A DNA stretch of 64,000 nucleotides, from contig RSEE01000143.1 in NCBI GenBank assembly GCA_003971905.1, positions 62,001 to 126,000 of the forward strand. The letters are read 5' to 3'. The notes below the pieces were generated by a model. That model saw nothing but the letters and a program-made list of their open reading frames with translations. It had not been told where the DNA came from and ran no database searches. Below are positions 1 through 64,000 of the stretch, piece after piece. The position numbers were made by a program, and so were the translations under genes. Numbering within the stretch: position 1 is the stretch's first letter; each line of letters starts with the position of its first letter. The stretch comes from Moniliella sp. 'wahieum'. Its lineage: Eukaryota.

Positions 1-556
1 AACGAAAGGCGGGGGTGGCGCGAGCGCCAGCCGACGCTTGCCTCGTAGTGACGTACTGATCGATTGATAGGCTAGAGGTCACATTCACAGCCACTAGCGG
101 CTGCGCAGCGACTAACTTGTTCGTGGTGTGTGCAACGTTCAAACGTTCAACGTTCAAATATTCAACCACGCGGGCGGAATTGGTTGGCCCGGGGCGGAGG
201 GCTTGCCGAGGATAGCCAGTAGCCAGCTGCCACGGTTCATGTATTAGAGTGTGGGATTGGTTGGGCTGGTTGGGCCCGTGGATATGTATAGCCTCAACCA
301 TCGTCGGCGCCCAGCCCCTAGTACGCAGCCAGGAACGTCTATGTGCAATGGGAGCAGCGTTGTCAGCCCGCCGTGGTCACCCTGATGCCAGGTTATATGA
401 CAACTCGATGTACTCAGTATACAGGAAGCACCGAGGCACTCGGCTCTGACATCGTGCTGAACCGAGAACGGAGAACCGAGTGCAGATGTAAATTTCCGAT
501 ATGGGCATCGACATCGTCCCTCGAGATCAAGCAAGAGAGAGACAATATGTGTATGG

Positions 557-559
<3 letters not shown>

Positions 560-597
<38 letters not shown>
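560..597. repeat. (GA)n microsatellite
   Basis: Perfect GA dinucleotide run seen directly. Confidence 0.95.
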
Positions 598-599
<2 letters not shown>

Positions 600-799
600 T
601 GGCATGCGTGCGCAGGACCCTCTAGCTTAGTAGCGTAGTAGCTTAGCGGCGGGAGAGAATACAATGGCCCAATGACACCATGACCCAATGGCAATGGCCG
701 ATCTCGAGTCACACTAGTCATCGTCATCGTCACCATTACATTGGAATCGGTGTCGGTGGTTGAACATCATTGCAGTTGCATTTGCATCGGTGTCGGTAG

Positions 800-3578
800 T
801 TAAATTGGGCGTGTTAGAACAGTCCACCATGGACGACTCGAGTCCCAAGTCGTCCGCGCCCACATCGTGCCCGCAATCACATCATCAGCCATACGAAGAA
901 TTTCACTGAGGGTACGATGGTGGGTGCTGCTGCTCTGCGAGGCGCGGGGGGCAGGATGACCAGGGTCGATGGCGGCTGTAGTGGAGGAGCCGGGAGAGGG
1001 AGAGGGGGAGGAACCTGCAGGGGCAGCTCGGGTGGTGGCACTACCGCTCGTCTTGCTTGTCCCGCTCGTAAGACCGGACGAGGCAAGAGGAGCGACGTGA
1101 CTTGATGACGTGGTGGGGGAGAGGGAGGCAGAGGCCGAGGGAGAGATCGAGGCGAAGCAGTGGGAGAAGAGGCGGTAGGGGGGGGTTGGATAGTGATCCC
1201 ACACGGGGAGTACCAGGGGCAAAGGGGGACGATGTGCCTGACGCTGATCGGTTCTTCTTTGGTGGGAAAAGGTCGATCAACGATTGCTTACTGGTTGAAC
1301 GGGGGCCAAAGGAAGTAGTGCGATTTGCACTCCCGTTCCCATCCCCACCCCCATCCTCCACCGGCAGAGGTAGGGGTACCGGGAGAAGAAACAGTAGGGG
1401 GTGTGCTACGGGTGGGTGCGCAGCCGCAGCCGAAGGCAGAGTCGAAAGCGAGGGTGCATCAGTAGACGAAGTTTCGGACCCGGGTACGTGGGAGGGATTA
1501 GAATCGGGGGGTAAAGGGTTGGCAAGCCGAGTTGGAGTGGCTGGAGTCACAATATGAGGCGGCACCGTGGTGACAGAGACCTTTTCCTCAGTCTTCTTTT
1601 CATCCGGGACCACTGGCAATCCCTCGCCGTCGTCATGGTTTCCTCGATATCCTTCGGCAAGGTCACTTGGGGTTGCGATGGGGAAGCAAGCAACGGAACC
1701 GGTATCTTTTGCTTGGATGGCGCTATCTTGTGACCCGCGCCGAGGATGAGTGGCTGTCGGTAGAGGGGTGGCCGAAACGGGCTGGGCAGGCGGAGGGGGA
1801 GAAGAGGAGGGACGGCTGACAACCAGGGTCGGCGGGCAAGGGCGAGCCATCTGTCTCAGTAGGGGGGGCAAGGGTGGTGGACTGTTCCGCAGGCAGTGGC
1901 ACTGCAGATGCCTTCTCTTCCTCGTGACCAGATGCGGGAGGCTCAGTATCAGACAGACGGACAGGCGATGTCTCCTTGGCGGCAGAGTTGCAGTCACGGG
2001 CGGGGGCGCTGGATCGGACGATGGAGCATCCATCGATTCAACGGCATCGACAAAGTCCGACGAACCTCCTTCTGCATCTGGAGGGTCCGAAGAAGGCATA
2101 GCATGAATCGAAGGAGGTTCAGCAGTGTCCAAAGGAGGTACTGCAGTGGTCAAAGTAGATTCTGTTGCCGTACTTTCCTTTACAGGGGAAGAGTGGGCGT
2201 TGCTTTCGTCTGCGCTGGGAGCGGAAGGCTCTGAAACAAGTACTTCCTCGGTCAACTCCACTGTGGTAACATCCCCATCAGCCGGCGAGGAGACCAAAGA
2301 CGATGGGCTGCCCCCCGCCGACGGAGAGGCGATTTCGACAGGACTCTTCACCTGGCCTGCTTCCAGAGTGGTGGGCAAGAGAGGCGGGAGAGCAGAGATG
2401 CTGGAGGTGGAGGTGGAACGTTCCATGTACGAGCGTGCGCTTTCGGACAGCCGGCGCGATTGGTGAGCGGAAGGAGACAAGCCAAACCCCAAATCTCGTT
2501 TGCGGCCTGCCAGATCACGAGCAGCCGCCTCATGCCGCGCTTTGTCACCTGCACTCATCCAACGCTTCTCGTGGCCTTGTGTATTGATCAACGTATCGGG
2601 GATTTCGCCCGTGGTAAGGAAGGCCTCCGCCTCCGCATCGGTCATGGTCAGATCGTTGAGGCCGAGCGAGGCAAACAAATCGTCAGCCGTCTCGCGTCCC
2701 GCCACGTGATGGTCCGCTTGCTCTCGTACATTGGCCAACGCAGTCGGCAAATCGGCACCGTCTTTGACGATCGAAGCCACTCGACCCGTTTGAGAGGTCC
2801 GAGGCTTGATGGTTGCCTTAGCTTCAGCCGCCAAGGCGGCTGACGAATTGTGTGACGCACTGTACTTGGCCAAGGAGTGTGAGGGAACGAAGCTGGATTC
2901 GATCCGGCCGATGACATGCGTGCCAATCGCAATGGCTTGATACCAGCATTGGCACTCGGCACGTAGGTACGAGCGGCAATGCGGTCCCCAGCAACGGTGT
3001 AAACGGGCTCCTTTGGCTGAGAAGGCTTGCGCGGCGCATCCACTTCGGCCAAAAGATTGTCCACGTCGGTATCTGACAAGGTAAGCCCCGACACTCCCAT
3101 GGACAAGAGCATTGCGTCCGCGTCCTGTTCCGGCGGGCTCCCGAACCTTCGGGGGCAAGCGGAGGGGGAATAAAGTCGATGCCATTGAGCCGCTGGCCTT
3201 GACAGGGCCTTGGGGCTGCTCGTCGGTGGTCGTCTCAATATCGTCGGCGGCAGCCTCACGCGCCAAACGGTCCTTGTCGATGCGGAGAAAGAGGGGGAGC
3301 TCGCCAAACTCGACGGCCTCATGGAATTCCTCGTAGGTGCCGCGCCACTCGTTGTGCACGAGGAGACCAGGAATGGAGGGGTCGATGAGCGCCTTGCGCC
3401 GCCACCGGCTCTTGGCCGCGGGGTCAGAAGCAAGATCGTGGACGACAAAGGGGATGCGCTGGGCGGTAAGAACAGAGACGAAGCCTTGCGTGACGCGGTT
3501 GTGGTTGGAAAGAATGGAGGTGGAGAAGAGCTCGACGGCCACGGGTGTGCCGTCGGGCAGGGTGGGCACCTGGGCCAT
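800..3578 (-). CDS. SH3BGR/thioredoxin-like N-terminal domain protein with a long Pro/Ser/Thr-rich tail; frameshifted
   Basis: N-terminus VELFSTSILSNHN...FVVHDLASDPAAKSRWRRK...IPGLLVHNEWRGTYEEFHEAVEFGELPLFLRID resembles fungal SH3BGR-like domains. The tail is stitched from ORFs 1041-3578, 2648-3448 and 800-1222. The 3' end is approximate. Confidence 0.6.
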
Positions 3579-3597
3579 GGCGTGTGGGGGGGAAGAC

Positions 3598-3663
3598 GGT
3601 GGCGGTGGTGGTGGTGGTGGTGGTGGTGGTGGTGGTGGTGGTGGTGGTGGTGGTGGTGGCGGT
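3598..3663. repeat. (GGT)n/(ACC)n trinucleotide tract just upstream of the SH3BGR-like start codon
   Basis: About 22 near-perfect GGT units seen directly. Confidence 0.95.
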
Positions 3664-4244
3664 TAATGCGCCCTGAGGCCTGATGGGATGGACTGCCAGG
3701 TGGATGCAGGGGAGCAGAGTGGTGCGGACAGAGTGAGTGACCCGTGGCAGGCCAGCCGCCCCGCCACCGTGGCCCGACCGGCGCCCCACGTCACCCACCG
3801 CCGCCCCTCACCCGTCGCGCCACGCGCGGCGACACTTGAACGTTCAGATTCCGTCTCAGCTCCCGCCGCCGAGCGGCCCAGACGTGGATAAGCACGGGCG
3901 GCTGACATGTGACATGTGCCATCACAAGCCCCATGTCACATCCCCTTCCCATCACCACTGCACGTGACTGGGGCTAAGCAGGTAGGTGAACGTTGAAATG
4001 TTCGCGCGGCGTTTGTCAGCCAGGCGAGGCGCCCAGCAGGCTGCGGCGCCGTGCGGGCGCAAGCGCGGGGGGCGCACACTGGCGCGGGTGCGTGGGCCAT
4101 GGGCGCCTGGCCTGCGGGAGGCTGTGGCCGCAGTCTGGCCGCCTGGCCGTCTGCTGTCCCTTGGAGCGCCTGCAGACGGACGGCTGCCGACACCTCGCTG
4201 GGGCCTTCCTCCATCCGCTCCCTGCCCTGAGCTGCTCCCGCGCC

Positions 4245-4908
4245 ATGTTCGCCCTCCGCTCCGCCGCTGGTGTGCGCCCGGCCGCGCGCGCTGCGTCGTC
4301 TCTCCGCCTCGCCGCCCCCACCATCGCCCGCCGCGGCATGGTGTCCGCCGCCGAGCGCTGGAACGAGGACGACTGGCACAACGCCTCCACCCTGGTCAAG
4401 GCGGGCAAAATCGACCTCTCCCACAACATCCCCGACATTGAGGGCAAGTGGAAGTACCTGAGCAAGCCCGAGCAGATCGGCACCTGGGTTCTGCTCGAGG
4501 ACATTATGAAGAAGGACTGGAACGACCTCACTGCCAACGAGAAGCGCGCTGCGTACTTCATTTCCTATGGCCCCTATGGCCCCCGCAAGCCCGAGCCGCC
4601 TCACACCCAGGCCAAGGTGTTTGTGGGTGTGGTCGTGTCGTGTGCGCTGGGCATTCTTCTGACTACCGGCATCCAGGCATTGGGTGGTACGTCTTCTTTC
4701 CCCCGACTCATCGGGTGCGCGTCGTTGCTGGTGACGCATGCTGACCATGTGGTGGTTGCTAGGCGCCAAGGACCGTCCCATCACCTGGAACACCGAGTGG
4801 CAGCAGGCCATGAATGCCAAGGCACGGTACGAGAAGAACGACCCAATCACGGGTGTTTCCGCGGAGGACTACAAGGGCAAGGGCTTCGTCACGAGTTACC
4901 CCGTGTAA
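4245..4908 (+). CDS. COX5: Cytochrome c oxidase subunit IV-family protein (fungal Cox5)
   Basis: Arg/Ala-rich presequence MFALRSAAGVRPAARAASS, then IEGKW...KKDWNDLTANEKRAAYFISYGPYGPR and one TM helix. The intron 4687-4762 (GTACGT...GCTGAC...TAG) joins in frame to PITWNTEWQQAMN...KNDPITGVSAEDYKGKGFV, with TAA at 4906-4908. Confidence 0.92.
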
Positions 4909-5223
4909 TCAGCATTTACCCTGTCAATTTGCTCTGCTCTTGTGGGGGAGTGGTAGCAGATCCTTCGTGCTCTGTTGGGCGGGCTCCAACCGGCATGCGC
5001 TTTGTTCAGCCTCCTCTACCTGGGTTCGCTTCTTTTCTATCCCCCACGATTATTGAATCACTGCATCCTGCATCCACCCAACCAACCTGAAGTGTGTCAT
5101 GGTCGCATTAGCTAGGCTAAATAGGATGAGGTAGCAGACCAAGGGTCGTAGGCACTAGTCAGTGTACTCAAAATGGAGAAAGAAGAAAAAAAGATAAGCG
5201 TCTCATGAGCGTCTCAGCACGGT

Positions 5224-6095
5224 TCAAGACGACTTGGCAGCAGCCTCTGCCTTGGCCTGGGCGGCAAGACGGTTGTGCTCAACGATATCCTCCTGCTCCC
5301 AGGGGTACACACTGGACAAGAAGTAGAGTCAGAAAAAATGTTCTCTATGCGTTGCTGCCAAGGAGGGGATACGCACATCCAAACGTTCTCCGTCTCGGCA
5401 CCCGCATAATAACGGACGCCCTCAACCATGCCATCAACGGGGGCCGGGTGGGAACCAGGCTGAATAATAGGAAGGGACCCCTTCTTGTTGTTGCGCTTGT
5501 TGTGAACAACAAAGAGGGCAAACTGGGTAGGGGGAAGAGCAGCGCGTTCTTCAGGCTCCATGGCGTCCAGAGCAGCACGCACGTCCTTGCGCAACTCGTG
5601 GTACGCATATTGCAGCGTTGTCCGGCTGTCGTCGACCTCATCCACAATCAGGATCCGCTTGCCGACCAAGCCACCGGCATCCTTGCCTTCCTCCAACTTG
5701 GGAGTCGCCGCACCACTCTTGTTGCCCGACACGGTCTTCTCGTTGAGCCATTGGGTGCGGACAACCTCACGGCCGAGCAGGCCCTCGTTGGAACCAGCCA
5801 CCTCCTCGTACAGAGACAAGCCAATGGCCTGCGTAGGGATGTTGCGCTTGTCCGGTTGGCCAGCGACGGGAAGTTTCAGGAAAGAGCGCATAATACGACC
5901 TGGGATCAGACCACCACCAGCAATCATGATGAGAATGTCGGGGAAGCCAAAGTCCTGCTTGATGCTCGACGCGGCATTGCCAATCAACTGGTGAATGTCC
6001 TCGTAGGTGGGGCGGAGCTTGTTGTCAGACGCAACGGGGATGTTGGATGCTGTTTCGCCGCCGCAGACGACGATTCCCTCAGTGGAGATAGGCAT
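5224..6095 (-). CDS. XPT1: Xanthine/hypoxanthine-guanine phosphoribosyltransferase (fungal Xpt1/Hpt1 type)
   Basis: TYEDIHQLI, IAGGGLIPGRIMRSFL, QAIGLSLYE, PRPP-binding motif ILIVDEVDDSRTTL and FVVHNK. The intron 5376-5312 gives the last exon WIVYPWEQEDIVEHNRLA...SS*. Confidence 0.9.
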
Positions 6096-7043
6096 GGTGT
6101 GGTACGCTGGACACGGTCGGGGCCCGCACGACAAAGACAGGAGAAGGTGGTGGACGCTAGGCACTAGGCCCGACCCGATTGGGCCCGACTGCGAATTTGG
6201 CCGCACCATTTTTTTCGTGGGACCATCTGGAACCACGGGGTTAGCTCATCGGTGCAACATATTCCGCCTCCTGCTTTCCGCCTCTGCAAGCCCCTTGGTC
6301 CCCCTCCACTGGCCTCCACCAGGGCGCGCGAGAACATAAATACGATCGAAGATCGGTAATTGGAATTTTGATTCTTCCTCCTTGCCTCCATCCCCATCGG
6401 CTCCACTCACGCCCCCTCCATCTCGTCTGCACTGCTATGCATGCTCCCCCCCAACACCACCGCCACCACCGCTGGCGCCTGTGGGACAGCGTCTCCTGTG
6501 TACACCTCGCCTCGCCAGTGCCTCCGAGAGCGTGGCAGACTTTATTATGTGTCTCCGTCGTCCCAGGGAGCCCACATTTGTCACGTCTGCCAGATCATTG
6601 TCTCCATTTGTTTGAAGTCTTCTCCAGCGTTCCACTGGCGGAGGCTATAGTCGGAGCGCACATTTGCCTCCCAGAGCATCCATGCCGTTTTCCAATGTAC
6701 CACCGGTCTCTCTTCCGTATCCACAGTGTATGCCGAACGCAAAACGTATAGGCACTTTTTTGTGCGGCAGAGGCAGCAGTCCGAGGTACTAGACGCCATT
6801 TCCTTCTTCGTTACCGTGATATGTTCCGTGCCGATCAAATGAGCCGACCTCGGCGTACCTTCCCGGCGGGTCGGTTGGAAACCCCGCGCTGCTCGCGCTC
6901 AGGGGAGGTTTTGCAGGAGCTTGAGTACGAAAGAGTGTTGCATTTAAAAATGGCGCCACCTGCAACCACCATCGGCCACCACCATCCAGTGTTCTGGACC
7001 CGTTGCGGGTGTCTGCATACCTAGGGAGCTCACCACCAACCGG

Positions 7044-8312
7044 ATGGCACACCCACCATCGCCTGTCTCTATCGCTACCGATCCGGACCCAGTGTCCCTC
7101 CATCCCTCCCTTGGCGCCCCCGGAGATCAGCTCTACTATGTGCCCGACAACCTGGCGCGGCTAGGCAAGCCCCAGCCACTCCTGCGGGAGCAAGCGCTCG
7201 CGCTTGCCCGTGGTGCCCAACCATCTGCCGCACAGGCGGCAGAGGTAGCTGAGGCGGGGGCATCCGGCTCGCAAGAGCCAGAGCGGACCTTGGTTGTCTC
7301 GGTACCCCCCTCGGTCGTGCACACCATATTTGCCCACCGCCAATGGCGAGCTGGAATGATCCTGGCTGACTTAGTGTATGCCAGCATGCATCCCCCCTCT
7401 CATCAGGTACCCTTGATTGACCTAGCGGGGAAAAACGTGCTTGAGCTAGGCGCCGGCACGGCACTGCCAAGCATCCTTGCTTCCTTGGCTCCTGAGGAGA
7501 CTCGGCCTGCTCAGGTACGTCCTCTTCTTCCCACCTGCTCCGGATTGCCCTTGGCTGACCCAGCCGCTGTTCCAGATCGTCATTACGGACTATGACGAAC
7601 CAACGCTGCTGCAGCGACTTCGAGCAAACGTACGAGCCAACACGCAAGGAACTGCTACGTCCAAGATCCACATTCAGGGTCATGTATGGGGCACCAACCC
7701 AGACGACGTGCTAGACCTTCTTCCTGCCCATCGCGGTACACCACAGCCTAAGTTTGATCTTATCTTTCTGGCCGACTGTCTATGGGATCCCTTTTCCCAT
7801 GAGGGCTTGCTCCAAAGCGTGTGTCGTACACTGTCTCGCACACCCAGTGCTCGCGTGCACGTCTTGTCGGGCTTGCATACCGGACGAGAGAACTTGGTTG
7901 CCTTTCTGCACCGCGCTCAACTGAAAGGTCTTACTGTTGTGCCTTGGCTGCAGCTTGGTACCGAGGAAAAGGATCCCGTCGTCCCCGGTGGCTCTTTCCT
8001 CCGCCTCGCCTCGCCTTTCGTGCCTGATGGGCCTGCTATGGCCACAACAGACGACCCATGGGCCTATATCCTCGAAGCACAGCTTGCAGCTGGGGCGGAG
8101 GTGGAGCTGGATGCATCGTCTCTCCCTTCGCACTGCGCCCCCGCCCCGTCGACGGTATCGTACGGACGTCGCCTTACCGGGCTCAGTCGGCCGTTTGTCG
8201 CGCGCGAGAACGACCGGAAGAAAAGAAAGAAGCGGGAGGGGTCAAGGAACGCAACAAGTGGATCCTCGCGTGGGCCATGGCTTGGAACAGGGACTCGCTT
8301 TCGTCAGCATGA
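7044..8312 (+). CDS. Methyltransf_16 family SAM-dependent protein methyltransferase (Efm7/Nnt1-like)
   Basis: IFAHRQWRAGMILAD and motif I VLELGAGTALPSI. Intron 7515-7575, then VITDYD, GHVWG and FDLIFLADCLW. There is a frameshift near the 3' end. Confidence 0.8.
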
Positions 8313-9230
8313 ATAGCCAGAGGTGGCGGTTCATTGCTTGCCGGACCACCCGACCGGTTCAAAAACTTCATTCTTCATATCTCTAACACGTACGGTGAAT
8401 GGATCGACAAGATCCTCATCCTCACTCTGTGCCGCCGTTGCAAGATCAACACCAAATACCATGCCATTGCCAGCGACCAAGGATGGTAGATAGATGTCTG
8501 CTCTCCCTTTCCTTGTCTCCTTTTTATCTTCAATCGATACCAAGTTCCCTTGGAGGATCTGCATATGCACATTAACCTTTGGTAAGCGTAGAAGCCATGA
8601 CACATATCGCACCCACCGCAACTTGCCTCCTTCGCTTAATGCCAGCATGTCACTGGTCCAAATGGTGCACATTTCTGCTTGTCTTTGGCTCTACCGTTTG
8701 GTTGCCTTTTCCCAGCCTTTTGGCTTGCTACTGCAAAACAATGTGGGACGAAACAATCGATATACGACGGCTGGGCTGTTGAGTGGCAGCAACGCGGTGA
8801 GAACCTCACCAACCTCACACGTACGGAAGAAACCAACCTGTTCCGTACACGATATGTCCAGATGAATGCATCCAAAAGGGCGACAAAGGAAGATGTAATA
8901 TGCCATTCCAACTGGATACTCTTAGGATGGCTCAGGCCAATGATCTCGTTTGCAGAGCGAACATACTATAGTCGGTGCACTGCACAAGTCGAGGCACCAC
9001 AGATGCCCACCCAAAGCGAGAGGGCGCTATATGCCGCGACCACTCCTTCTTCACGACCCATCCCATCTGGGTCCATGTGTTTGAGCCCCAGGTCTGCTGC
9101 CCGACACTCAGCGCCGCGCCGCCTATACCACGCCAGGTGGAAGGCGAAGCGCACCAGGTATTATACCATACTGCCCGGCTGGCACTCCAGCGCGCGGGCT
9201 TCGACGTCTCGCCTGGGCCATGGCAGTGCA

Positions 9231-9430
9231 AAGCACCAGATGGCAGGCCAGCTCGGCAGGACAGTGACTAACTAAGCGTGAGCGCCAGTGGCTCTCGCAG
9301 AGCGAAGCATCAGAGAGCAGACGAGTTCTGCAGTAGTACAGTGACTAGTACCAGCTCGTTAGTACATTGACTCACTATAAGCGTGAGCGCCACAGTGGCT
9401 TTATCAGTTCGAAGCACCAGAGAACAGACC
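9231..9430 (+). repeat. Degenerate tandem repeat with intron-like units (GTGAGC...TGACTAAC..AAGC); related inverted copies at 32600-32771
   Basis: Unit starts GTGAGCGCC at 9278 and 9383. AAGCACCAG...GCTCGGCAG.ACA.TGACTAAC.AAGCGTGAGCGCCAGTGGCTCTC is shared with the reverse complement of about 32680-32745. Confidence 0.8.
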
Positions 9431-9619
9431 ACAATCCTGGAGGCTCAGCGGATGCCAGCCCTGTTCAGGGCAAAAGAGCCCTTAACTCCCTCATCTTGTT
9501 CACTTACATGTTACACCTCCTCAACAGTCTCCTCATCTGAGATCTGCAACCATTCAAGTGTTTCGACGTTCACCGCCGTTTCCAGCGTATAATTCAAGCT
9601 GTCGCACACGACGCCCCCT

Positions 9620-9990
9620 TCATGTAGCTCTTGGCTCAGGTCCTGTAAGTACGATGGATGACATTTTTGGTCGTCATGCGTGCCTGTGCAGCTTACTCAT
9701 CCGCCTTGTAGTTCCTGACATCCAATACGATGCGCGCAATGCCTTACGGTGTTAGGCAACCGGTATTGGTGATGGTCGTCTTTTGCAACCAAGCCTCGAC
9801 GTTTATGGTCGAGATGCTTGAGACGGACCGCATTGTGCAGCAGAGCACCACGCGCTCCTTAGTCCTCCTCGACGAACTGGGACGAGGCACATCGACATTT
9901 AATGGCCAAACAATTGCCTATGCCGCACTCCCCCATCTGCTCATGCGTATCCGCTGTGCATCGGATTCTTTCTGACCCACTACTCTTAGT
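9620..9990 (+). pseudogene. MSH6: Degenerate MutS domain V (ATPase) remnant, MSH6-type
   Basis: [45 protein letters not shown] (Walker B region), then a frameshift to IGFFLTHYS and a stop. No intact Walker A (GxxxxGKST) is found upstream. Confidence 0.8.
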
Positions 9991-10994
9991 TCTCTCGATC
10001 GCGCCCTTGCCTCTTCCCCATTAATGCGGCCTAGAAAGCTCAACAGGTCGCACGCTCCCTTTCCTGCTTGCACTTGGGAAGCCTGGCGGATTTTGCTTAC
10101 TTAGTTGCCCTGGCACAGCACGCCCCTCACGCAGATGCAGATGCAAACTCATACTCACACCCACACGCAGAAGGTGTACTACATGCACGTCATGCACCCA
10201 CACGTCGTCCCGAAGAGAAGCACGGGTCACAATCGTTCCGCGATAACCTGCTGCTGTCCCAACTGGAGGTGCTAAGGGAAGCGGCTCGATAAGTGCGGTA
10301 CCCAACAAACAATTGGCTCCTTAGTAGTGTAACCCTCCCCCCGCCTCTCCGCCTCCACCAGCCTCTAACCCGCCGATACGCATTTCGTTTCCTGTTCCTG
10401 TTCTTGTTCCTGTTCCTGTTCTGTTTCTTCTATACGTTAGCTTTGCTGTTGTTTCTGCCCCTCTCTGCTGTTGCGGCCCATTCCATCACCAATCACCAGC
10501 CACTACTAGTCACCACTTACCGGAGCTATCGTTATACCAATTACCAGTCACCCGTCACCGTGACGAGGGAACCTCTGATCGGATTTGAAGGGCAAAGATA
10601 GGCGGATGCAGTCGATAAAGGTTAATAACGGGCGTGTTGGAATGGGATATCATGAGAAGAAAGTGGGAGGTCGGGGGGGGGGGGGGGGGGGTAACGTGTA
10701 ATAGCTGATGAATTTAGTCCTTTGTCTAATTGATTGGAAATAAGGACAGTCCGGGGGAGGAACGAGTGGAGCGAGGGCAAATGGTGGTAGCAAAACTAGT
10801 TGGTCGAAGCGGGTTGAACGTTGAAGCCCCAAAGAGTCATTAATTCGTCCGTTTCTCATCCGTCTTTGATCATTTCGGGCGTCGTCTAAAAACAAAGGTG
10901 TTGGAAGGGATAAAGAGTAAGGTACTTAAGTACCAACAAGTGCCGTCGTGGCAGTCAGGCCTCGACCCGCTCATTGTCACGTCACGGTGACGCC

Positions 10995-13900
10995 TTACGG
11001 GCTGGCAGCAGCAAACTCGACCAAGACGTCAATCACGTTGGTGGGGCAGTCGACGTGCCAATGGGCCATGGTCTTCTTGGTGGCTGGACCGACGGTGACC
11101 GTGTAGAGGCTGAACGAGGGAGAGTGGGAGAGTGAAGAGGTTCGAAGAAAGCAAAATGGGACTAACAGTACCGTGGTGCGAGCCCGGTCCACGAGCGGGG
11201 TAACTGCGTGCTACCGCCGTCTCCCATACGTGCGGAGCCAAGTCCTCTCCTCTCAGTTCGTGGGTAGTCTCGTTCCCCTCGTCCCATACGTCCACCTCAT
11301 CTTGAATCATGTTCTCCATCGTCTCTTCTTCGCTGTCGTCCCTAGGATCCAGGCGGTCCAGGCCGAGGGGGTTGGGCGCATCCGTTCTGTCCTCGTAGAA
11401 GCAACAGGGCGCATCTGTCTCGTCCCCAAGCTCGCGTCGTCCTTCGGACGGCGACACAGAGGGACTGCGTGGCCGACTGGTGAGATCAAGGGAGGAAAAT
11501 GCGTGGTGTAAGCTTTCCCCGGCTCGGTTGACGGCCATCAGTGCACGAAACATATCTTCGTCCGTCTTGTCGTCCCCGGCACAGAAAACGAACTGAGCAG
11601 AGGGATGAGCGGCCAGAATGCGCTTGACAATCTCCCCCTTGTTCACCGCCAACGGACGAACCTCGAGGTTTTTCTTGCCAACCATCACCTCGATGGGTAA
11701 ACTGTGGGCATCCAGCAAGTTTTCCAGGTGCGCTTGACACTCTTTTGCTTGAAACGAGCCAAAGTCCGGATCGGCATTCCGATAGTGCCACGTGATGGAA
11801 CTTTTCTTGTCCTCAATAGCTGAGCCCAACGTACGCTGGAAGAAGACAAGGACAGTGTTAGTATCTTTTCAGGTCCAACGCGATAGACCAACATCGAACA
11901 AACAGGTAATCATGACGATGTTGATGTGTGGGGAGACATGCATACCTCAGTGTAATACTCAAAGATGGCGCGAATGTCGTCTTTCCAAGAGAGATCAAAT
12001 TCGGTGGTACTGTTGATCCATGGCTCTCCTGCCCCAGGCTCTTTGACAAAGGAACCATGCTCAGCAGAAACCCAATGGTCGTCCAGATGACCCAAATGCT
12101 GGGTGAGGAAATGCTGATCGCGGCCGGAAATGATGAAAATCACATTGCGCGGATCGCCACTGAGTTGGGCCAACGTTTCAATCAAGCGCGGCGACGGCAA
12201 CGCCTTTTCCGGCACACGCACAATCGGCGTCAACGTCCCATCGTAATCCAACAAGATCAGCCGTTGACCACGTTGCCCCAAACACTCGCTACTGGCGCTC
12301 GCCTCCCCGGCTACCACCCAATCGGACTGGATCGCTTTCAGGTTCAACTCCGGGGTCAGATGCGAGGTTTGCTCCACGTGCAACAGGTGCACCATCTGAC
12401 GGATCAAAGTCGCGGCCCAGGTATGCGACGTGTGCAGTGTAACTTCGTCATAGGCGTGCCGGTGTCGCCACTCTTTCTCCTCTGAGCTGATGGTGAGCGC
12501 ATCGTTGATGGCCTTGGCCACTCCCCACGTGTTCCATGGGTTGACCTGGAACGCTGTGCGCAACCGACTTGCCGTCCCGGTAAACTCGGACAAAACAAGA
12601 GGTGATTTATTTCCGTACTGCTCTTGACAAACCACATATTCCATCGACGTCGTGTTCATTCCGTCCCGAACCGACGTGACCAGCGCCAAGTTGGCCACAC
12701 TCAGCAGAGCAAATATTCGTCCGATCAATAATCTGATGGTAGTGGTGGACTGGGCAAAGGACAAGGTGCCAAACTCAGAGTTGATTTGCGACACGAGCTC
12801 GCTCACTTCCCGCTCTAGCGCTGGGGAATCGTGCACGGCAGGAGAGGTGACTTGAATCAGAACCACGTTGCCCCTCCACTGGGGATACTCGTCGAGCAGT
12901 TTCTTGAATGCTTGCATCTTTTGCAGCACACCACGAACCACGTCCAGCTTGTCCCGACCGACGATGATTTTTTTGCCCTGGTACATCCGTCGGAAACCTT
13001 GGATCTTGGTCTCTACTCCGGCCGACAGAGCTTCTTTGGCGATCCGCGCCGCGTCCATGCCACCGGGTTGTAACTGATCGTAACTTGGCCATTGAGAGAT
13101 TCGACTGTATTGAACGAGACGTCGAAGCCGCAGCCACGGATACAGGAAGACAAAAAGTGACGCGAGTAGGAAAACGCTTGAAAGCACGCAAAGTCAGCCG
13201 AGCATCCCTTGCAGAATCTCCGTCCGCTTGGGCAGACAACGGAATACTTCGCTCGAGGGAAATGGCGCATGATAAAACGTAAGTGCGCATCCGGAACCAA
13301 CTGACGCAGCATCTTGGGCACCAGAAGTAGGTGGTAGTCGTGAACAATGATCATGTCGCCTGGCTGTACTCCTGCGCAATCGTTCTGCAAACACTTGATT
13401 CGTGCACATACGTGTCCCACAACGTCGAATCATCCCAGGTGGAAGCGTTGATCGGATTGACATCTTCCACAGCAATAGTGCAACAGAGGCCAGAGCAACC
13501 GTTTTGCAGTACCCCTCGTAAAAGCGTGGGCTACCTCCGAGTCCATCCAGACGGGTACGTATTTGATCCCATACGCCTCCTCGCCATCGAGGCGCTCCTG
13601 TTCTTCCAACTCTTCTTTTCTCTCTTCTTTGGCGGCGGAGGTGGCAGTGCGGAAACACTTGTACAACCGAGATGCAAGGAACGACTCGAGCCCAGTCTTG
13701 GTCTTGATGGAGCCGACGGGCTCCACTCCAGAGTTCTGCGGACTGGGGGATGAGGTGCCATGACCTGGACCAGGGGGCAAGTCCGAGCAGACCGATCCCA
13801 CCCGTTCCAGATCACTGAGAACCTTCTCGATCTGAGCCTTCTCGTCGTCAGACAGCTGCTGGGCCAATCCGGTGCGCAACTCAGCTTGCGACTTGGCCGC

Positions 13901-15458
13901 AAAGTCAATGTCGCCCGGCCAGCCAATGAAGGTTTGCTTATGCGTCAGACATAGGCTGCGTACTCCGCTGTGAATAGCTTTGTGTCCACGACGAGGTGAT
14001 AATACCCACTGTTGGGAGGGGAGCACGCCATCCATTGGCTCTTTGACCGTGTCAGTGGCTTTGTAGCCGGCTGCTACTGAGGCAGAAGAGGCATCCGTAG
14101 AGCACCGCAGCCCAGAGGAAGTGGCGGGGGGGCATTGGCTTGCCTCCACTTCAGTGCACAAGTCGGTGGGAGGAACCCGTGCGTCCTGCCTATCTCCCGT
14201 CCCGCCACAAGATAAATGGGAAGAGCCGGGATCAACCTGGTCCAAGCTCTCGGGGGTATCTAGTGGCGTAAACCGGTCCTTGAGTTCATCCGCTTGTACC
14301 CCCGACTCGTCATCATCCATCATTGGAGGTTCCATCCAAGCCCGGCGGCCGGCATGGGCCTTGGCCCGTTCCTGGTTCTGACCCAACAGAGCATACATAT
14401 CTTGCCCCTCAAAACCATGAAGCGCCGTGTGCATGTCGGCCGCCCCGTCGCTCTTGTCCTTATTGAGTGCGATCAGGCCGAGCCCCGACTCAGATCTCCT
14501 TACAGGCATGTCGGTCAGACCTGCTTGAGCGCATCCATTGACCGCGCTCAGCCCCCCCGCTCGATGGGCCTCGGTATCGGAAGACAGAGTAGCTACACTC
14601 CTGCGGCCTCCGTCGCGCTGTGCCGGGACCCGGTCCGATTCCCCCGGCACCGGCATGCACAACGAAAGGGATGAAATGGCTGACGTGAATGATGCGCCCC
14701 GAGAGCGATGGATGGTCGGTCTGACTAGAGTAAGCTTGTTCCAGCTCGGCGAGCGAGGCACGGATCTGACTGATCGTCTCAAACTGCGGCCCGTCCGCAT
14801 CGTCAGCAGGGAAAAAGGGAGACACATCAACCCCCTGTGCTAGACTTTCTACACTGCTCCGGTGCCCACGGCTTGCCATGCTGGCTCGGCTGGCGCCCCA
14901 GGCAGACGGCAGAAGCGGCGGTGCAGAGGCAGCGGGAGACGCAAGTAGGCTCGAGGTTGCCTGCGAATCTTGCGGCCACGCCAGCGGCGCAACAGGCTCG
15001 TCCGTCAGGGTAGGCGAGGGCGGCGGGACCGGTGTTTGAGCATCGGGCAGAGCGGCGATGGATGGGGGGATAAGCGAACTCTGGGGCGCATGGTGGGAGC
15101 CATGTGTGTGATGCGATGGACCCTGGGGATGGAGGGGCTGGGGTTGCTGTTGGGACTGGGATTGGAATTGGAATTGGGACTGGGACTGGGACTGCCTTCG
15201 GGTGCGGTGCGAGCGGCCCTCGCCCCCAGTTCTGGTAGGGGAAGAGAGGCCAGGAGACGGGAGAGGCAATGATTGTTTGGCCATGCGGAGGATGTGGCCA
15301 GGCGCCGGCGGGAAGAGCTGGGGCTCCTCGGCGTACACTCCTGGCGCCAGCAATGATGTTCCGCTGCTGTGCTTGGCCTGGGCACTGGGCACCAGCAGGA
15401 GGGGTGGGATGGCATGGGAGGGGAGGGGGTGGTGGGGGCGGAGGGGAGGAGAAGAAGA

Positions 15459-15490
<32 letters not shown>

Positions 15491-15494
15491 CCAT
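10995..15494 (-). CDS. TPS2: Trehalose-6-phosphate phosphatase/synthase (GT20 + HAD phosphatase), Tps2-like; frameshifted
   Basis: GRIIHVSHFIPF, FIGWPGD, YEGYCK, HDYHLLLVPKMLR, HAPFPSSEVFRCLP, IVGRDKLDVVRG, TSVRDGMNTTSMEY, HAD motif LILLDYDGTLTPI, KKNLEVRP and FCAGDDKTDEDMF. The start is uncertain (15494 or 15284). Confidence 0.9.
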
Positions 15495-16436
15495 CGCAAA
15501 CTGCGCTGGGCCGAATAGCCAAAGCTCGTTTAGCAGGCTGCCAGAGCGCGTCAGGAGGCCTGTCGGCGGAGCGCCCAAAGTACAACACTGCAGCCACATG
15601 CAATGGGCCAGTGTGCAAGCACCGCGCGTGCATCGCTGCCCCCGTGCCCGTCCCCCCTGCCCCTGCAGCCTGGGCGCATGGCTGCCCCTGGCTCTCACAC
15701 CTCCCACCCATCATGCATCACCCTGCCCCCCACACGTGCGCACTGCGGCTGGTATATGTGGGCACACGCGGCAGCTAGAGCCCGCACCCCCTCCAGATTC
15801 CCTCCTACTCGCACCATCCTTTGCCGCCGCAACCGCTCCAGTGGGTAAGGTCACGGTGACCGTTGGCCACATCAGACCTACCATACAGCCACGCCCGTGC
15901 CATGCCTTGTCTATTAACACCCAACACGGCATCCCATCCAGCGAGGCTGGTCCTCTCACGAGCTCTTTCTCGCTGTTGTTGTTCTTCCAAAATCCTCCCT
16001 CCGTGTGCGTATATCTGGGCTCGACGGTCCCCAGCCCAGTCTCAGCTAGTAGCCATATACCCCAAAATGAGACCACCATTCCGTTGGACTATACGCGCAG
16101 GTTTACATTCTTCAAGTTGATGTGCAATGCTGTGAATATTGAATCCAGATGGCACTCTGAAACGTCATTGTAGCTTGAAGCTTGAAGCTTGAATCTTGAT
16201 ATGGTCTCGCGGTCGAATCTGTTGCTAGTTTTATACACGCCGACGCAGCCAATAAGGGCCCATTTACCCCACATTATTCTCTCCCGAGGGTGAAACCCAA
16301 GGCGGGAGTGAAATTTTATTGGGGCACACGCCCCACCTTCCGGCAAAGCAACCAACATTGCTGCCGGCCGAGCTGGCTCGAATAGCCTTCGCAGCCCAAC
16401 CATATCTCTCGCATCCCCCGTTCCTCGTCCGCCAGC

Positions 16437-17393
16437 ATGCCGCCGCTCTTTCTCTCCCGTGCTTCGGCTCCCCAACAGATGCGCCTCTTCGCCTCCGCAC
16501 CACTCCGCTCGTTTGCTTCTGCGCCTACGTCTCCCCGTCCCCCCCCTTCCTCACCCCGGCGTCGAGTCGGGGCCACCAGCGTGCTTGCGGCTGGTGGCGC
16601 CCTTGCGCTGGGATATGTGCTGGGCGCCTTGTACCCTCCCGATGTAGCTAAGCTTGCATCTCCCCGTACTGCGCCTCCCCGTCCCCCGGCCGACTCGGAA
16701 GAAGGCTTAGCGATCAGCCGGCAGGTTGAAGCTGATCTTCATGCTCTGGCGCTCGTCAAAAACTTGCAAAGCCGCACTTCCCTGCCGCAGGAGCGCGACG
16801 AAGATGGGGATGTGGTAGTGGCGGATACAGCAGAGGGCGGACAGAAAGCGGCCAATGCTCATTATCGCCTAACCCGTCCGTACGCAAAGTACCCCGAGGA
16901 GAGACGGCGGCACAATTTGACAGCAGGCACCCTTCGTGGACCTGGGCTCTTGGCTGCCCCACCCATCGTTCTCACCAAAACTGAACATGGCGCCGCTATG
17001 GAAGGTGGACACGCAGGGGACTCAACCATCTTGCTGCACGTGGGCCGTTCTTTGTGTGGACATGACGGCGTTGTTCATGGTGGTCTGCTTGCCACACTGT
17101 TTGATGAGGGCATGGCCCGCTCCGCATTCCATGTCCTGCCCGCTCACATTGGCGTAACAGCCAATCTTCAAGTCAACTATCGCTCACCTACATTTGCAAA
17201 TCAGAACATTGTGCTCCAAACATACATCCAACAAGCCAAAGGACGCAAGGCGGTCGTTACTGCTACACTGTCTACCATTGACGGACGGCTTTTGGCCGAA
17301 GCGGAAGGCGTATTCGTTCAACCCAAAATGGCATCGTTCCTCAACACGAGCCTGATCCAGGAAATCCTGGAATTGGAACCTAATTCGTCATAG
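16437..17393 (+). CDS. Mitochondria-targeted hotdog-fold (PaaI/THEM4-like) thioesterase
   Basis: Intact ORF with a presequence, a TM segment and HVGRSLCGHDGVVHGGLLATLFDEGMAR...GVTANLQVNYRSPT. Confidence 0.85.
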   Translation: MPPLFLSRASAPQQMRLFASAPLRSFASAPTSPRPPPSSPRRRVGATSVLAAGGALALGYVLGALYPPDVAKLASPRTAPPRPPADSEEGLAISRQVEADLHALALVKNLQSRTSLPQERDEDGDVVVADTAEGGQKAANAHYRLTRPYAKYPEERRRHNLTAGTLRGPGLLAAPPIVLTKTEHGAAMEGGHAGDSTILLHVGRSLCGHDGVVHGGLLATLFDEGMARSAFHVLPAHIGVTANLQVNYRSPTFANQNIVLQTYIQQAKGRKAVVTATLSTIDGRLLAEAEGVFVQPKMASFLNTSLIQEILELEPNSS

Positions 17394-17448
17394 GGACCTA
17401 TTGGGGCGGGCATGTGCGCTCCCGACCTAGGTCAAGGCGCCTTTACTG

Positions 17449-17492
17449 TGATCACTTTTTGGTCCCCTCTTGATCACTTTTTGGTCCCCTCT
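17449..17492. repeat. Perfect 22-bp tandem duplication (TGATCACTTTTTGGTCCCCTCT x2) downstream of the thioesterase
   Basis: Seen directly. Confidence 0.9.
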
Positions 17493-18334
17493 TTGATCTC
17501 CAGAACAAACAGTCTACTTATACGCTACACACACTGGCTTGTTATGACTTACATATGCGTCTCCTCTGGCAGGTGTAGCATGAAGCTACTAATGCACAGC
17601 CCATGCTCTCATGGGCGCTGACGCTGTATTAGTCGGGCGCAGCAGGAAGGGTTCTGCCTAAGACTGGACGCAATGGGCACAAAGCATCGTACCGATGAGC
17701 CCATGCGACCATGGCGGGCCGCGGATGGTATCCGCAGCATGGATAAGGTGTCGACTGGCTCTCTCTCGCTAGCCTCACAGGGCTGACGCGTGTTGCGCTG
17801 AGATATCTACAACATGCGGGGCTCAGCGTCCGAAGATAACCGGAGCGCCCCGTAACAGAGAGGGAGCGTGGTGGGGAGCAGTAGGGTCAGGCGCACGGAT
17901 TACCGACTGATGAGACTGGGTGCCATTGGGAGGATCCTCGCCGATCGATCATCGATCATCGATCAGGGAGGGAGGTGGATCAGGTGGATCAGGGGGTGGA
18001 TCACACTGAGAACGATGGATGACTCGGGGATCTGTTAGGCAGGCAACCTCCGAGGTCCGGAGGCTCAGGCCGGAGGAGGGCCGTGCGAGGAACCCTAACC
18101 CTACCCGCTCCCACCGTGGGGCTGGCTGCCGAGTTGAGATCTGACCGGTGACTCATCTGCCGCGCCGGATTCCGATCAGTTAAAGACCCTGCCTCCTCTT
18201 GCGCATTGCCTCCTGTATCCCTCTCCTCTGCACCACATCCTGCACTCTCCTCCCTCCTTCAGCAGGACCCAACAAGAAGCGCCTCGGGCTGCTAGAAGAG
18301 GACTGGTGCTGATTCGGAATCCCCTGCTACCACA

Positions 18335-19312
18335 ATGACGACCTCTGTGTGTGTGTTTTGCGGCTCGTCGCCGGGAAACAAGGATGTCTACGTCCAGGTG
18401 GGCCGGGCGGTCGGGTCTGCCTTGGCCCAGCGCACCATGCGCCTCGTATATGGTGGGGGACACAAGGGAATGTACGCAGAATGCTGCCGGGTGCGGGGGG
18501 TGGATCTATGATCGATGGGTGTGAATACGCAGGCGGAGGCGGAGGCGAATGCTAACCTGTTCTGACTTGACTGGGCAGTATGGGCGCAGTTGCAGCGGGA
18601 GCAACGGCCAAGTCAGGCAAGATCCTGGGCATTGTCCCGGACGCCATGCTTGCCAGCCCTCCCAAGGGACATCCGGATCCTAACCCCCTCGGTGCCCGCG
18701 CTGGTCCTACCACCCCCGCGTCCACCTCAGCCGAGGGGACCGGCAAAACCCTGCTCGATACGTCCAACTCAAGCGCTCTTGTTGAAACCATTTTGGTGGA
18801 TTCGATGCACACGCGCAAGCTCCGCATGGCCGAAGAGTCCAACGCCTTTATTGTTCTCCCGGGCGGTTTCGGCACGTTCGAAGAAGCTTTGGAGATGATC
18901 ACTTGGAATCAAATTGGCCTTCACAAGAAGGTACGTGCAGTGTTCAATTGCCTTTCACTATTGACTTTGGACACCTTGCGTGTCTTCCCTAGAACCAAGG
19001 CCTTTGGGGAAAGACATTGTGGACTAACATTGTGGATGTACTTGCTTTGCCTAGCCCGTGATCGTGGTCAATGTCGAGGGCTTCTTTGACCCCTTGGCGG
19101 CCCTGGTCAAGACTGGCATTGAACAGGGGTTCATCCCTCCTAGCAGTGCCAGCATTGTTCGCTTTGTGACTTCTGCCCCTGGCGACACGCCTGAGCAGTT
19201 GGCACAGGATGCCATCAAGGCCGTAACCAACTTGCTCGAGCAGATTCGGTATTGGGACGGAGGCTATTGGTCGTGGCAATCCAAAGACCAGACTAAGGCC
19301 AAGAAGGCGTGA
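18335..19312 (+). CDS. LOG1: LOG family nucleotide phosphoribohydrolase (cytokinin-activating/lysine decarboxylase-like)
   Basis: SVCVFCGSSPG, RLVYGGG, DSMHTRK, signature LPGGFGTFEEALEMITWNQIGLHKK and PVIVVNVEGFFDPL. Introns at about 18472-18578 and 18931-19055. Confidence 0.9.
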
Positions 19313-19996
19313 AGTTCCCCCCGCTGGAGGGAAGAGTGGGTTGGGGGGTAAGTCAGTATGATTGCTGGTGGCGCATGGCCACGTTGCACACCTCTTCCCA
19401 AGACCAACAGGAAACCTTGGCGAGGTTCGAAGATCCTCCCGAGATACTTGGTAAACTGTCGAACCAGAAGGCCGGCGGCATGTTACGCATCCCTCTCTTT
19501 CCCTTTTCAAAGTGAACACGCCTGGCGTTGCATACATCCCATCCCATCGTTCTCATAGTGTAGTAGTTTGCCTGTAACTGTGGGTTGTGCCATGTGTTGG
19601 GCGCAAGCACGGGCCACTTTCATATACACACAGCGCATCTTCTGCTTCTTGGCGCTAGCAGCCCTCCCCCCCCTTCTCTCTTTCTCCACCCTTGCGCTCG
19701 GGAAGTTTGTCTCCTCACCGCCGCCGCGCTCTTCGCTCCACCTGTAACCTCGTTCCTGCGTCTTGCTACCGTTGCTCCCGCTGAACTCGCCCTCGAGCAT
19801 ATAGAGATTGCCCCCAACAGTGGTCTGGGTAATGCCCACGGCGCAACTGGACTAGGGTTCAAGGATTGTTGGAAAGCAAATGAAGCACATCTGGTAACCC
19901 TACTGCGCCACTTGTGCTGCTAATAAATCTTGAAGCTTGAAGCCTTACAGTTCAAGCCGGGAAGCTGCGCATGCTGTGCCCCCGCCTTCGACGGCG

Positions 19997-22049
19997 ATGC
20001 TGGCGATGGGCCATGGGAGCTGGCGGTGGTTTGCGCAGCCACCCCCCCGTTTCTGTCAGGCTGCTCGCCGCATCTGCACCACTGCGCTAACCAGCCATGC
20101 TTCGACTCCATACCCCATCACGCTACACACCCCGGCCGACATTGCGCGCGACTGGGGCGTCAGCCTAGCCTCGAACGAGCTTGCCTACTGCGAAGGAAGC
20201 AGCTTTGTCGTCTTTCCGTCTCTTCACCCCGGAGCAGGATCCAGCGCTGGTACCCCCCAGGCCACACCTTTGAGCCACCAACGTTTCTCAATCCAATCCA
20301 AGAGTTCAACCGCGATCTATCGGTCTGTGCCATCCGGGCTTGGTGGCAGGACGCTCAGGCTGAGGCGGACCTACGAGCGATCCGGCGCGACAGGAGAGAT
20401 GGTGCAAAGGACAGGCCAGGTGGGTGTGCTGATGATCCTGCAGTGCCTTCGTTTTCGGTTTTGGAAGCGTTTGCCGCGACGGGCTGCGCAGTATTCGGTA
20501 TGCGAAGGAACTCGACGGTGTTCGCTCCATCTTGGCCAACGATCTCTCTTCCTCGGCTGTGGCGGCGATGCGAAGAAATGTGGGACTCAACTTTGCTTCT
20601 TCTCCTTCGCCCATTCAGATTACCGAGGAGGACGCGATGAGCCTGCTGTATGCTCATCGAACCCAGAAAATGGGGCGGTTTGACGTGGTGGATCTGGACC
20701 CCTATGGCAGCTGCTCCATCTTTCTTGATGCGGCACTTCAAGCTGTTGCCGACGGAGGGCTGCTTTGCATCACCTCAACCGACATGGCCATCTTGGCGGG
20801 GGCCGAGTTCCCTGAAAAGACGGTGAGTCAGTATGGCGGGGTGAACGCGCCGTGCGAGCATAATGGCGAACTGGCACTCCGATTGCTCTTGCATGCCATC
20901 ACCTCTGCCGCGGCCAAATACGGCCGCTCGGTTGAGCCTTTGCTCTCGCTCACGATTGACTTTTACGCACGCGTGTTTGTGCGTGTGCATAGCTCGGTGG
21001 CGCAGTCCAAGTACGTTGCCGCCCAGACCGCAGTGGGATGGACGTGCCATTCTTGTGGTCACCACGCACATCTCCCTCTCGTTCGAGTCCGTCCTGGTCC
21101 GCCAACCAAATCTGGACAGCGCCAAGTCCGCTTCGGAGCTGGTACCCGTCCCCCCGTCGGATCGCATTGCGATCAATGCGGAGGTAATTATCTCCTCTCC
21201 GGACCGTTTTGGACGGGGCCACTGCATGATGCTAGGTTTTGTCGACACCTGGTGCGTGAGGCGGTCACACGCCAGAACCGTCTCAACACCGCTGCTCGCA
21301 TTATCGGCATGGTTACGACCGCCGGCGATGAGTTGGGTACCTCGAACCATCGCGATGACAGCAGCCAGGGGCAGGGCCAGGGACAGTCGTTATCCGTTCC
21401 TCCTGGCACTGCAGCCTCGTTTCGTCCTGGTGAGCAGGTCGACCGGTTCGGATGCTTGACCATCTCGTCTGAGCGCAGCTTGTTTTACTTTACCACCACC
21501 AGCTTGATCGCTGCTGCGTTTCACGGACCAGTGGCTCCTCTGAGCGTGTTTGTCAATGCCCTGCTGCATGCAGGCTACGACGTAAGCCGATCCCATTGTG
21601 AGACCAACGCACTCAAGACCAATGCAAGCTACGCCCAAGTGTTGGATCTGTACCGTTTCTGGCTTCGCCACAAGCAGGACCAACAACAAGCCAACGAGGG
21701 TCTTAGCTCTCCTGGCTCTCTCGTAGGCAGGATGATTGAGCCGGGAAAGGGGGCGCGGGGCCAATCTGCACGAGGCCCCGCCTCACGACTCAGTGCGGTT
21801 CCCATCCAACGACACTGGTCTCTTGATGCCCATCCTGCCACGAACCAAATCTTGGCCCCGGCCTTACCCACGGGGCCGGGCGCTCCCGTCCTCGAGCAGA
21901 GGGAGGGGGATTCCGACACAAAAATGGGCACCAAGCTGGCAGCTCCTAGCATGGTGCGGTACCAAATCAACCCCAAAAACTGGGGAGCTGCCAAGGCGGC
22001 CAAGGTGGCGCGCAGCAGCAACCTGCCAACAACGCCCAACCAACACTAG
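19997..22049 (+). CDS. TRM1: tRNA (guanine26-N2)-dimethyltransferase; frameshifted in the 5' part
   Basis: FLNPIQEFNRDLSVCAI, LEAFAATG, ANDLSSSAV, FDVVDLDPYGS, GGLLCITSTDMAILAG, PLLSLTIDFYARVFVRV, Zn-finger Cys pairs, and a RYQINPKNWG C-terminus. Confidence 0.9.
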
Positions 22050-22556
22050 GCAACGGTAGCTATAAACCACACCCACACCAACATCACAGTAGTTTTCCCC
22101 GTGCTAGTCAACACGAGGGCAATGACGACCACTAAGAAGCGGAGGAGTGGCTTGGCATAGCACTGGTCCTACGATGGGATGGGGCGGTGGAGAGATGGAT
22201 GGGTGGCAAACGAGTTGAGCGGAGTGGTTGAATGGGCGCTCCAGTGTGGGGCTGGCTTATGGACGGCGGGGCAAACAGTGGGCAAACAGCGCTCGCTGCC
22301 TGCGTCACGCGTCACATGTCACACCTTCATTAACTCAGGACCTCAGCGTACCTCGCCGAGGGCAGGATTGCGCACTCCATCTCAAGCCGGGGCCGCCGCA
22401 AATAATGAATCCGGATCGGTCGGCGCAATCAAATAATTTCCATCGCAACCCTACGACCTCACTATCGGAGTAACCCTACTCCTGTCCGAGCCACCAACCT
22501 CGGGGCTGCTGGGCGTGCAGCAGCCTCCCCCCAGCCAAGCCAACCACTACCCAGCC

Positions 22557-23207
22557 ATGTAAGTGCCTCACTCTTGGTCTCACTCTTCGAAACGGAGGCG
22601 GGGCGCGATGCGTGGGGATGGGCATGACGGGATAGGCATCTTGTCCTTGTTTGTGTTCTTTCCCCCGCCCCCCGGCTGGATGGGACGCCTGCTCGGATGC
22701 GCCCCCCTCAAGAGGGACAGGAATGGTGGTGCTGATCCAGAACCCGTGTGATGCAGGGACTCGTACGACGCTGCTGAGGCGGCTGCGCTCAAAGCCCGCC
22801 GGACGTTCAAGAAATCCTACTACCGCGGGATTGAGCTGTCCAAGTTGCTCGATCTGAGCAACGAGGAGTTTATGGGCATTGTGCACGCCCGTGCTCGTCG
22901 TCGCTTCCAGCGTGGCCTGAAGCGTAAGCCCATGGGCCTCATCAAGAAGCTGCGCAAGGCGAAGCAGGAGGCCCCTCCCAACGAGAAGCCCGCGCTCGTC
23001 AAGACCCACCTTCGTAACATGATTGTCGTGCCTGAGATGATTGGCTCGGTCATTGGCATTTACACCGGCAAGGTGTTTGCCACGGTGGAGATCAAGCCCG
23101 AGATGGTGGCCCACTACCTTGGCGAGTTTGCTATGACCTACTTGCCCTCCGCCCACGGACGGCCTGGTCTCGGTGCCCAGGCAGGCCGGTTCATTCCTCT
23201 CAAGTAA
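22557..23207 (+). CDS. RPS15: 40S ribosomal protein S15 (uS19)
   Basis: [18 protein letters not shown]...[12 protein letters not shown]...[25 protein letters not shown]...[14 protein letters not shown]...RFIPLK. The intron 22559-22756 splits the ATG. Confidence 0.97.
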
Positions 23208-24223
23208 ATCCGAGTCGGAATGCCACCTCCTCCGCGTCCGCGCCTGCATCTGCATCTGCATCTGCATCGGCACCACCCCGTTGTTGAGCTGCTCAGCTCT
23301 ATGCGTCGCCACCCATGGGGGCTCGCACCCTCCAAGTCCAAAATTTTGGTCCTGTACCAAGCATGCAATACAGCCTTTAACCAGCATCTGATCTTTCTGA
23401 GTAAGGTAGGTAATGTATGCTCTGTCTCATCTCGGTACTCTATAGAGCGCCAGCGGGACGCTTTTGTCGGAAAGAGCGTCCAGCACCTTATTTTTCGCGG
23501 TATAGTTTCCTTCTGCCAGAGTGCTACAGCAGGGCCACGGGCCAGATGACCGAGTGGCGCGGGAAAAGAGGTCCAAAGGAAACGAATGCATTGACTTAAG
23601 CTAGGGCACGTGCGATAGACATGTGCGAATCGAAATCAATAGGTAGCGCATGTGGCAGGCACGCGGCACCGAAATCCCATCGACCGTTGAAAGTCCCGAA
23701 GGACCCAGTCAATCTGCCCTCCGTGCTTGGACTGAGCTCGCAAAGAAAGGACGAGTCAGGTCAAATCGGAGGGGCGTGGAGTTCTATGGCACTGCACTAG
23801 GCGGGAAGGCACAAGTGGGGAAGAGGGACGCGTAAGAGCAAGGCCGGAATAGGGCGAGCGGAGGCGACGCGGCCGCTCGGAAGGCGCAAGCAGGGGTGGC
23901 TGGTGGACGCTTGGATGGATAGAGGGCGGATGGTGGTGGGTTTGGGGGGCCCCAAGCTGGGGCAAGCAAAGAGGTGGCCGAACAACCGACCAGTCGGAAG
24001 GGGCGGAACAGGGCGGAATGGAGCGGAATGGGGGCCGGGTGCCCATTACAAATGGGTTGGAGGCAGAGGAGACTGGCGCCATGCGGCGGCGCGGGATGCT
24101 GGCCGCGTCGAGTCGAGGCTCGTCGCCGCCGTTGTCTGCTCGCTCGCTCCACCCGACCATCCCATCTACCCACCCGCCTGTACCACCGCCATCCCCGGGG
24201 ACGAGTTGGTCACCCCCTCAATC

Positions 24224-25016
24224 ATGTGTGCGTGCTGCCCCTGCGCTTCTTGCTCGTGCTGATCCGGCTGACCTCTTGTCCAGCGTCCGAATCACCCGCC
24301 CCCCCGCCGCACGCCCGAGTCGGTCATCAACCCCAAAAACGACACGCCCTTTCCGGCCAAGTTCCCCGTTATTGACAAGGACCCTCACTTCAACCGTGTC
24401 ATCAAGTTCTTCCGTGCCTCCGACTATGCCATGTGGGGGGGGCTCACTGCGCTCGTCCCGGGCCTTTTGACGTTTATGGGTATGTTTCTGATCGACCACT
24501 TGCTGCTGCGCAGTTGCCACGCTACGTCCTCGCCTTGTCCTGATCCCTCTTCCGCTTTTTTTCAGAGTACATTGACCCCACCCACGGTGGAACGGGACGA
24601 CGGTCGATCATCCGCATTGGCTGGTACGGTGGCGCTGCGATGGGTTTCTGCTGCGCGTACCAACGGAGCAGCTGTATGTATTCTTCCTCCCTGTTCCGAA
24701 AGACGTTGAGTGCTGTGGTGGAAGCTGACGGAAACTGACCCCCCTCCCTCCCCCTGACTGTGACTGAACACCAGACCGTTTCTTTGGCTGGACAGAGAAT
24801 GTGCGCGAAGTGGCCATGGCAAAGAAGGAGTGGGCAGATGCCAAGTTGCCTGGCGGGAAAAAGCCATGGGGCTACCGGGAGACAATGTTGTCGCCGTGGC
24901 TTCAAGGTGTAGCGTTCCGCAACTCGGTGTACATGGCCACATCGCTCAGTTTGTTCCCCATGTTCAACTTTACGAACCACCCCTACCACTTTGCCGATGA
25001 AGGGTTGGAGGGCTAA
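24224..25016 (+). CDS. NADH:ubiquinone oxidoreductase 21-kDa accessory subunit (NUXM/NUO-20.9 family)
   Basis: FPVIDKDPHFNRVIKFFRASDY, AYQRSS, RFFGWTENVREV, LSPWLQGVAFRNS and FPMFNFTNHPYH. Three introns, plus one frameshift in a C-run near 24300. Confidence 0.88.
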
Positions 25017-25915
25017 GTTGGGTGCGGGCCACCCCAGCACGCCACAACGGACGACAGCGAGGCCTAACGCATACCATCCCGTCTGTCCCCTCTCGATTGT
25101 GCGGTACCCAGACGTGCTCTTATTTTGCTGCGCGAAGGCCGAGCGGATCTGGCTCTCGCTGCGCCGGAAGACGTGCGCTGCTGCCCTTTGTCCTGATTTT
25201 GTCCGCCCTATCACCAAACGCCTTGACCCATGCGGATTGTTGATGCGATAGCCAGGCGACGCAGGCGATGAAGAAAGCGGGGGGAGGGCCACACGTGGGT
25301 GTGGGTGGGCAGCTCTGAATCGGATGCAGTTTGAGCACACAACCGCAGGTCTTGCTGCTGCATCGCTACAAAATAAAATACAGAAGACTGAAAGATTGAA
25401 TGGATCCACTGCAACATTGAAACTGCCCTGCCCACACCGGCACGGTGCGAGCACCCATGCAGGCCACCGGGCCACACTGGCGCCGCGCGGCTCGCTCCCA
25501 AGCCACAGCCGGCCGCAACCAGCACGCGGCGAGTGTGGGGGTCAAGTGCCGTCATCCATTGCATCATTAACACATGTCACAGGTCAGCATGTCCGTTGTC
25601 AGTTCCCAGCCCCAGCACGCACTAGCTCGCACTAGCTCCCCCACGCTCCCCCACATGCTCGCCTCCACTCGGCCCACGCATCACCCTCGCCATTACGACT
25701 GCCATCACCATCGCCATAACCATAACCACCGTCATCACCAACACCATTTTCCATCCATCCCCACCTCCCTCCTCATCTCCATCTCCATCCCCACCGCCAC
25801 CCCCTGGAAGCTGGAAACGTAACGCTGGACGGTGCCCCGTTGACCGCTTCTCCTCGCCTCGCCTGCCATCTCCGCTGGCTCTGCACTCGGCCTGCCCGCC
25901 CTCGTTTGGCCTCCG

Positions 25916-28900
25916 ATGGCGTCCGTGTCTGTGCCGCCTGCCACACCCACACCCACTCCGGCGCTGCCCGGCCTCGACGCATCCGTCGCCAACGCATTTA
26001 TCGACCATCTCGTCCATCTCACCACCTCCCTTACCCGCTCCTCGCCCCCCCCCAACCGCCTGCCGCTCATAACCATGAGCATGACCAGGACCATGACCAG
26101 GACCATGACCAGGACCATGACTCCAATCCCCCTCCCGCCATCCTCACCCTCATCACCCCCGCCTCCCCCGAGCTGCCCCTCACATTGGATACATCCCCGC
26201 CACCCTTTGCCACATCCCTGTTGACCGGCGACGCCCGCACCGCCCGCATCGAGACAGCCATCCGCGACCTCCACCACCGTCTCATCGCCTCCGAACGAGG
26301 TCACACGTCCCATCTCCCTTCCTCCCATCGGCGCCGCCACGCTCCCCTTCCCTTCGAGCCCGCACCTCCCACAGTGCAGGGCCGCCAACGCTTCCTCCGT
26401 CCTCTCCTTCCGCCCTCTCGTCCCATGCTGCCCCTCTGCCTCGATCTACCCCACCGGCTACCATGACTGCTCCTTCTCCAGCGGACGCTGCTAGTTCTAT
26501 CTTGCCCAGCTCGGCCATGCGCTGCAAGTCGTGCGGCCGCCGGATGTCAACGGCATTTCCTTACACGGTCTCACGCGCACCCCCTCAGAGCGAAGAATTC
26601 CTCTTTCTTACCCTCTCGCCATGGGCCCAGATGGGACCCCCTGTTGTTAGCCGGTGGCGTCCGGCGACGGAAGAAGCGTACCCGTTCCAGCGCCACGCAT
26701 GATGGCGACTCGGAACGTCCCCCCGCTCGTAGTGGCAGTGGTGTCGGCGATGAGGTTGGCTCGCATGAATATGAGTGGGAATATGGGCTCCCTCGCCCCA
26801 CTTCGTCCCATTCGGCCAGCCAATCTCATTCATCTGCGATGCGACGGAAAAACTTGTCGGATGGTTGGTCTGGTCTTCGCTCCTCCACCCTCAACCCCAG
26901 TGTTACTGGCTTGCACCGCACCACTACGCCAAGTTCGATTCAGACACGGGTTGGTATCGAGGTCCCTGACGAACTCTCGGAGACAGGCTCGCGCTCCTCC
27001 TTTGTCAACTCGGATGAGGACAGTGATGCAGTTGCCGATCCCATTGAGGCGTTCGGCGTTTGAGCGCTATTCGGACGAGTCGGGACTGTCGGCGCAGGAG
27101 GAACTGCGACTGCTCAAGGCGCAAGTGCAGGATATTGCTCGTGTATGCAAGGTAGGTAACCCTCTTTCCCGTCCTCCGTCCGAAACAAGATTTGAGTTGC
27201 TGACGTTGTATTCACTAGGCCGTTGCGTTTGGGGACCTGTCCCAACACATTACCATCCCCGTTCAAGGCCATGTCATGGTCGAGCTCAAAGATATCATTA
27301 ACCAGATGGTCGACACACTCTCCGAGTTCACCAAGGACGTGATCCGGGTATCGCTTGAAGTGGGTACGGAGGGCAAGCTGGGTGGTCAAGTTCAGACCCA
27401 GGGCGTGCAAGGCCGCTGGAAAGAACTGAAAGAGGTGGTAAACAAGTTGGCCATGAATCTCACTGAGCAAGTGCGGGGTGTTGCGACTGTAACCAAGGCA
27501 GTGGCTCGAGGTGACTTGTCTGAGAAAATTCACGTTGAGGCGGACGGAGAGATCCTCGAGCTCAAAGTCACCATCAACGTTATGGTCGAGCAACTGCGCC
27601 ACTTTGCCAACGAAGTCACTCGCGTTTCACGCGAGGTGGGTGTACGCGGCCAGCTGGGAAGCCAAGCCGTGGTCCCGGGTGTCAAAGGTGTTGGAAGAGC
27701 TTGACGGTGAACGTGAACCGAATGTGTTACAACTTGACCGAACAAGTCCGGTCCATCGGCATGGTCACTACTGCCGTCGCCAATGGCGACCTGACGCGTT
27801 TCATTGACATTGAAGCCGAGGGAGATGTTGACGCTGAAGGATACAGTCAACTCTATGGTTGCCCAGCTACGCATCTTTGCATCCGAGGTGGTGCGCATGT
27901 CGATGGAAGTCGGAACGTACGGGAAACTCGGGGGCCAAGCACTCGTACCCAATGCTGAGGGAACCTGGAAAGATCTCACGCAGAGCGTCAACAAGATGGC
28001 GGACAACCTGACGTCCCAAGTGCGGGAAATCGCTCGCGTGACCAAGTGCGTGGCCGAGGGCGTTTTGACCGATACATCAACGTTGACGCCAAGGGGGAAA
28101 TCCTTGACCTTAAACTGACTGTCAACAATATGGTGCGTCAACTCAACACCCGTCGGATGAGATCATCCGCGTCTCGGTAGAGGTGGGTACGGAGGGACAA
28201 CTCGGTGGCCAGGCGCACATCATGGGCGCAAAGGGCCAATGGCAAGTCCTTTCGGATGCTGTCAACGTCATGGCATTCAATCTCACAACGCAGGTGCGGT
28301 CCATTGCCGAAGTCACCACCGCGGTCGCTAGGGGTACCTGAGCAAGACAATCTCGGTCGATGTCCGCGGGGGAGATCCGAGACCTAAAACTTACTGTCAA
28401 CGCCATGGTCAAGTTCTTGCGCACCTTTTCGACCGAGGTGATTCGGGTCGCTCGGGAGGTGGGCACAGAGGGCCGTTTGGGTGGCTATGCCACGGTTTCT
28501 GGTGTGGGGGGCACATGGAAGGACCTGACCGAGTCCGTCAACACCATGGCCGGCAACCTGACCCTGCAGGTACGCACCATTGCGCATGCTACGACGGCGG
28601 TGGCGCGTGGCGACCTTTCGCAAAAGTCACCATCTCGGTATCGGGTGAGATGTTAGTAGATTTGGTTAATACGATCAACAACATGATCGATCAACTCTCC
28701 TTTTTTGCATCAGAAGTCACTCGTTCGCACGGGAAGTGGGCACCGAGGGACGCCTGGGCGGACGTGCACAAAAGAAGGATGCCAAGGGCAAGTGGGCGGA
28801 GATTACGGACAATGTAAACCAAATGGCGTCCAACTTGACGTCGCAAGTGCGTGCGTTTGCCCAGATCACAGCCGCTGCGACCGACGGGGACTTCTCTCGC

Positions 28901-31117
28901 TTTGTCACTGTCGAGGCATCGGGGAAATGGATTCTCTCAAGACAAGATAAACCAGATGGTCTTTGGTCTGCGCGACTCGATTCAAAAGAACCGCCGCTCG
29001 AGAAGCCGCCGAATTGGCCAATCGTTCCAAGTCCGATTCCTTGCCAATATGTCCCATGAGATCCGCACCCCGATGAACGGCATCATTGGCATGACCGCCT
29101 TGACACTGGAGACTGAATTGAGTCGCAGCCAAAGGAAAATTTGTTGACCGTTCGAGTTTGGCTGGCAACTTGCTGGCCATCATTGACGACATCTCGACAT
29201 TTCGAAGATTGAGGCTGGTGAATGACGGTGGATGAGGTTCCATTCTCGTTGCGGGGCATTGTGTCACCATCCTCAAGACCTTATCGGTACGTGCGACGCA
29301 GAAGAAACTCAACCTCCTCTACGAGGTGAGCCCCGACTGCCCTGATGCGCTTATTGGGGATGCGCTTCGCCTCAAACAGATCATCACCAACTTGATTGGC
29401 AATGCGGTCAAGTTTACCGAAGCCGGCGGGCACGTTTCGCTCAAGTGCCGTTTGACAGAAGTGGTGACGAAAATGAGTTCAAGCTCGAGTTTTGTGCTTC
29501 CGACTCGGGCATTGGCATCAAGTCGGAGAAGTTGGACTTGATCTTTGACACCTTTTGCCAGGCCGATGGTTCTACCACGCGCAAGTACGGTGGCACCGGT
29601 TAGGACTCAGTATTTCCCGTCGCTTGCCAACTTGATGGGGGGCGACTTGTGGGTCGAATCGCAGTACGGCCATGGGTCTGACTTTTCTTCTTTACCATGG
29701 TGGTTAAGCTTGATCGCCAACTGCTCTCTCCCGCTGTGCTGGCCAAGAAAGTCGAGCCGTACCGCGGTCGACACGTCCTTTTCCTTGATATGCTACACGA
29801 TACCACCGGCTTGATACCATGCTGCTCGACTTGGGCTTCAAAGCGACCACATGTCATTCCGTAGAGGAGGCTGCCAAGTTGGTCCATGCTGAACCTCAGC
29901 CTCGCCGTCGCAGCGGCCCAGCAGCGGGGGCTGACCGAAATCCTCAAGTGCTTCTGGTCTTTCCAAGATTCAGACCCAACCGGACGGCGCTGGCTTTTCG
30001 CACGGCGCGTACCACCCCATTACGATCCCCAGTCCGCATATTCGTCTACTCTTGATGCCCTCCTGGGTACGACGTGTCAGACTATGGCGCGATGGACCCA
30101 TGGCAGCTGTCTGGCGCTCATCCTACCGGGCCAGCGCGGTGTTAGATTCCCCCGCTTCGCCCACACTCTACTTCTAACTCTATCACCTATCCCCACGCCT
30201 ACCCTTACCTCACCCACGAGTCCCAGCACGGTCCCCCTTCTACCACCCGATGGACCCTCGAAGCCCGTGGGTCGTCGCCGACGGACGCTTACGCGCAAAA
30301 AGACGGAGGAGTATCCCCATATCGACGCCATCCTCGTGATTCGGTCGCGGCAGTGGAAGCGGTGAGAGAGGTGGAATCCTTGCGCTACATTCGATCAACC
30401 TGATTATTCCGCAGAAGAGCAACGTAACATGACCCTGCTCTGGACCGGGGGGTAGTTTCATGTACGACGAAACCAATGACCGCGAGTGGATTTGTACAAT
30501 GCGTTGTACCTTCGCTCGAATCGTCGGCCATGGTGCGGTCGACGAAGGCGGGTCAGAGGCCCCTATGACATTTTGCTCGCCGAGGACAACGAGGTCAACC
30601 AAAATTGGCGTGCAAGATGCTAGAGAACAAAGGACATCGTATCGAGGTGGTCCAATGGTGCCCAAGCCGTTCTTTCCGTCAAGGGAGCAAACCGTACGAT
30701 GTGATCTTGATGGACGTTTCGATGCCGGTCATGGGTGGGATTGATGCTACGGTGGCCATCCGTTCGTGGGAAGCAAAGATGGACCGAGAACCAGTCCCCA
30801 TCGTCTTAACCGCCCATGCCGTTAGGCGGACAAGGGTACGTATATATCTCTACCTTCCTTGCAGCTGGCCGTCTTGCTCCCTTTTGTACCTGGTACTAAC
30901 CTACTCCCCTCCTGACCCGAACCTCTCAAAGAAAAAGTCTGGAAGCCGGCATGAACGGGTACGTGTCCAAGCCAATTCGACGCAACGAGCTCATGACCAC
31001 CCTGCGCAATTGCTCGCCATAAACCCACCGTGGCTTCCCGAACTTTACGCTCGCGCGGGACCGGGAGCGCTGGCGAGGGAAGCACAGGCCCTCGTTCCAT
31101 CTCCACCGTCTGTCTGA
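25916..31117 (+). CDS. NIK1: Group III hybrid histidine kinase (poly-HAMP, HisKA, HATPase, receiver), Nik1/Os-1/Tco1 type; many frameshifts
   Basis: Six ~92-aa HAMP repeats plus a final HAMP (AVARGDLS...[11 protein letters not shown]). H-box [21 protein letters not shown]-box [17 protein letters not shown], and receiver LLAEDNEVN...[15 protein letters not shown]. Confidence 0.95.
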
Positions 31118-32240
31118 AGCCTTATCATCCAAGCTGTTTCGGACGCGGTAGCCATGGCTGCTGCCACCTCCATCTCTTCAAACCGTCCGCGTTGTAGCCG
31201 CCAGGCGAACAGCATGAAAACTGTATTTTTCCCTCCGGGCGGATCAGATCAGTTCCCCCTCCCCCTACCGCTCCATGCATCGCCCTCGTCTTTCCGCCTG
31301 AGTGCAATTGTTGGGGATTGTGGGGATGTTGGGGATTGTTGGAGGATTGGTGAGCACTGCAAGGGGTTGTTGGAGGTTGGTGGGATTACTTGGTTCCAGC
31401 AGATCCGCGTCGCTATCCACCCTTTTTTTTGTGTTATGCCACCGCCTTCTTCTGGCGTGGGCGTTTGATGTCGTGTGCCCTGAGTCTTGATCGCTTGATG
31501 CCTTGATTTCACTTCCCTAGCCCGTCCGGCGCGCCTGGAGTCATCGATGTTATCGCCGTCCAGATGGGCTCATCCGCGAAGCGGACGTTGCCTGTCTAAT
31601 ACTGTACCTGGCACCCACTACGTACGCACCTACATGGTGGTGTCCACATGTCCCCATGGCCCCCTGGCCCCAACCACCTCGGCCTGGACTTGCTTGCATT
31701 GCACGCTCCCCGAATGCGTGATACATCATGTGCTGATCAGGAGTGACTGGATGTTTTCCTTCTGCATCTCCTACTGTTCTATCCTCTTTTCTGTTTTCTC
31801 CTCTCTTCAGTTCTCCTATATTCAGTTCTCATCTTCTGTTCTCTCTTTCCCCTCCCTCCCCTCTCCTCTCCTCTCCTTTTCTCTTCTCCTCGTTGCTGTT
31901 TGTTTGTTTTGCTTCGCTTCGCTTCGGTACCACCTGCCACAGCCGTCTAGCCCAACGCGACACCTTCCTGTCTCACCCATCCCTACCACTACCACTGGAT
32001 GCCCCTATCATTGGGCTGGACAGGGCTGGCTTTTTTCCCTCTCCGTGTACTAGCCTACCTTGCCTTCTCTCTGCTTTGCGTTGTACAAGTGGACGATCCT
32101 GCCCGCTGGCGCTCATATCCCTGATGCACTAATGCTGGATGGCTGATGTCGAAGACTTTCGATGCCTCGGGACTGCATGCCTGTACTTGTACCCTTTGGT
32201 TGTTCGAACTACCGCAGCTGGGCGGAATTGCAGGCTACGA

Positions 32241-32358
32241 TGGGATGTCATGGGATGGGAGTCATGGGATGGGATGTCATGGGAGGATGGGATGGGATGT
32301 CATGGGATGGGATGGGATGGGATGGGATGGGATGGGATGGATGGGATGGGATGGGGTG
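32241..32358. repeat. (GGGAT)n pentanucleotide satellite
   Basis: Imperfect GGGAT array seen directly. Confidence 0.9.
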
Positions 32359-32599
32359 GGACGCGCGACGTGAGACCCTGGTGAATGGGGAATCGCGACT
32401 GGGTAGAACCTGGTACGGGGGATCTGCTACCAATACTTCCCCTGGGACGGGAGTGAAGAAAGGACTCGGAGGTGTTGAGGCAGGGATAGAGGAACAAAAC
32501 CAAAGACAACAATAATCTGAAAAAAAGGAACAGGAGCCTACCTTTATCACGTCCGCGGTCCAAAATTAGCAAAGAGGAGTGAGCTAGTGAGAAGTGAGA

Positions 32600-32771
32600 A
32601 CTGAGAGTGCAACCGTGCTCACGCTGAGTTCGTCAACGCACTGCCGATCAGGCCTGCTCTCAGGTGGCTTCTCATTGAGAGAGCCACTGGCGCTCACGCT
32701 TGGTTAGTCAATGTACTGCCGAGCAGGTCTGTGCGCTGGTGCTTCCCACTGAGAGAGTCTCTTGGGCTCAC
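32600..32771 (-). repeat. Tandem ~74-bp intron-like units where MSH6 homology stops
   Basis: On the minus strand, units start GTGAGC at 32771, 32697 and 32622 (spacing 74 and 75). Units 1 and 2 end TGACTAACCAAG-C and TGACGAACTCAG-C. Confidence 0.8.
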
Positions 32772-33817
32772 CTCGCGTCACCAAGGCGCCGTCTTTATTA
32801 AGCCCCTTACCAGCAAGCATGCCACGCGCCACAGCCGTCTCACATTGGTCCACGCGCCCCACCTTGTATCCGAGGCGCGAGGAACTTGGCTGCAAACAAG
32901 TCAAATGAGCTTTCCGGGACGCCGACCGTCTTCATTTTACGCGGTCGGTCAGCTTGAGATCAAATTCGCGATGGCCAATGACTGCGTCCTCCTCGTACAG
33001 TTCGTAAAACTTGCTCTTCTGGAAGAAGAGCACGGTGTCGTAATGGTCCTGCTTGATGCGCCAGAATTGCATTTCAAATGGAGAGAAGTCATCCCATGCC
33101 GAGGGCGGAATGTAGAGCGTACGCGGATCGTAATCAGGATCGTCCGGATGACGCCCATCTTTGTCGCGAAACCTCAACGAGGAACGAAAAGGGTTGCTCG
33201 GCCCAAATCGGTGTGGGCAAAGGACGCGCCGCGGGGGTCTACTGATCGAGTTAGTGCAACGCATTCAGGCATTATAGTGGTGGTGAGGGGGAGGAGAGGT
33301 GACGACGCACCGAACGTGGTAGGGACGGGTGAGGAGCTGGGCGTTGGCTGGTGCCAGTGCTGGGCGGGGAGTGTTGGCAGGGGCAGGAGGGCGCAAACGG
33401 AGGGCGTAGGTTCCAGCCTCTCTTCATCCGATTCGTGATCGCTAATTACGACATTTGGGCGCTTGGAGACCTGGTACGAGGCAGTGGAGGGGCGCTTGAG
33501 ACGTTTCGGCAGCTAGTAAGCAAGTAATACATGTCCGAACCATCCATCTGGGACAGAGGGCAGGGACACACTGATTGGCCATCGGAAGAGAAGGCGGTGC
33601 GGATGAGACCAGGTCGGGGGGCGAGTGGGGGAGGTGAGGCGGGGAGAGGAGCCAGAGGTTGCGGAGAGGGGTGGGCGAATGGGGGGGCGGATGGGGCTCG
33701 GCCGCGCGGTGAATGCGGGGGGCGGCCGGACGACGGCATGGGCGCGACGGAAGCAGGCGTGGTGGGGACTGTGCCAAAGAAGCCCAAGAGCGACTGCTGC
33801 TGGCTTTTGGGCGGCAT
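32772..33817 (-). pseudogene. MSH6: 5' part of MSH6 (PIP box + MutS domain I), truncated
   Basis: MPPKSQQQSLLGFF (PIP box), [25 protein letters not shown]...[48 protein letters not shown], then VGVPESSFDLFAAKFL and LGYKVGRVDQCETAVA. No recognisable continuation after LVTRE. Confidence 0.88.
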
Positions 33818-33974
33818 GGGGGGAGGGCTGGGGCACAAGCAGAAGGCGCCAGCTCGCCTCTGCCCCTGCGCTATCATAGGCTCCCCAAAAAGGTAAAACG
33901 TACTTAACCCCGGCACGGGCCACCGCCTCCCACGCGACGCGAGTCGCCGGCATCACAGGGTCACCAGTCCCACT

Positions 33975-34817
33975 TCAACGTTCAACCGTCCAATTGAACG
34001 TTCAATGTTGAACGTTGGTTGAGCGTTCCGCGTGCAACATTTCAACTCGAAGGTAGGGCAGAGGCAGACGCCGTGGACCAACTCGTGCTGCAAGTTGCAC
34101 GTTTCAACACAGGTTCAAACGGTCGTCCGGTCACCGGTCATGTTGACCGAGAACGCCCAGGCGGCCCAGGCGGTCAGGCTGACCGGTGAGCATTCAATGG
34201 GACCATCACCGGTTCATTCCCAGAAGCCCACTGGCCGTCATCGCGTCATCGACCATCGATCATCACCGATCACGCACATCACATGCTCCATGCATCACAT
34301 AAGCATCACACATCGCTGTGCAGGGGTGACGTCACACGTGATGGTCAGCCAAGTCCGGTCGTTGCGGCCTATACCTGGGAGCAGCGAGATCATTGAACGT
34401 TGAACAAGATGGCGCGATGATCAATGATTAATGATCGATGATCAATGACATGATGACGTGTCCGACGCAGCGCAGCACGTGGCAGTGTAGCGGGAGGGGG
34501 AGGAGTGGGGCAGGCGTGAGCGCGTGAGCGTGTGTGAATACTCATCGACATGGTCATCCTGAGTATCAGTGCTGCGTGTCATGCATCATGCATCATGCAC
34601 GGCATGCATGTGGCCAGCGTGGGGGAAGTGGAAGGGTGCGAGCCAAGCCGCGGCCAAGCTGCAAGAACGGGCCTGCGGTACGGCGCAGCGCGGAGCGCGT
34701 ACCAGGATGGTGGATGGTGGATGGTGCATGGGTGCATGGGCACGGACCGAGGACTGCGCAGCAAGCAGCGGCGCAGCAGGCAGCCGCACACAAAGGAGGC
34801 TCACCGGTCACCGGTCA
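33975..34817. repeat. Densest cluster of period-7 T(G/C)A-N4 arrays, in the MSH6 / Gly-rich gene intergenic region
   Basis: AACGTT units at 33975-34017 and 34394, ACCGGT at 34131, 34180 and 34801-34817, ATTAAT/ATCGAT at 34417-34449, ATGCAT at 34579-34599. Confidence 0.8.
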
Positions 34818-35511
34818 GGCAAGGTAGGATTTGCCGGTGGCGCGGTGCATCTCTGGTCTGTGCGCAGGCAGCCGGTGGGGGCACCCGGGCAGTGCTTAGC
34901 GTCTGGCTTCTCGCATCTCACGCTCTACCTTGCACGCCCCCGCGCAGCACCGCAGGCGCACCTGGCACGCGCCCGCGCCGTGCTGCGCTGCGGCGCTGCT
35001 GCACTCTGCGTCTGCTGCATGGGATCGATGACCTCTCCTGAGCGTGAGCGTGAGCGTGAGCCGGAGATGCAGCAGAACTTGGCGGGAGGGCCGTGCACAG
35101 CCCTCCCACGCGCGCCTGCGTCCCACCTGGGCCGAGAGCGGCGCACACTCGTGCACTCCCGTCGAGTCGGCCTGACGATCACCATTGTGTCACACACACT
35201 GCCCCCTCGCCGGCGCCTTGACATGCGACATGCTCCCCTGGGCCTTGCGCTGCCCTGCCCCTGCCTTCCCGACACCGGCTCCCCGCCCGCCCTGCCCGCC
35301 CCCGTACGCAGCCAACGCAGCACGTCCAGCGACCCCCCGCGGTGGTATTAAAGCGCTCCACCCCAGCCTTCCCATCCGGCGTTCTTCCCCCCCCCCCCAC
35401 GAGCTTTCCTAGCTTTCAACTCCCCCTTCGCCCTTCAACCTTCAACTCTCAACCTTCCGCTTTTCTCTCCTCCCCTCCGTTTCCCTTTCCACCCCTCGCA
35501 ACCACACCACA

Positions 35512-36064
35512 ATGTCCTACGGAGGATTCCCCGAACCCGGCGCGGGCGGCTACGGCCAGAACCAAGGCAACCAAGGCTACGGTGGCGAGTCGCAGTCGTA
35601 CCAGGGCGGCGCAGCGCAAGACTACGCGCGGCGGCAACGATTTCCAAGGCCAAGGCCAAGAGGGTGAGGGCGGTGACCGCGGTCTTGGCACCATGGCCTT
35701 GGGTGGCGTGGCGGGCTTTGCGGCGAACAAGGCGACGGGAGGCCAGCACGGTAACTTTGCTTCGATTGCTGGCGGTGCGATCCTCGCTGAGGTGGGCAAG
35801 AAGGTCGGCGAGCACATTCACGGCCGCTACGAGGAGCACAAGGCCAAGAAGGAGGAAGACTCGTATGCCTCGGGCGGCTTTGGCGGCGACAACAAGTACG
35901 GTGGCAACCAGGGCGGCTACGGTGGTAACCAAGGCGGCTATGGCGGCAACCAAGGCGGCTACGGCGGCAACCAGGGTGGCTACGGCCAAGGAGGCTACGG
36001 TGGCAACCAGGGCGGCTACGGCGGCAACCAAGGAGGCTACGGCGGCAACCAGGGCGGATGGTAA
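35512..36064 (+). CDS. Small Gly/Tyr/Asn/Gln-rich protein with a glycine-zipper segment and (GGNQGGY)n tail
   Basis: MSYGGFPEPGAGGYGQNQGNQGY..., one frameshift near 35625, then DRGLGTMALGGVAGFAANKATGG...IAGGAILAEVG and 21-nt coding repeats. Pyrimidine-rich leader, with TATTAAA at 35346. Confidence 0.75.
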
Positions 36065-36655
36065 AACAATTATGGTTGCAGCTGTCGGTGCCGACCCCAG
36101 TGTCTACACGTCTGAAGGTTGATTAGGTTGATTGTGGCCCTTTCGACGCTGTTTCAGCTTTGTTTTTCCTTCGCCCAGTTCCCGACGATCCGGATCTGGT
36201 CCGCTCTTCCTGTCTCCTCCCCGCCGTCCTCTCTTTCTCTCTTCCGCTTTCCCTCTCGCCCGATCCTGACCACCAGCGTCAGCCATGTACCCCACAAATC
36301 CCACCCCGCAAACCAGCTTACCCGGATCTCTCAGAGTGATACAACTGCGAAGAGCATCGCGCCAGGCGCTAGAGACAGAAGCTAGAGACAGAAGCTAGAG
36401 ACTCAAGCCGAGTGAGTCGGATAGCCTCTCCGAGGGTGTGAGGTGGTTTCTGCTCATTCGGCGAGGAAGATGAGGTTGGTGAGGCAAGGTATGGATCAAT
36501 ACAGTTACAATTACACTTGGAATGGCAGGGTGATGCGGTCATACCGACCCGGTCTGGACAGAACGGGGAAGGAGGACGAGAGGGGTGGTTGGCACTTGAA
36601 GTGCGAAGGAATATTGTGCTGCAAGGGGCAAGGGCGGTAACCCGCTCCCTCTCAA

Positions 36656-37228
36656 TCAATACGCGCTGGAGTCATAGGTATAGCCTTGGTTGGTGGGGTA
36701 GTACTGGCGTTCAGGGTCTGTGTCCTGGGCTTGGGCATGTTCCATGTCCAAGTCCATGTCTGTGCCCGTGCCCGTTCCCTCATCGACCACGGCATCGGTA
36801 TCGGCGGTGACGACGCTCCATACACTGGCCTTGAAGAGGGTGAGCACCAGGCCCATTTTGCGCTCTAGGATACGCAGTTCCGAGAGTAGAGCGCTGTGGG
36901 TGTTGGTGGCGGATAAGCAGGTAGCGCGCGAGGCAATCTGGAGTGCAGCATGGGAGGTAATGCGTGGTGAGCGGTAGGCATCGTATAGGAGAGTAATGCA
37001 CTACGATCGATGAGACGGGGGAGAGACGATCGATGAGAGAAGAAAGAAACAAAAGAAATGGGAGCGTACGCTTTGGATCGTAGTGGCCAGGCGGGCATAT
37101 TCGCCCAGGAGCGTCTGTTGTTCTTCGGTCAAGCTGCGGTGGCCAGCATACGGATTGACGGAAGCAGCAGCAGGTGTGGCGGGACCAAGCGTGCCGAGCG
37201 CTGGGGCGCGCGCAATGGAGGATGCCAT
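36656..37228 (-). CDS. DAD3: DASH/Dam1 kinetochore complex subunit Dad3
   Basis: NPYAGHRSLTEEQQTLLGEYARLA, one intron, then LLSELRILERKMGLVLTLFKASVWSV. Confidence 0.88.
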
Positions 37229-38557
37229 GGCTGTACGGGTGGGGGGGGGGGGGGGGCTGCTACTGGTTGCGGAACGAGGCAGAGGTGTTGGTTGGGGGCG
37301 CATGGCGCGATGGCGGCGGCGGCAGAACACGTGACTGGATCGGATTGCGTTGGCGCAGCCGTGTGGACTGCGTTTGCAATTTCAACGTGAGCTCGAGGGG
37401 CAGCGCGGAACAACAAACAAAAACAGGGGGCCGAGACTGTGAAATTGGACAATTGTAAGACCTGCTTAGGGGCAGCTGGGGCGGTGACCTGGAGCCCGGT
37501 GATCGAGTGATCGATGATCGAGATGATCACTGACCAGTGGCGTGTGGCGGTGCTGCACCCTGTTCGAGGGAGCGATTCGATGGGATGGAGAGGCGTGCCG
37601 CGTGCGCGTTGGTATTGGATAGGCCAGGCTAGCGTAAGCCATCCGCTTGCGCTGCAGCACAACCGCGCTCCCATTTGCAAGGCACACCAATACCCAACCA
37701 AGGCAGAGCCAAGCGAGTGACTTGCGTCATCGATCGCCCATGCATCGTTAATCACTGTGCCCAATCACCAGGCGATCTGGCACGGGCCAATGCAAGGGCC
37801 AGCGTTGAACGTTAAACGTTAAGCAGCCTAGCCTGCCGCTCCGCCCCCATCCCAAGCTCATCACGAATCATCATAGCTGTCGGCAGGTGGGATGCTGGGC
37901 ATGGGATGATGAGCTGGTCGCGCCTGGTGACGCGTACGATCGACGGTGGACAGGTCAGCGAGGTTAGTGGTTACGGGTTAGCAGAACCAGTACGCAGGGC
38001 TCCGAGTGCTGCCCCCGAGCGAGCGTGCAGTTGGACGGATGTCCCAAGACTGCCGCGCGCTGGGATGGGTGCCGGGACGCGTCGCAGTGGAGGAGGCAGG
38101 GGGGCTGTGTGCGCAAGCGGGGCTGCGCAATGCAACGCAACGCAACGCAACGCAAAGCGACACACAGGCGAGCGCCTGCTGGCTATCCCACCTGTCTCGC
38201 CCGCCAGTGGCCGGGCCATCATGCATCATGCACCATGAGCATCATGCATCATGCCACGAAAATCCTGCAAGGGCAGCACAGCCATCATGCATCACCGATC
38301 AACACCACTGTGTATACGCAGTGGGGCTCTGGCGCCGCACTGGCTTAGCCTCCGCGGCCGCAGTCCATGGGTGATTGATGCCTGCTTTGTGCCGGAGCAC
38401 CCCCGTCGATCACCGCATCCTCCCCCTCATCCACCCCATTTGCGTTGGACGTTGGACGTGGGAGCTTGGAGGCCGCCGCTCCCGCTTTGCTCTTCCATCC
38501 GCGAGTCCGCGGGCTGCCTGCTTCTCCCCCGCCGCCTCGCTGTCCTTCTTCGCCGCC

Positions 38558-41500
38558 ATGGCTCCCCACCTCGAGGTCCGCGTGGGCCCCGACCGCTTCC
38601 ACTTGGAGCTGTGCCGGCTCAACGACACCCAGCGCCCGCACGACATTGAGACCGAACACTTTGTTGGCCGCGTGCTGGTGCGCATCTTGGATGCGCCTGG
38701 TGCGCGCGAGGGCGAACCGGGCCGCAAGTACTTTGATGGTCGCAGCCGCAAGTTTGCCATCCAGATCGAGGGCCGCTTCCGCCAGCCCTGGCGTGGGTCC
38801 GACATTATCTTTGGGTCGGATTTTGATCGCTGGATCGACTTTCCCGCGCGCCGTTTAATGCGGGCATGCGCGTGGCCCGCATGGTGGATCCTTCGACGTA
38901 CTACGAAGAGCACCCACCCAGTGGCCGGCCGTTCATCATGAGCCCTTACTGTGCCTGCATGAACACCATCTGTGCGTGGCCTGCGCCGGAACGTGCGCAT
39001 GACGCTGTTGTTGTTCTCCGCCATGCCGACACGCCCGTGCGCAGTCATACGCCCGCCAGCGGTGCAATCACCGCCGCGGGCGCCAAGGCCGCCTTGGCCG
39101 CCGGGGGATTGATCACGTTGGATGATCCCACCGACGTGGTTCCGCTCGAGACGCTGGATGAGACACCGGAGGCGCTGGCCAAACTCGAGGAAGAGAGGGC
39201 GGCGCTGAAGAAGAAGAGTATGTTTGGACGCATGCTCACTCGACTCCGAAAGAGGCGCGCAAGAGCGTCAAGTACTGGCGTTTCCTTGGGTTTAAGCAGG
39301 ACCCTCGTGTGCGCGCCTTTTTAGAAGCTCACAATGCCGCCGTGTCGGTGCAGCATGTACGTCATCGATCCCGCGACCCTGCTCGCGCTGCGACGGCCGC
39401 CATCCCCGAGCAAGAGGAGCCGCGCACTTCTTCCCCGCCCAGTCCACCGCTTCAGCACCGGATGCATCTACTCCGCTCACGCGGCCTATGAGTCCTGGCT
39501 GCCTTGCCGGCGAGCGGCAGCATGGCACGATTGCCCATGAAGCCGCGATCAATCCCAATCTGATTGGTGCTGGGTACTACCCTTCCCCACGCGGTCGACC
39601 GTACGGGGGGAGGCAGTACCCCGCCTCCGCCACCGACGTACAGTGCGGATCTGGTTCATCCCGATCTACTCCCGCGTGCGGTTACGCCGAGAGGAACGCT
39701 GGTCGCGCTGCGTCAGCGGCAAGGTGTGCCGCCGCAGCCCACTCTGGGTATCGGTGTGGCGGCGGAGGAGCAGAGTGACTCGGACTCGTCCGATGACGAT
39801 TTCCAGTCCATCCCCTCGTCTTCGGACGACGAGCAGACGCCCATGCCCATTCCGCCAGGCCGGCCGGGGCGGGGCAGGACGGCTCGTTGATCGCCTGGGG
39901 CGTGATTCCGGACGAGACCGAGTTGAGTACGGTCGTCGTACCGCGGCCGTCGGCCACAGCGGCGCCACGCCTGCCTTCCGATGAGGTCAAGGCTCCCTTG
40001 AACGAAGAGGCTACCCATTCTCTCCCTTCGCTGAAACGGTTGCTGCACCATACGGCTTCGGCGCCCCAGGTGGGCGGGCCGGAAGGCCAAGTGTCCACCG
40101 AGACGCTTGGTGAGCCGCACACGCACCATCACCATGCCCGTCTTCCCAAGCTCAACATCAAGCTGCCCCATCCTGGTCATTCTCATCACCATCACCATCA
40201 CCAGCACGACCACGACCACCAGCACCAGCACCAGCACCACAAGTCACAGTCTTCCTCGGCCAACGATCTTTCCGAGCCGGACAGTGAGGCCAAAGTGAAG
40301 AAATATCGTTCGCTTCGTCTCCCGCGCGTGGGAACGCCACTGGGTGCGCTGTCCCGTCTCAACCTTGGGGAGGAGAGTAAGCGCGCGACGGCGGACGAGG
40401 GGGCCACGCCCTCGTCGCCCATGCCGTATGACGACGATGCACCCGCCACACCTACTCACGCTCACGCTCACGCTCACCACCACAAATTTGGACTTTCCGG
40501 GCTGCGTTCTCTCAGTCGTGCGGGCAAGCGCGCCAGCACGCTGTTCCTTCCTCTGGTGGGGAAGCGGGGCACTCCGTGCGTCAAGCGATGCCGAGACCGA
40601 ATCGGTGGGCGAGGCAGGCTGGGCTGCCCGCTCGTTCCCGTCGACCGAGGCGGTGGGAGCTGCACCTTCCGCCCAAGCTGGAGGTGCCGGGACGACGTGT
40701 GGCCGAACCGACGTTGGTACGTCCCAAGCCGCACATGGGCACGCCAGTTCCACTGTCGTTTGGGGGCGATGAGTTGGACGATGAGGCGTCGGAGGTGGTG
40801 TTGCTGGATCGAGAGGAGCGTGCCAAGACGGGAGATTCGGCGATTGCCATGGGAACAGTTGGAGCGAATGCGTTGGCGCCTGCGTTGGCGCCTATGGTAC
40901 CGTCGGGGGCGGATACGACTCTGTCGCGTCCCGCGCATGCTGCAGTGGCTGAAGAATCGACGGCGGAACCCAAGCTGATCAGCAGGACCCAGCCGCCGGA
41001 TGAAGAGGAGGATACAATGTCCATCCTCGAGCCGGCGCCACAGGCGTTGGTGGAGGAGATGCAAGCGCAAACGGAAGGCGATGGATTGCGCCCGACGGAT
41101 TTCACCACGGCCGATACCTGGCCGTTGCAGCGCAGCACAGTCACAGTATCGCACGGGACGGCAAGACGCACGATCTGGATGTGTTAGAAGCTGCGGCAGC
41201 GTCGCTGGAGCGTGCGCCGAGCGGGACGACGACGAGTGGCAGCACGGGAGCGCCAGGGGGGGACGAGGCGTCCATGTCGCGTGGTACAAGCACGAGTCGG
41301 GCGACGACGGTGCCAGTGCCTGTGCCGGCACCGGTGGCGGCTGGTACGACGCCCTATGTATCGCGGTTGGAGGGGTGCTAGGTCCCTGGCGGTTTGCCCA
41401 GCCGGGCACGGATGTGATGGAAGACAATGCGTTTATCAATTTGTCCCAGTCGATGACCACGCCGCAACGCCGCAAGTATTTTGGCAATGCCAAGCATCGT

Positions 41501-41965
41501 GAGGACTTTGTTTTTGATCCGGGTACGTGACGTTCCTTACTTGAAGCTTACGCTTGGATTGTGCCCAAGCCAATTCACTCGTATTCTCCCTTCCCCCTCC
41601 CGGGGGGGGGCGGGGGGGGCGGGGGAGATGCAGGTACACGGTACTGACTAACTGCCTGATCCGTGCGTGTCGCATGATGTGCATGATACAGATGTGGTGT
41701 ACTGCACAACCTTTTTACCAACATGTTTGACATGAACACGTTTGACCTCCACATTGGTCCTGTGCGCGCTCAACATCCAGCGTTGGTTTACTGTACGTGT
41801 GCTTCTACCTCTTGCCTCTTACCTCTTGCTACTTGGTGTGGCTGGTGGGGACGGACGAAAGCTGACCGATCTGCGTAGGAAATGCCATTGCGCTACACAC
41901 TGCGGCACGCGACCAACGAAGACATTACCTTCGCTACCATTTCGTTCCAGATTGTGGATCGCTAA
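38558..41965 (+). CDS. DUF1769 family protein with a large low-complexity insertion; frameshifted
   Basis: LEVRVGP, IETEHFVGRVLVRI, YFDGRSRKFAIQIEGRF, DIIFGSDFD and PFIMSP. The C-terminal half has QRRKYF...REDFVFDP and, after two introns, PLRYTLR. Confidence 0.75.
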
Positions 41966-44900
41966 TAATCGGAACCGGCCCGGTACTCGGGAACCTCCCC
42001 ACGGGCAAGGACAGTACTCAAACTCAATACTCAGTACTCAATATCAACATTCAATCTGGAACGTCACATGTCACAAAACGAGTAGTTTAGTCACATGCAT
42101 GTCACAGTAGTCCTGCATCCTGCTTCGTCGGACGCCGGCCGATAACTCAACTAGAAATAGTCAAGTGCTGTGCCACTAGGCTACTACACACTATGTTCCG
42201 TTCCATATCAACCTACTTTGCCCCGCATTTTTCCCCGCAGCCAATTTCTACCCTGTTGGAGATTGTGCAAGGTGGTAGACGACCGGGTCTGAACTGGTTG
42301 ATAACTTCCAGCGTCTAGCTTGTATAGCTTCACTAGCTTTACTCATCAACGTGATCAACTGAACTACCCCGACATAACTTTCACACCATCCATTGACCAT
42401 CTCAACACCATCACACACCATGCACCATCTTCCATCGAACGCGCGTCACCGGTGTCACCGGTCACCAATCTCTTTCTTCCACTAGAAAGCAGAAAGCAAT
42501 CTTTTCTGTGGAAGACCAAACCGAGGTTGGGTAGTTGATTGTTTACGTTGATGGTGTATATGCATTGTACACAGATGGGCGCATCCGCTGTATGAGCTAC
42601 AGAGGCTAAAGTTACCGGTTACTAGAGAAGGAAAAGGGATATGAGAAGCGAAATGCTTAATGCGCCCCGAAGGGAATGGGGCTACCGATGCCACTACTAC
42701 CTCCCTAGTGTGGCAGCATGATCTTCTCCCTTGTCTTCACTTGTGACAGCTTCTATAGCCTCAGACCTTGTATCTAGGTCCCTGAACCTCCAGGGTCGGA
42801 TCCGGGCCCCAGGCCCGTCGTCAAGTCCTCACGTTCCTCCGAAGAAATTCGACAATCTCATCAATCTCGTTGTCTGGAAATAAAACCCAGACACCAGGTC
42901 AGAGGCAGTCTTCCTTGTTGTGTGACATGTAACATGTGGCATGGGGTGGGTATAGCTTGACTATAGTTACTAGTTACTATTGTACTCTAAGGCCAGAGAG
43001 AGGATGAACAAAAAGAAGTCGGACACGCACGTGACAGAGGCACTTTCTGCCGGTAATGGTAATGCAAATGCATAATGGCTTCCCCATAGAACCGACGTTC
43101 TCTGTGACCGTCGCTGGCACTACGATTACTTTTGCATTATGCTTTACTCCACGAATCCGTTCGTTGTCCATGCGTCAGAATGTGCCTTCCTGTTTGTGCT
43201 GTCCGAGTTGTGCTCCTGTTTTAGTCTTTGTAGCATGTAGAGATCAGAACACCGGGCGTTGAACGTGTTGAACTTTGATAAGTTGATTCTCCTCTGTAGA
43301 ACTCACAGTACTCACTGTGTTCTCAGTTCTCACAGTTGGAAGGTTATGTGCTGGCCACCCCACCATCCGGTCGCGCTGGGTGCGAGCAAGTGGTAGTGCT
43401 TAGTGCGAAGGAGGGCTGTGGAGGATCGAGGACCGAGGACCGATGACGATGAGATCTGAGATCGAGAAGAAGAAAGCCGTGTGAAAATACAGCGACATGC
43501 GACATCGGCTCGATGACCGATGACCGATGACCGATGATCGAGATGATCGTTACTCGTGTGCGTGGACTGGTATTCAATACTCGTTCATCCATCACATGCA
43601 TCACACGTCACACATCACACACCACACACCACACATCATGCATCTCATGCGGCGGTGCCGCGGCCGCGAAGGGTCAAGCTTGAAGTAAAAGGCAACAATT
43701 GCAAATACCCATGGCGGGTGTGTCCAACGCGCACCCATACTCGTACTCTGTACTCAGTCTGAGTACCTGAGTACTCACCCTCAACGGCCTCAACCCTCAA
43801 CGGTCAACGTGATCGTGCTCAACAGGGCTCAGGGTCAGCGCGCCAGCCTGAGCGGTTGAGGCTCACGTTCAACTGAACGTTCAACACGGGCTTCAGCGGG
43901 CTCAGCGTATTGTGGATGAGTCGATGAGAACTACTAGAGTGGTGCTACGCCGTACCCAGTGGGCCAGACCAACGGCCAAGTCGGACCAGGCCACACACCG
44001 CCGTAGGCAGCCGTAGGCGGCCGTGGGATCTAGGAGGCCGTAGAGGGTAGTAGGCCAGACACGCGGCGGGGATGGGTGTGGCCGTAAGAAATAAGGCATG
44101 TGTGGCGCGTGGGAGGGGGGCGAGAGGGTCTGCGATCAGTGATCAGTACTCAGTGCTTGAGTATATTCAGTTGCCTCAGTCTGTTCTGCTACTCGATCAA
44201 CTCTGGCACACACACGCTTTTGTTCTCTCTCTCTGCTCGGCCGCCGCCGCAACAGGCCGCGACTGGTCTCAGTCCCAAGCGCAGTCCTGAGTCGTCGCGG
44301 GTGATCGAGTGATGTGGCACCAGAGCATCAAAAGGTCACCTCTCGGCACCACCCGCAGTACCCAGCAGTAACCTAGTAATAGCAGCGGTAACCGGTAACC
44401 CAGCCCAGGCAATCGCACCCGCGACCGAGCCGTATTGGTCGAGATTGGCCAATGCGCAGCGGGAGCAGGCTGGGCGCTGGAACCTGCCGGAGCCTTTTGG
44501 AGCGCGATTCGAGCCTGTCAGAGAGGCCGTTTGATTCGTCGTCTGAGATCTGACGTAGGTTGTGCCCCCCTGCCCCCCCGACCTCGCGCCCCGGCGGCGC
44601 ACGGGTACCACACCATAGCCTTTTTGTCCGGGGCTGCCAAGCTCTTGTCTTGCCTCTCCACCGCACGCTCCCACAGGCCAATTGGCAATCCGCACACACA
44701 CTCGAGTCCACGTGACGGAAGAGGGGGGCGGGGAGGAAAAGGAACGAGAAACGAGCGCCAGAGGTCAAACGCGAAAAGCGCGAATCCCAAAAGTCCAGAA
44801 TCCCCAGAAGCCTCAGACCCATCAAAAGCTAGAACACCAGAAACCAGAGATACCAACCCCCCCCGTCTCTCAACGTCCCCGCCGAATCCCGCGCCCGTAC

Positions 44901-45004
44901 CGCGTGCGCCTTGCCGGACCTGCTTGTCTCTGGCCGCCCTCTTTTTTGCTTTGTCGCTGGAAGCGTGCCTTCTCCTACTCTAGGCCCACCAAGCAGGGGG
45001 CACC

Positions 45005-45568
45005 ATGCCCCTGCCCTCCGCACCACCCTACGACACACCTTCCTACTGGCAAGCGCGTCTCGCTTCGGACCTCGCTTTGGGTCGGCGCTTCGAATGGCTC
45101 GGGACAGGGGTGGAGACACTCTTGCCTCCGCTACGCGCGTACCTCGCTGCCATCCTGTCTGGGGACGAGGAGGACGCCCCCCCACCCTGTTGCCTCAACA
45201 TTGGCTGTGGTTCTTCGGCGTTGCACCTGCGCGTGGCGCAGGTATGGGAAGAGCACCGTCTCTCCCCCCCACCATCTGGGTACGCACCTATTCCTCCTCC
45301 TTTTTTGCTCGTGCTTGTGCATTTTGGCTTTGGCTTTGGCTTGCTTTCTCTCCCACGTCGGAACCCGAGGCTGACCCAGCCAGAACCTGGACTACGTAGA
45401 GGCGGCGCTACGTGCGGCCGAAGGGGTAGGCCACGGTGTACTGTGCGACCTGCTGGACTGGCGCAGCGTAGGACGTACCGATCTGGTAGGCAAGGTGGAC
45501 GTGGTACTGGACAAGTGCACCTCGGACTCACTCGCCACGGGGCCCGATGTACGTTTCGAAAAGACGAA

Positions 45569-45603
<35 letters not shown>

Positions 45604-46249
45604 TCGACGGCACAACGTCACGGATGACCCAAGTCGGTGCCCGTTGTTGCCATGTGGATGGAAGTTGCGCCCAAGTACAGAGACGGAGACGGAAACGTTC
45701 CAGGACACGATGCGGGAGCTGGAAGGGTGCGATACGGATGAAAGTGTTTCGACGGGCTCGCACAGTCCCAGTCCAGCGCTCATGGCTTCGAGCGGGTGCG
45801 ACAGGAGTGGCAGGGGTGGCCCAGCGGGCTCGGTGCTGTCCAAGGGAAACCGGAGCAGGGAGGAGAGTTCCCGCGGGTCCAGTCCGGGGCACGCTTCCGA
45901 CACTACCGACGCTGAGGAAGATGCCAATGCCGGCGCTGAGGCAAATTCCGAAGATGAGAGATGCCGATGCTGATACCAATGGCGATGCCGATGCTGATGC
46001 CGATGCCGATGCCGATGGTGAGCCGGCCTTCTGTTGCGAAAAGGAGTGTACCGTTTGGATCCGGTCACGCTGCTTGCTTTCCATCTTGCTGCGCTTGTGC
46101 GCCCCGGAGGTGTCTGGCTCCTGCTGAGTTTTTCCGAAGCGCGATGTACGTTTCTTGCGCAGGTGCAAACCTTTTGGAGGCTAGAGGAGCAACGAGCGTT
46201 TTCCCTGGATGCTTCTACGGTGTACCGATTTATCCTCCGGCGCATCTAG
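45005..46249 (+). CDS. Class I SAM-dependent methyltransferase (EEF1AKMT4/METTL13 N-domain-like)
   Basis: PPYDTPSYWQAR...FEWLG, LNIGCGSSAL, NLDY, DLLDW, DVVLDKCTSDSL and HLAALVRPGGVWLLLSFS. Acidic insertion in the middle; intron and frameshifts present. Confidence 0.75.
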
Positions 46250-47679
46250 TATGTTTTTATCGGCTTTTATGCCATGGGCTACGATAGCACACGTCTTTTT
46301 TCGTACACCAACACCCGACCACCACCACTGCCACTGTTGCTACTGCAAGACCGCATCGAGCTCCCAAGCAACCTTTGCACATTCTCTTATTCTTTCTCTT
46401 TCGTCCCATCCTTCTCGCGGCAGCACATCGAATAGATTCAAGTTTGTACTCAACAAAAACACTGATGGCGGGGCTCTCAATCAACTAAATCGAACTTGCA
46501 CTTCATCTTCATTTACTACTAGTATAGTTGCGTGGTGTCACCTTAACATTGAGACGTGCACATGACAGTGTGCGTTGAATAGGTTGAATCTCCACAGCCT
46601 ATATTACGATTCAATCGTACTATAGTCATACAAAGTGTTTGACCTTATTTGGCTCCCTAGGCAGGCGTTCGAGTATTTCTCTTCCCTCCAGGCTTGGAAG
46701 TTGGATTCGATCAGCGCCACACAAAGTGAGAGTGCCACATGATCTGCATGACCATCCGGTGGGAACCAGCGGCAGCCAGGAGTGCGCGACTAACGCGCTG
46801 GGGTGCACACACAGAAACCTGGCACTACAAATGGACTAGGATCATCTCGCCACTACATCTAGTCACTATCTCGCCACCAGTCAAAACCACACGGAACGTG
46901 GGGGGGGAAAGGGCAATATAGGGCACCAAGGGGGATGAGGAGCACAGTGAACTAGGCTAGTGATGGCGGGCAAGGACAGGGGGACGAGTGGACCGAGTTG
47001 GGGGGGGAGCGGGGGGGGGGGGGGGGGGTAAGGAGAAAAGTGAGGGGAAAAGCGAGGAGAAAAGTAAGGGGAAAAAGTGAGGAGAAAAAGTGAGGAGAAA
47101 AGCAAGGAGAGAAGCGAGAACGATATGGCGAGGAAAGGAATCCATATAGGTGTGTGTGTTGTAAGAGTGGTAGTGGACTATACGTGGCTGAGGGGATGGG
47201 GGATGTGTAGGAGGGCCCGATTTGGGGGCCCCGGGTAAAAAACAGGTGAAACAGGCGGGGAAGCGGGGGAGTGGGGAAGAGAAGCAGGTCTGGGGAAAGA
47301 GCGGCAGACGAGAAAACAGTAGGAATTGAAAGGTGAACTGAACTGGAACGGGGAAAGAGAATGAGAAGGAGGAGACGGAGAAGAAGAAGAAGAAGAAGAA
47401 GGAAGAGAAGGGAAACGAAAACGAAAACGAAAGCGAAAGAGGAAGGGGAAAAGGAGCATTTGGCAAAGACAGACAAAGACAAGAATTGGATAGTGGCCAG
47501 GTGTCACGCAAGATTATATGATGCAAGCAACAGACCCAGGAAGGAGGAGGGAGGAACCCCCCCCCCCTCCCATCCCAACCCAACCCATTCTTCCTGAACG
47601 GGGTGAGGATCGGTGGACCTCGTAAGGTTGCCGAGGAGTAACCGAACGGGACGCCGACATGCGGCTCAGGCAGTAGCGG

Positions 47680-50600
47680 GGCTCAGGGTCGCACCGTTGC
47701 AGCAAGGCCGTGTTAGCAGAACTTGTACGCCCACACGTTACCGCGCATGCGACGAATATCAAGCGAGAGAGACCGGGTAAATTTTGCAAGCGCGTAATCT
47801 CGACCGAGAAGCGAACTTCTTGACCATTGTCTACACTCGCTTGTCCGTACACGGGGCCGGGGGGCTTTTCTTGCCGAGCGAAGGCGAGGGCATCACACGT
47901 CCATTCGTCAAAGGCAGGCGTGAGGGCACGTTCCAAATCGGCCTGGGTGGGCGGGAAGACACTCGTGCGCAAATTGGTGCCCCATGCACCCAGTCCCCCG
48001 CGGCCACCGCGCCGAGCCGAAGACACTCCAACTTGAACTCTTCCTCGCGTCGCCAGACCAAAATCGATGCCCATACTGGCGAGCGCCGCGCGCACTCGCA
48101 TCAGCATTCCTGAGGTGGGAGGGAGGAGAGCGCACGCTGGTCCACCGCACCAACGTGTGGTACCGCAACATGGTATCGCTAAATGCTTAGGAACCGCCTT
48201 GGCGACCGGAACCGGGGCGGGACCACCTTGTGGACCGGGTGGTCGTCCGAGAAGTAAGTTCCGTGTCCCGGCTCGCTTCCGAATGAGTGCCACTGGTAGC
48301 CCGATCGAAGGTTGGACCGACGCCTGCCGCGTCTCCGGCGCACCCACCCACTTGTCGGAAGCAGGTTCACTTGCTTGCTCAGCGGGCAGCTCGGCGAGCG
48401 AGCGGCCACGGAACAGCCCATGGACCCGCCTGGCCGCATGGCTGGAATTTCGATCCCGTAGGGTCAGGCGTGTGCGGGGGCGAGCTGGAGACAGGAGTGG
48501 TGGCAGCGGCGGTGGGGGTAGGTTGAACCGACCGGGTGGTCGCCCGACGTTCTTTTTCTGCCTTGCGTGTGGGCAAGAGGAGAGCGTTTTCTCCGTCGCT
48601 GAGCGGCGGGAATTTCGGGCGGTGCCAGTCCTCCCCCACCCCAGTGGGCAGGGTCGAGGGGGCGCGGAGACAGGACCGAGAAAAGACAGAATCATACGGT
48701 GGGCCGCACCGATTCCTTTTATTGGAACGAGGCGAGCTGCTTGGTTTGGGGTTGTCCAGCTAGATGGCCGGCGCATCGGATGGTTGCTTGAGATCCAAGG
48801 AGCGGACGTTCCCGACGCGGTGCGGGGGGAGCTGGCAGGCTGGACTGTGGCCGGGCGGACACGCGGCGTGCCCTTGGGGGTTTCAGGTGCTACCACAACA
48901 GGGGTGGGGGCGGGGTGCATCCAGGTCTGCGCGCGCGGGTGTGTAGTGGGCACAGTGACATGTTCCGAAGCTGACTCACGGTGCGACGCGAAGCAGAAGC
49001 GGCCTCAGGTCCGGCAACGGGCGTCGCGGTGCCTTGGGAGTCAGATCGTGGCCGCCGGTGTGGGGCGATTGGGAATCGTCTGTCGAGACGAGGAGCGCGG
49101 AGACGAGTAGGTGAGAAGTGGACCGATTGGTCTGCCACCATCTCTGCGGGTTCGGCAGTGGCGTGTTGGACGCGGAGATGGGGCTGAAAATCGGCACGTG
49201 CGGCGGGGGGAGAGGCTGAGAGGGGGGCTCTGCTTTTCGGTATCAGCATCAGGTCCATGGCCTCTGGCTGGGCAAGAAGGGGCCGAGACTGTAGGCTTTT
49301 GTAAGGGCTCAGGCACGACCGTTTTTGGGGGGAAGGACGGCGGGAGGGAACGACGCGGATCCGAACGGGGTTGTTTACTGTACTCCACCTGGACCGTATG
49401 ACGGTTTGCGTGGGCAGCAGTCCCACTGTTCAGGTGCAAAGTCTGCTGGTGCACTGGGAGTAGGGACTTGAGGCCGAACAGTGTGCCGGTTGCTTGTGTC
49501 TGTCTCTTGGGTGTCCGTGACAGTTTCGCTGCGTGCAGGGATAGGATAGGATAGCTGGTCTGACCGATAGAGGAGGGGGGTTGCGGGAATTGGGCCTGCG
49601 CTTGAAGTTGTGTTGGAGGACCATCTGCTGGCGATAGAGTTGCCGTTTACGCGTCTGCTGTTCTGACGCAGCACGTTCAAGGTCTTCGACGCTGAACGAA
49701 AAGAGATCACGGTAGTCGGCGAGCCAAGGGTGGCTCATTACCTCATTCATGTCCGCGCGACGGCGTGGATCAGGGACGAGCATGCGACTGAGCAGATCGC
49801 AAGGCAAACGAGAGATGTACTCGGGGAAGGTGAGGGGGGTGGCAAGAATGTAGTGATAGAGTTGATTGATGTTATCCGAATCGGGGTTGGCAGGATCGTC
49901 GTCAAAGGGAAGGTAGCCGGCGAGCATCGCATAGAGAATTACGCCGCAAGACCAGATGTCAGCCGCTTCACCATTGTAAAGTCCATCTTGCACTACGAGC
50001 TCGGGAGCAGCAGCATAGCACGGAGAGCCACATGAAGTAGCCATCAAATCGTCGACCCGGTCACCAAAGTGTTGGCAAACCCAAAATCGGTGATGATGAC
50101 GTTGCGATTGCGGTCGAGGAGCAAGTTTTCGAGCTTAAGGTCGCGGTGCACGATGCGCTTTTGGTGGAGATAATGAACACCGCTGATAGCTGGGCAAACA
50201 TGCGACAGGCATCCTTCTCACGAAGGTACTTGGGGCGAGAATGTGGTCGAAGAGCTCACCCCCTTGAGGTATGTCAGCAAACGCTCGTCTCAACGGTTGT
50301 TGCCTACAGGGCGAAGGAATACATACCCGAGGCATACTCAAGCACAATGCCAATGTAACGGTCCGACTCGACGACCTCATAGAGGCGCACAATGTTGGGG
50401 TGTCGGACGGAGCGGAGCACCTGGATCTCACGATCAATCTTGGACGGCCGCTGGGAACTGTGCTCCGAGCTGAGCGAGCGGCTAGCAGCAATGCTAGGGA
50501 CACGGTCACGACGGATCAGTTTGACGGCCACTTCTTCTCCGAAACTCTTGTGAACACCGAGCTTGACTTTGCCAAATTCGCCTTCACCCAAGGTCTGGAG

Positions 50601-51165
50601 AAGAAGGTAGTTGCCGAACTGGACCTGCGGGCGGTTGGGGGCCGAGCCAAAGTATTGCATGGCAGCCGAACTGGTGATGGGGATGCCGCTCGTGATCAGC
50701 GCGGTGGCAGTACGCGGATCAATGCCTTGGGCGCCGAGGGATGCGACGGCGGCGGCAATCAGGTTGTGGGGTGATTGCGGCGGCGGCGGCGACACAGTTC
50801 CCGAGGGGGCCGAGATGAGCACGGGCTGGGCGGTGGCGCGGTGTGGGTGGGATTGGGCGGCAGCGGCAGGGCTGGTGGCAGTGGTGGTGGTAGGGGTAGG
50901 GGTGGGCCGAGTGGCGGCTCCGGGGGTGGCCCCAGGGGGGGCACCACGGGGGCGCCATGGCGGGAACGGATGCGGACGCCGACGGGGGGGCACCGGGGCA
51001 GGTGAGAGCGCAGGAGTGGTGCGTGGCGGGCGGGCGCGGGTGCGGGTGCAGGGGGGGAGCGAGTGCTGGGGCGGGGGCGGGGGCCGGCAGGAGCGCGTCG
51101 GGCGGGAAGGAGGGGGCCATGACAGGAGCCGACATGGGCAGGGAGCTGGCCATGGCGGCGGCCAT
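47680..51165 (-). CDS. KIN4: CAMK-group Ser/Thr kinase, Kin4/Ppk1-like, with a C-terminal KA1-like region; frameshifted
   Basis: [70 protein letters not shown] and [17 protein letters not shown] (diagnostic of the family). C-terminal [17 protein letters not shown]. Both ends are approximate. Confidence 0.88.
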
Positions 51166-52004
51166 TGCGAGCTGAGCGCTGAGAGAGGCGGTGTGGTGGT
51201 GGTGGTGCGATGCGGGAGGACGAGTGTGTGCTGCTGCGTTCGTTTCGCAGCGCAGCGCCTCTGGCGCCAACCCCTCGCATGCTCCTGCATCAGCATCCGC
51301 GCCCCAGCCCAGCACGCCGCCGCCCTGGCACCCACCTCCCCGATGGGCATGTGTGACAGCATGCAGCTCACATTCAGCACGCGTCACACATCACACATCA
51401 CCATGCACTCTTCCGCGTCCGCCCTCGAGTGCTGCGTTACGCAGGCCAGCTCACACGTCACGCGGGCCCGCAGCACGCGGCTGTGCGTGTTGCGGGGCTG
51501 CCGCAGCAGCCGCCGTGTGAGCGCACCGCACACAATGGCCGTGGGATCTGGGACGCCGTGCGCCCGCGTGGGGCTGGGCAGCCCAGCGCCCGGCCGCAGC
51601 TGCCGCCACCCACCGCCCCCCCCCCGCGCGGGGGCAGTGTGGGTGGGCACGCATCCCACACCGCCATGGCACTCCAGAACTCGGTTCAGATTGCCTTGGC
51701 ACGCCCCTGCCCTCGCCCATGCACCCCGTGCATGCCGTCCCATGCCGTCCCATGCCTCCGGTCCCCCCGCGCTCGCCCAGCCAGGGTCCCCGTCTCTCTT
51801 CGCGGCCCTGCAGGCACCAGGGCGCACCTGCTGCTCTGGCAACGCTTACCTACCCCTGGGTGCAAGCGCCAACCGGGTAATCCTTCTCAGGCCCCGCGCG
51901 TCCTCTCGGTGACACACCACAGCATGTCCCAGTCTCATGCAAGGCATGCGTGACGCGTGACACTGCACTCCGTGATGGCATCAATGAAAGAATGACTGAC
52001 GCAT

Positions 52005-52062
52005 GATACATGATGCATGATGCACATACATCACATGTCACATGTCACATGTCACATGTCAC
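52005..52062. repeat. Period-7 arrays TGATGCA and (TCACATG)4
   Basis: Seen directly upstream of the kinase gene. Confidence 0.9.
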
Positions 52063-53292
52063 ACCCACTGCCCTCTTCGCTACCACTTCGTTCTGCTGCC
52101 TTCTTTACCTTGTGTGTGTTGTGTAAACAAGTGGACGCGTGTCGGCAACGTCCCACGTCCCGTGTCCCGACATGTGTCCAAAGTACCCTGTTGCCACCCT
52201 CCTTCACCGGGTCCATCGCTCCCTCCTTACGCACTTAAGCCTTAGGCCAGGCCTTATCACCACTTACACTCGCTACCTCAGGCCTCGGCCTCACCCCCTG
52301 TCCAGCAGCAAGCACCCTCGCTTGTCCGCCCGCCCGTATATCCCCCCTGCAGCTTCGCTTTCACCAGCAGATGACCTTGTGATTAATTTGTTTCTTTCGC
52401 TGCACCGCCCACACCGCAAACCACGTGTCCCGAACGCCTGCTCACGCCTTGCTTACTCTCGTTGCCGCCACCCTGCATCCTCATAATGCACTCAGTCTCT
52501 ACCTTATATGCATGCGTTCATGTTCCCAGGTTCACATCATGTTCTTCTCACATCTCACCATCTCACCATCCCACCATCTCACCTTTCAAGACGTGACAGG
52601 ACGTGACTGCCGTGATGATCGATGGTCGATGGTCGATGAGCGCGCTCAGGCTGAGCATTGAGCGAGTGGCAACGCCTCAACCTTCAACAGTTGTTGTGTG
52701 ATGCATGATGAGACGTGGAGTCCTGATGGTCTTCGAGGGTGATGCAATCGCACAGGTGGTGGTGGTGGTGGTGGCAACCAGCAATGCCTGCAGAGGAACA
52801 TCAAGCAGCGAGTCGCCGTCAGGGGCTAAGCTGCGGAACAAGGGAAAACAGGAGAGAGAAAACAACAGAATTCCTAGGCCTGAAGAGGAACTGAAGGGAC
52901 ATTGGCCAAAGCACGAGCCACCCAGTTCAACATTATGGTAACCCAATAATGCTAGAGTGCGACTTAGGAGCACTCGCGATCCTATGGATCAGCTGCAAAG
53001 CAGCCTTCAGACAACAGGCGTGAAGGCAACGCGGTGAGCCACAAGTCTTCAAGCAACGTCTGAAGGGAAGGAGACAGGAGAGAGAGAAGGGAGATGAAGC
53101 GAGCAGGGCGTGCGCAGCCTGCGAGCGGAACTCTTCCGCCCGGCTAAGCGAGCGTCACCGATCTCTTAGATCGTGGGTTTTCGTACATGATGCAGATGGT
53201 GCAGGATGGAATGGTCTTAATGGGCTCTTCCAATCTCATTGAATATTGATCGACGATCAGGGAGTTGATCGAGTCGATGCTCCCTGTTTGAC

Positions 53293-54260
53293 TCATGACT
53301 CATCATTGTGCCCATGTTCTTCTGAGTACTCAACTGAGTACTCAGTGCGTACACAGGGATTCGCTCCATGGGTATTAGGAAGGAGCCTGCCAAGCCATTC
53401 CTCGAAACTCTTGGTGGCACCTACCCAGGTCAATGAGGTTGAAAGGGAGCAGACCCTGCTTCTGATAAAATCCCACTGCTGGTAGAACCGCATGCAGGCG
53501 AGGGGAATGCCAGGGTGTCCCGGTTGTGTTATCCCCGATGGCACGTCCTCCAGTTGGGGCGACGTTTTGGCTGCCATCTCCTTGGCCTTGCCCAGTAGCG
53601 CCGCTCCCACCCCGTGCCACGCATCTGCTTATCAACGGCAAATAGGAGCACGACTGGACAAGGAGTACGTGTGGTGAGAGAAGCGACCTTGGCCAGGCCA
53701 CACGAAACAGGAGGGGAGACGTACTAAGCACGCTGTTGGTGGGGAACTGTGTCGCGGTCCATGCGTCCGTAGCGGCAAAAACATCGCTCAGAGCCGTTTC
53801 GTTGAAGCCCTTAGGCGGCGTGCCCCGGGGCGGGAGGAGCGAATCAGCGTGAGCCAGTTGCTTGTGAGCCGCCTTGTCCTCGGCGCGGGGAACAATGCTA
53901 AACACCATCATGCCCACCACGTGAACCGAGCCATCGGGCGCGATCTGCCTGGCACACCATAAGTGGGTGGGGAAAGGGTCGCGGAGCGCGCGCTGTGCCG
54001 AATCAGTGCTCGCCACATAAAAGCGGCGGATCATGCTGGTCCACCATGCACACCGTTCCTCCACCGTGTTCTCCGACGTTGACATCATCGCCGGCGTCAT
54101 GGGCGTTAGGTCTGTTCGAATCGCGACAGTCAGATCACATACTCACGTACTTCTTGTCGTATGGGAGCAGGGGGTACCCACCCTCTGACCAGATCCGGCC
54201 CAGACCAGGGATATCCTGTTCGGTGGCTGGGCCGTATTCAGTACGAACAGTGGCGGACAT
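53293..54260 (-). CDS. Putative GNAT-family acetyltransferase
   Basis: N-terminal YGPATEQDIPGLGRIW, beta-strand-like HVVGMMVF, motif A-like RGTGVGAALL and RFYQQWDF. The exon structure is uncertain. Confidence 0.5.
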
Positions 54261-54784
54261 GATGGTGGCAAGAGACACCGCACGCTCTATGTGGGTCGCA
54301 GTCTTGGCATGAGAGGGCCGCCCCGTCGTTCCGCCTGCCATTCATTGTTTGTGGCCTGGCTTAATAGTAGTACTAGAGCAGGCTACGTGAGTGTGCCGAT
54401 CCGGGCCCCCAAGTGCCCCCCTTCGAAACTGGACGCTTGGCTCGTTGAAGCTTGAGCTTGAGCCTCGGATCCAGCGATCAGATCGATCAGCCAGCGGCGG
54501 TAGACTCTCCCTCACCATTGGCTGGCGGTCTGGTGACACGTGACGCGTGACGCAAGGCCTGTTCAACTTTCAATGTTCGCCTCTCAAGTTTCAAAACGCC
54601 TGTCCAACTCATTAAACCCTCCCATTCGGCTCAAACGTCAAACCTTAATGGGCGTGCTTAATGACGGGCGGAATTCGGGAGGCGGAGACAGCGCCCAGCT
54701 GGCCGCCTTGCTTTTTTCTCCAAGCTCGAGAACAGCCATTTACTTGGGGAAGCACTCCTGCTGCCCTCTCTCGAGTGGCCAACC

Positions 54785-57072
54785 ATGCCGCTGCTTCGGA
54801 AACGAGGTGCGTCTCCCCTCCCTTTCCTACCTTGCATCTTTCGGCCGGGAGCACTGACCCCCCACTCATCCGCCAGACGGACGACGAGAACGCTTCTCCC
54901 CTCGCAAGCTGGAGCGGCGCCTCGAGCAGTTGGGCGCCACCCAACTGCCGCCGGCCCCAGTGGTGGCCACGCTGCAAGCAGCCGTGTACGAAGGCATGTC
55001 CACGAAGGAACTGGACAATGTGCTGTGCCGTGCCTTGGCCAGCCACGCGCTTGTGCACCCCGAGTACGAGCGGATCGCAGGCCAGGTGGCCCTGGCTGCG
55101 CTCTATCGCGATACGGAGGTGGCGTTCAGCCGGGTGGCTCGGCAGGCCCGCCCTGAGCTGGTACGATGGGTGGACATGTACGGGCCGGAGCTCGATGCAA
55201 TTGTGCAGCACACCAGGGATACTCGGCTGGGGTATGTGGCGGTGCAAACGCTCTGGCCGCACCTGTTGCAGGTTCAGGGACAGGTGGTGAGCGGCCCCAA
55301 CATTTTTTTCTCCGTTGTGCTTTGGCCGTTCCGCATACCAGTCTCAATGAGGTACAAGAGAGGTACGATCTCCTTTCTCTTGGCATCCTCCTCCCCCCCG
55401 GCTTGACTGTGTGGTCCAGGGACAACAACACGCTCGCAATGGAAGATGACTCGCTGGAGGGTATCTTCAACACAGTCAAGGCCGCCGCGCTCACAGTCAA
55501 TGAGGGGGCAGGCTGAGTGTCTCCAACATCCGTTCCGAGGGCACATCGATCGCTGGTACCGGGGGGCGATCCAGTGGGGTGGTGCCTATGCTGCGTGTGT
55601 AATGAGGCCGTGCGGAGCAACAATGGAACGATGCGGGTATATCTCGAGCCTTGGCATGCCGACCTGCTCTCCTTTCTCGATTTAGCTAAAGCGAACGGGA
55701 AAGAGGAGCGGCGGGCGCGATGGTTGGAATATGGACTGTGGGTGCCAGACCTGTTTATGAAACGGGTCGAACAAGACTTGCCGTGGTCCTTGATGAGTGC
55801 CGACGAGTGTCCCGGGTTGCAGACGGCGGTGGGCGCTGCGTTCGAGCAACTTTACGTCCAATACGAACAGGCCGGACGGCACGACGCACCTCCCCGCACG
55901 GGACTTGTGGAATGCCATTCTCACTGCCCAACTGGAGACGGGAGGACCGGCTCTACTCTACAAGGACGCGGCCAACAGCAAGTCCAATGAACGCAATCTG
56001 GGCACTGTTCTCGGTAGCACCTTCCATACGGACGGGACACAGGTCGCCTCTCCCTCGGCAGCGCAGGTGAGGGGGAGCATTCTCTCTCTTACTTTATTGA
56101 GGGGGCCGAGATCAACCACACAAGCTGCACCAACGAACAAAGGAGGTGGTATCATTCCTTGCTGCCATGGGCGGGCGTGCTCTCGGCATCTCCCTCTGCG
56201 GGTTGCTGGACACTTTCCATCTTCTTGGCGTGGCCTACGATTCGGTTGAGGCGCGTCGTATCAACCGTGAAGTGTTTGAGACGGCGTACATGCCGCGATG
56301 GAGCGGTCCATGGAGCTGGCCCGGCAGCATGGACCCTATAGCGGATGGGAAGGCAGTCCCATCTCCCACGGCCAGTTCCAGTTCGACCTGTGGCCGCACG
56401 CTATGCTATCGGGACGGTACGACTGGGAGCAACTGCGCACCCAGGTCATGCAGACAGGGGTGCGGCACGCTCTTCTCCTAGCTCAAGGGGGTAGCGCCGC
56501 GATAGATCCTGCCGAGTCCAATGTGCTGTGCCACACTCTCAGCAATGGGCAACAAGTGGAGTATGTGCGACCGAGTCTGGTGCGTGCGTTGATCGCTCTC
56601 GATCTGTGGAACGAGGGGATACGAGAACGGATTCTCCTCCGGCGGGAGCATTGCCTCTCTCACCGAAGTCCCAGCCTGGATCAAAGCGGTGTACAGGACG
56701 GGGTGGGAGATGAGGCAGCGTGCAGTCTTGGACCAGGCGATTGAGCGGGCTCCCTTTTTGTGCCAATCCCAAACTATGGCGCTCCGCTTGGCGCACCCGA
56801 CGCGCGGGCAAGTGACGAGCATGCACTTTTACGGCTGGAAGCACGGTTTGAAAACAGGGTGTACCCAACTGCTTACTTCCCCGCCCTGGCGCGGACGCAG
56901 CCGGGGCCACCCATTTACTACCCTGTCGACCCGCTCGCCCTCGGTTCGCTCCCGCTCCTCCTCTTGCTCCTCATCGCGTGCATCGGCTTCAACGTATAAT
57001 ACCACCGCTCTGCCCGAAACAGACGCAGCTCAGTGCTCGTTTGACGAGGGTTGCCTCATGTGTGGGGGCTAA
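54785..57072 (+). CDS. Ribonucleotide reductase large-subunit (class Ia R1) homologue lacking catalytic residues
   Basis: Intron 54807-54876 yields MPLLRKRDGRRE (ATP cone). Then VYEGMSTKELDN, HPEYERIAG, ERPQH, DDSLEGIF, YLEPWHAD, GLWVPDLFMKRVE, ETGGPALLYKDAANSKSN, GSPISHGQFQFDLW, TSMHFYGWKHGLKTG and terminal CLMCGG. Several frameshifts. Confidence 0.9.
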
Positions 57073-58274
57073 CTGCCTCTTCCGATACCTGAGCATGGAC
57101 TCATCCACCTCACTACTTTTTGTTCTCATTCGCGTTCGCTCCTCGTGCTTGTACAGATACCATTGCATGTATCTGTGTCTCCATCGATGGAGCTAGGCGG
57201 CCGAGAGTGAAATGGGCGACATAACGTAGGTGTATTACGAGGGGGGGGGCTCAGTTTCCTGCCCCGGGCAAAGGCGGACGACTCGCATTCGTCAGGTTCT
57301 GCGAAAGTACTAGTATGCATCATGATTACATCCTGCTTTTCCCCCTCGTTTGGCTGAAAGATTTGGCTGATGGCTCGCGTAGCCCGTCTTCAGCGGTAAG
57401 TACTCCTCTCGTCAACCTGAAAGTCATGACTGTCTCGCAAGAGGAACCCCTTGTTCGTCTCTGCCTTATTGATATTTCCCCCAATGAAGACTCGCCTCTT
57501 TCCCCTGAGGCTCACCTCCACCATGGCCAGTATTACGCTCGGCGCTGCTGGGCTCGAAGGGGATTGGTGGGTCCCTCGCTCGCTCCGGATGTTATCTCCT
57601 CGCCGTGGCTGGAACACTTCTTTTGCCTATGCCCCCTTTCGGCTGCAACGAGGATGAATACGGCCCTGTCGCCAAAGAGAGCAGAATCCAGCTCTTACCT
57701 ACCTAACGACCACCTACTCGCTCCCCTGGCCTTTCGCCCTTGGACCCTGCCTGAGCGAGACCCTCCCACCCACACCCGGTGGATCCGTGGGCACCGCCCG
57801 AGCTATTTCTTGCTCCCCCAACACATCCGACGACAAGGCATGCAGTATTTTGAAAATGAGCTTGGCAAGACAAAAGGGCAAAGTGAAAGGGAAGACAAGG
57901 AAGCTTAAAGGTTAAACAGTTGTGATAAGGCCAAGGAGGCGTTAGTAGAAGAGCAATGGGCAGTGCTTGGCGCGATTGAGACAGAGGCGTGGAAGCTCAA
58001 GTTCATGAAGCAAGTTCCATGCATCCCAAATCCCGAGCGGGCACCGATCACAGCTGATGGGCTGGAAGCAGGGGGAATCAAGTAGAAAGGAATGGGAACA
58101 GCAATGCACACACTTGCTCCCACGCAACCTGCTTGAGGCACCTCTTTGGTTATCTTGGCACAGTTCCGCCAGGCTAGGGCACAGCACCGCATGTTGGTGA
58201 CCGTGGTGGCGGGGGTGGGGGGGAACAGGGAGAGGGGGAGAGCGCGCAAGGGAGGGGGTAGCCAAATAAGGCAA

Positions 58275-60212
58275 TCATCTCCTCAGCAGAAGGGCGGGGA
58301 ATACAATGGGTATGAAAGAGATCGACCACGATAGTGGGGTGAAAAGAAGACTTTTGCTGGCGCTTTCAGAGGCCAGGCGTTCATAGTGCGCCCGTTGGCG
58401 AGGAAATTTGTTCTTGCTCCAGTTGAAAACGTAGATGGAAGACTTTTCAAAGCCATTCAGGGCGTACTTGGCAAACAGGGCCTCGTGTACGCGCTCTGTG
58501 GGACGCAGGATGAAGTCCAACATGATGTTGGCCGTGGAGAGCAGTTCGGATTCAGAGTAGCCCGAGTAATGCACCATGTTGGGGTCCCAGGTCGGAGTGG
58601 TTTCAATCACCTCTCTTGCCAACCAGAACGCGGCAGCGGCAAGGAGTGAAGGCGGATGGCCGAGAAGGCGCATGTCCATGATGCTGATCTCCACCCTACA
58701 TTGTGTCAGCGGCAACGAATGGCCGGGCAAAAAAATTATTAGGAGGGCACGACAGATACTTGGCAATGTTGCGAGTCTGGAGATCATACTCGTCTGCTTT
58801 GGAAATGCGACGGAGAAAATTCAAGGGGTTGGGGTAGGACAGATCAAAGTTAAGGGTGCGGAGAATGTAGCGCTCAGCGCCCAGAATGTCTTGCTCAGAT
58901 ACAGCGGCCATGTAGGCATAGTTTTCTACCGAAGGGCAAACTACCTCCTCGTACTTGGCCGCGAGGAAGGGGCTGCGGCGGCAAGCAGCTGGAGGCGATC
59001 AAGGGATACAAAGCGGACGCTGAGCATGCGATCCATCACGTTAACCGCTAAGAAAGCGTTTCGGACATGAGACGGAATTTGTGTTGTACACGGATCAGCC
59101 AGTTGATGGTCTTACACCGGTGTGCCCATGTCATATCCTCTTGCAGGTCAATGTAGTGCGGGTTGGGCAGTGTCTGGAGCTGGACACCCATCGGTCAGTC
59201 TGCCGTCTGCGTGCACGACGTGCCACAGCAAGTCCAACAAAGGACGAAGCGCGTACCTCGATCCTGCGCATGTAGGCGAAAATGTCCTGGACATACTCAT
59301 ACGCCATCGTCGGGTCCCTTCATCTTCCAGGTCCAGATCGGTCCAGCCGGCGTCCTTGGGGGGCAAGTCAGGGCGGCTGGGCGACTGAGGGACGTATGGG
59401 GGCAGGGGGGGCGAGGACAGGGCGGGGGCAAGAGCAGGCGCAGGAACAGGAGAAGGGGCAGGGTCAGGGTCAGGGTCAGGGTAACGAGCGCGCTTCGTCG
59501 GGCGGCTGGGGGCAGTGGTGCAAGAACGCTTTTTTCCGGCGACCTGTGGCTGCGGCGGGGTCGGGGCGTCGGGGTCGGCATTAGCCGAGCCGGGGTGGAG
59601 CGGCAGCCGTTCGCGTGCGACGGCAGCCGACGCGTTTCCAACGCTGGCGGTGGGCCCATGGGGGTCGGGGAGCCGCCGGGGGGCAGGGCCAGAGGGGCGA
59701 GCAACGTCATGGCACCCCCAGCTCCCGGTGGTGGCAGCGCGCCAGCTGGGGTGGGCGCCAGGCAGGCAGAACTTATGGCCTGGCTGCCGAGCGGCGGCCA
59801 CACACGCCCTGTGCTGAGTGGGCTGTCATCGCACCGTGCACTGGCCTTGTGCCTGTGCGGCCCCACCACCACCAGCCTGGCCGGAGACTGCTCCTGGGCC
59901 TGTGTCCCGCCGGCAGGCACCACAGCGCACTTGCACTGCGACGCAGCCGGCCCCGGATCCCGGGTTTTTTGGATGGCGTTTGCGCTTCTTTGGCCAGCAC
60001 CCTCCACCGAGGAAGTCTGACGAAAACACTCTCAACTTTGGGGACGGGAAGCAAAGTGGCTGTCCTAGTCCCGGCCACTCGTTACCCTGCTCCTTAGCTT
60101 TTCTTCAGCGTGCTGAAGCTCTGCTCTCTCCCACAGCTCTCACATCTCACAGCTCAGCTTGAGCGCTCACAGCTCTGACAGCTCTCAGCGCGCGCACCTG
60201 TGGCGGACCCAT
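58275..60212 (-). CDS. B-type (G2/M, Clb1/Cdc13-like) cyclin; frameshifted
   Basis: GWTDLDLEDEG, KFRLMSETLFLAVNVMDR, LAAKYEEVVCPSV, AERYILRTLNFDLSYPNPLNFLRRISKADEYDLQTRNIAKYL and HPPSLLAAAAFWLAR. The start is inferred from ATG GGT CCG CCA CAG followed by a GTGCGC donor. Confidence 0.88.
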
Positions 60213-60512
60213 GCCTTTTCCCCATTACGCACCACAGACGGCCACATGATGCATCTTGGAGATTCGCCAACCCGCACACGGAAGAGGTGTTCAAGATTAG
60301 ACAGGCGTCTTTCCCCTGTACCGCTGTGCCGCTAAGAATGTTTCTTCGGATGTGATGATGTACAGCAGTAAAAGAAGTCATCGACAGCAGACATTATTTT
60401 CGCTCATGCGCTCATGTACATGGTACCAATTGAAAGTCATGAGAATGTCACACGTTCAAACGTGTTTTTGCCTCTCAAGGTCGAATGATGCATCAACATC
60501 AGTAGCCGTCTT

Positions 60513-60637
60513 GCTACATGGCTAATCGAAATTTCTGGTGCACAATCTTGTGGGCCTTGCCCACCTTGAATTTCGTACATAGTCCTCACATATCTATCCG
60601 GAACCTTGTTACCGGCAATTTCGATTAGCTATGTAGC
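60513..60637. repeat. Inverted repeat with 27-bp arms and a 71-bp spacer
   Basis: GCTACATGGCTAATCGAAATTTCTGGT (60513-60539) versus ACCGGCAATTTCGATTAGCTATGTAGC (60611-60637): 24 of 27 positions are Watson-Crick complementary. Confidence 0.85.
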
Positions 60638-61689
60638 GACACCAATTGAACACAACAGGAGCCTATAGGTTTTGCTATAGTCTCTCTCGCCATTTCTGGA
60701 TACAATTATCACGGTTTTACAAGAGGCCTGTTGAGGCCACACCTGGAAGGGTCAGCAGTGCGTACAACAAAACTGATGCATACACAGGTAGACTTCGAAG
60801 ATCCAAGAGGGGATCGAGGGAAAATATGATAAACGGCGCCATTTTTTTTGGGATGTATATGGAGGGACCGCCGTACTATTATAGGTCCCAACACAACTGC
60901 TGATGGATATCTGAGGTGGTGGTGCTAGTAAAATGATTCCCACGCCAAACAGGCCAGGGCTGTTGAGAGCAAGGATCGCGGGTGAAAAAGTGAATCACGT
61001 GGTGCCATGCGACAATGTGAGAGGCGTGCGAAGAAGGATAGATGATGGTACCACACTAAAATCCACACTAATATACGCTTTTGAAGCTGGAAGGCTGATG
61101 GCAACTTGATACATGATGCATGATGCATGATGCATGATGATCGATATTGAATTGCAGTTGCCAGCCGCGCGGAAAGATAGACAATCGGTGCACGGGCCAG
61201 CGGTGCGCGGGCGCAAGAGGATGTAGGGTTGAGAGTTAAAGTAGGCGTCAGATGGCTGGCCTGTGCGGCGCTCCGAAGGGTGTTTTTGTATCTTATAAGG
61301 AAACAGTGGTATATCGGCAGGCCGCGTCCCCCCACATGTGTGTTCTGCGGCCCACCAGCCGGTAGAGCCCCTCTTCAGATTGCGCCCGCCTCACTAATCA
61401 TAGCAGGGGGGATGGGCGGGGGGGTGGAGCGATACCAGCTACTGGGAGGCCCACCGAAAGAGGGCGCCCCCGTCCTTGGAAAAGCAGCAGAGGCAACAAG
61501 CTTCTGCGCAGGGACTGTATAGTACTAGTGAAGCTAATGATAGCAGATGAAAAAAGTCTGGCGCCATCTCGATTCCAGGGGCAGTGTTGGCCACCACGCC
61601 TCAAACCCTCATCCGTCTTCTCTCTCCCTTGGCAGAGTCTGCCGTAACGAATCTTTCCTTCCCTCCATCCGCCGTTATTGCTGGGCCCG

Positions 61690-64000
61690 ATGGAAGCCTC
61701 CCTGCCATCCGACCCGCCTCCCGCCTGCAGCGGGGCCGAGGCGCCTCCTCCTTTGCCCGTGCCTCCCTCCATGCACCCACAATATCTCTCACCCGCAGCG
61801 CGCGCAACAGCTTCCGCCACTCCTTTCTTCCTCATCAAGAGGACCGCACCGACGAAAGCCACACCTTTGTTCCGCCTCTCATTGCCGAGGTTAGGCCCGA
61901 TCCAGGCGTGCCTCCCATTCTGCTGTCCCCTTTGCTGTGGTGAACTGCGTTGTCTTTGGCGAATTTCTGCTGGCTGGTGTAGCAGGTCCTTTCTCTTCAG
62001 TTTAATCCACGATTTAGAACCGCACATGGACGACGGAACGACAGCCACATGGGCCGGCATCTTGGCTGCCGGCTTTTTCTTCTCCCAATTTCTCACCTCC
62101 CTGCTCTGGTCTGCCGCGGCTGACAAGTACGGGCGCCGCATTGTCCTTTTTACTTCGGCTGCCGGTTCGACGATTAGTGTCGTTCTGTACGGCTTTTCGC
62201 CTAGCCTTCGTTTTGCACTGGCTATGCGTCTTGTCCAGGGCTTTTTTAATGGTGCGTGGGCGTGGCCAAAGGCTCCGTCCGGTAGGTGCTTTCCCGTTCA
62301 CAATATGCTGATGTGTGCTAACATTGTGTCTGCCACAGTGACCTGACAGTCCCTGCAAATGAGGGCCAAGCCTTCGCTGTGCTCGGCTTCTGGTGGGCAT
62401 GGGCGGTATGTTGGGTACGTCATTCTCCACTCCTTCATTTTCAACCACACTCACAAAACCATTGTGCATATACATCTAATATTCCAGACCCATATTGGGT
62501 GGAGTCCTAGAACATCCGGGAGACAAGTATCCCTTCCTCGCTATTCCTCTCTTTATCACGTACCCGTACCTTCTCCCCTGCCTAGCGGCGGGGGCTTGCA
62601 CACTGATGGGTGCGGTCCTGGCACCCTTTACAGGTCCCAATGGAGGCTCGAGACAGGAAGGGCTCCCCTCGGTCGAAGAATTTCACGAAGAAGATTCTGG
62701 CCACCCTATGACGCCTAGGACCACCAGTTTGGTCCTAAGTCAGGCCCCACCACACTTTAGAAAAGCTTCAACTACCAGTCCCCTTCCACATGGGGTCCGA
62801 ACTAGTTTGCACCAGCAAGCTTTGCTGAACACAGCCGCAACTCCATGCGGCCGGAATCACAGATATTTGATGAGGACATGGAGAGTATGTGTCTTCAGCT
62901 CAAGTTCCCCCTCCCCTCCTCCTGTCCCTCGCCGGTTGGACGCTTGTCGTTTGCCCATCGCTTTGTTCTTGCAAACGATGACTTTCCCGTACACCTGTCC
63001 GATTTTTGGATCGCATCGGCTATCAATGGAGAAGAGTCGGAACCCATTGTCTTTTTTGACGACACAACTCCATCGGCAGTGTCGTCACGAAACACATCCT
63101 TTTCTGAGGAGGAGACGGGCGCTACTGAGATACTTCAAGACTCATTTTCCCATGAGGAGGAGGAGCAGGAGGAGGATGAGGAGCAGGAGGAGGAGGAGGA
63201 GCAGGAGGAGGAGCAGGAGGAGGAGGAGCAGGAACAATAGCAGGAAGAGAGGGAGCAAGAGCAGGGCCAACAGCCTGGTGAAGAGGCGCCACTACTCCCT
63301 GCCTGGCCGCGCAACGGAACCAGAGGTGAGGCCCCACGGCTTTCGGTATTTTCCCCATTTGAGGAAAGTTCAACCACCGGTCTCCGTCCGCTTTCTTCCT
63401 GGGCCGGAGCAGGGTTAGTACGGGGCCGCGCTTGCCAAGTCTGTATCGCTACTCGGGCCTCGGCATGGAGCTTCCATGGCACAGCCGAGTCTCTTTGTCC
63501 CCAGCATACGACATCAGGCCATGGTGGGGGAGGGAGTCGGCACAAGCGCAGGGGGGCGAGATCGTTGCCCTCCCTGAGCGACAGGTCAAGTACGGAACAA
63601 TCCCTGAAGCATCTCCACTGCCTCCTCCGCAAACTGGAACGTTTAATCGACTTCCGCTGGTAATAATCGGACATTACGCTTTGCTTGGCTTGCACGCCTC
63701 CACGTTTGATCAGGTCTTCCTTTCCTTCCTCGTGGCTCCGTGGGAGAATGGCGGACTGGGCTTGACAGCAGCTCACTTTGCTGCGCTAATAGCCTTCATG
63801 GTCATCTGTCAGTTGGGATTCCAATTTTATGTGTATCCGTACTTGGTCCGCCTTATGGTCCATTGACGCACCTTGGGATGCTGCGAGTTGGCCTGTTACT
63901 TTATCTACCGATCTACACCCTTTTCCCGCTCCTACGTTCCCTTCCCCTTCCCGAATCAGGGTGATGGCAGTCATGGTACTTCTTTCGGCAGTGCGCTGGC
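61690..64000 (+). CDS. MFS transporter (YCR023C/ZIF1-like) with a long acidic central loop; runs off the window
   Basis: WAGILAAGFFFSQFLTSLLWSAAADKYGRRIVL (motif A), RLVQGFFNG, YPYLLPCL and FDQVFLSFLVAPWENGGLGL. Confidence 0.85.

Follow-up and report, generated by a model that had tools for sequence, protein, structure and literature searches.

Palindromic period-7 arrays of Moniliella sp. 'wahieum' as probable scars of TNA-centred break repair

A seven-base periodicity in the DNA of Moniliella sp. 'wahieum' is genuine and genome-wide, and its primary unit is a 12-mer, TNAab·b′a′·TNAab, in which two inverted, P-like bases separate the copies of a duplicated 5-bp sequence. The arrays are probably the scars of a 7-bp duplication centred on TNA, of which both ends were hairpin-sealed, opened and end-joined, with slippage extending the products; they would be neutral mutational scars. 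The papers searched hold no description of such TNA scars or arrays.

In the 64,000-nt stretch analysed (the window; Table 1), the first-pass annotation had described intergenic heptamer arrays built on palindromic hexamers. At all 33 coordinates that were checked, the named hexamer or heptamer lay at the place or within a few bases of it, but several of these arrays are single TSA–core–TSA 10-mers (e.g., 3837, 3987 and 60160). Pairs of T[GC]A at lag 7 number 135, versus 54 ± 7 in 40 block shuffles preserving 3-mers, and 61 of the 135 enclose a palindromic core, against a background of 5.7%; other lags are also raised (104 at lag 6 and 95 at lag 9, as window totals for coding and non-coding DNA together). 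The scarcity in exons was borne out as well, since none of 55 direct TNA–palindrome–TNA 10-mers and one of 44 arrays of at least 12 nt fell in called coding bases of the window (17,634, from a conservative HMM made for this analysis), as did one of 377 arrays in the 161 kb of coding DNA called in 624 kb. Non-palindromic period-7 cores are present, but in modest excess only (74 versus about 51 by chance), and the spacer base is not restricted to G or C, as had been thought: any base occurs (G 164, C 138, A 39 and T 36 among the 377 arrays).

Table 1. Scars and arrays in the window (positions in nt)
Position	Strand	Feature	Remark
134..157	.	array, core ACGT (perfect part 142-157)	~0.9 kb downstream of first gene
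3672..3683	.	12-mer, core GGCC	divergent spacer
3837..3846	.	inverted-type 10-mer, perfect palindrome	N1 complementary to N2
3903..3918	.	array, core CATG	
3987..3996	.	direct 10-mer, core ACGT	
9504..9546	.	two 12-mers	TTA/CATG 9504-9515; TGA/GATC 9535-9546
10813..10825	.	13-mer, core ACGT	
15709..15720	.	12-mer, core TGCA	
16133..16144	.	12-mer, core ATAT	
16172..16193	.	array, core AGCT, ~three units	
17944..17965	.	array, core TCGA	
19929..19943	.	array, core AGCT	upstream of TRM1-like gene
22302..22323	.	two abutting arrays, cores CGCG and CATG	
33974..34017	.	mixed array, core ACGT	TCA/TGA switches; 14-bp perfect palindrome around 33999
34127..34140	.	14-mer, core CCGG	
34393..34443	.	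three arrays, cores ACGT, TTAA, TCGA	
34516..34529	+	6-bp duplication with two inverted bases (period 8)	
34579..34599	.	array, core TGCA	
34801..34817	.	array, core CCGG	
37499..37521	.	period-8 product (37499-37512) merging into period-7 array, core TCGA	
37808..37822	.	array with TAA triplets, core ACGT	
38217..38294	.	three arrays, core TGCA	
42028..42075	.	two arrays, cores GTAC and CATG	
42446..42466	.	period-9 then period-7 units, core CCGG	
42611..42979	.	three arrays, TTA/TAA triplets	42611-42622, 42925-42937, 42964-42979
43450..43463	.	14-mer, core GATC	
43590..43605	+	full 7-bp duplication with two inverted bases (period 9)	
43759..43794	.	period-8 product (43759-43772), inverted 10-mer, period-9 product (43779-43794)	
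44143..44553	.	three arrays	GTAC 44143-44154; CCGG 44386-44400; GATC 44542-44553
51171..51183	.	13-mer, core GCGC	
51948..52063	.	cluster	CGCG 51948-51961; TGCA 52009-52024; CATG 52031-52063 (window's longest array)
52699..52710	.	12-mer overlapping end of 235-bp solo-LTR-like repeat	7 other copies without the extra 7 bases
53238..53249	.	12-mer, core ATAT	
53323..53346	.	two inverted-type palindromes, core GTAC	arms 5 and 7 bp
54446..54553	.	10-mer, core AGCT (54446), and array, core CGCG (54539-54553)	divergent spacer
58869..58880	.	sole array of at least 12 nt in called coding DNA	cyclin-like gene
60160..60169	.	inverted-type 10-mer, core GCGC	
61112..61139	.	array, core TGCA, four units	

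The rule is T–N–A, with any N, flanking any palindromic 4-mer. In 344 kb, cores were palindromic in 288 of 578 TNA–N4–TNA occurrences, with flat controls (ANT 9/247, CNG 37/617, GNC 28/728), and the two triplets carried the same N (288 versus 61). A held-out 100 kb gave 76/138 for TNA versus 3/54, 7/180 and 5/223 for the same controls. Of the 16 palindromic 4-mers, 15 are in use (377 arrays, 624 kb), and the constraint is therefore complementarity, not base identity.

With the target written as p q T N A a b and a prime for the complement, the preferred course of events begins with pqTNAab (7 bp) duplicated on both sides of a break, each side presumably sealed as a blunt hairpin. Pso2 and Artemis cut hairpins 2 nt 3′ of the apex (as described in PMC3299998), the same length as the inverted bases found here, and a nuclease of the SNM1/Pso2/Artemis type could by this known enzymology open each hairpin 2 nt past its tip, leaving a 3′ overhang of 4 nt on either side, a b b′ a′ at left and, in top-strand sense, q′ p′ p q at right. 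One SNM1-family DRMBL match was found in the genome (E 1.3e-4, over the cut-off). In the joining chemistry proposed for the observed products, full overlap of the overhangs and end-joining would give TNAab b′a′ TNAab or its mirror (the 12-mer, +7 nt), an overlap of 3 or 2 would give a 6- or 7-bp duplication (periods 8 and 9), an overlap of 1 or 0 would retain the inverted bases of both ends (periods 10 and 11), and a hairpin opened far from its tip would give 7/6/7 inverted triplications. The scar would recreate a palindromic target, b′a′TNAab, so that repeat events and slippage could lengthen arrays in 7-nt steps.

In 444 kb, the two predicted phases gave 33 and 40 maximal matches of exactly 12 nt, versus 0.5 and 0.8 expected from 4-mer-preserving shuffles. 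The length d of the return after TNAab b′a′ was then scored on both strands of 458 kb of non-coding DNA, with 265 returns at d = 5 (12.3 expected), 55 at d = 6 (3.6) and 28 at d = 7 (2.4), and no duplication at d = 8 or 9 was present in the 558 kb scored, i.e., the 458 kb and the held-out 100 kb (where d = 5 to 9 gave 49, 8, 5, 0 and 0). Returns at d = 2 (270 versus 206 expected) and d = 4 (47 versus 29) in the 458 kb require additional trimming under the hairpin model. TNA-armed perfect palindromes had arms of 5, 6, 7 and 8 bp in 35, 14, 10 and 0 cases, and one further palindrome with an 11-bp arm was located within an array.

At period 11, the spacer of 22 sites with the full 7-bp duplication has q′p′ in 8, of which 7 are not a copy of the upstream bases; with homeolog-like rows merged, 7 of 18 groups have it, versus about 1 in 16 by chance. 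A second core, scored by eye, was two-sided in 5 of 15, one being a site already counted. Among 63 period-8 junctions, the three pairings predicted by a 3-nt overlap occur in 28, 30 and 31 (background rates 0.24, 0.32 and 0.24), and just 5 have none of them, versus 38% expected; enrichment of all three counts against a one-ended slip, which predicts only the first. The 2-nt overlap pairing predicted for period 9 was absent from 31 junctions (9 and 5 of 31; background 0.27). Period 10 offers a weak test (31 groups: inverted alone 10, ambiguous 7, upstream copy alone 5, neither 9), and four of five L3+R3 sites are readable also as longer direct copies. Where a TNA-centred 7-bp duplication has a 6-nt spacer, 5 of 9 are mini inverted triplications, versus 2 of 224 at other triplets. 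Plain duplications of 7 bp, lacking inverted bases, showed no TNA enrichment (43 versus 1,190 at other triplets; 25 versus 55 expected in another count), which counts against the hairpin model, as end-joining should at times produce them.

The 12-mer would also arise directly by a one-ended fold-back or template switch in lagging-strand or flap processing, like a miniature small inverted triplication (SIT), in which a 3′ flap b′a′TNA is ligated after copying two bases, either its own or those of the displaced 5′ flap. SITs share the DUP/IN/DUP geometry and the restoration of the site by slippage loss, and arise in rad27 yeast when flaps go unprocessed (Lei et al. 2026, PMC13334657). The mini triplications at TNA favor such an origin, as do the under-use of stems of two A/T pairs (21 of 5,934 sites, versus 361 of 17,774 with one G/C) and a FEN1-like locus, just one among the XPG_N loci read, that is frameshifted in this error-prone assembly. 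It is nevertheless rather unlikely, as it leaves unexplained the exclusivity of TNA (better pairing would come from CNG and GNC), the constant number of two inverted bases, the limit at 7, the two-sided junctions and the three-way pairing at period 8. The rate does not follow stem energy (Spearman p 0.10–0.16), and for 3 of 4 of the longest arrays, folding was no better than in their own shuffles. Known SITs are variable and far larger (median 148/160/148 bp, spacers of 30 bp, junctions of 6 bp), and the available part of their description reports no TNA rule (PMC13334657), whereas the present scars measure ~5/2/5 to 7/6/7 nt with an axis fixed 2 nt from TNA.

The four-point template switch likewise inserts a local reverse-complement fragment in one step, with inverted and direct repeats, but the 12-mer requires a return point upstream of the departure, an order reportedly not observed in human–chimpanzee data; as set out there, the model has no sequence specificity and cannot make two-sided junctions in one switch (bioRxiv 10.1101/038380). 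Of the quasi-palindrome expansion suggested earlier, the mutational origin is supported, but a plain template switch fits poorly because of the TNA specificity, the exactly two inverted bases, the 7-bp stop and the two-sided junctions.

Arrays had been assigned to most intergenic regions; they are intergenic, but mostly in upstream regions. Their density per 10 kb is 11.4 in short divergent spacers, 6.2 in tandem and 1.5 in convergent ones (about eightfold between short divergent and short convergent) and 1.0 in within-gene gaps, the order of the spacer classes being unchanged per TNA triplet, and five hand-picked divergent spacers (5.9 kb) held 18 arrays, versus 0 in five convergent ones (4.9 kb). 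Events fall largely upstream of genes and are all but absent from exons, where +7 is a frameshift. The same bias would suit a regulatory code, i.e., arrays kept as sites of an abundant dimeric factor that recognises TGA/TCA at a 7-bp spacing, as would the differences between homeologs at 16 of 499 T and A positions of arrays versus 55 of 946 core bases. This proposal, also made by the first-pass annotation, is quite improbable: divergence of T/A is 0.032 in arrays versus 0.037 for TNA in flanks, and that of cores 0.049–0.075 versus 0.035–0.049 in flanks, so array bases are not better conserved (ascertainment would push array rates down, not up), indels overlap 101 of 216 array alleles, and a base-reading protein cannot demand a self-complementary core (15 sequences) or N1 = N2.

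Clean 5–10 nt indels between the homeologs C8 and C23 were TNA-type insertions in 16 of 106 cases, with 7 for all other triplets. The homeologs are 94% identical, and the polymorphism between them thus makes the activity recent. Gains were polarised in one rDNA-flank triplet and in two of eight solo-LTR-like copies; the direction of change is established for three events only, one of them ambiguous. Long arrays vary by whole 7-nt units, and two homeologs differ by 1,263 1-bp indels in the error-prone assembly, as would be expected of ordinary slippage microsatellites or of an assembly artefact. That reading is barely credible, in that a palindromic unit centred on TNA underlies 108 of the 212 perfect period-7 arrays, versus 4 for the other three centres together, 80 of 216 array alleles show no difference between the homeologs, and 120 unrelated metagenome loci, picked for one array, lack the grammar (inverted spacer in 30 of 520 TNA cases). 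Slippage is refuted as the origin of the units, but is likely to account for later array growth. Heptanucleotide microsatellites share the gain and loss in whole 7-nt units, but not the single symmetry rule of half of the perfect arrays, nor a start from a single 5-mer without prior repeat.

As for the agent behind the hairpins, one sub-case has both strands nicked 2 nt 5′ of the T of TNA by a host enzyme or lesion repair, after which a 7-nt 5′ stagger would be filled in and the blunt ends sealed, for example via attack on a 5′-linked enzyme, into two hairpins without any mobile element. Tentative as it is, this would account for the limit at 7, the symmetry around N and the lack of any element, and it agrees with the strong upstream bias and with the weak target preference outside TNA (at most 1.6-fold, for G at q, among 177 reconstructed targets). 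Against it, unsealed fill-in should yield the plain 7-bp duplications that lack TNA enrichment, and no candidate gene was identified. The stagger is 4 nt for Top2 and 2 nt for Spo11, and we know of no eukaryotic nuclease or topoisomerase that combines a 7-nt stagger with a TNA preference, which also counts against this sub-case.

The other sub-case, possible but equally doubtful, is a cut-and-paste transposon with a TNA-centred 7-bp target duplication that left flank-hairpin footprints in tens of thousands of rounds of insertion and excision, preferring open promoter DNA. Such footprints (hAT, Transib, MULE/Muta1) and V(D)J P nucleotides likewise combine direct duplication with short inverted junction bases. 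The Transib/RAG duplication is about 5 bp, which differs from the 7 bp seen here. Enzymes of hAT, Transib, RAG and MULE hairpin-seal the flanking DNA and host nucleases open the hairpins, the Muta1 hairpin of 43 + 43 nt has an even axis like the present scars, and occasional two-end inverted bases and pairing-guided joins are shared, but the duplications of hAT (8 bp) and MULE (8–10 bp) do not match the TNA-centred 7 bp (PMC5499845). An earlier insertion would explain the 7-bp duplication and limit, and the arrays cluster, 38% having a neighbour within 150 bp, with a different core in 116 of 139 such neighbours. However, the scars, unlike those of flank-hairpin transposons, are genome-wide, highly uniform and not accompanied by an excess of plain duplications, and no matching element or transposase was found: genome family searches for hAT, MULE, Harbinger, KDZ, P-like, RAG1 and tyrosine recombinase were blank (five of eight without a positive control), and ~0.86 Mb scanned held no element that combined terminal inverted repeats with a 7-bp flank centred on TNA. 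Two unrelated CACTA-like remnants alone turned up, their ends not clear, and the clear-ended homeolog-specific insertions were TG..CA elements with 5-bp duplications off the TNA centre. The overall density of about 6 scars per 10 kb (377 in 624 kb) extrapolates to ~40,000 in the genome, of recent activity, yet zero occupied sites were seen.

A footprint origin has a precedent in the 10-bp repeats of U. maydis, which were suggested to be transposon footprints (PMC4081816). The host here is itself a smut-related fungus. Going by the description alone, the repeats of U. maydis, from the same subphylum, resemble the scars in being short and intergenic and in their proposed origin, and the TNA–core–TNA unit is also 10 bp long (PMC4081816).

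The heptamer arrays of the window had been described in the first-pass annotation as T(G/C)A recurring every 7 bp around interchangeable palindromic cores, and the motifs it named are present where it placed them. T[GC]A at lag 7 was counted 135 times versus 54±7 in a shuffled control, with 61 of the 135 cores palindromic, and palindromic cores made up 56/101, 37/83, 37/79 and 30/74 in four unrelated 50-kb blocks. The constant T and A of the proposed triplet held, whereas the restriction to G or C between them had to be dropped, since any base is accepted; the rule is therefore written TNA, with N identical in both copies in 288 cases and differing in 61. Other self-complementary triplets and other periods were without effect, and among 212 perfect two-copy period-7 arrays, 108 had a TNA-centred palindromic unit and 4 a unit with another centre. 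A general quasi-palindrome process acting at periods 5, 9 and 11 or with other centres was rejected, as these gave no excess. GNA mini-hairpin loops were rejected for want of enrichment, and scar formation tracking stem energy because the correlation was not significant; when four arrays were folded, only one, a mixed array, beat its own shuffles. The core TATA was unused in 377 arrays (TNA–palindrome–TNA repeats of at least 12 nt), and the remaining three all-A/T cores were rare (22/377).

The unit of change is a 12-mer. The lengths of maximal matches to the ideal array had their peak at precisely 12 nt, in each of two mirror phases (33 and 40 versus 0.5 and 0.8), and with the target written p q T N A a b, and a prime for the complement, the 12-mer reads TNAab, then b'a', then TNAab once more. 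When 5-mer repeats with a 2-nt spacer were counted on both strands, overlaps included, 510 of the 740 TNA cases had a spacer reverse-complementary to the final two bases of the 5-mer, as did only 1–11% of the repeats in each of the other 15 first/third-base classes. After TNAab b'a', the direct copy resumed for 5, 6 or 7 bases in 265, 55 and 28 cases (12, 3.6 and 2.4 expected), and the same scan found none of 8 or 9; a held-out 100 kb gave 49, 8, 5, 0 and 0 for 5 to 9 bases. This limit equals the symmetric window pqTNAab, which is 7 bp. One allele on C23, a contig homeologous to C8, resembles a duplication of 8, and reads equally as b'a' plus p' plus a 7-mer. Addition of a non-templated A as the source of the second A was rejected: 11-mers without that A only slightly exceeded those without the other end (47 vs 32), so the TNA is mostly genomic. 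The insertion signature is real, genome-wide and unusually rigid.

One-ended flap fold-back is the process invoked for small inverted triplications (PMC13334657, PMC11724301). Its duplicated–inverted–duplicated architecture is indeed present, in the 12-mer and in 7/6/7 forms, but fold-back of a flap expects variable size, whereas here the duplication never exceeded 7, the inverted bases were fixed at two, the loop length was zero, and the junction homology of ~6 bp in reverse complement and the spacers of such triplications were absent. Flap fold-back is considered an unlikely source. The only clear FEN1/RAD27-like locus (L081, on contig C14) is frameshifted in the error-prone assembly, three of six XPG_N matches having been examined.

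Most likely, the arrays are neutral scars left by the repair of hairpin-ended breaks at TNA. Both sides of the 7-bp duplication would be hairpinned and each opened 2 nt past its tip, which is where Pso2 and Artemis open hairpins according to PMC3299998. On the left, the opened end would then carry a b b' a', and on the right the strand would restart exactly at T, so that direct ligation of the opened ends would yield the 12-mer without any homology. Inverted, P-like bases are present where the two copies of the duplicated target meet, as in the footprints of transposons that form flank hairpins. One DRMBL match in the assembly provides a candidate opener of the SNM1 type.

The two-hairpin model and its predictions were written out ahead of the junction tests, in which junctions were sorted by period, i.e., the distance between TNA triplets. 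At period 11, a whole-genome pattern search with one core gave, among the 100 of 121 matches listed, 22 sites with the full 7-bp duplication; q'p' followed b'a' in 8 of these, 7 of them not copied from upstream (7 of 18 groups once look-alike rows were merged). A second core gave q'p' in 5 of 15 sites scored by eye and without upstream context, one of them already counted, among the 100 of 306 matches listed and after 35 uninformative rows were dropped. In 11 of the 100 period-11 matches listed genome-wide, the core was simply doubled between the two triplets. Period 10 (92 matches, 39 with the duplication, 38 examined) was a weak test of two-sided bases, i.e., inverted bases from both break ends. 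At period 8, each of three pairings of a 3-nt overlap was enriched among 63 distinct junctions (p = 3e-4, 6e-3 and 1e-5), and only 5 of the 63 lacked all three predicted pairings. Contrary to the model, no overlap pairing was seen at 31 period-9 junctions, and plain 7-bp duplications at TNA were not enriched.

Change of this kind could be followed between homeologs and repeat copies. Along 173 kb of the C8/C23 alignment, 7-nt indels numbered 46, versus 23 of 6 nt and 20 of 8 nt, and 16 of the 106 clean indels of 5–10 nt were TNA insertions of the 12-mer kind; in several, the short allele was a bare 5-mer without a repeat. Three gains could be polarised: one in a single copy of three rDNA flanks, one of 8 nt in a single copy of eight solo-LTR-like repeats (also readable as a direct duplication), and one at the window's own solo-LTR-like copy. 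The three-copy region used for polarity (contigs C37, C39 and C47) spans ~16 kb including rDNA and yielded a single informative event, homology being absent from the 60 kb upstream of it. Slippage deletions of arrays surely occur too. No RNA data set appeared among the sequencing runs listed as sharing the sequence. One contig of a sequencing run lacked 7 bases within a non-palindromic array, the run having a word share of 0.07 and little coverage of 33001-53000.

The annotation had also proposed that the arrays might be sites for an abundant dimeric DNA-binding factor and had noticed few in exons. The latter was borne out, with 1 of 377 arrays (624 kb, arrays of at least 12 nt) within 161 kb of called coding DNA, a near-absence attributed to frameshift selection. 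In spacers of up to 2.5 kb, array density per 10 kb was 11.4 for divergent, 6.2 for tandem and 1.5 for convergent gene pairs; within-gene gaps had 1.0 and coding DNA 0.06, and the ranking was unchanged when counted per TNA triplet. Gene calls came from a small HMM of our own making, for which Pfam-supported stretches of the window served as training data, and the classes are approximate because such calls miss exons. This upstream enrichment is the sole result favouring a transcription-factor array, for which a base-specific consensus and purifying selection would be expected; 15 of 16 cores were instead in use and conservation was not in excess. Among 216 array alleles, 101 overlapped an indel, 80 were identical and 35 differed by substitution, and substitution rates were not lower in arrays than in flanks. 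Some arrays may have been co-opted for regulation; the upstream bias itself fits cutting in open chromatin.

Among possible agents, hAT, Transib, RAG and MULE enzymes produce flank hairpins (PMC5499845). Profile searches of the assembly for hAT, MULE, RAG1, Transib, P-like, KDZ, Harbinger and tyrosine recombinase proteins were blank, five of the eight being run without a positive control. An inverted-repeat element flanked by a TNA-centred 7-bp duplication was found neither in ~0.86 Mb of the 69.5 Mb, a small sample, nor, with such a flank, at homeolog junctions, and membership among transposon footprints is for that reason not established. Two CACTA-like transposase remnants (L148 on C17 and L149 on C34), without clear ends, were rejected as the agent, since they share no DNA and their inverted-repeat pairs were at chance level only. 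The 180-bp and 235-bp repeats were set aside as TG..CA elements with 5-bp duplications. Mismatch-repair loss was also rejected: the window's MSH6-like copy is split, yet 21 MutS_V matches are present. Seemingly through an inversion, the N-terminal part of this copy is separated by 23 kb from a MutS_V fragment, and the two are oppositely oriented; C8 has both together, with a full MutS_V. Within the hairpin-scar chemistry, itself held as probable, a transposon, lost or unrecognised, and a host activity are considered equally likely as the agent, an even split following from the blank profile searches and the lack of a TNA-flanked inverted-repeat element in the DNA sampled. It is a doubtful but conceivable proposal that a host-encoded, transposon-free activity makes 7-nt staggered, TNA-centred breaks in promoter DNA, with ends hairpin-sealed and repaired in V(D)J style, i.e., a genome-wide P-nucleotide mutator that would account for ~40,000 arrays and still be creating allelic differences.

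Coordinates of features in the window and at other loci of the assembly
Feature	Location	Strand	Observation
MSH6-like gene, one segment	window 9787-10019	+	
MSH6-like gene, other segment	window 32813-33823	-	
Mixed array	window 33974		
Non-palindromic array	window 35432		site of the 7 missing bases
Small glycine-rich protein	window 35513-36064		GGYGGNQ repeats; relatives on C7, C40 and elsewhere on C143
Third polarised gain	window 52699		
235-bp TG..CA repeat, solo-LTR-like	window 52703-52932		at least 8 copies in the DNA examined; 5-bp duplications in some
Ribonucleotide-reductase large-subunit-like gene	window 54800-57100		Pfam matches spread over five short frames, from either a broken copy or an assembly error
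180-bp TG..CA element	L041:4302-4482 (C8)		5-bp duplication; absent from C23; dozens of copies at 96-97% identity among the matches listed
rDNA-containing segments	ends of contigs C37, C39 and C47 (L057-L062)		~96% identical; long TNA arrays in flank

In behaviour, the arrays resemble a P-nucleotide footprint or a coding joint. The nearest report concerns U. maydis, in which 10-bp repeats were proposed as footprints (PMC4081816), and the TNA insertion rule was not described in the literature searched, which was covered at the level of listings and abstracts. No locus with the multi-core grammar occurred among 120 unrelated metagenome matches listed, each with one such array. About half of the perfect 7-bp tandem repeats in the genome are explained by one rigid type of insertion, which continues to remodel upstream DNA and shows how microsatellites can arise without a pre-existing repeat. 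It points either to a very active transposon, so far unrecognised, that has a 7-bp target or to a new host DNA-cutting activity, and its natural junctions, numbering in the tens of thousands, are material for the study of hairpin opening and end joining in a fungus. Promoter-biased palindromic arrays will mimic binding motifs for motif finders. The junction test is applicable to any smut-fungus assembly, and could reveal the nature of the U. maydis repeats.

The assembly comprises 69.5 Mb in 223 contigs, of which ~0.97 Mb was examined in total, and 1-bp indels are numerous in it. It contains several genome copies: C8 and C23 are ~94% identical, and both match the window at 70–87% identity in coding blocks. 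As a near-duplicate of C8, C23 was excluded from the statistics, except for alignments and the scan for inverted-repeat elements. The best named matches of the window's XPT1-like protein are from Ustilaginomycotina, at 58–61% identity.

Follow-up and report, generated by a model that had tools for sequence, protein, structure and literature searches.

A candidate catalytically dead paralog of the ribonucleotide reductase large subunit in a Moniliella-like basidiomycete

What becomes of the large subunit of class Ia ribonucleotide reductase (RNR) when its catalytic motifs are replaced? This question is raised by the locus at 54785-57072 (+) of the window, by which we mean the whole stretch of 64,000 nucleotides of Moniliella sp. 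'wahieum' DNA that was analyzed, since the locus encodes a homolog of this subunit (R1) that could be an enzyme, a decaying copy, or a protein kept for something other than its chemistry. According to our analysis, it is quite likely a selected, catalytically dead R1 paralog of a Moniliella-like basidiomycete, and such a protein would probably assist or regulate RNR without taking part in catalysis. Taken as one whole statement, the selected dead paralog together with the RNR-partner mechanism is deemed about an even bet.

Gene structure, catalytic motifs, and fold

From DGRRERF onward, up to the stop codon, the alignments and the matches to the yeast and human R1 PDB chains show the locus to be collinear with R1, in agreement with the collinearity up to the C terminus that had been described in a sequence-only reading of this DNA. 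By direct reading, exon 1 (54785..54806, +) opens with the ATG start at 54785 and encodes MPLLRKR plus the first base of an Asp codon. It is followed by a phase 1 intron of 70 nt (54807..54876, +) with GT..AG borders (GTGCGT ... CTGAC ... CAG), and exon 2 (54877..57072, +) encodes about 735 residues of the R1 homolog and ends with the TAA stop at 57070-57072. Once the two exons are joined, the product begins with MPLLRKR-DGRRERF and thus contains the KRDG with which the ATP cone opens. The start codon, the splice sites, and the stop codon of the gene are all intact, and the N terminus lies 7 residues ahead of KRDG, without any N-terminal extension or added domain. The in-frame stop within intron 1 is the sole stop on the frameshift-aware alignment path, and in the reading frame of P0087, the relative described below, homology is likewise lost just 5' of DGRRERF. 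The features of a herpesvirus-type member, namely, viral origin and extra sequence at the N terminus, are not found here, the gene having a spliceosomal-type intron and fungal housekeeping neighbors. The window has 13 copies of the MCB-like cell cycle box ACGCGT, where 13.9 would be expected, and although one copy is located at 54543, upstream of the gene, the box gives no signal; a scan for bacterial-type promoters and terminators, a scan type not suited to a fungal locus, returned nothing.

An exhaustive protein search with the N-terminal piece of the gene gave 145 matches, among which P0087 is the sole one to stand out (98 bits versus 58.7 bits for the runner-up). P0087 is an intact protein of 787 amino acids that is represented by five near-identical variants, and it is about 60% identical to the window copy (446 of 739 aligned codons in the frameshift-aware alignment, or 423 of 708 aligned positions). 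A relative with the same losses is thereby at hand: the loss of N426, C428, C218, C443, Y741/Y742, and the PTAST loop is common to the two copies, as are a loop 2 shorter by 7 residues and a C-terminal CLMC.

The yeast numbering of these residues was checked via the alignment of P0087 to yeast Rnr1 (1zyz). In the finger loop, STFHTD (56016..56033, +) replaces SNLCxE, with N426->T, C428->H, and E430->D, and P0087 reads STENTE, with N426->T, C428->N, and E430 kept; the set formed by the thiyl-radical Cys and the finger-loop Asn and Glu is found in neither copy (T, H, D in the window; T, N, E in P0087). The redox Cys pair is missing from both copies as well. The C443 region reads AAQVRGS (56058..56078, +) in place of TAVCNLAS (C443->Q, with M in P0087), while the C218 region (55394..55453, +), the equivalent of SPTLFN...SSCFL, reads PPGLTVWSRDNNTLAMEDDS without an in-frame Cys (C218->A in P0087), and PPGLTVWSRDNNTL is found within 55394-55453. 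The claim that 56009-56125 is free of TGT and TGC triplets holds too, the count being zero in any + frame. Downstream of 56068, neither a deletion of ~30 residues nor an intron needs to be assumed, since the alignment to P0087 stays collinear there once two further frame breaks are allowed for. At 56815..56871 (+), the conserved helix TSMHFYGWKHGLKTG, which we take to be alpha-13, precedes CTQL where canonical R1 has MYYL, so that the radical-transfer dyad Y741/Y742 is replaced by T and Q in the window and by T and T in P0087. The heptapeptide KTGCTQL lies at 56851-56871 of the window, and because the intact P0087 reads KTGCTTL, the homopolymer correction to VYQL that had been put forward is unneeded; successive frame shifts downstream of KTG were rejected for the same reason, CTQL being genuine. 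The phosphate-binding loop (56472..56522, +) is shortened and carries LLLAQGGSAAIDPAESN in place of APMPTASTSQILG, with LLLAQGGSAAI inside this interval. The finger loop, C218, C443, phosphate loop, and KTGCTQL readings had all been made from the letters alone, and each is present in the sequence as stated.

Loop 2 (55601..55630, +) is 7 residues shorter than its canonical equivalent, NEAVRSNNGT replacing NNTARYVDQGGNKRPGA, and the deletion is identical in P0087; in either copy, the PMPTAST phosphate loop and loop 2 are thus both replaced and shorter. Loop 2 couples the specificity site to the active site. Its truncation counts against the RNR-partner mechanism discussed below, and the loop 2 segment (274-282) has low pLDDT in the predicted structure.

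As for the retained segments, an ATP-cone remnant (54876..55082, +; DGRRERF ... EGMSTKELD ... HPEYERIAG) aligns to residues 6-99 of yeast Rnr1. Against the Pfam ATP cone (PF03477), whose cutoff is 25.8 bits, the window scores 21.9 bits and P0087 16.0 bits, and P0251, a canonical R1 with its exon 1 missing from the gene call, scores 19.6 bits, so that all three fall short of it. The well-kept segment SVSNIRSEGTSIAGTGGRSSGVVPMLRV (55516..55599, +), which we take to be the loop 1/specificity-site and dimer region of R1, is 93% identical to P0087 and near the canonical HNIRAxGSYIAGTNGTSNG. The helix LWVPDLFMKRVE (55736..55771, +), presumably alpha-I, which would line one side of the groove that receives the small-subunit tail, is conserved according to the yeast and human R1 matches and the column comparison. 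At the C-terminal end, CSFDEGCLMCGG (57034..57069, +) keeps the CX2C redox tail and an upstream Cys, where P0087 reads CALDESCLMCSG and the Mycena R1 reads CALENKDECLMCSG; the shuttle cysteines are present as CLMC at 57052-57063, and they are found also in P0087 and in the Mycena and Clavulina R1s. According to PMC6382339, the catalytic cysteine pair cannot be regenerated without the CX2C motif. The tail also holds the Ser/Arg-rich stretch SVRSRSSS (56941..56964, +), which is identical in P0087 and missing from canonical R1 tails.

Regarding the fold, P0087 belongs to the R1 family by its scores of 421.3 bits against PF02867 (ten-stranded alpha/beta barrel) and 37.1 bits against PF00317 (the all-alpha domain ahead of the barrel). 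The predicted structure (pTM 0.81) matches human R1 with a TM of 0.92 and an rmsd of 2.2 A, so the structure modeling that had been suggested finds the R1 fold retained, and low confidence in the model is confined to the loops of the pocket.

Conservation between the two copies and origin

Two sets of columns describe how the dead copies have changed. Where two canonical basidiomycete-type R1s agree (440 columns), 205 columns are unchanged in both dead copies and 78 show the same new residue in both. Where 119 canonical R1s are at least 95% invariant (363 columns), 136 are altered in both dead copies. Because these altered columns are spread over the whole protein, the loss of chemistry cannot well be called "targeted," and this part of the sequence-only reading appears overstated.

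The reading frame itself looks like that of a gene. Despite its frame breaks, the locus has 0 in-frame stops in 726 whole codons, whereas in neutral simulations with 200 copies at each level, none stayed free of stops at 77% amino acid identity, a divergence comparable to that of the locus, and the number rose to 4 at 90% identity and to 29 at 95%. The GC content at codon positions 1, 2, and 3 is 0.638, 0.496, and 0.698, and the relative synonymous codon usage (RSCU) correlates with that of the neighboring TPS2-like gene at r=0.78, versus 0.33 and 0.19 for the shifted frames. Of the marks of a decaying pseudogene, in-frame stops are thus not seen, nor are the lack of an intact ortholog and the loss of the coding signature, P0087 being intact and the codon usage gene-like. 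The preference for a selected pseudoenzyme paralog over an ordinary pseudogene, to which the bare sequence had already led, is strengthened by the intact relative, the shared new residues, the freedom from stops, the gene-like codons, and the TM to human R1.

Selection is inferred from two lineages, the window copy and P0087, because the gene turned up in just one further lineage. In a protein search, no relative lay in the gap from 43% to 100% identity with P0087. The 10 loci returned by a metagenome scan with P0087 are canonical-type R1s at 33 to 43% identity, and none is a member of the family. In a word-based search with the piece 56289-56639 among longer proteins, nothing exceeded 45% identity and P0087 was missed, and a protein atlas search returned generic R1 clusters only. 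Counts of NLCxE and GxYY obtained by regular expression from the collected R1s were set aside as non-discriminating since inteins and motif variants confound them.

In quick trees, the dead clade adjoins P0251, the nearest canonical R1, in which every catalytic motif is intact, with SH-aLRT values of 98 under LG+G4 and 87 under C20; the stem of the dead clade is very long, and its placement beside P0251 is only moderately supported under the better model. The trees suggest that the dead R1 would have arisen by duplication of the fungal lineage's own RNR1. Before the two lineages split, it would have lost the thiyl-radical Cys, the redox Cys pair, the radical-transfer Tyr, and the phosphate loop, along with a portion of loop 2, and the dead R1 would have been maintained by purifying selection afterwards.

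Frame breaks, decay, and residual catalysis

In the assembly, the gene is not the single open frame that it had been taken to be. The frameshift-aware alignment to P0087 contains nine frame breaks (+), near 55287, 55514, 55600, 55880, 55891, 56079, 56132, 56287, and 56634, each corresponding to the apparent loss of 1 or 2 bases, at a density of 9 per 2.2 kb. The TPS2-like neighbor has 12 breaks found with both references, from 14642 to 12720, and 11 of them look like the loss of bases; it has 0 stops, and its breaks sit in stretches near-identical to the Moniliella orthologs. A kinase gene is broken near 50050, where two frames match one set of PDB chains and the matches adjoin at an identical residue, and TRM1 is broken near 20480, where the profile coordinates overlap across the frame change. 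Since neighboring conserved genes show the same kind of break, the nine breaks are most likely assembly indel errors, although some of them may be real. Regarding the signs by which an ordinary pseudogene was to be recognized, stops are absent and frame breaks are present, yet the neighbors are likewise broken. In an indel-rich assembly, frame breaks alone are no proof of a pseudogene, and here a single intact relative altered the reading.

It could be argued that the dead paralog was recently pseudogenized in the Moniliella genome of the window, at least some of the breaks being real, and that the carrier of P0087 still has a working copy. Nine breaks in 2.2 kb would be accounted for in this way, and a short neutral phase fits the zero stops, as seen in the stop-free simulated copies at 95% identity. 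However, the breaks match those of the TPS2-like neighbor in density and type, the kinase gene and TRM1 are broken too, and the absence of stops goes with an intact start codon, splice sites, and stop codon, so we regard a recent pseudogene as improbable. That the protein is still an enzyme, whether as an unconventional nucleotide reductase or by using the old pocket for some other reaction, is hardly credible. The barrel fold is kept, and so is the E430 equivalent in P0087, but the radical Cys, both redox Cys, N426, the pathway Tyr pair, and the phosphate loop are missing in both copies. Moreover, the replacing residues differ between the copies (H/N, Q/M, N/A, and D/E), a pattern typical of unconstrained sites and not of a new active site; the low confidence of the pocket loops in the model speaks against an enzyme as well.

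Possible role and known systems

We think that the dead R1 would perform no nucleotide reduction and yet would remain part of the RNR machinery, in which it would act as a partner or regulator without catalysis of its own. Such a partnership would build on the features that are kept, namely, the R1 fold, the loop-1/dimer segment, the two helices flanking the small-subunit-tail groove, a putative ATP cone, and the CX2C tail. To our knowledge, the sole job of the CX2C tail is to re-reduce the R1 active-site disulfide. Since the dead copy is without an active-site Cys of its own, its tail would be usable only on another protein, and an alpha/alpha-prime pair with the canonical R1 would therefore be the most economical reading, as the large-subunit counterpart of yeast Rnr2-Rnr4. 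An RNR with a heterodimeric large subunit, in which the dead alpha-prime gives its CX2C tail in trans and perhaps also allosteric or small-subunit docking sites, is put forward tentatively, as a possibility that falls well short of being probable. Because the divergence is global, the allosteric and partner-binding sites of the dead R1 may also be gone.

Alternatively, a selected dead R1 paralog may have been repurposed outside ribonucleotide reduction, with its fold as the scaffold of a redox or nucleotide sensor, a signaling adaptor, or a self/non-self factor, much as in the betaherpesvirus UL45/M45 proteins. This would agree with the whole-protein divergence seen in the 136 of 363 altered columns, with the truncated loop 2, and with the new SVRSRSSS stretch, and there are precedents in inactive viral R1 homologs with other roles (PMC5469499) and in a fungal R1 C terminus with a second, non-enzymatic function (PMC3618301). 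However, the best-kept features of the protein (the loop-1/dimer segment, the two groove helices, and the CX2C tail) are the ones on which RNR assembly and turnover depend, and the start just 7 residues ahead of KRDG leaves it without an added domain or N-terminal extension. We consider such repurposing unlikely, though with an appreciable chance, and favor the partner or regulator role within RNR.

A dead paralog of the small RNR subunit is known in yeast (Rnr4), whereas homologs of the large subunit that are inactive have been described in betaherpesviruses. No fungal example was known to the sequence-only reading, and our literature search gave no description of a catalytically dead cellular R1, fungi included. 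If true, the heterodimeric large subunit would mirror Rnr2-Rnr4 on the alpha side, and no pseudo-R1 would have been described before from a cellular organism. Pairing of the dead R1 with an active R1 would provide a natural system that separates the catalytic, allosteric, docking, and tail re-reduction roles of the protomers, for which RNR biochemists otherwise use engineered heterodimers.

A close cellular parallel may be S. cerevisiae Rnr4, a non-catalytic paralog that has lost its cofactor ligands. Like Rnr4, the dead R1 is a cellular RNR-subunit paralog that has lost chemistry residues and is retained, and pairing with the active paralog is proposed for it here; unlike the dead R1, Rnr4 is a beta (R2) paralog whose pairing is experimental, whereas the dead R1 is an alpha subunit whose pairing would follow from its conserved segments. 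Rnr3 of the same yeast has kept its catalytic residues, and the dead R1, a duplicated R1 as well, has lost them all. Among the viral proteins, M45 carries an extra N-terminal interaction motif. UL45/M45 are viral and act on host signaling, whereas the fungal protein is without such an extension and has the CX2C tail. According to PMC4245953, yeast R2 is an Rnr2-Rnr4 heterodimer and Rnr3 is a duplicated R1 that heterodimerizes with Rnr1, and according to PMC5469499, betaherpesvirus UL45/M45 are, as we propose for the dead R1, R1 homologs without catalytic function that are kept for another purpose. The R1 of Neurospora crassa, UN-24, has a C-terminal region with a function beyond catalysis that engages another R1 molecule, as stated in PMC3618301; unlike the dead R1, UN-24 is active and essential, and its second function comes from allelic tail variation and not from lost catalysis. 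With canonical fungal RNR1 (P0251 and the Mycena and Clavulina R1s), the dead R1 shares the fold and the domain order, and the CLMC end is found in basidiomycete R1s too, whereas it is only ~40% identical to them, its catalytic, radical-transfer, and phosphate-binding motifs are all replaced, and its loop 2 has the 7-residue truncation.

Gene model and frame breaks of the R1-like locus

According to our analysis, the plus-strand locus at 54785 to 57072 encodes a homologue of R1 (alpha), the large subunit of class Ia ribonucleotide reductase (RNR). Its single-frame pieces at 55517-55990, 56280-56744, and 54858-55406 find yeast and human R1 among Protein Data Bank entries with E values of 4.6e-29, 1.4e-18, and 8.8e-11, respectively, and within the window collinear R1 pieces were found only here (tblastn, five R1 proteins as queries). 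Both the barrel and the all-alpha domain are present, which makes the product a member of the R1 fold family. The gene starts at the ATG at 54785, with exon 1 (54785 to 54806) encoding MPLLRKR plus one base, followed by a 70-nt GT..AG intron with a CTGAC branch-like site (54807-54876) and by a single exon 2 (54877-57072) ending at the TAA at 57070-57072. Adjacent CACGTG and ACGCGT sites lie at 54537-54552, about 240 bp upstream of the ATG; they are only noted here, because the window shows no enrichment of ACGCGT (13 observed versus 13.9 expected).

The sequence-only reading did not mention that, as assembled, the gene lacks a single continuous open frame. Frameshift-aware alignment (BLOSUM62, frameshift penalty 12) to P0087, an intact relative, requires nine breaks, near 55287, 55514, 55600, 55880, 55891, 56079, 56132, 56287, and 56634, all of them apparent losses of 1 or 2 bases. 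The neighboring trehalose-6-phosphate phosphatase/synthase-like gene (TPS2-like; GT20 plus trehalose-phosphatase; minus strand, about 10900-15450), whose top named match is Moniliella megachiliensis TPP2 (about 75% identity), carries 12 breaks common to both references, TPP2 and a second relative (14642, 13525, 13496, 13468, 13407, 13379, 13365, 13282, 13196, 13063, 12755, and 12720). Apparent base losses account for 11 of these, and they fall in stretches otherwise nearly identical to the orthologues; 11 are packed inside 805 nt, with none in the following 775 nt. The path through this gene has no stops, and 869 of 1373 codons are identical with its relative P0355. A Snf1/AMPK-like protein kinase gene (minus strand) is split into two frames which abut at about 50050-50053 and lie end to end on the same PDB chains (on Snf1 3hyh_A, residues 121-166 in one frame and 166-266 in the other); the change at about 50050 sits inside the activation segment, with no room for an intron. 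Nor is there room for one in the TRM1 tRNA methyltransferase gene (plus strand), where the frame changes at about 20480 inside the Pfam domain with overlapping profile coordinates.

Break density is alike in the R1-like gene (9 in 2.2 kb) and the TPS2-like gene (12 in about 1.9 kb). Indel errors are evidently frequent in the assembly and cluster in patches, and since conserved neighbors are broken in the same way, the frame breaks of the R1-like gene do not by themselves point to a pseudogene; some of them may still be real. Just downstream of it, a cyclin gene (Cyclin_N plus Cyclin_C; 58278-58998, minus strand) lies in two frames with overlapping profile coordinates, owing to either an intron or another indel error. 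A fragmentary match to major-facilitator/sugar-transporter profiles (MFS_1, 44.9 bits) occurs at 61648-62343 (plus strand).

Catalytic sites and the relative P0087

P0087 was identified when the N-terminal piece 54873-55298, which is poorly conserved, was run by HMMER exhaustively against 1.84 billion representatives. Among 145 matches with E up to 0.001, it was the single stand-out (98.1 bits, 44% identity; runner-up, 58.7 bits). It is uninterrupted over 787 residues and belongs to a 90% cluster of five proteins, of which four have 787 residues and differ mutually at 3-4 positions, and one has 728 residues with a later Met as the start. Over the whole gene, 446 of 739 aligned codons are identical between the window copy and P0087, including about 20 codons of intron read-through, and a second alignment gave 423 of 708 positions. 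No further family members at 43% to 100% identity to P0087 were found among the best 120 of 1267 matches, and none among 10 metagenome loci; the family is so far known from two lineages only.

The replaced motifs quoted in the sequence-only reading were all recovered where it had placed them, and TGT and TGC are indeed absent from every plus-strand frame of 56009-56125, as it had claimed. With yeast Rnr1 numbering transferred via the HMMER alignment of P0087 with 1zyz, the equivalents of N426, C428, and E430 are T, H, and D in the window copy and T, N, and E in P0087. C443 is replaced by Q and M, respectively, C218 by a stretch with no Cys and by A, and Y741/Y742 by T/Q and T/T (KTGCTTL in P0087 for KTGMYYL). 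P0087 shares the catalytic losses of the window copy; in both, the PMPTAST loop is replaced and shortened, and loop 2 is 7 residues shorter. The catalytic triad, the cysteine pair, the tyrosine dyad, and the phosphate loop expected of the enzyme are all missing from the window protein, and it should be unable to reduce nucleotides because it has lost the radical Cys, both redox Cys, N426, the pathway Tyr pair, and the phosphate loop. The divergence extends beyond the catalytic pocket: among 363 columns at least 95% invariant across 119 canonical R1s, the two dead copies both retain 170 and have both lost 136, and a further 57 are missing from one copy only.

Selection and origin

At the 440 ungapped columns where P0251, the nearest canonical R1, agrees with Mycena R1, both being canonical proteins of basidiomycete type, both dead copies keep the residue at 205, share an identical new residue at 78, and carry different residues at 84, while 73 are changed in one copy only. 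Among the common new residues are a T at N426, another T at Y741, and the C preceding Y741, which argues that catalysis was lost before the two lineages separated and that the protein has been conserved since. The path of the window gene contains no stops in 726 whole codons, whereas neutral evolution of these codons (uniform sites, transitions as half of changes, 200 runs at each level) gave a mean of 8.5 stops and 0/200 stop-free runs at 77% amino acid identity, with 4/200 and 29/200 stop-free at 90% and 95%. For codon positions 1/2/3 the GC content is 0.638/0.496/0.698, and relative synonymous codon usage correlates with that of the TPS2-like gene at r=0.78; the corresponding values in the two shifted frames are 0.33 and 0.19. 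In Pfam, the score of the barrel domain is 421 bits. The structure of P0087 modeled by AlphaFold2 (mean pLDDT 76, pTM 0.81) superposes on human R1 with a TM score of 0.92 (rmsd 2.2 Å) and on yeast Rnr1 with 0.84; only its intron-derived N terminus, the C218 loop, loop 2, residues 306-313, and the tail are of low confidence.

The lack of stops, the intact relative, and the coding signature speak against an ordinary pseudogene; the frame breaks weigh neither way. A young pseudogene confined to this strain, in which some of the nine frame breaks would be real, is unlikely, the conserved neighbors being equally broken. That the protein is a still-active enzyme with other chemistry we deem extremely improbable, although its fold is retained, since the replacement residues differ between the window copy and P0087, as at unconstrained sites and not as in a new active site. 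The selected pseudoenzyme paralogue proposed from the sequence is supported by an intact relative with the same losses, the absence of stops, the coding signature, and the retained fold, and we consider a selected dead R1 paralogue probable. The observation of the replaced motifs is confirmed, and its earlier interpretation, a pseudoenzyme that arose from an RNR subunit, is supported.

In two quick maximum-likelihood trees (LG+G4, 40 rows; LG+C20, 24 rows), the window copy groups with P0087, with support of 100, in a clade on a very long stem, to which P0251 is the closest canonical sequence (SH-aLRT of 98 and 87, respectively). P0251 is an 893-residue R1, 63% identical to Mycena R1, with all catalytic motifs intact; it has RDLDL, AGRVA, SLEGIF, and FQFDLWD in common with the dead copies, which Mycena R1 lacks. 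The dead copies have further kept the CLMC tail that basidiomycete R1s typically carry. On this placement, the shared local motifs, and the tail, the gene is provisionally read as a lineage-specific duplicate of fungal RNR1, the placement being provisional because the branch is long. Judged by the best named matches of the neighboring genes, the organism lies close to Moniliella, within the Ustilaginomycotina. The C terminus of P0251 reads CDAC-SG instead of CLMC, so that the ancestral tail appears better preserved in the dead paralogue than in its active relative.

Conserved segments and a possible RNR-linked role

The best-kept segments are the surroundings of loop 1 (SVSNIRSEGTSIAGTGGRSSGVVPMLRV, 93% identical to P0087), YLEPWHAD...LWVPDLFMKRVE, TSMHFYGWKHGLKTG, and the C-terminal C-x6-CLMC. 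From E. coli and yeast R1 structures, we take the first to lie at the specificity site and dimer interface, and the second and third to be helices flanking the groove that receives the C-terminal tail of the small subunit (R2). In yeast, the CX2C tail of R1 acts on the neighboring protomer. This motif is described as indispensable for restoring R1's pair of catalytic cysteines (PMC6382339). The dead R1 keeps the tail although it lacks any disulfide within itself for the tail to act on, and the most straightforward interpretation is that this protein forms a pair with canonical R1. It would do so as a noncatalytic partner or regulator, perhaps docking the small subunit, and might either stimulate the enzyme by donating its tail or damp it as a decoy. 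In the proposed pairing it would mirror yeast Rnr2-Rnr4 (PMC4245953) on the side of the large subunit, resembling Rnr4 in logic while being a large-subunit paralogue.

Taken in full, a selected dead paralogue with an RNR-linked role has about an even chance of being correct. A new role outside RNR, like that of herpesvirus UL45/M45, we hold to be possible though rather doubtful. The likeness to UL45/M45 is one of kind, the dead R1 differing in being cellular and without an added domain. The sequence-only reading knew of no fungal pseudo-R1, and our literature search, with subscription journals outside its coverage, agrees in returning herpesvirus cases only and no cellular or fungal dead R1.

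From KTGCTQL to CX2C (56905-57033), the tail is Ser/Arg-rich, unlike canonical R1 tails. Its new stretch SVRSRSSS (56941-56964) is identical in P0087, which also shares GHPxTTLS, NTTA, and the terminal CLMC; the Ser/Arg-rich tail could be a phosphorylation or interaction region.
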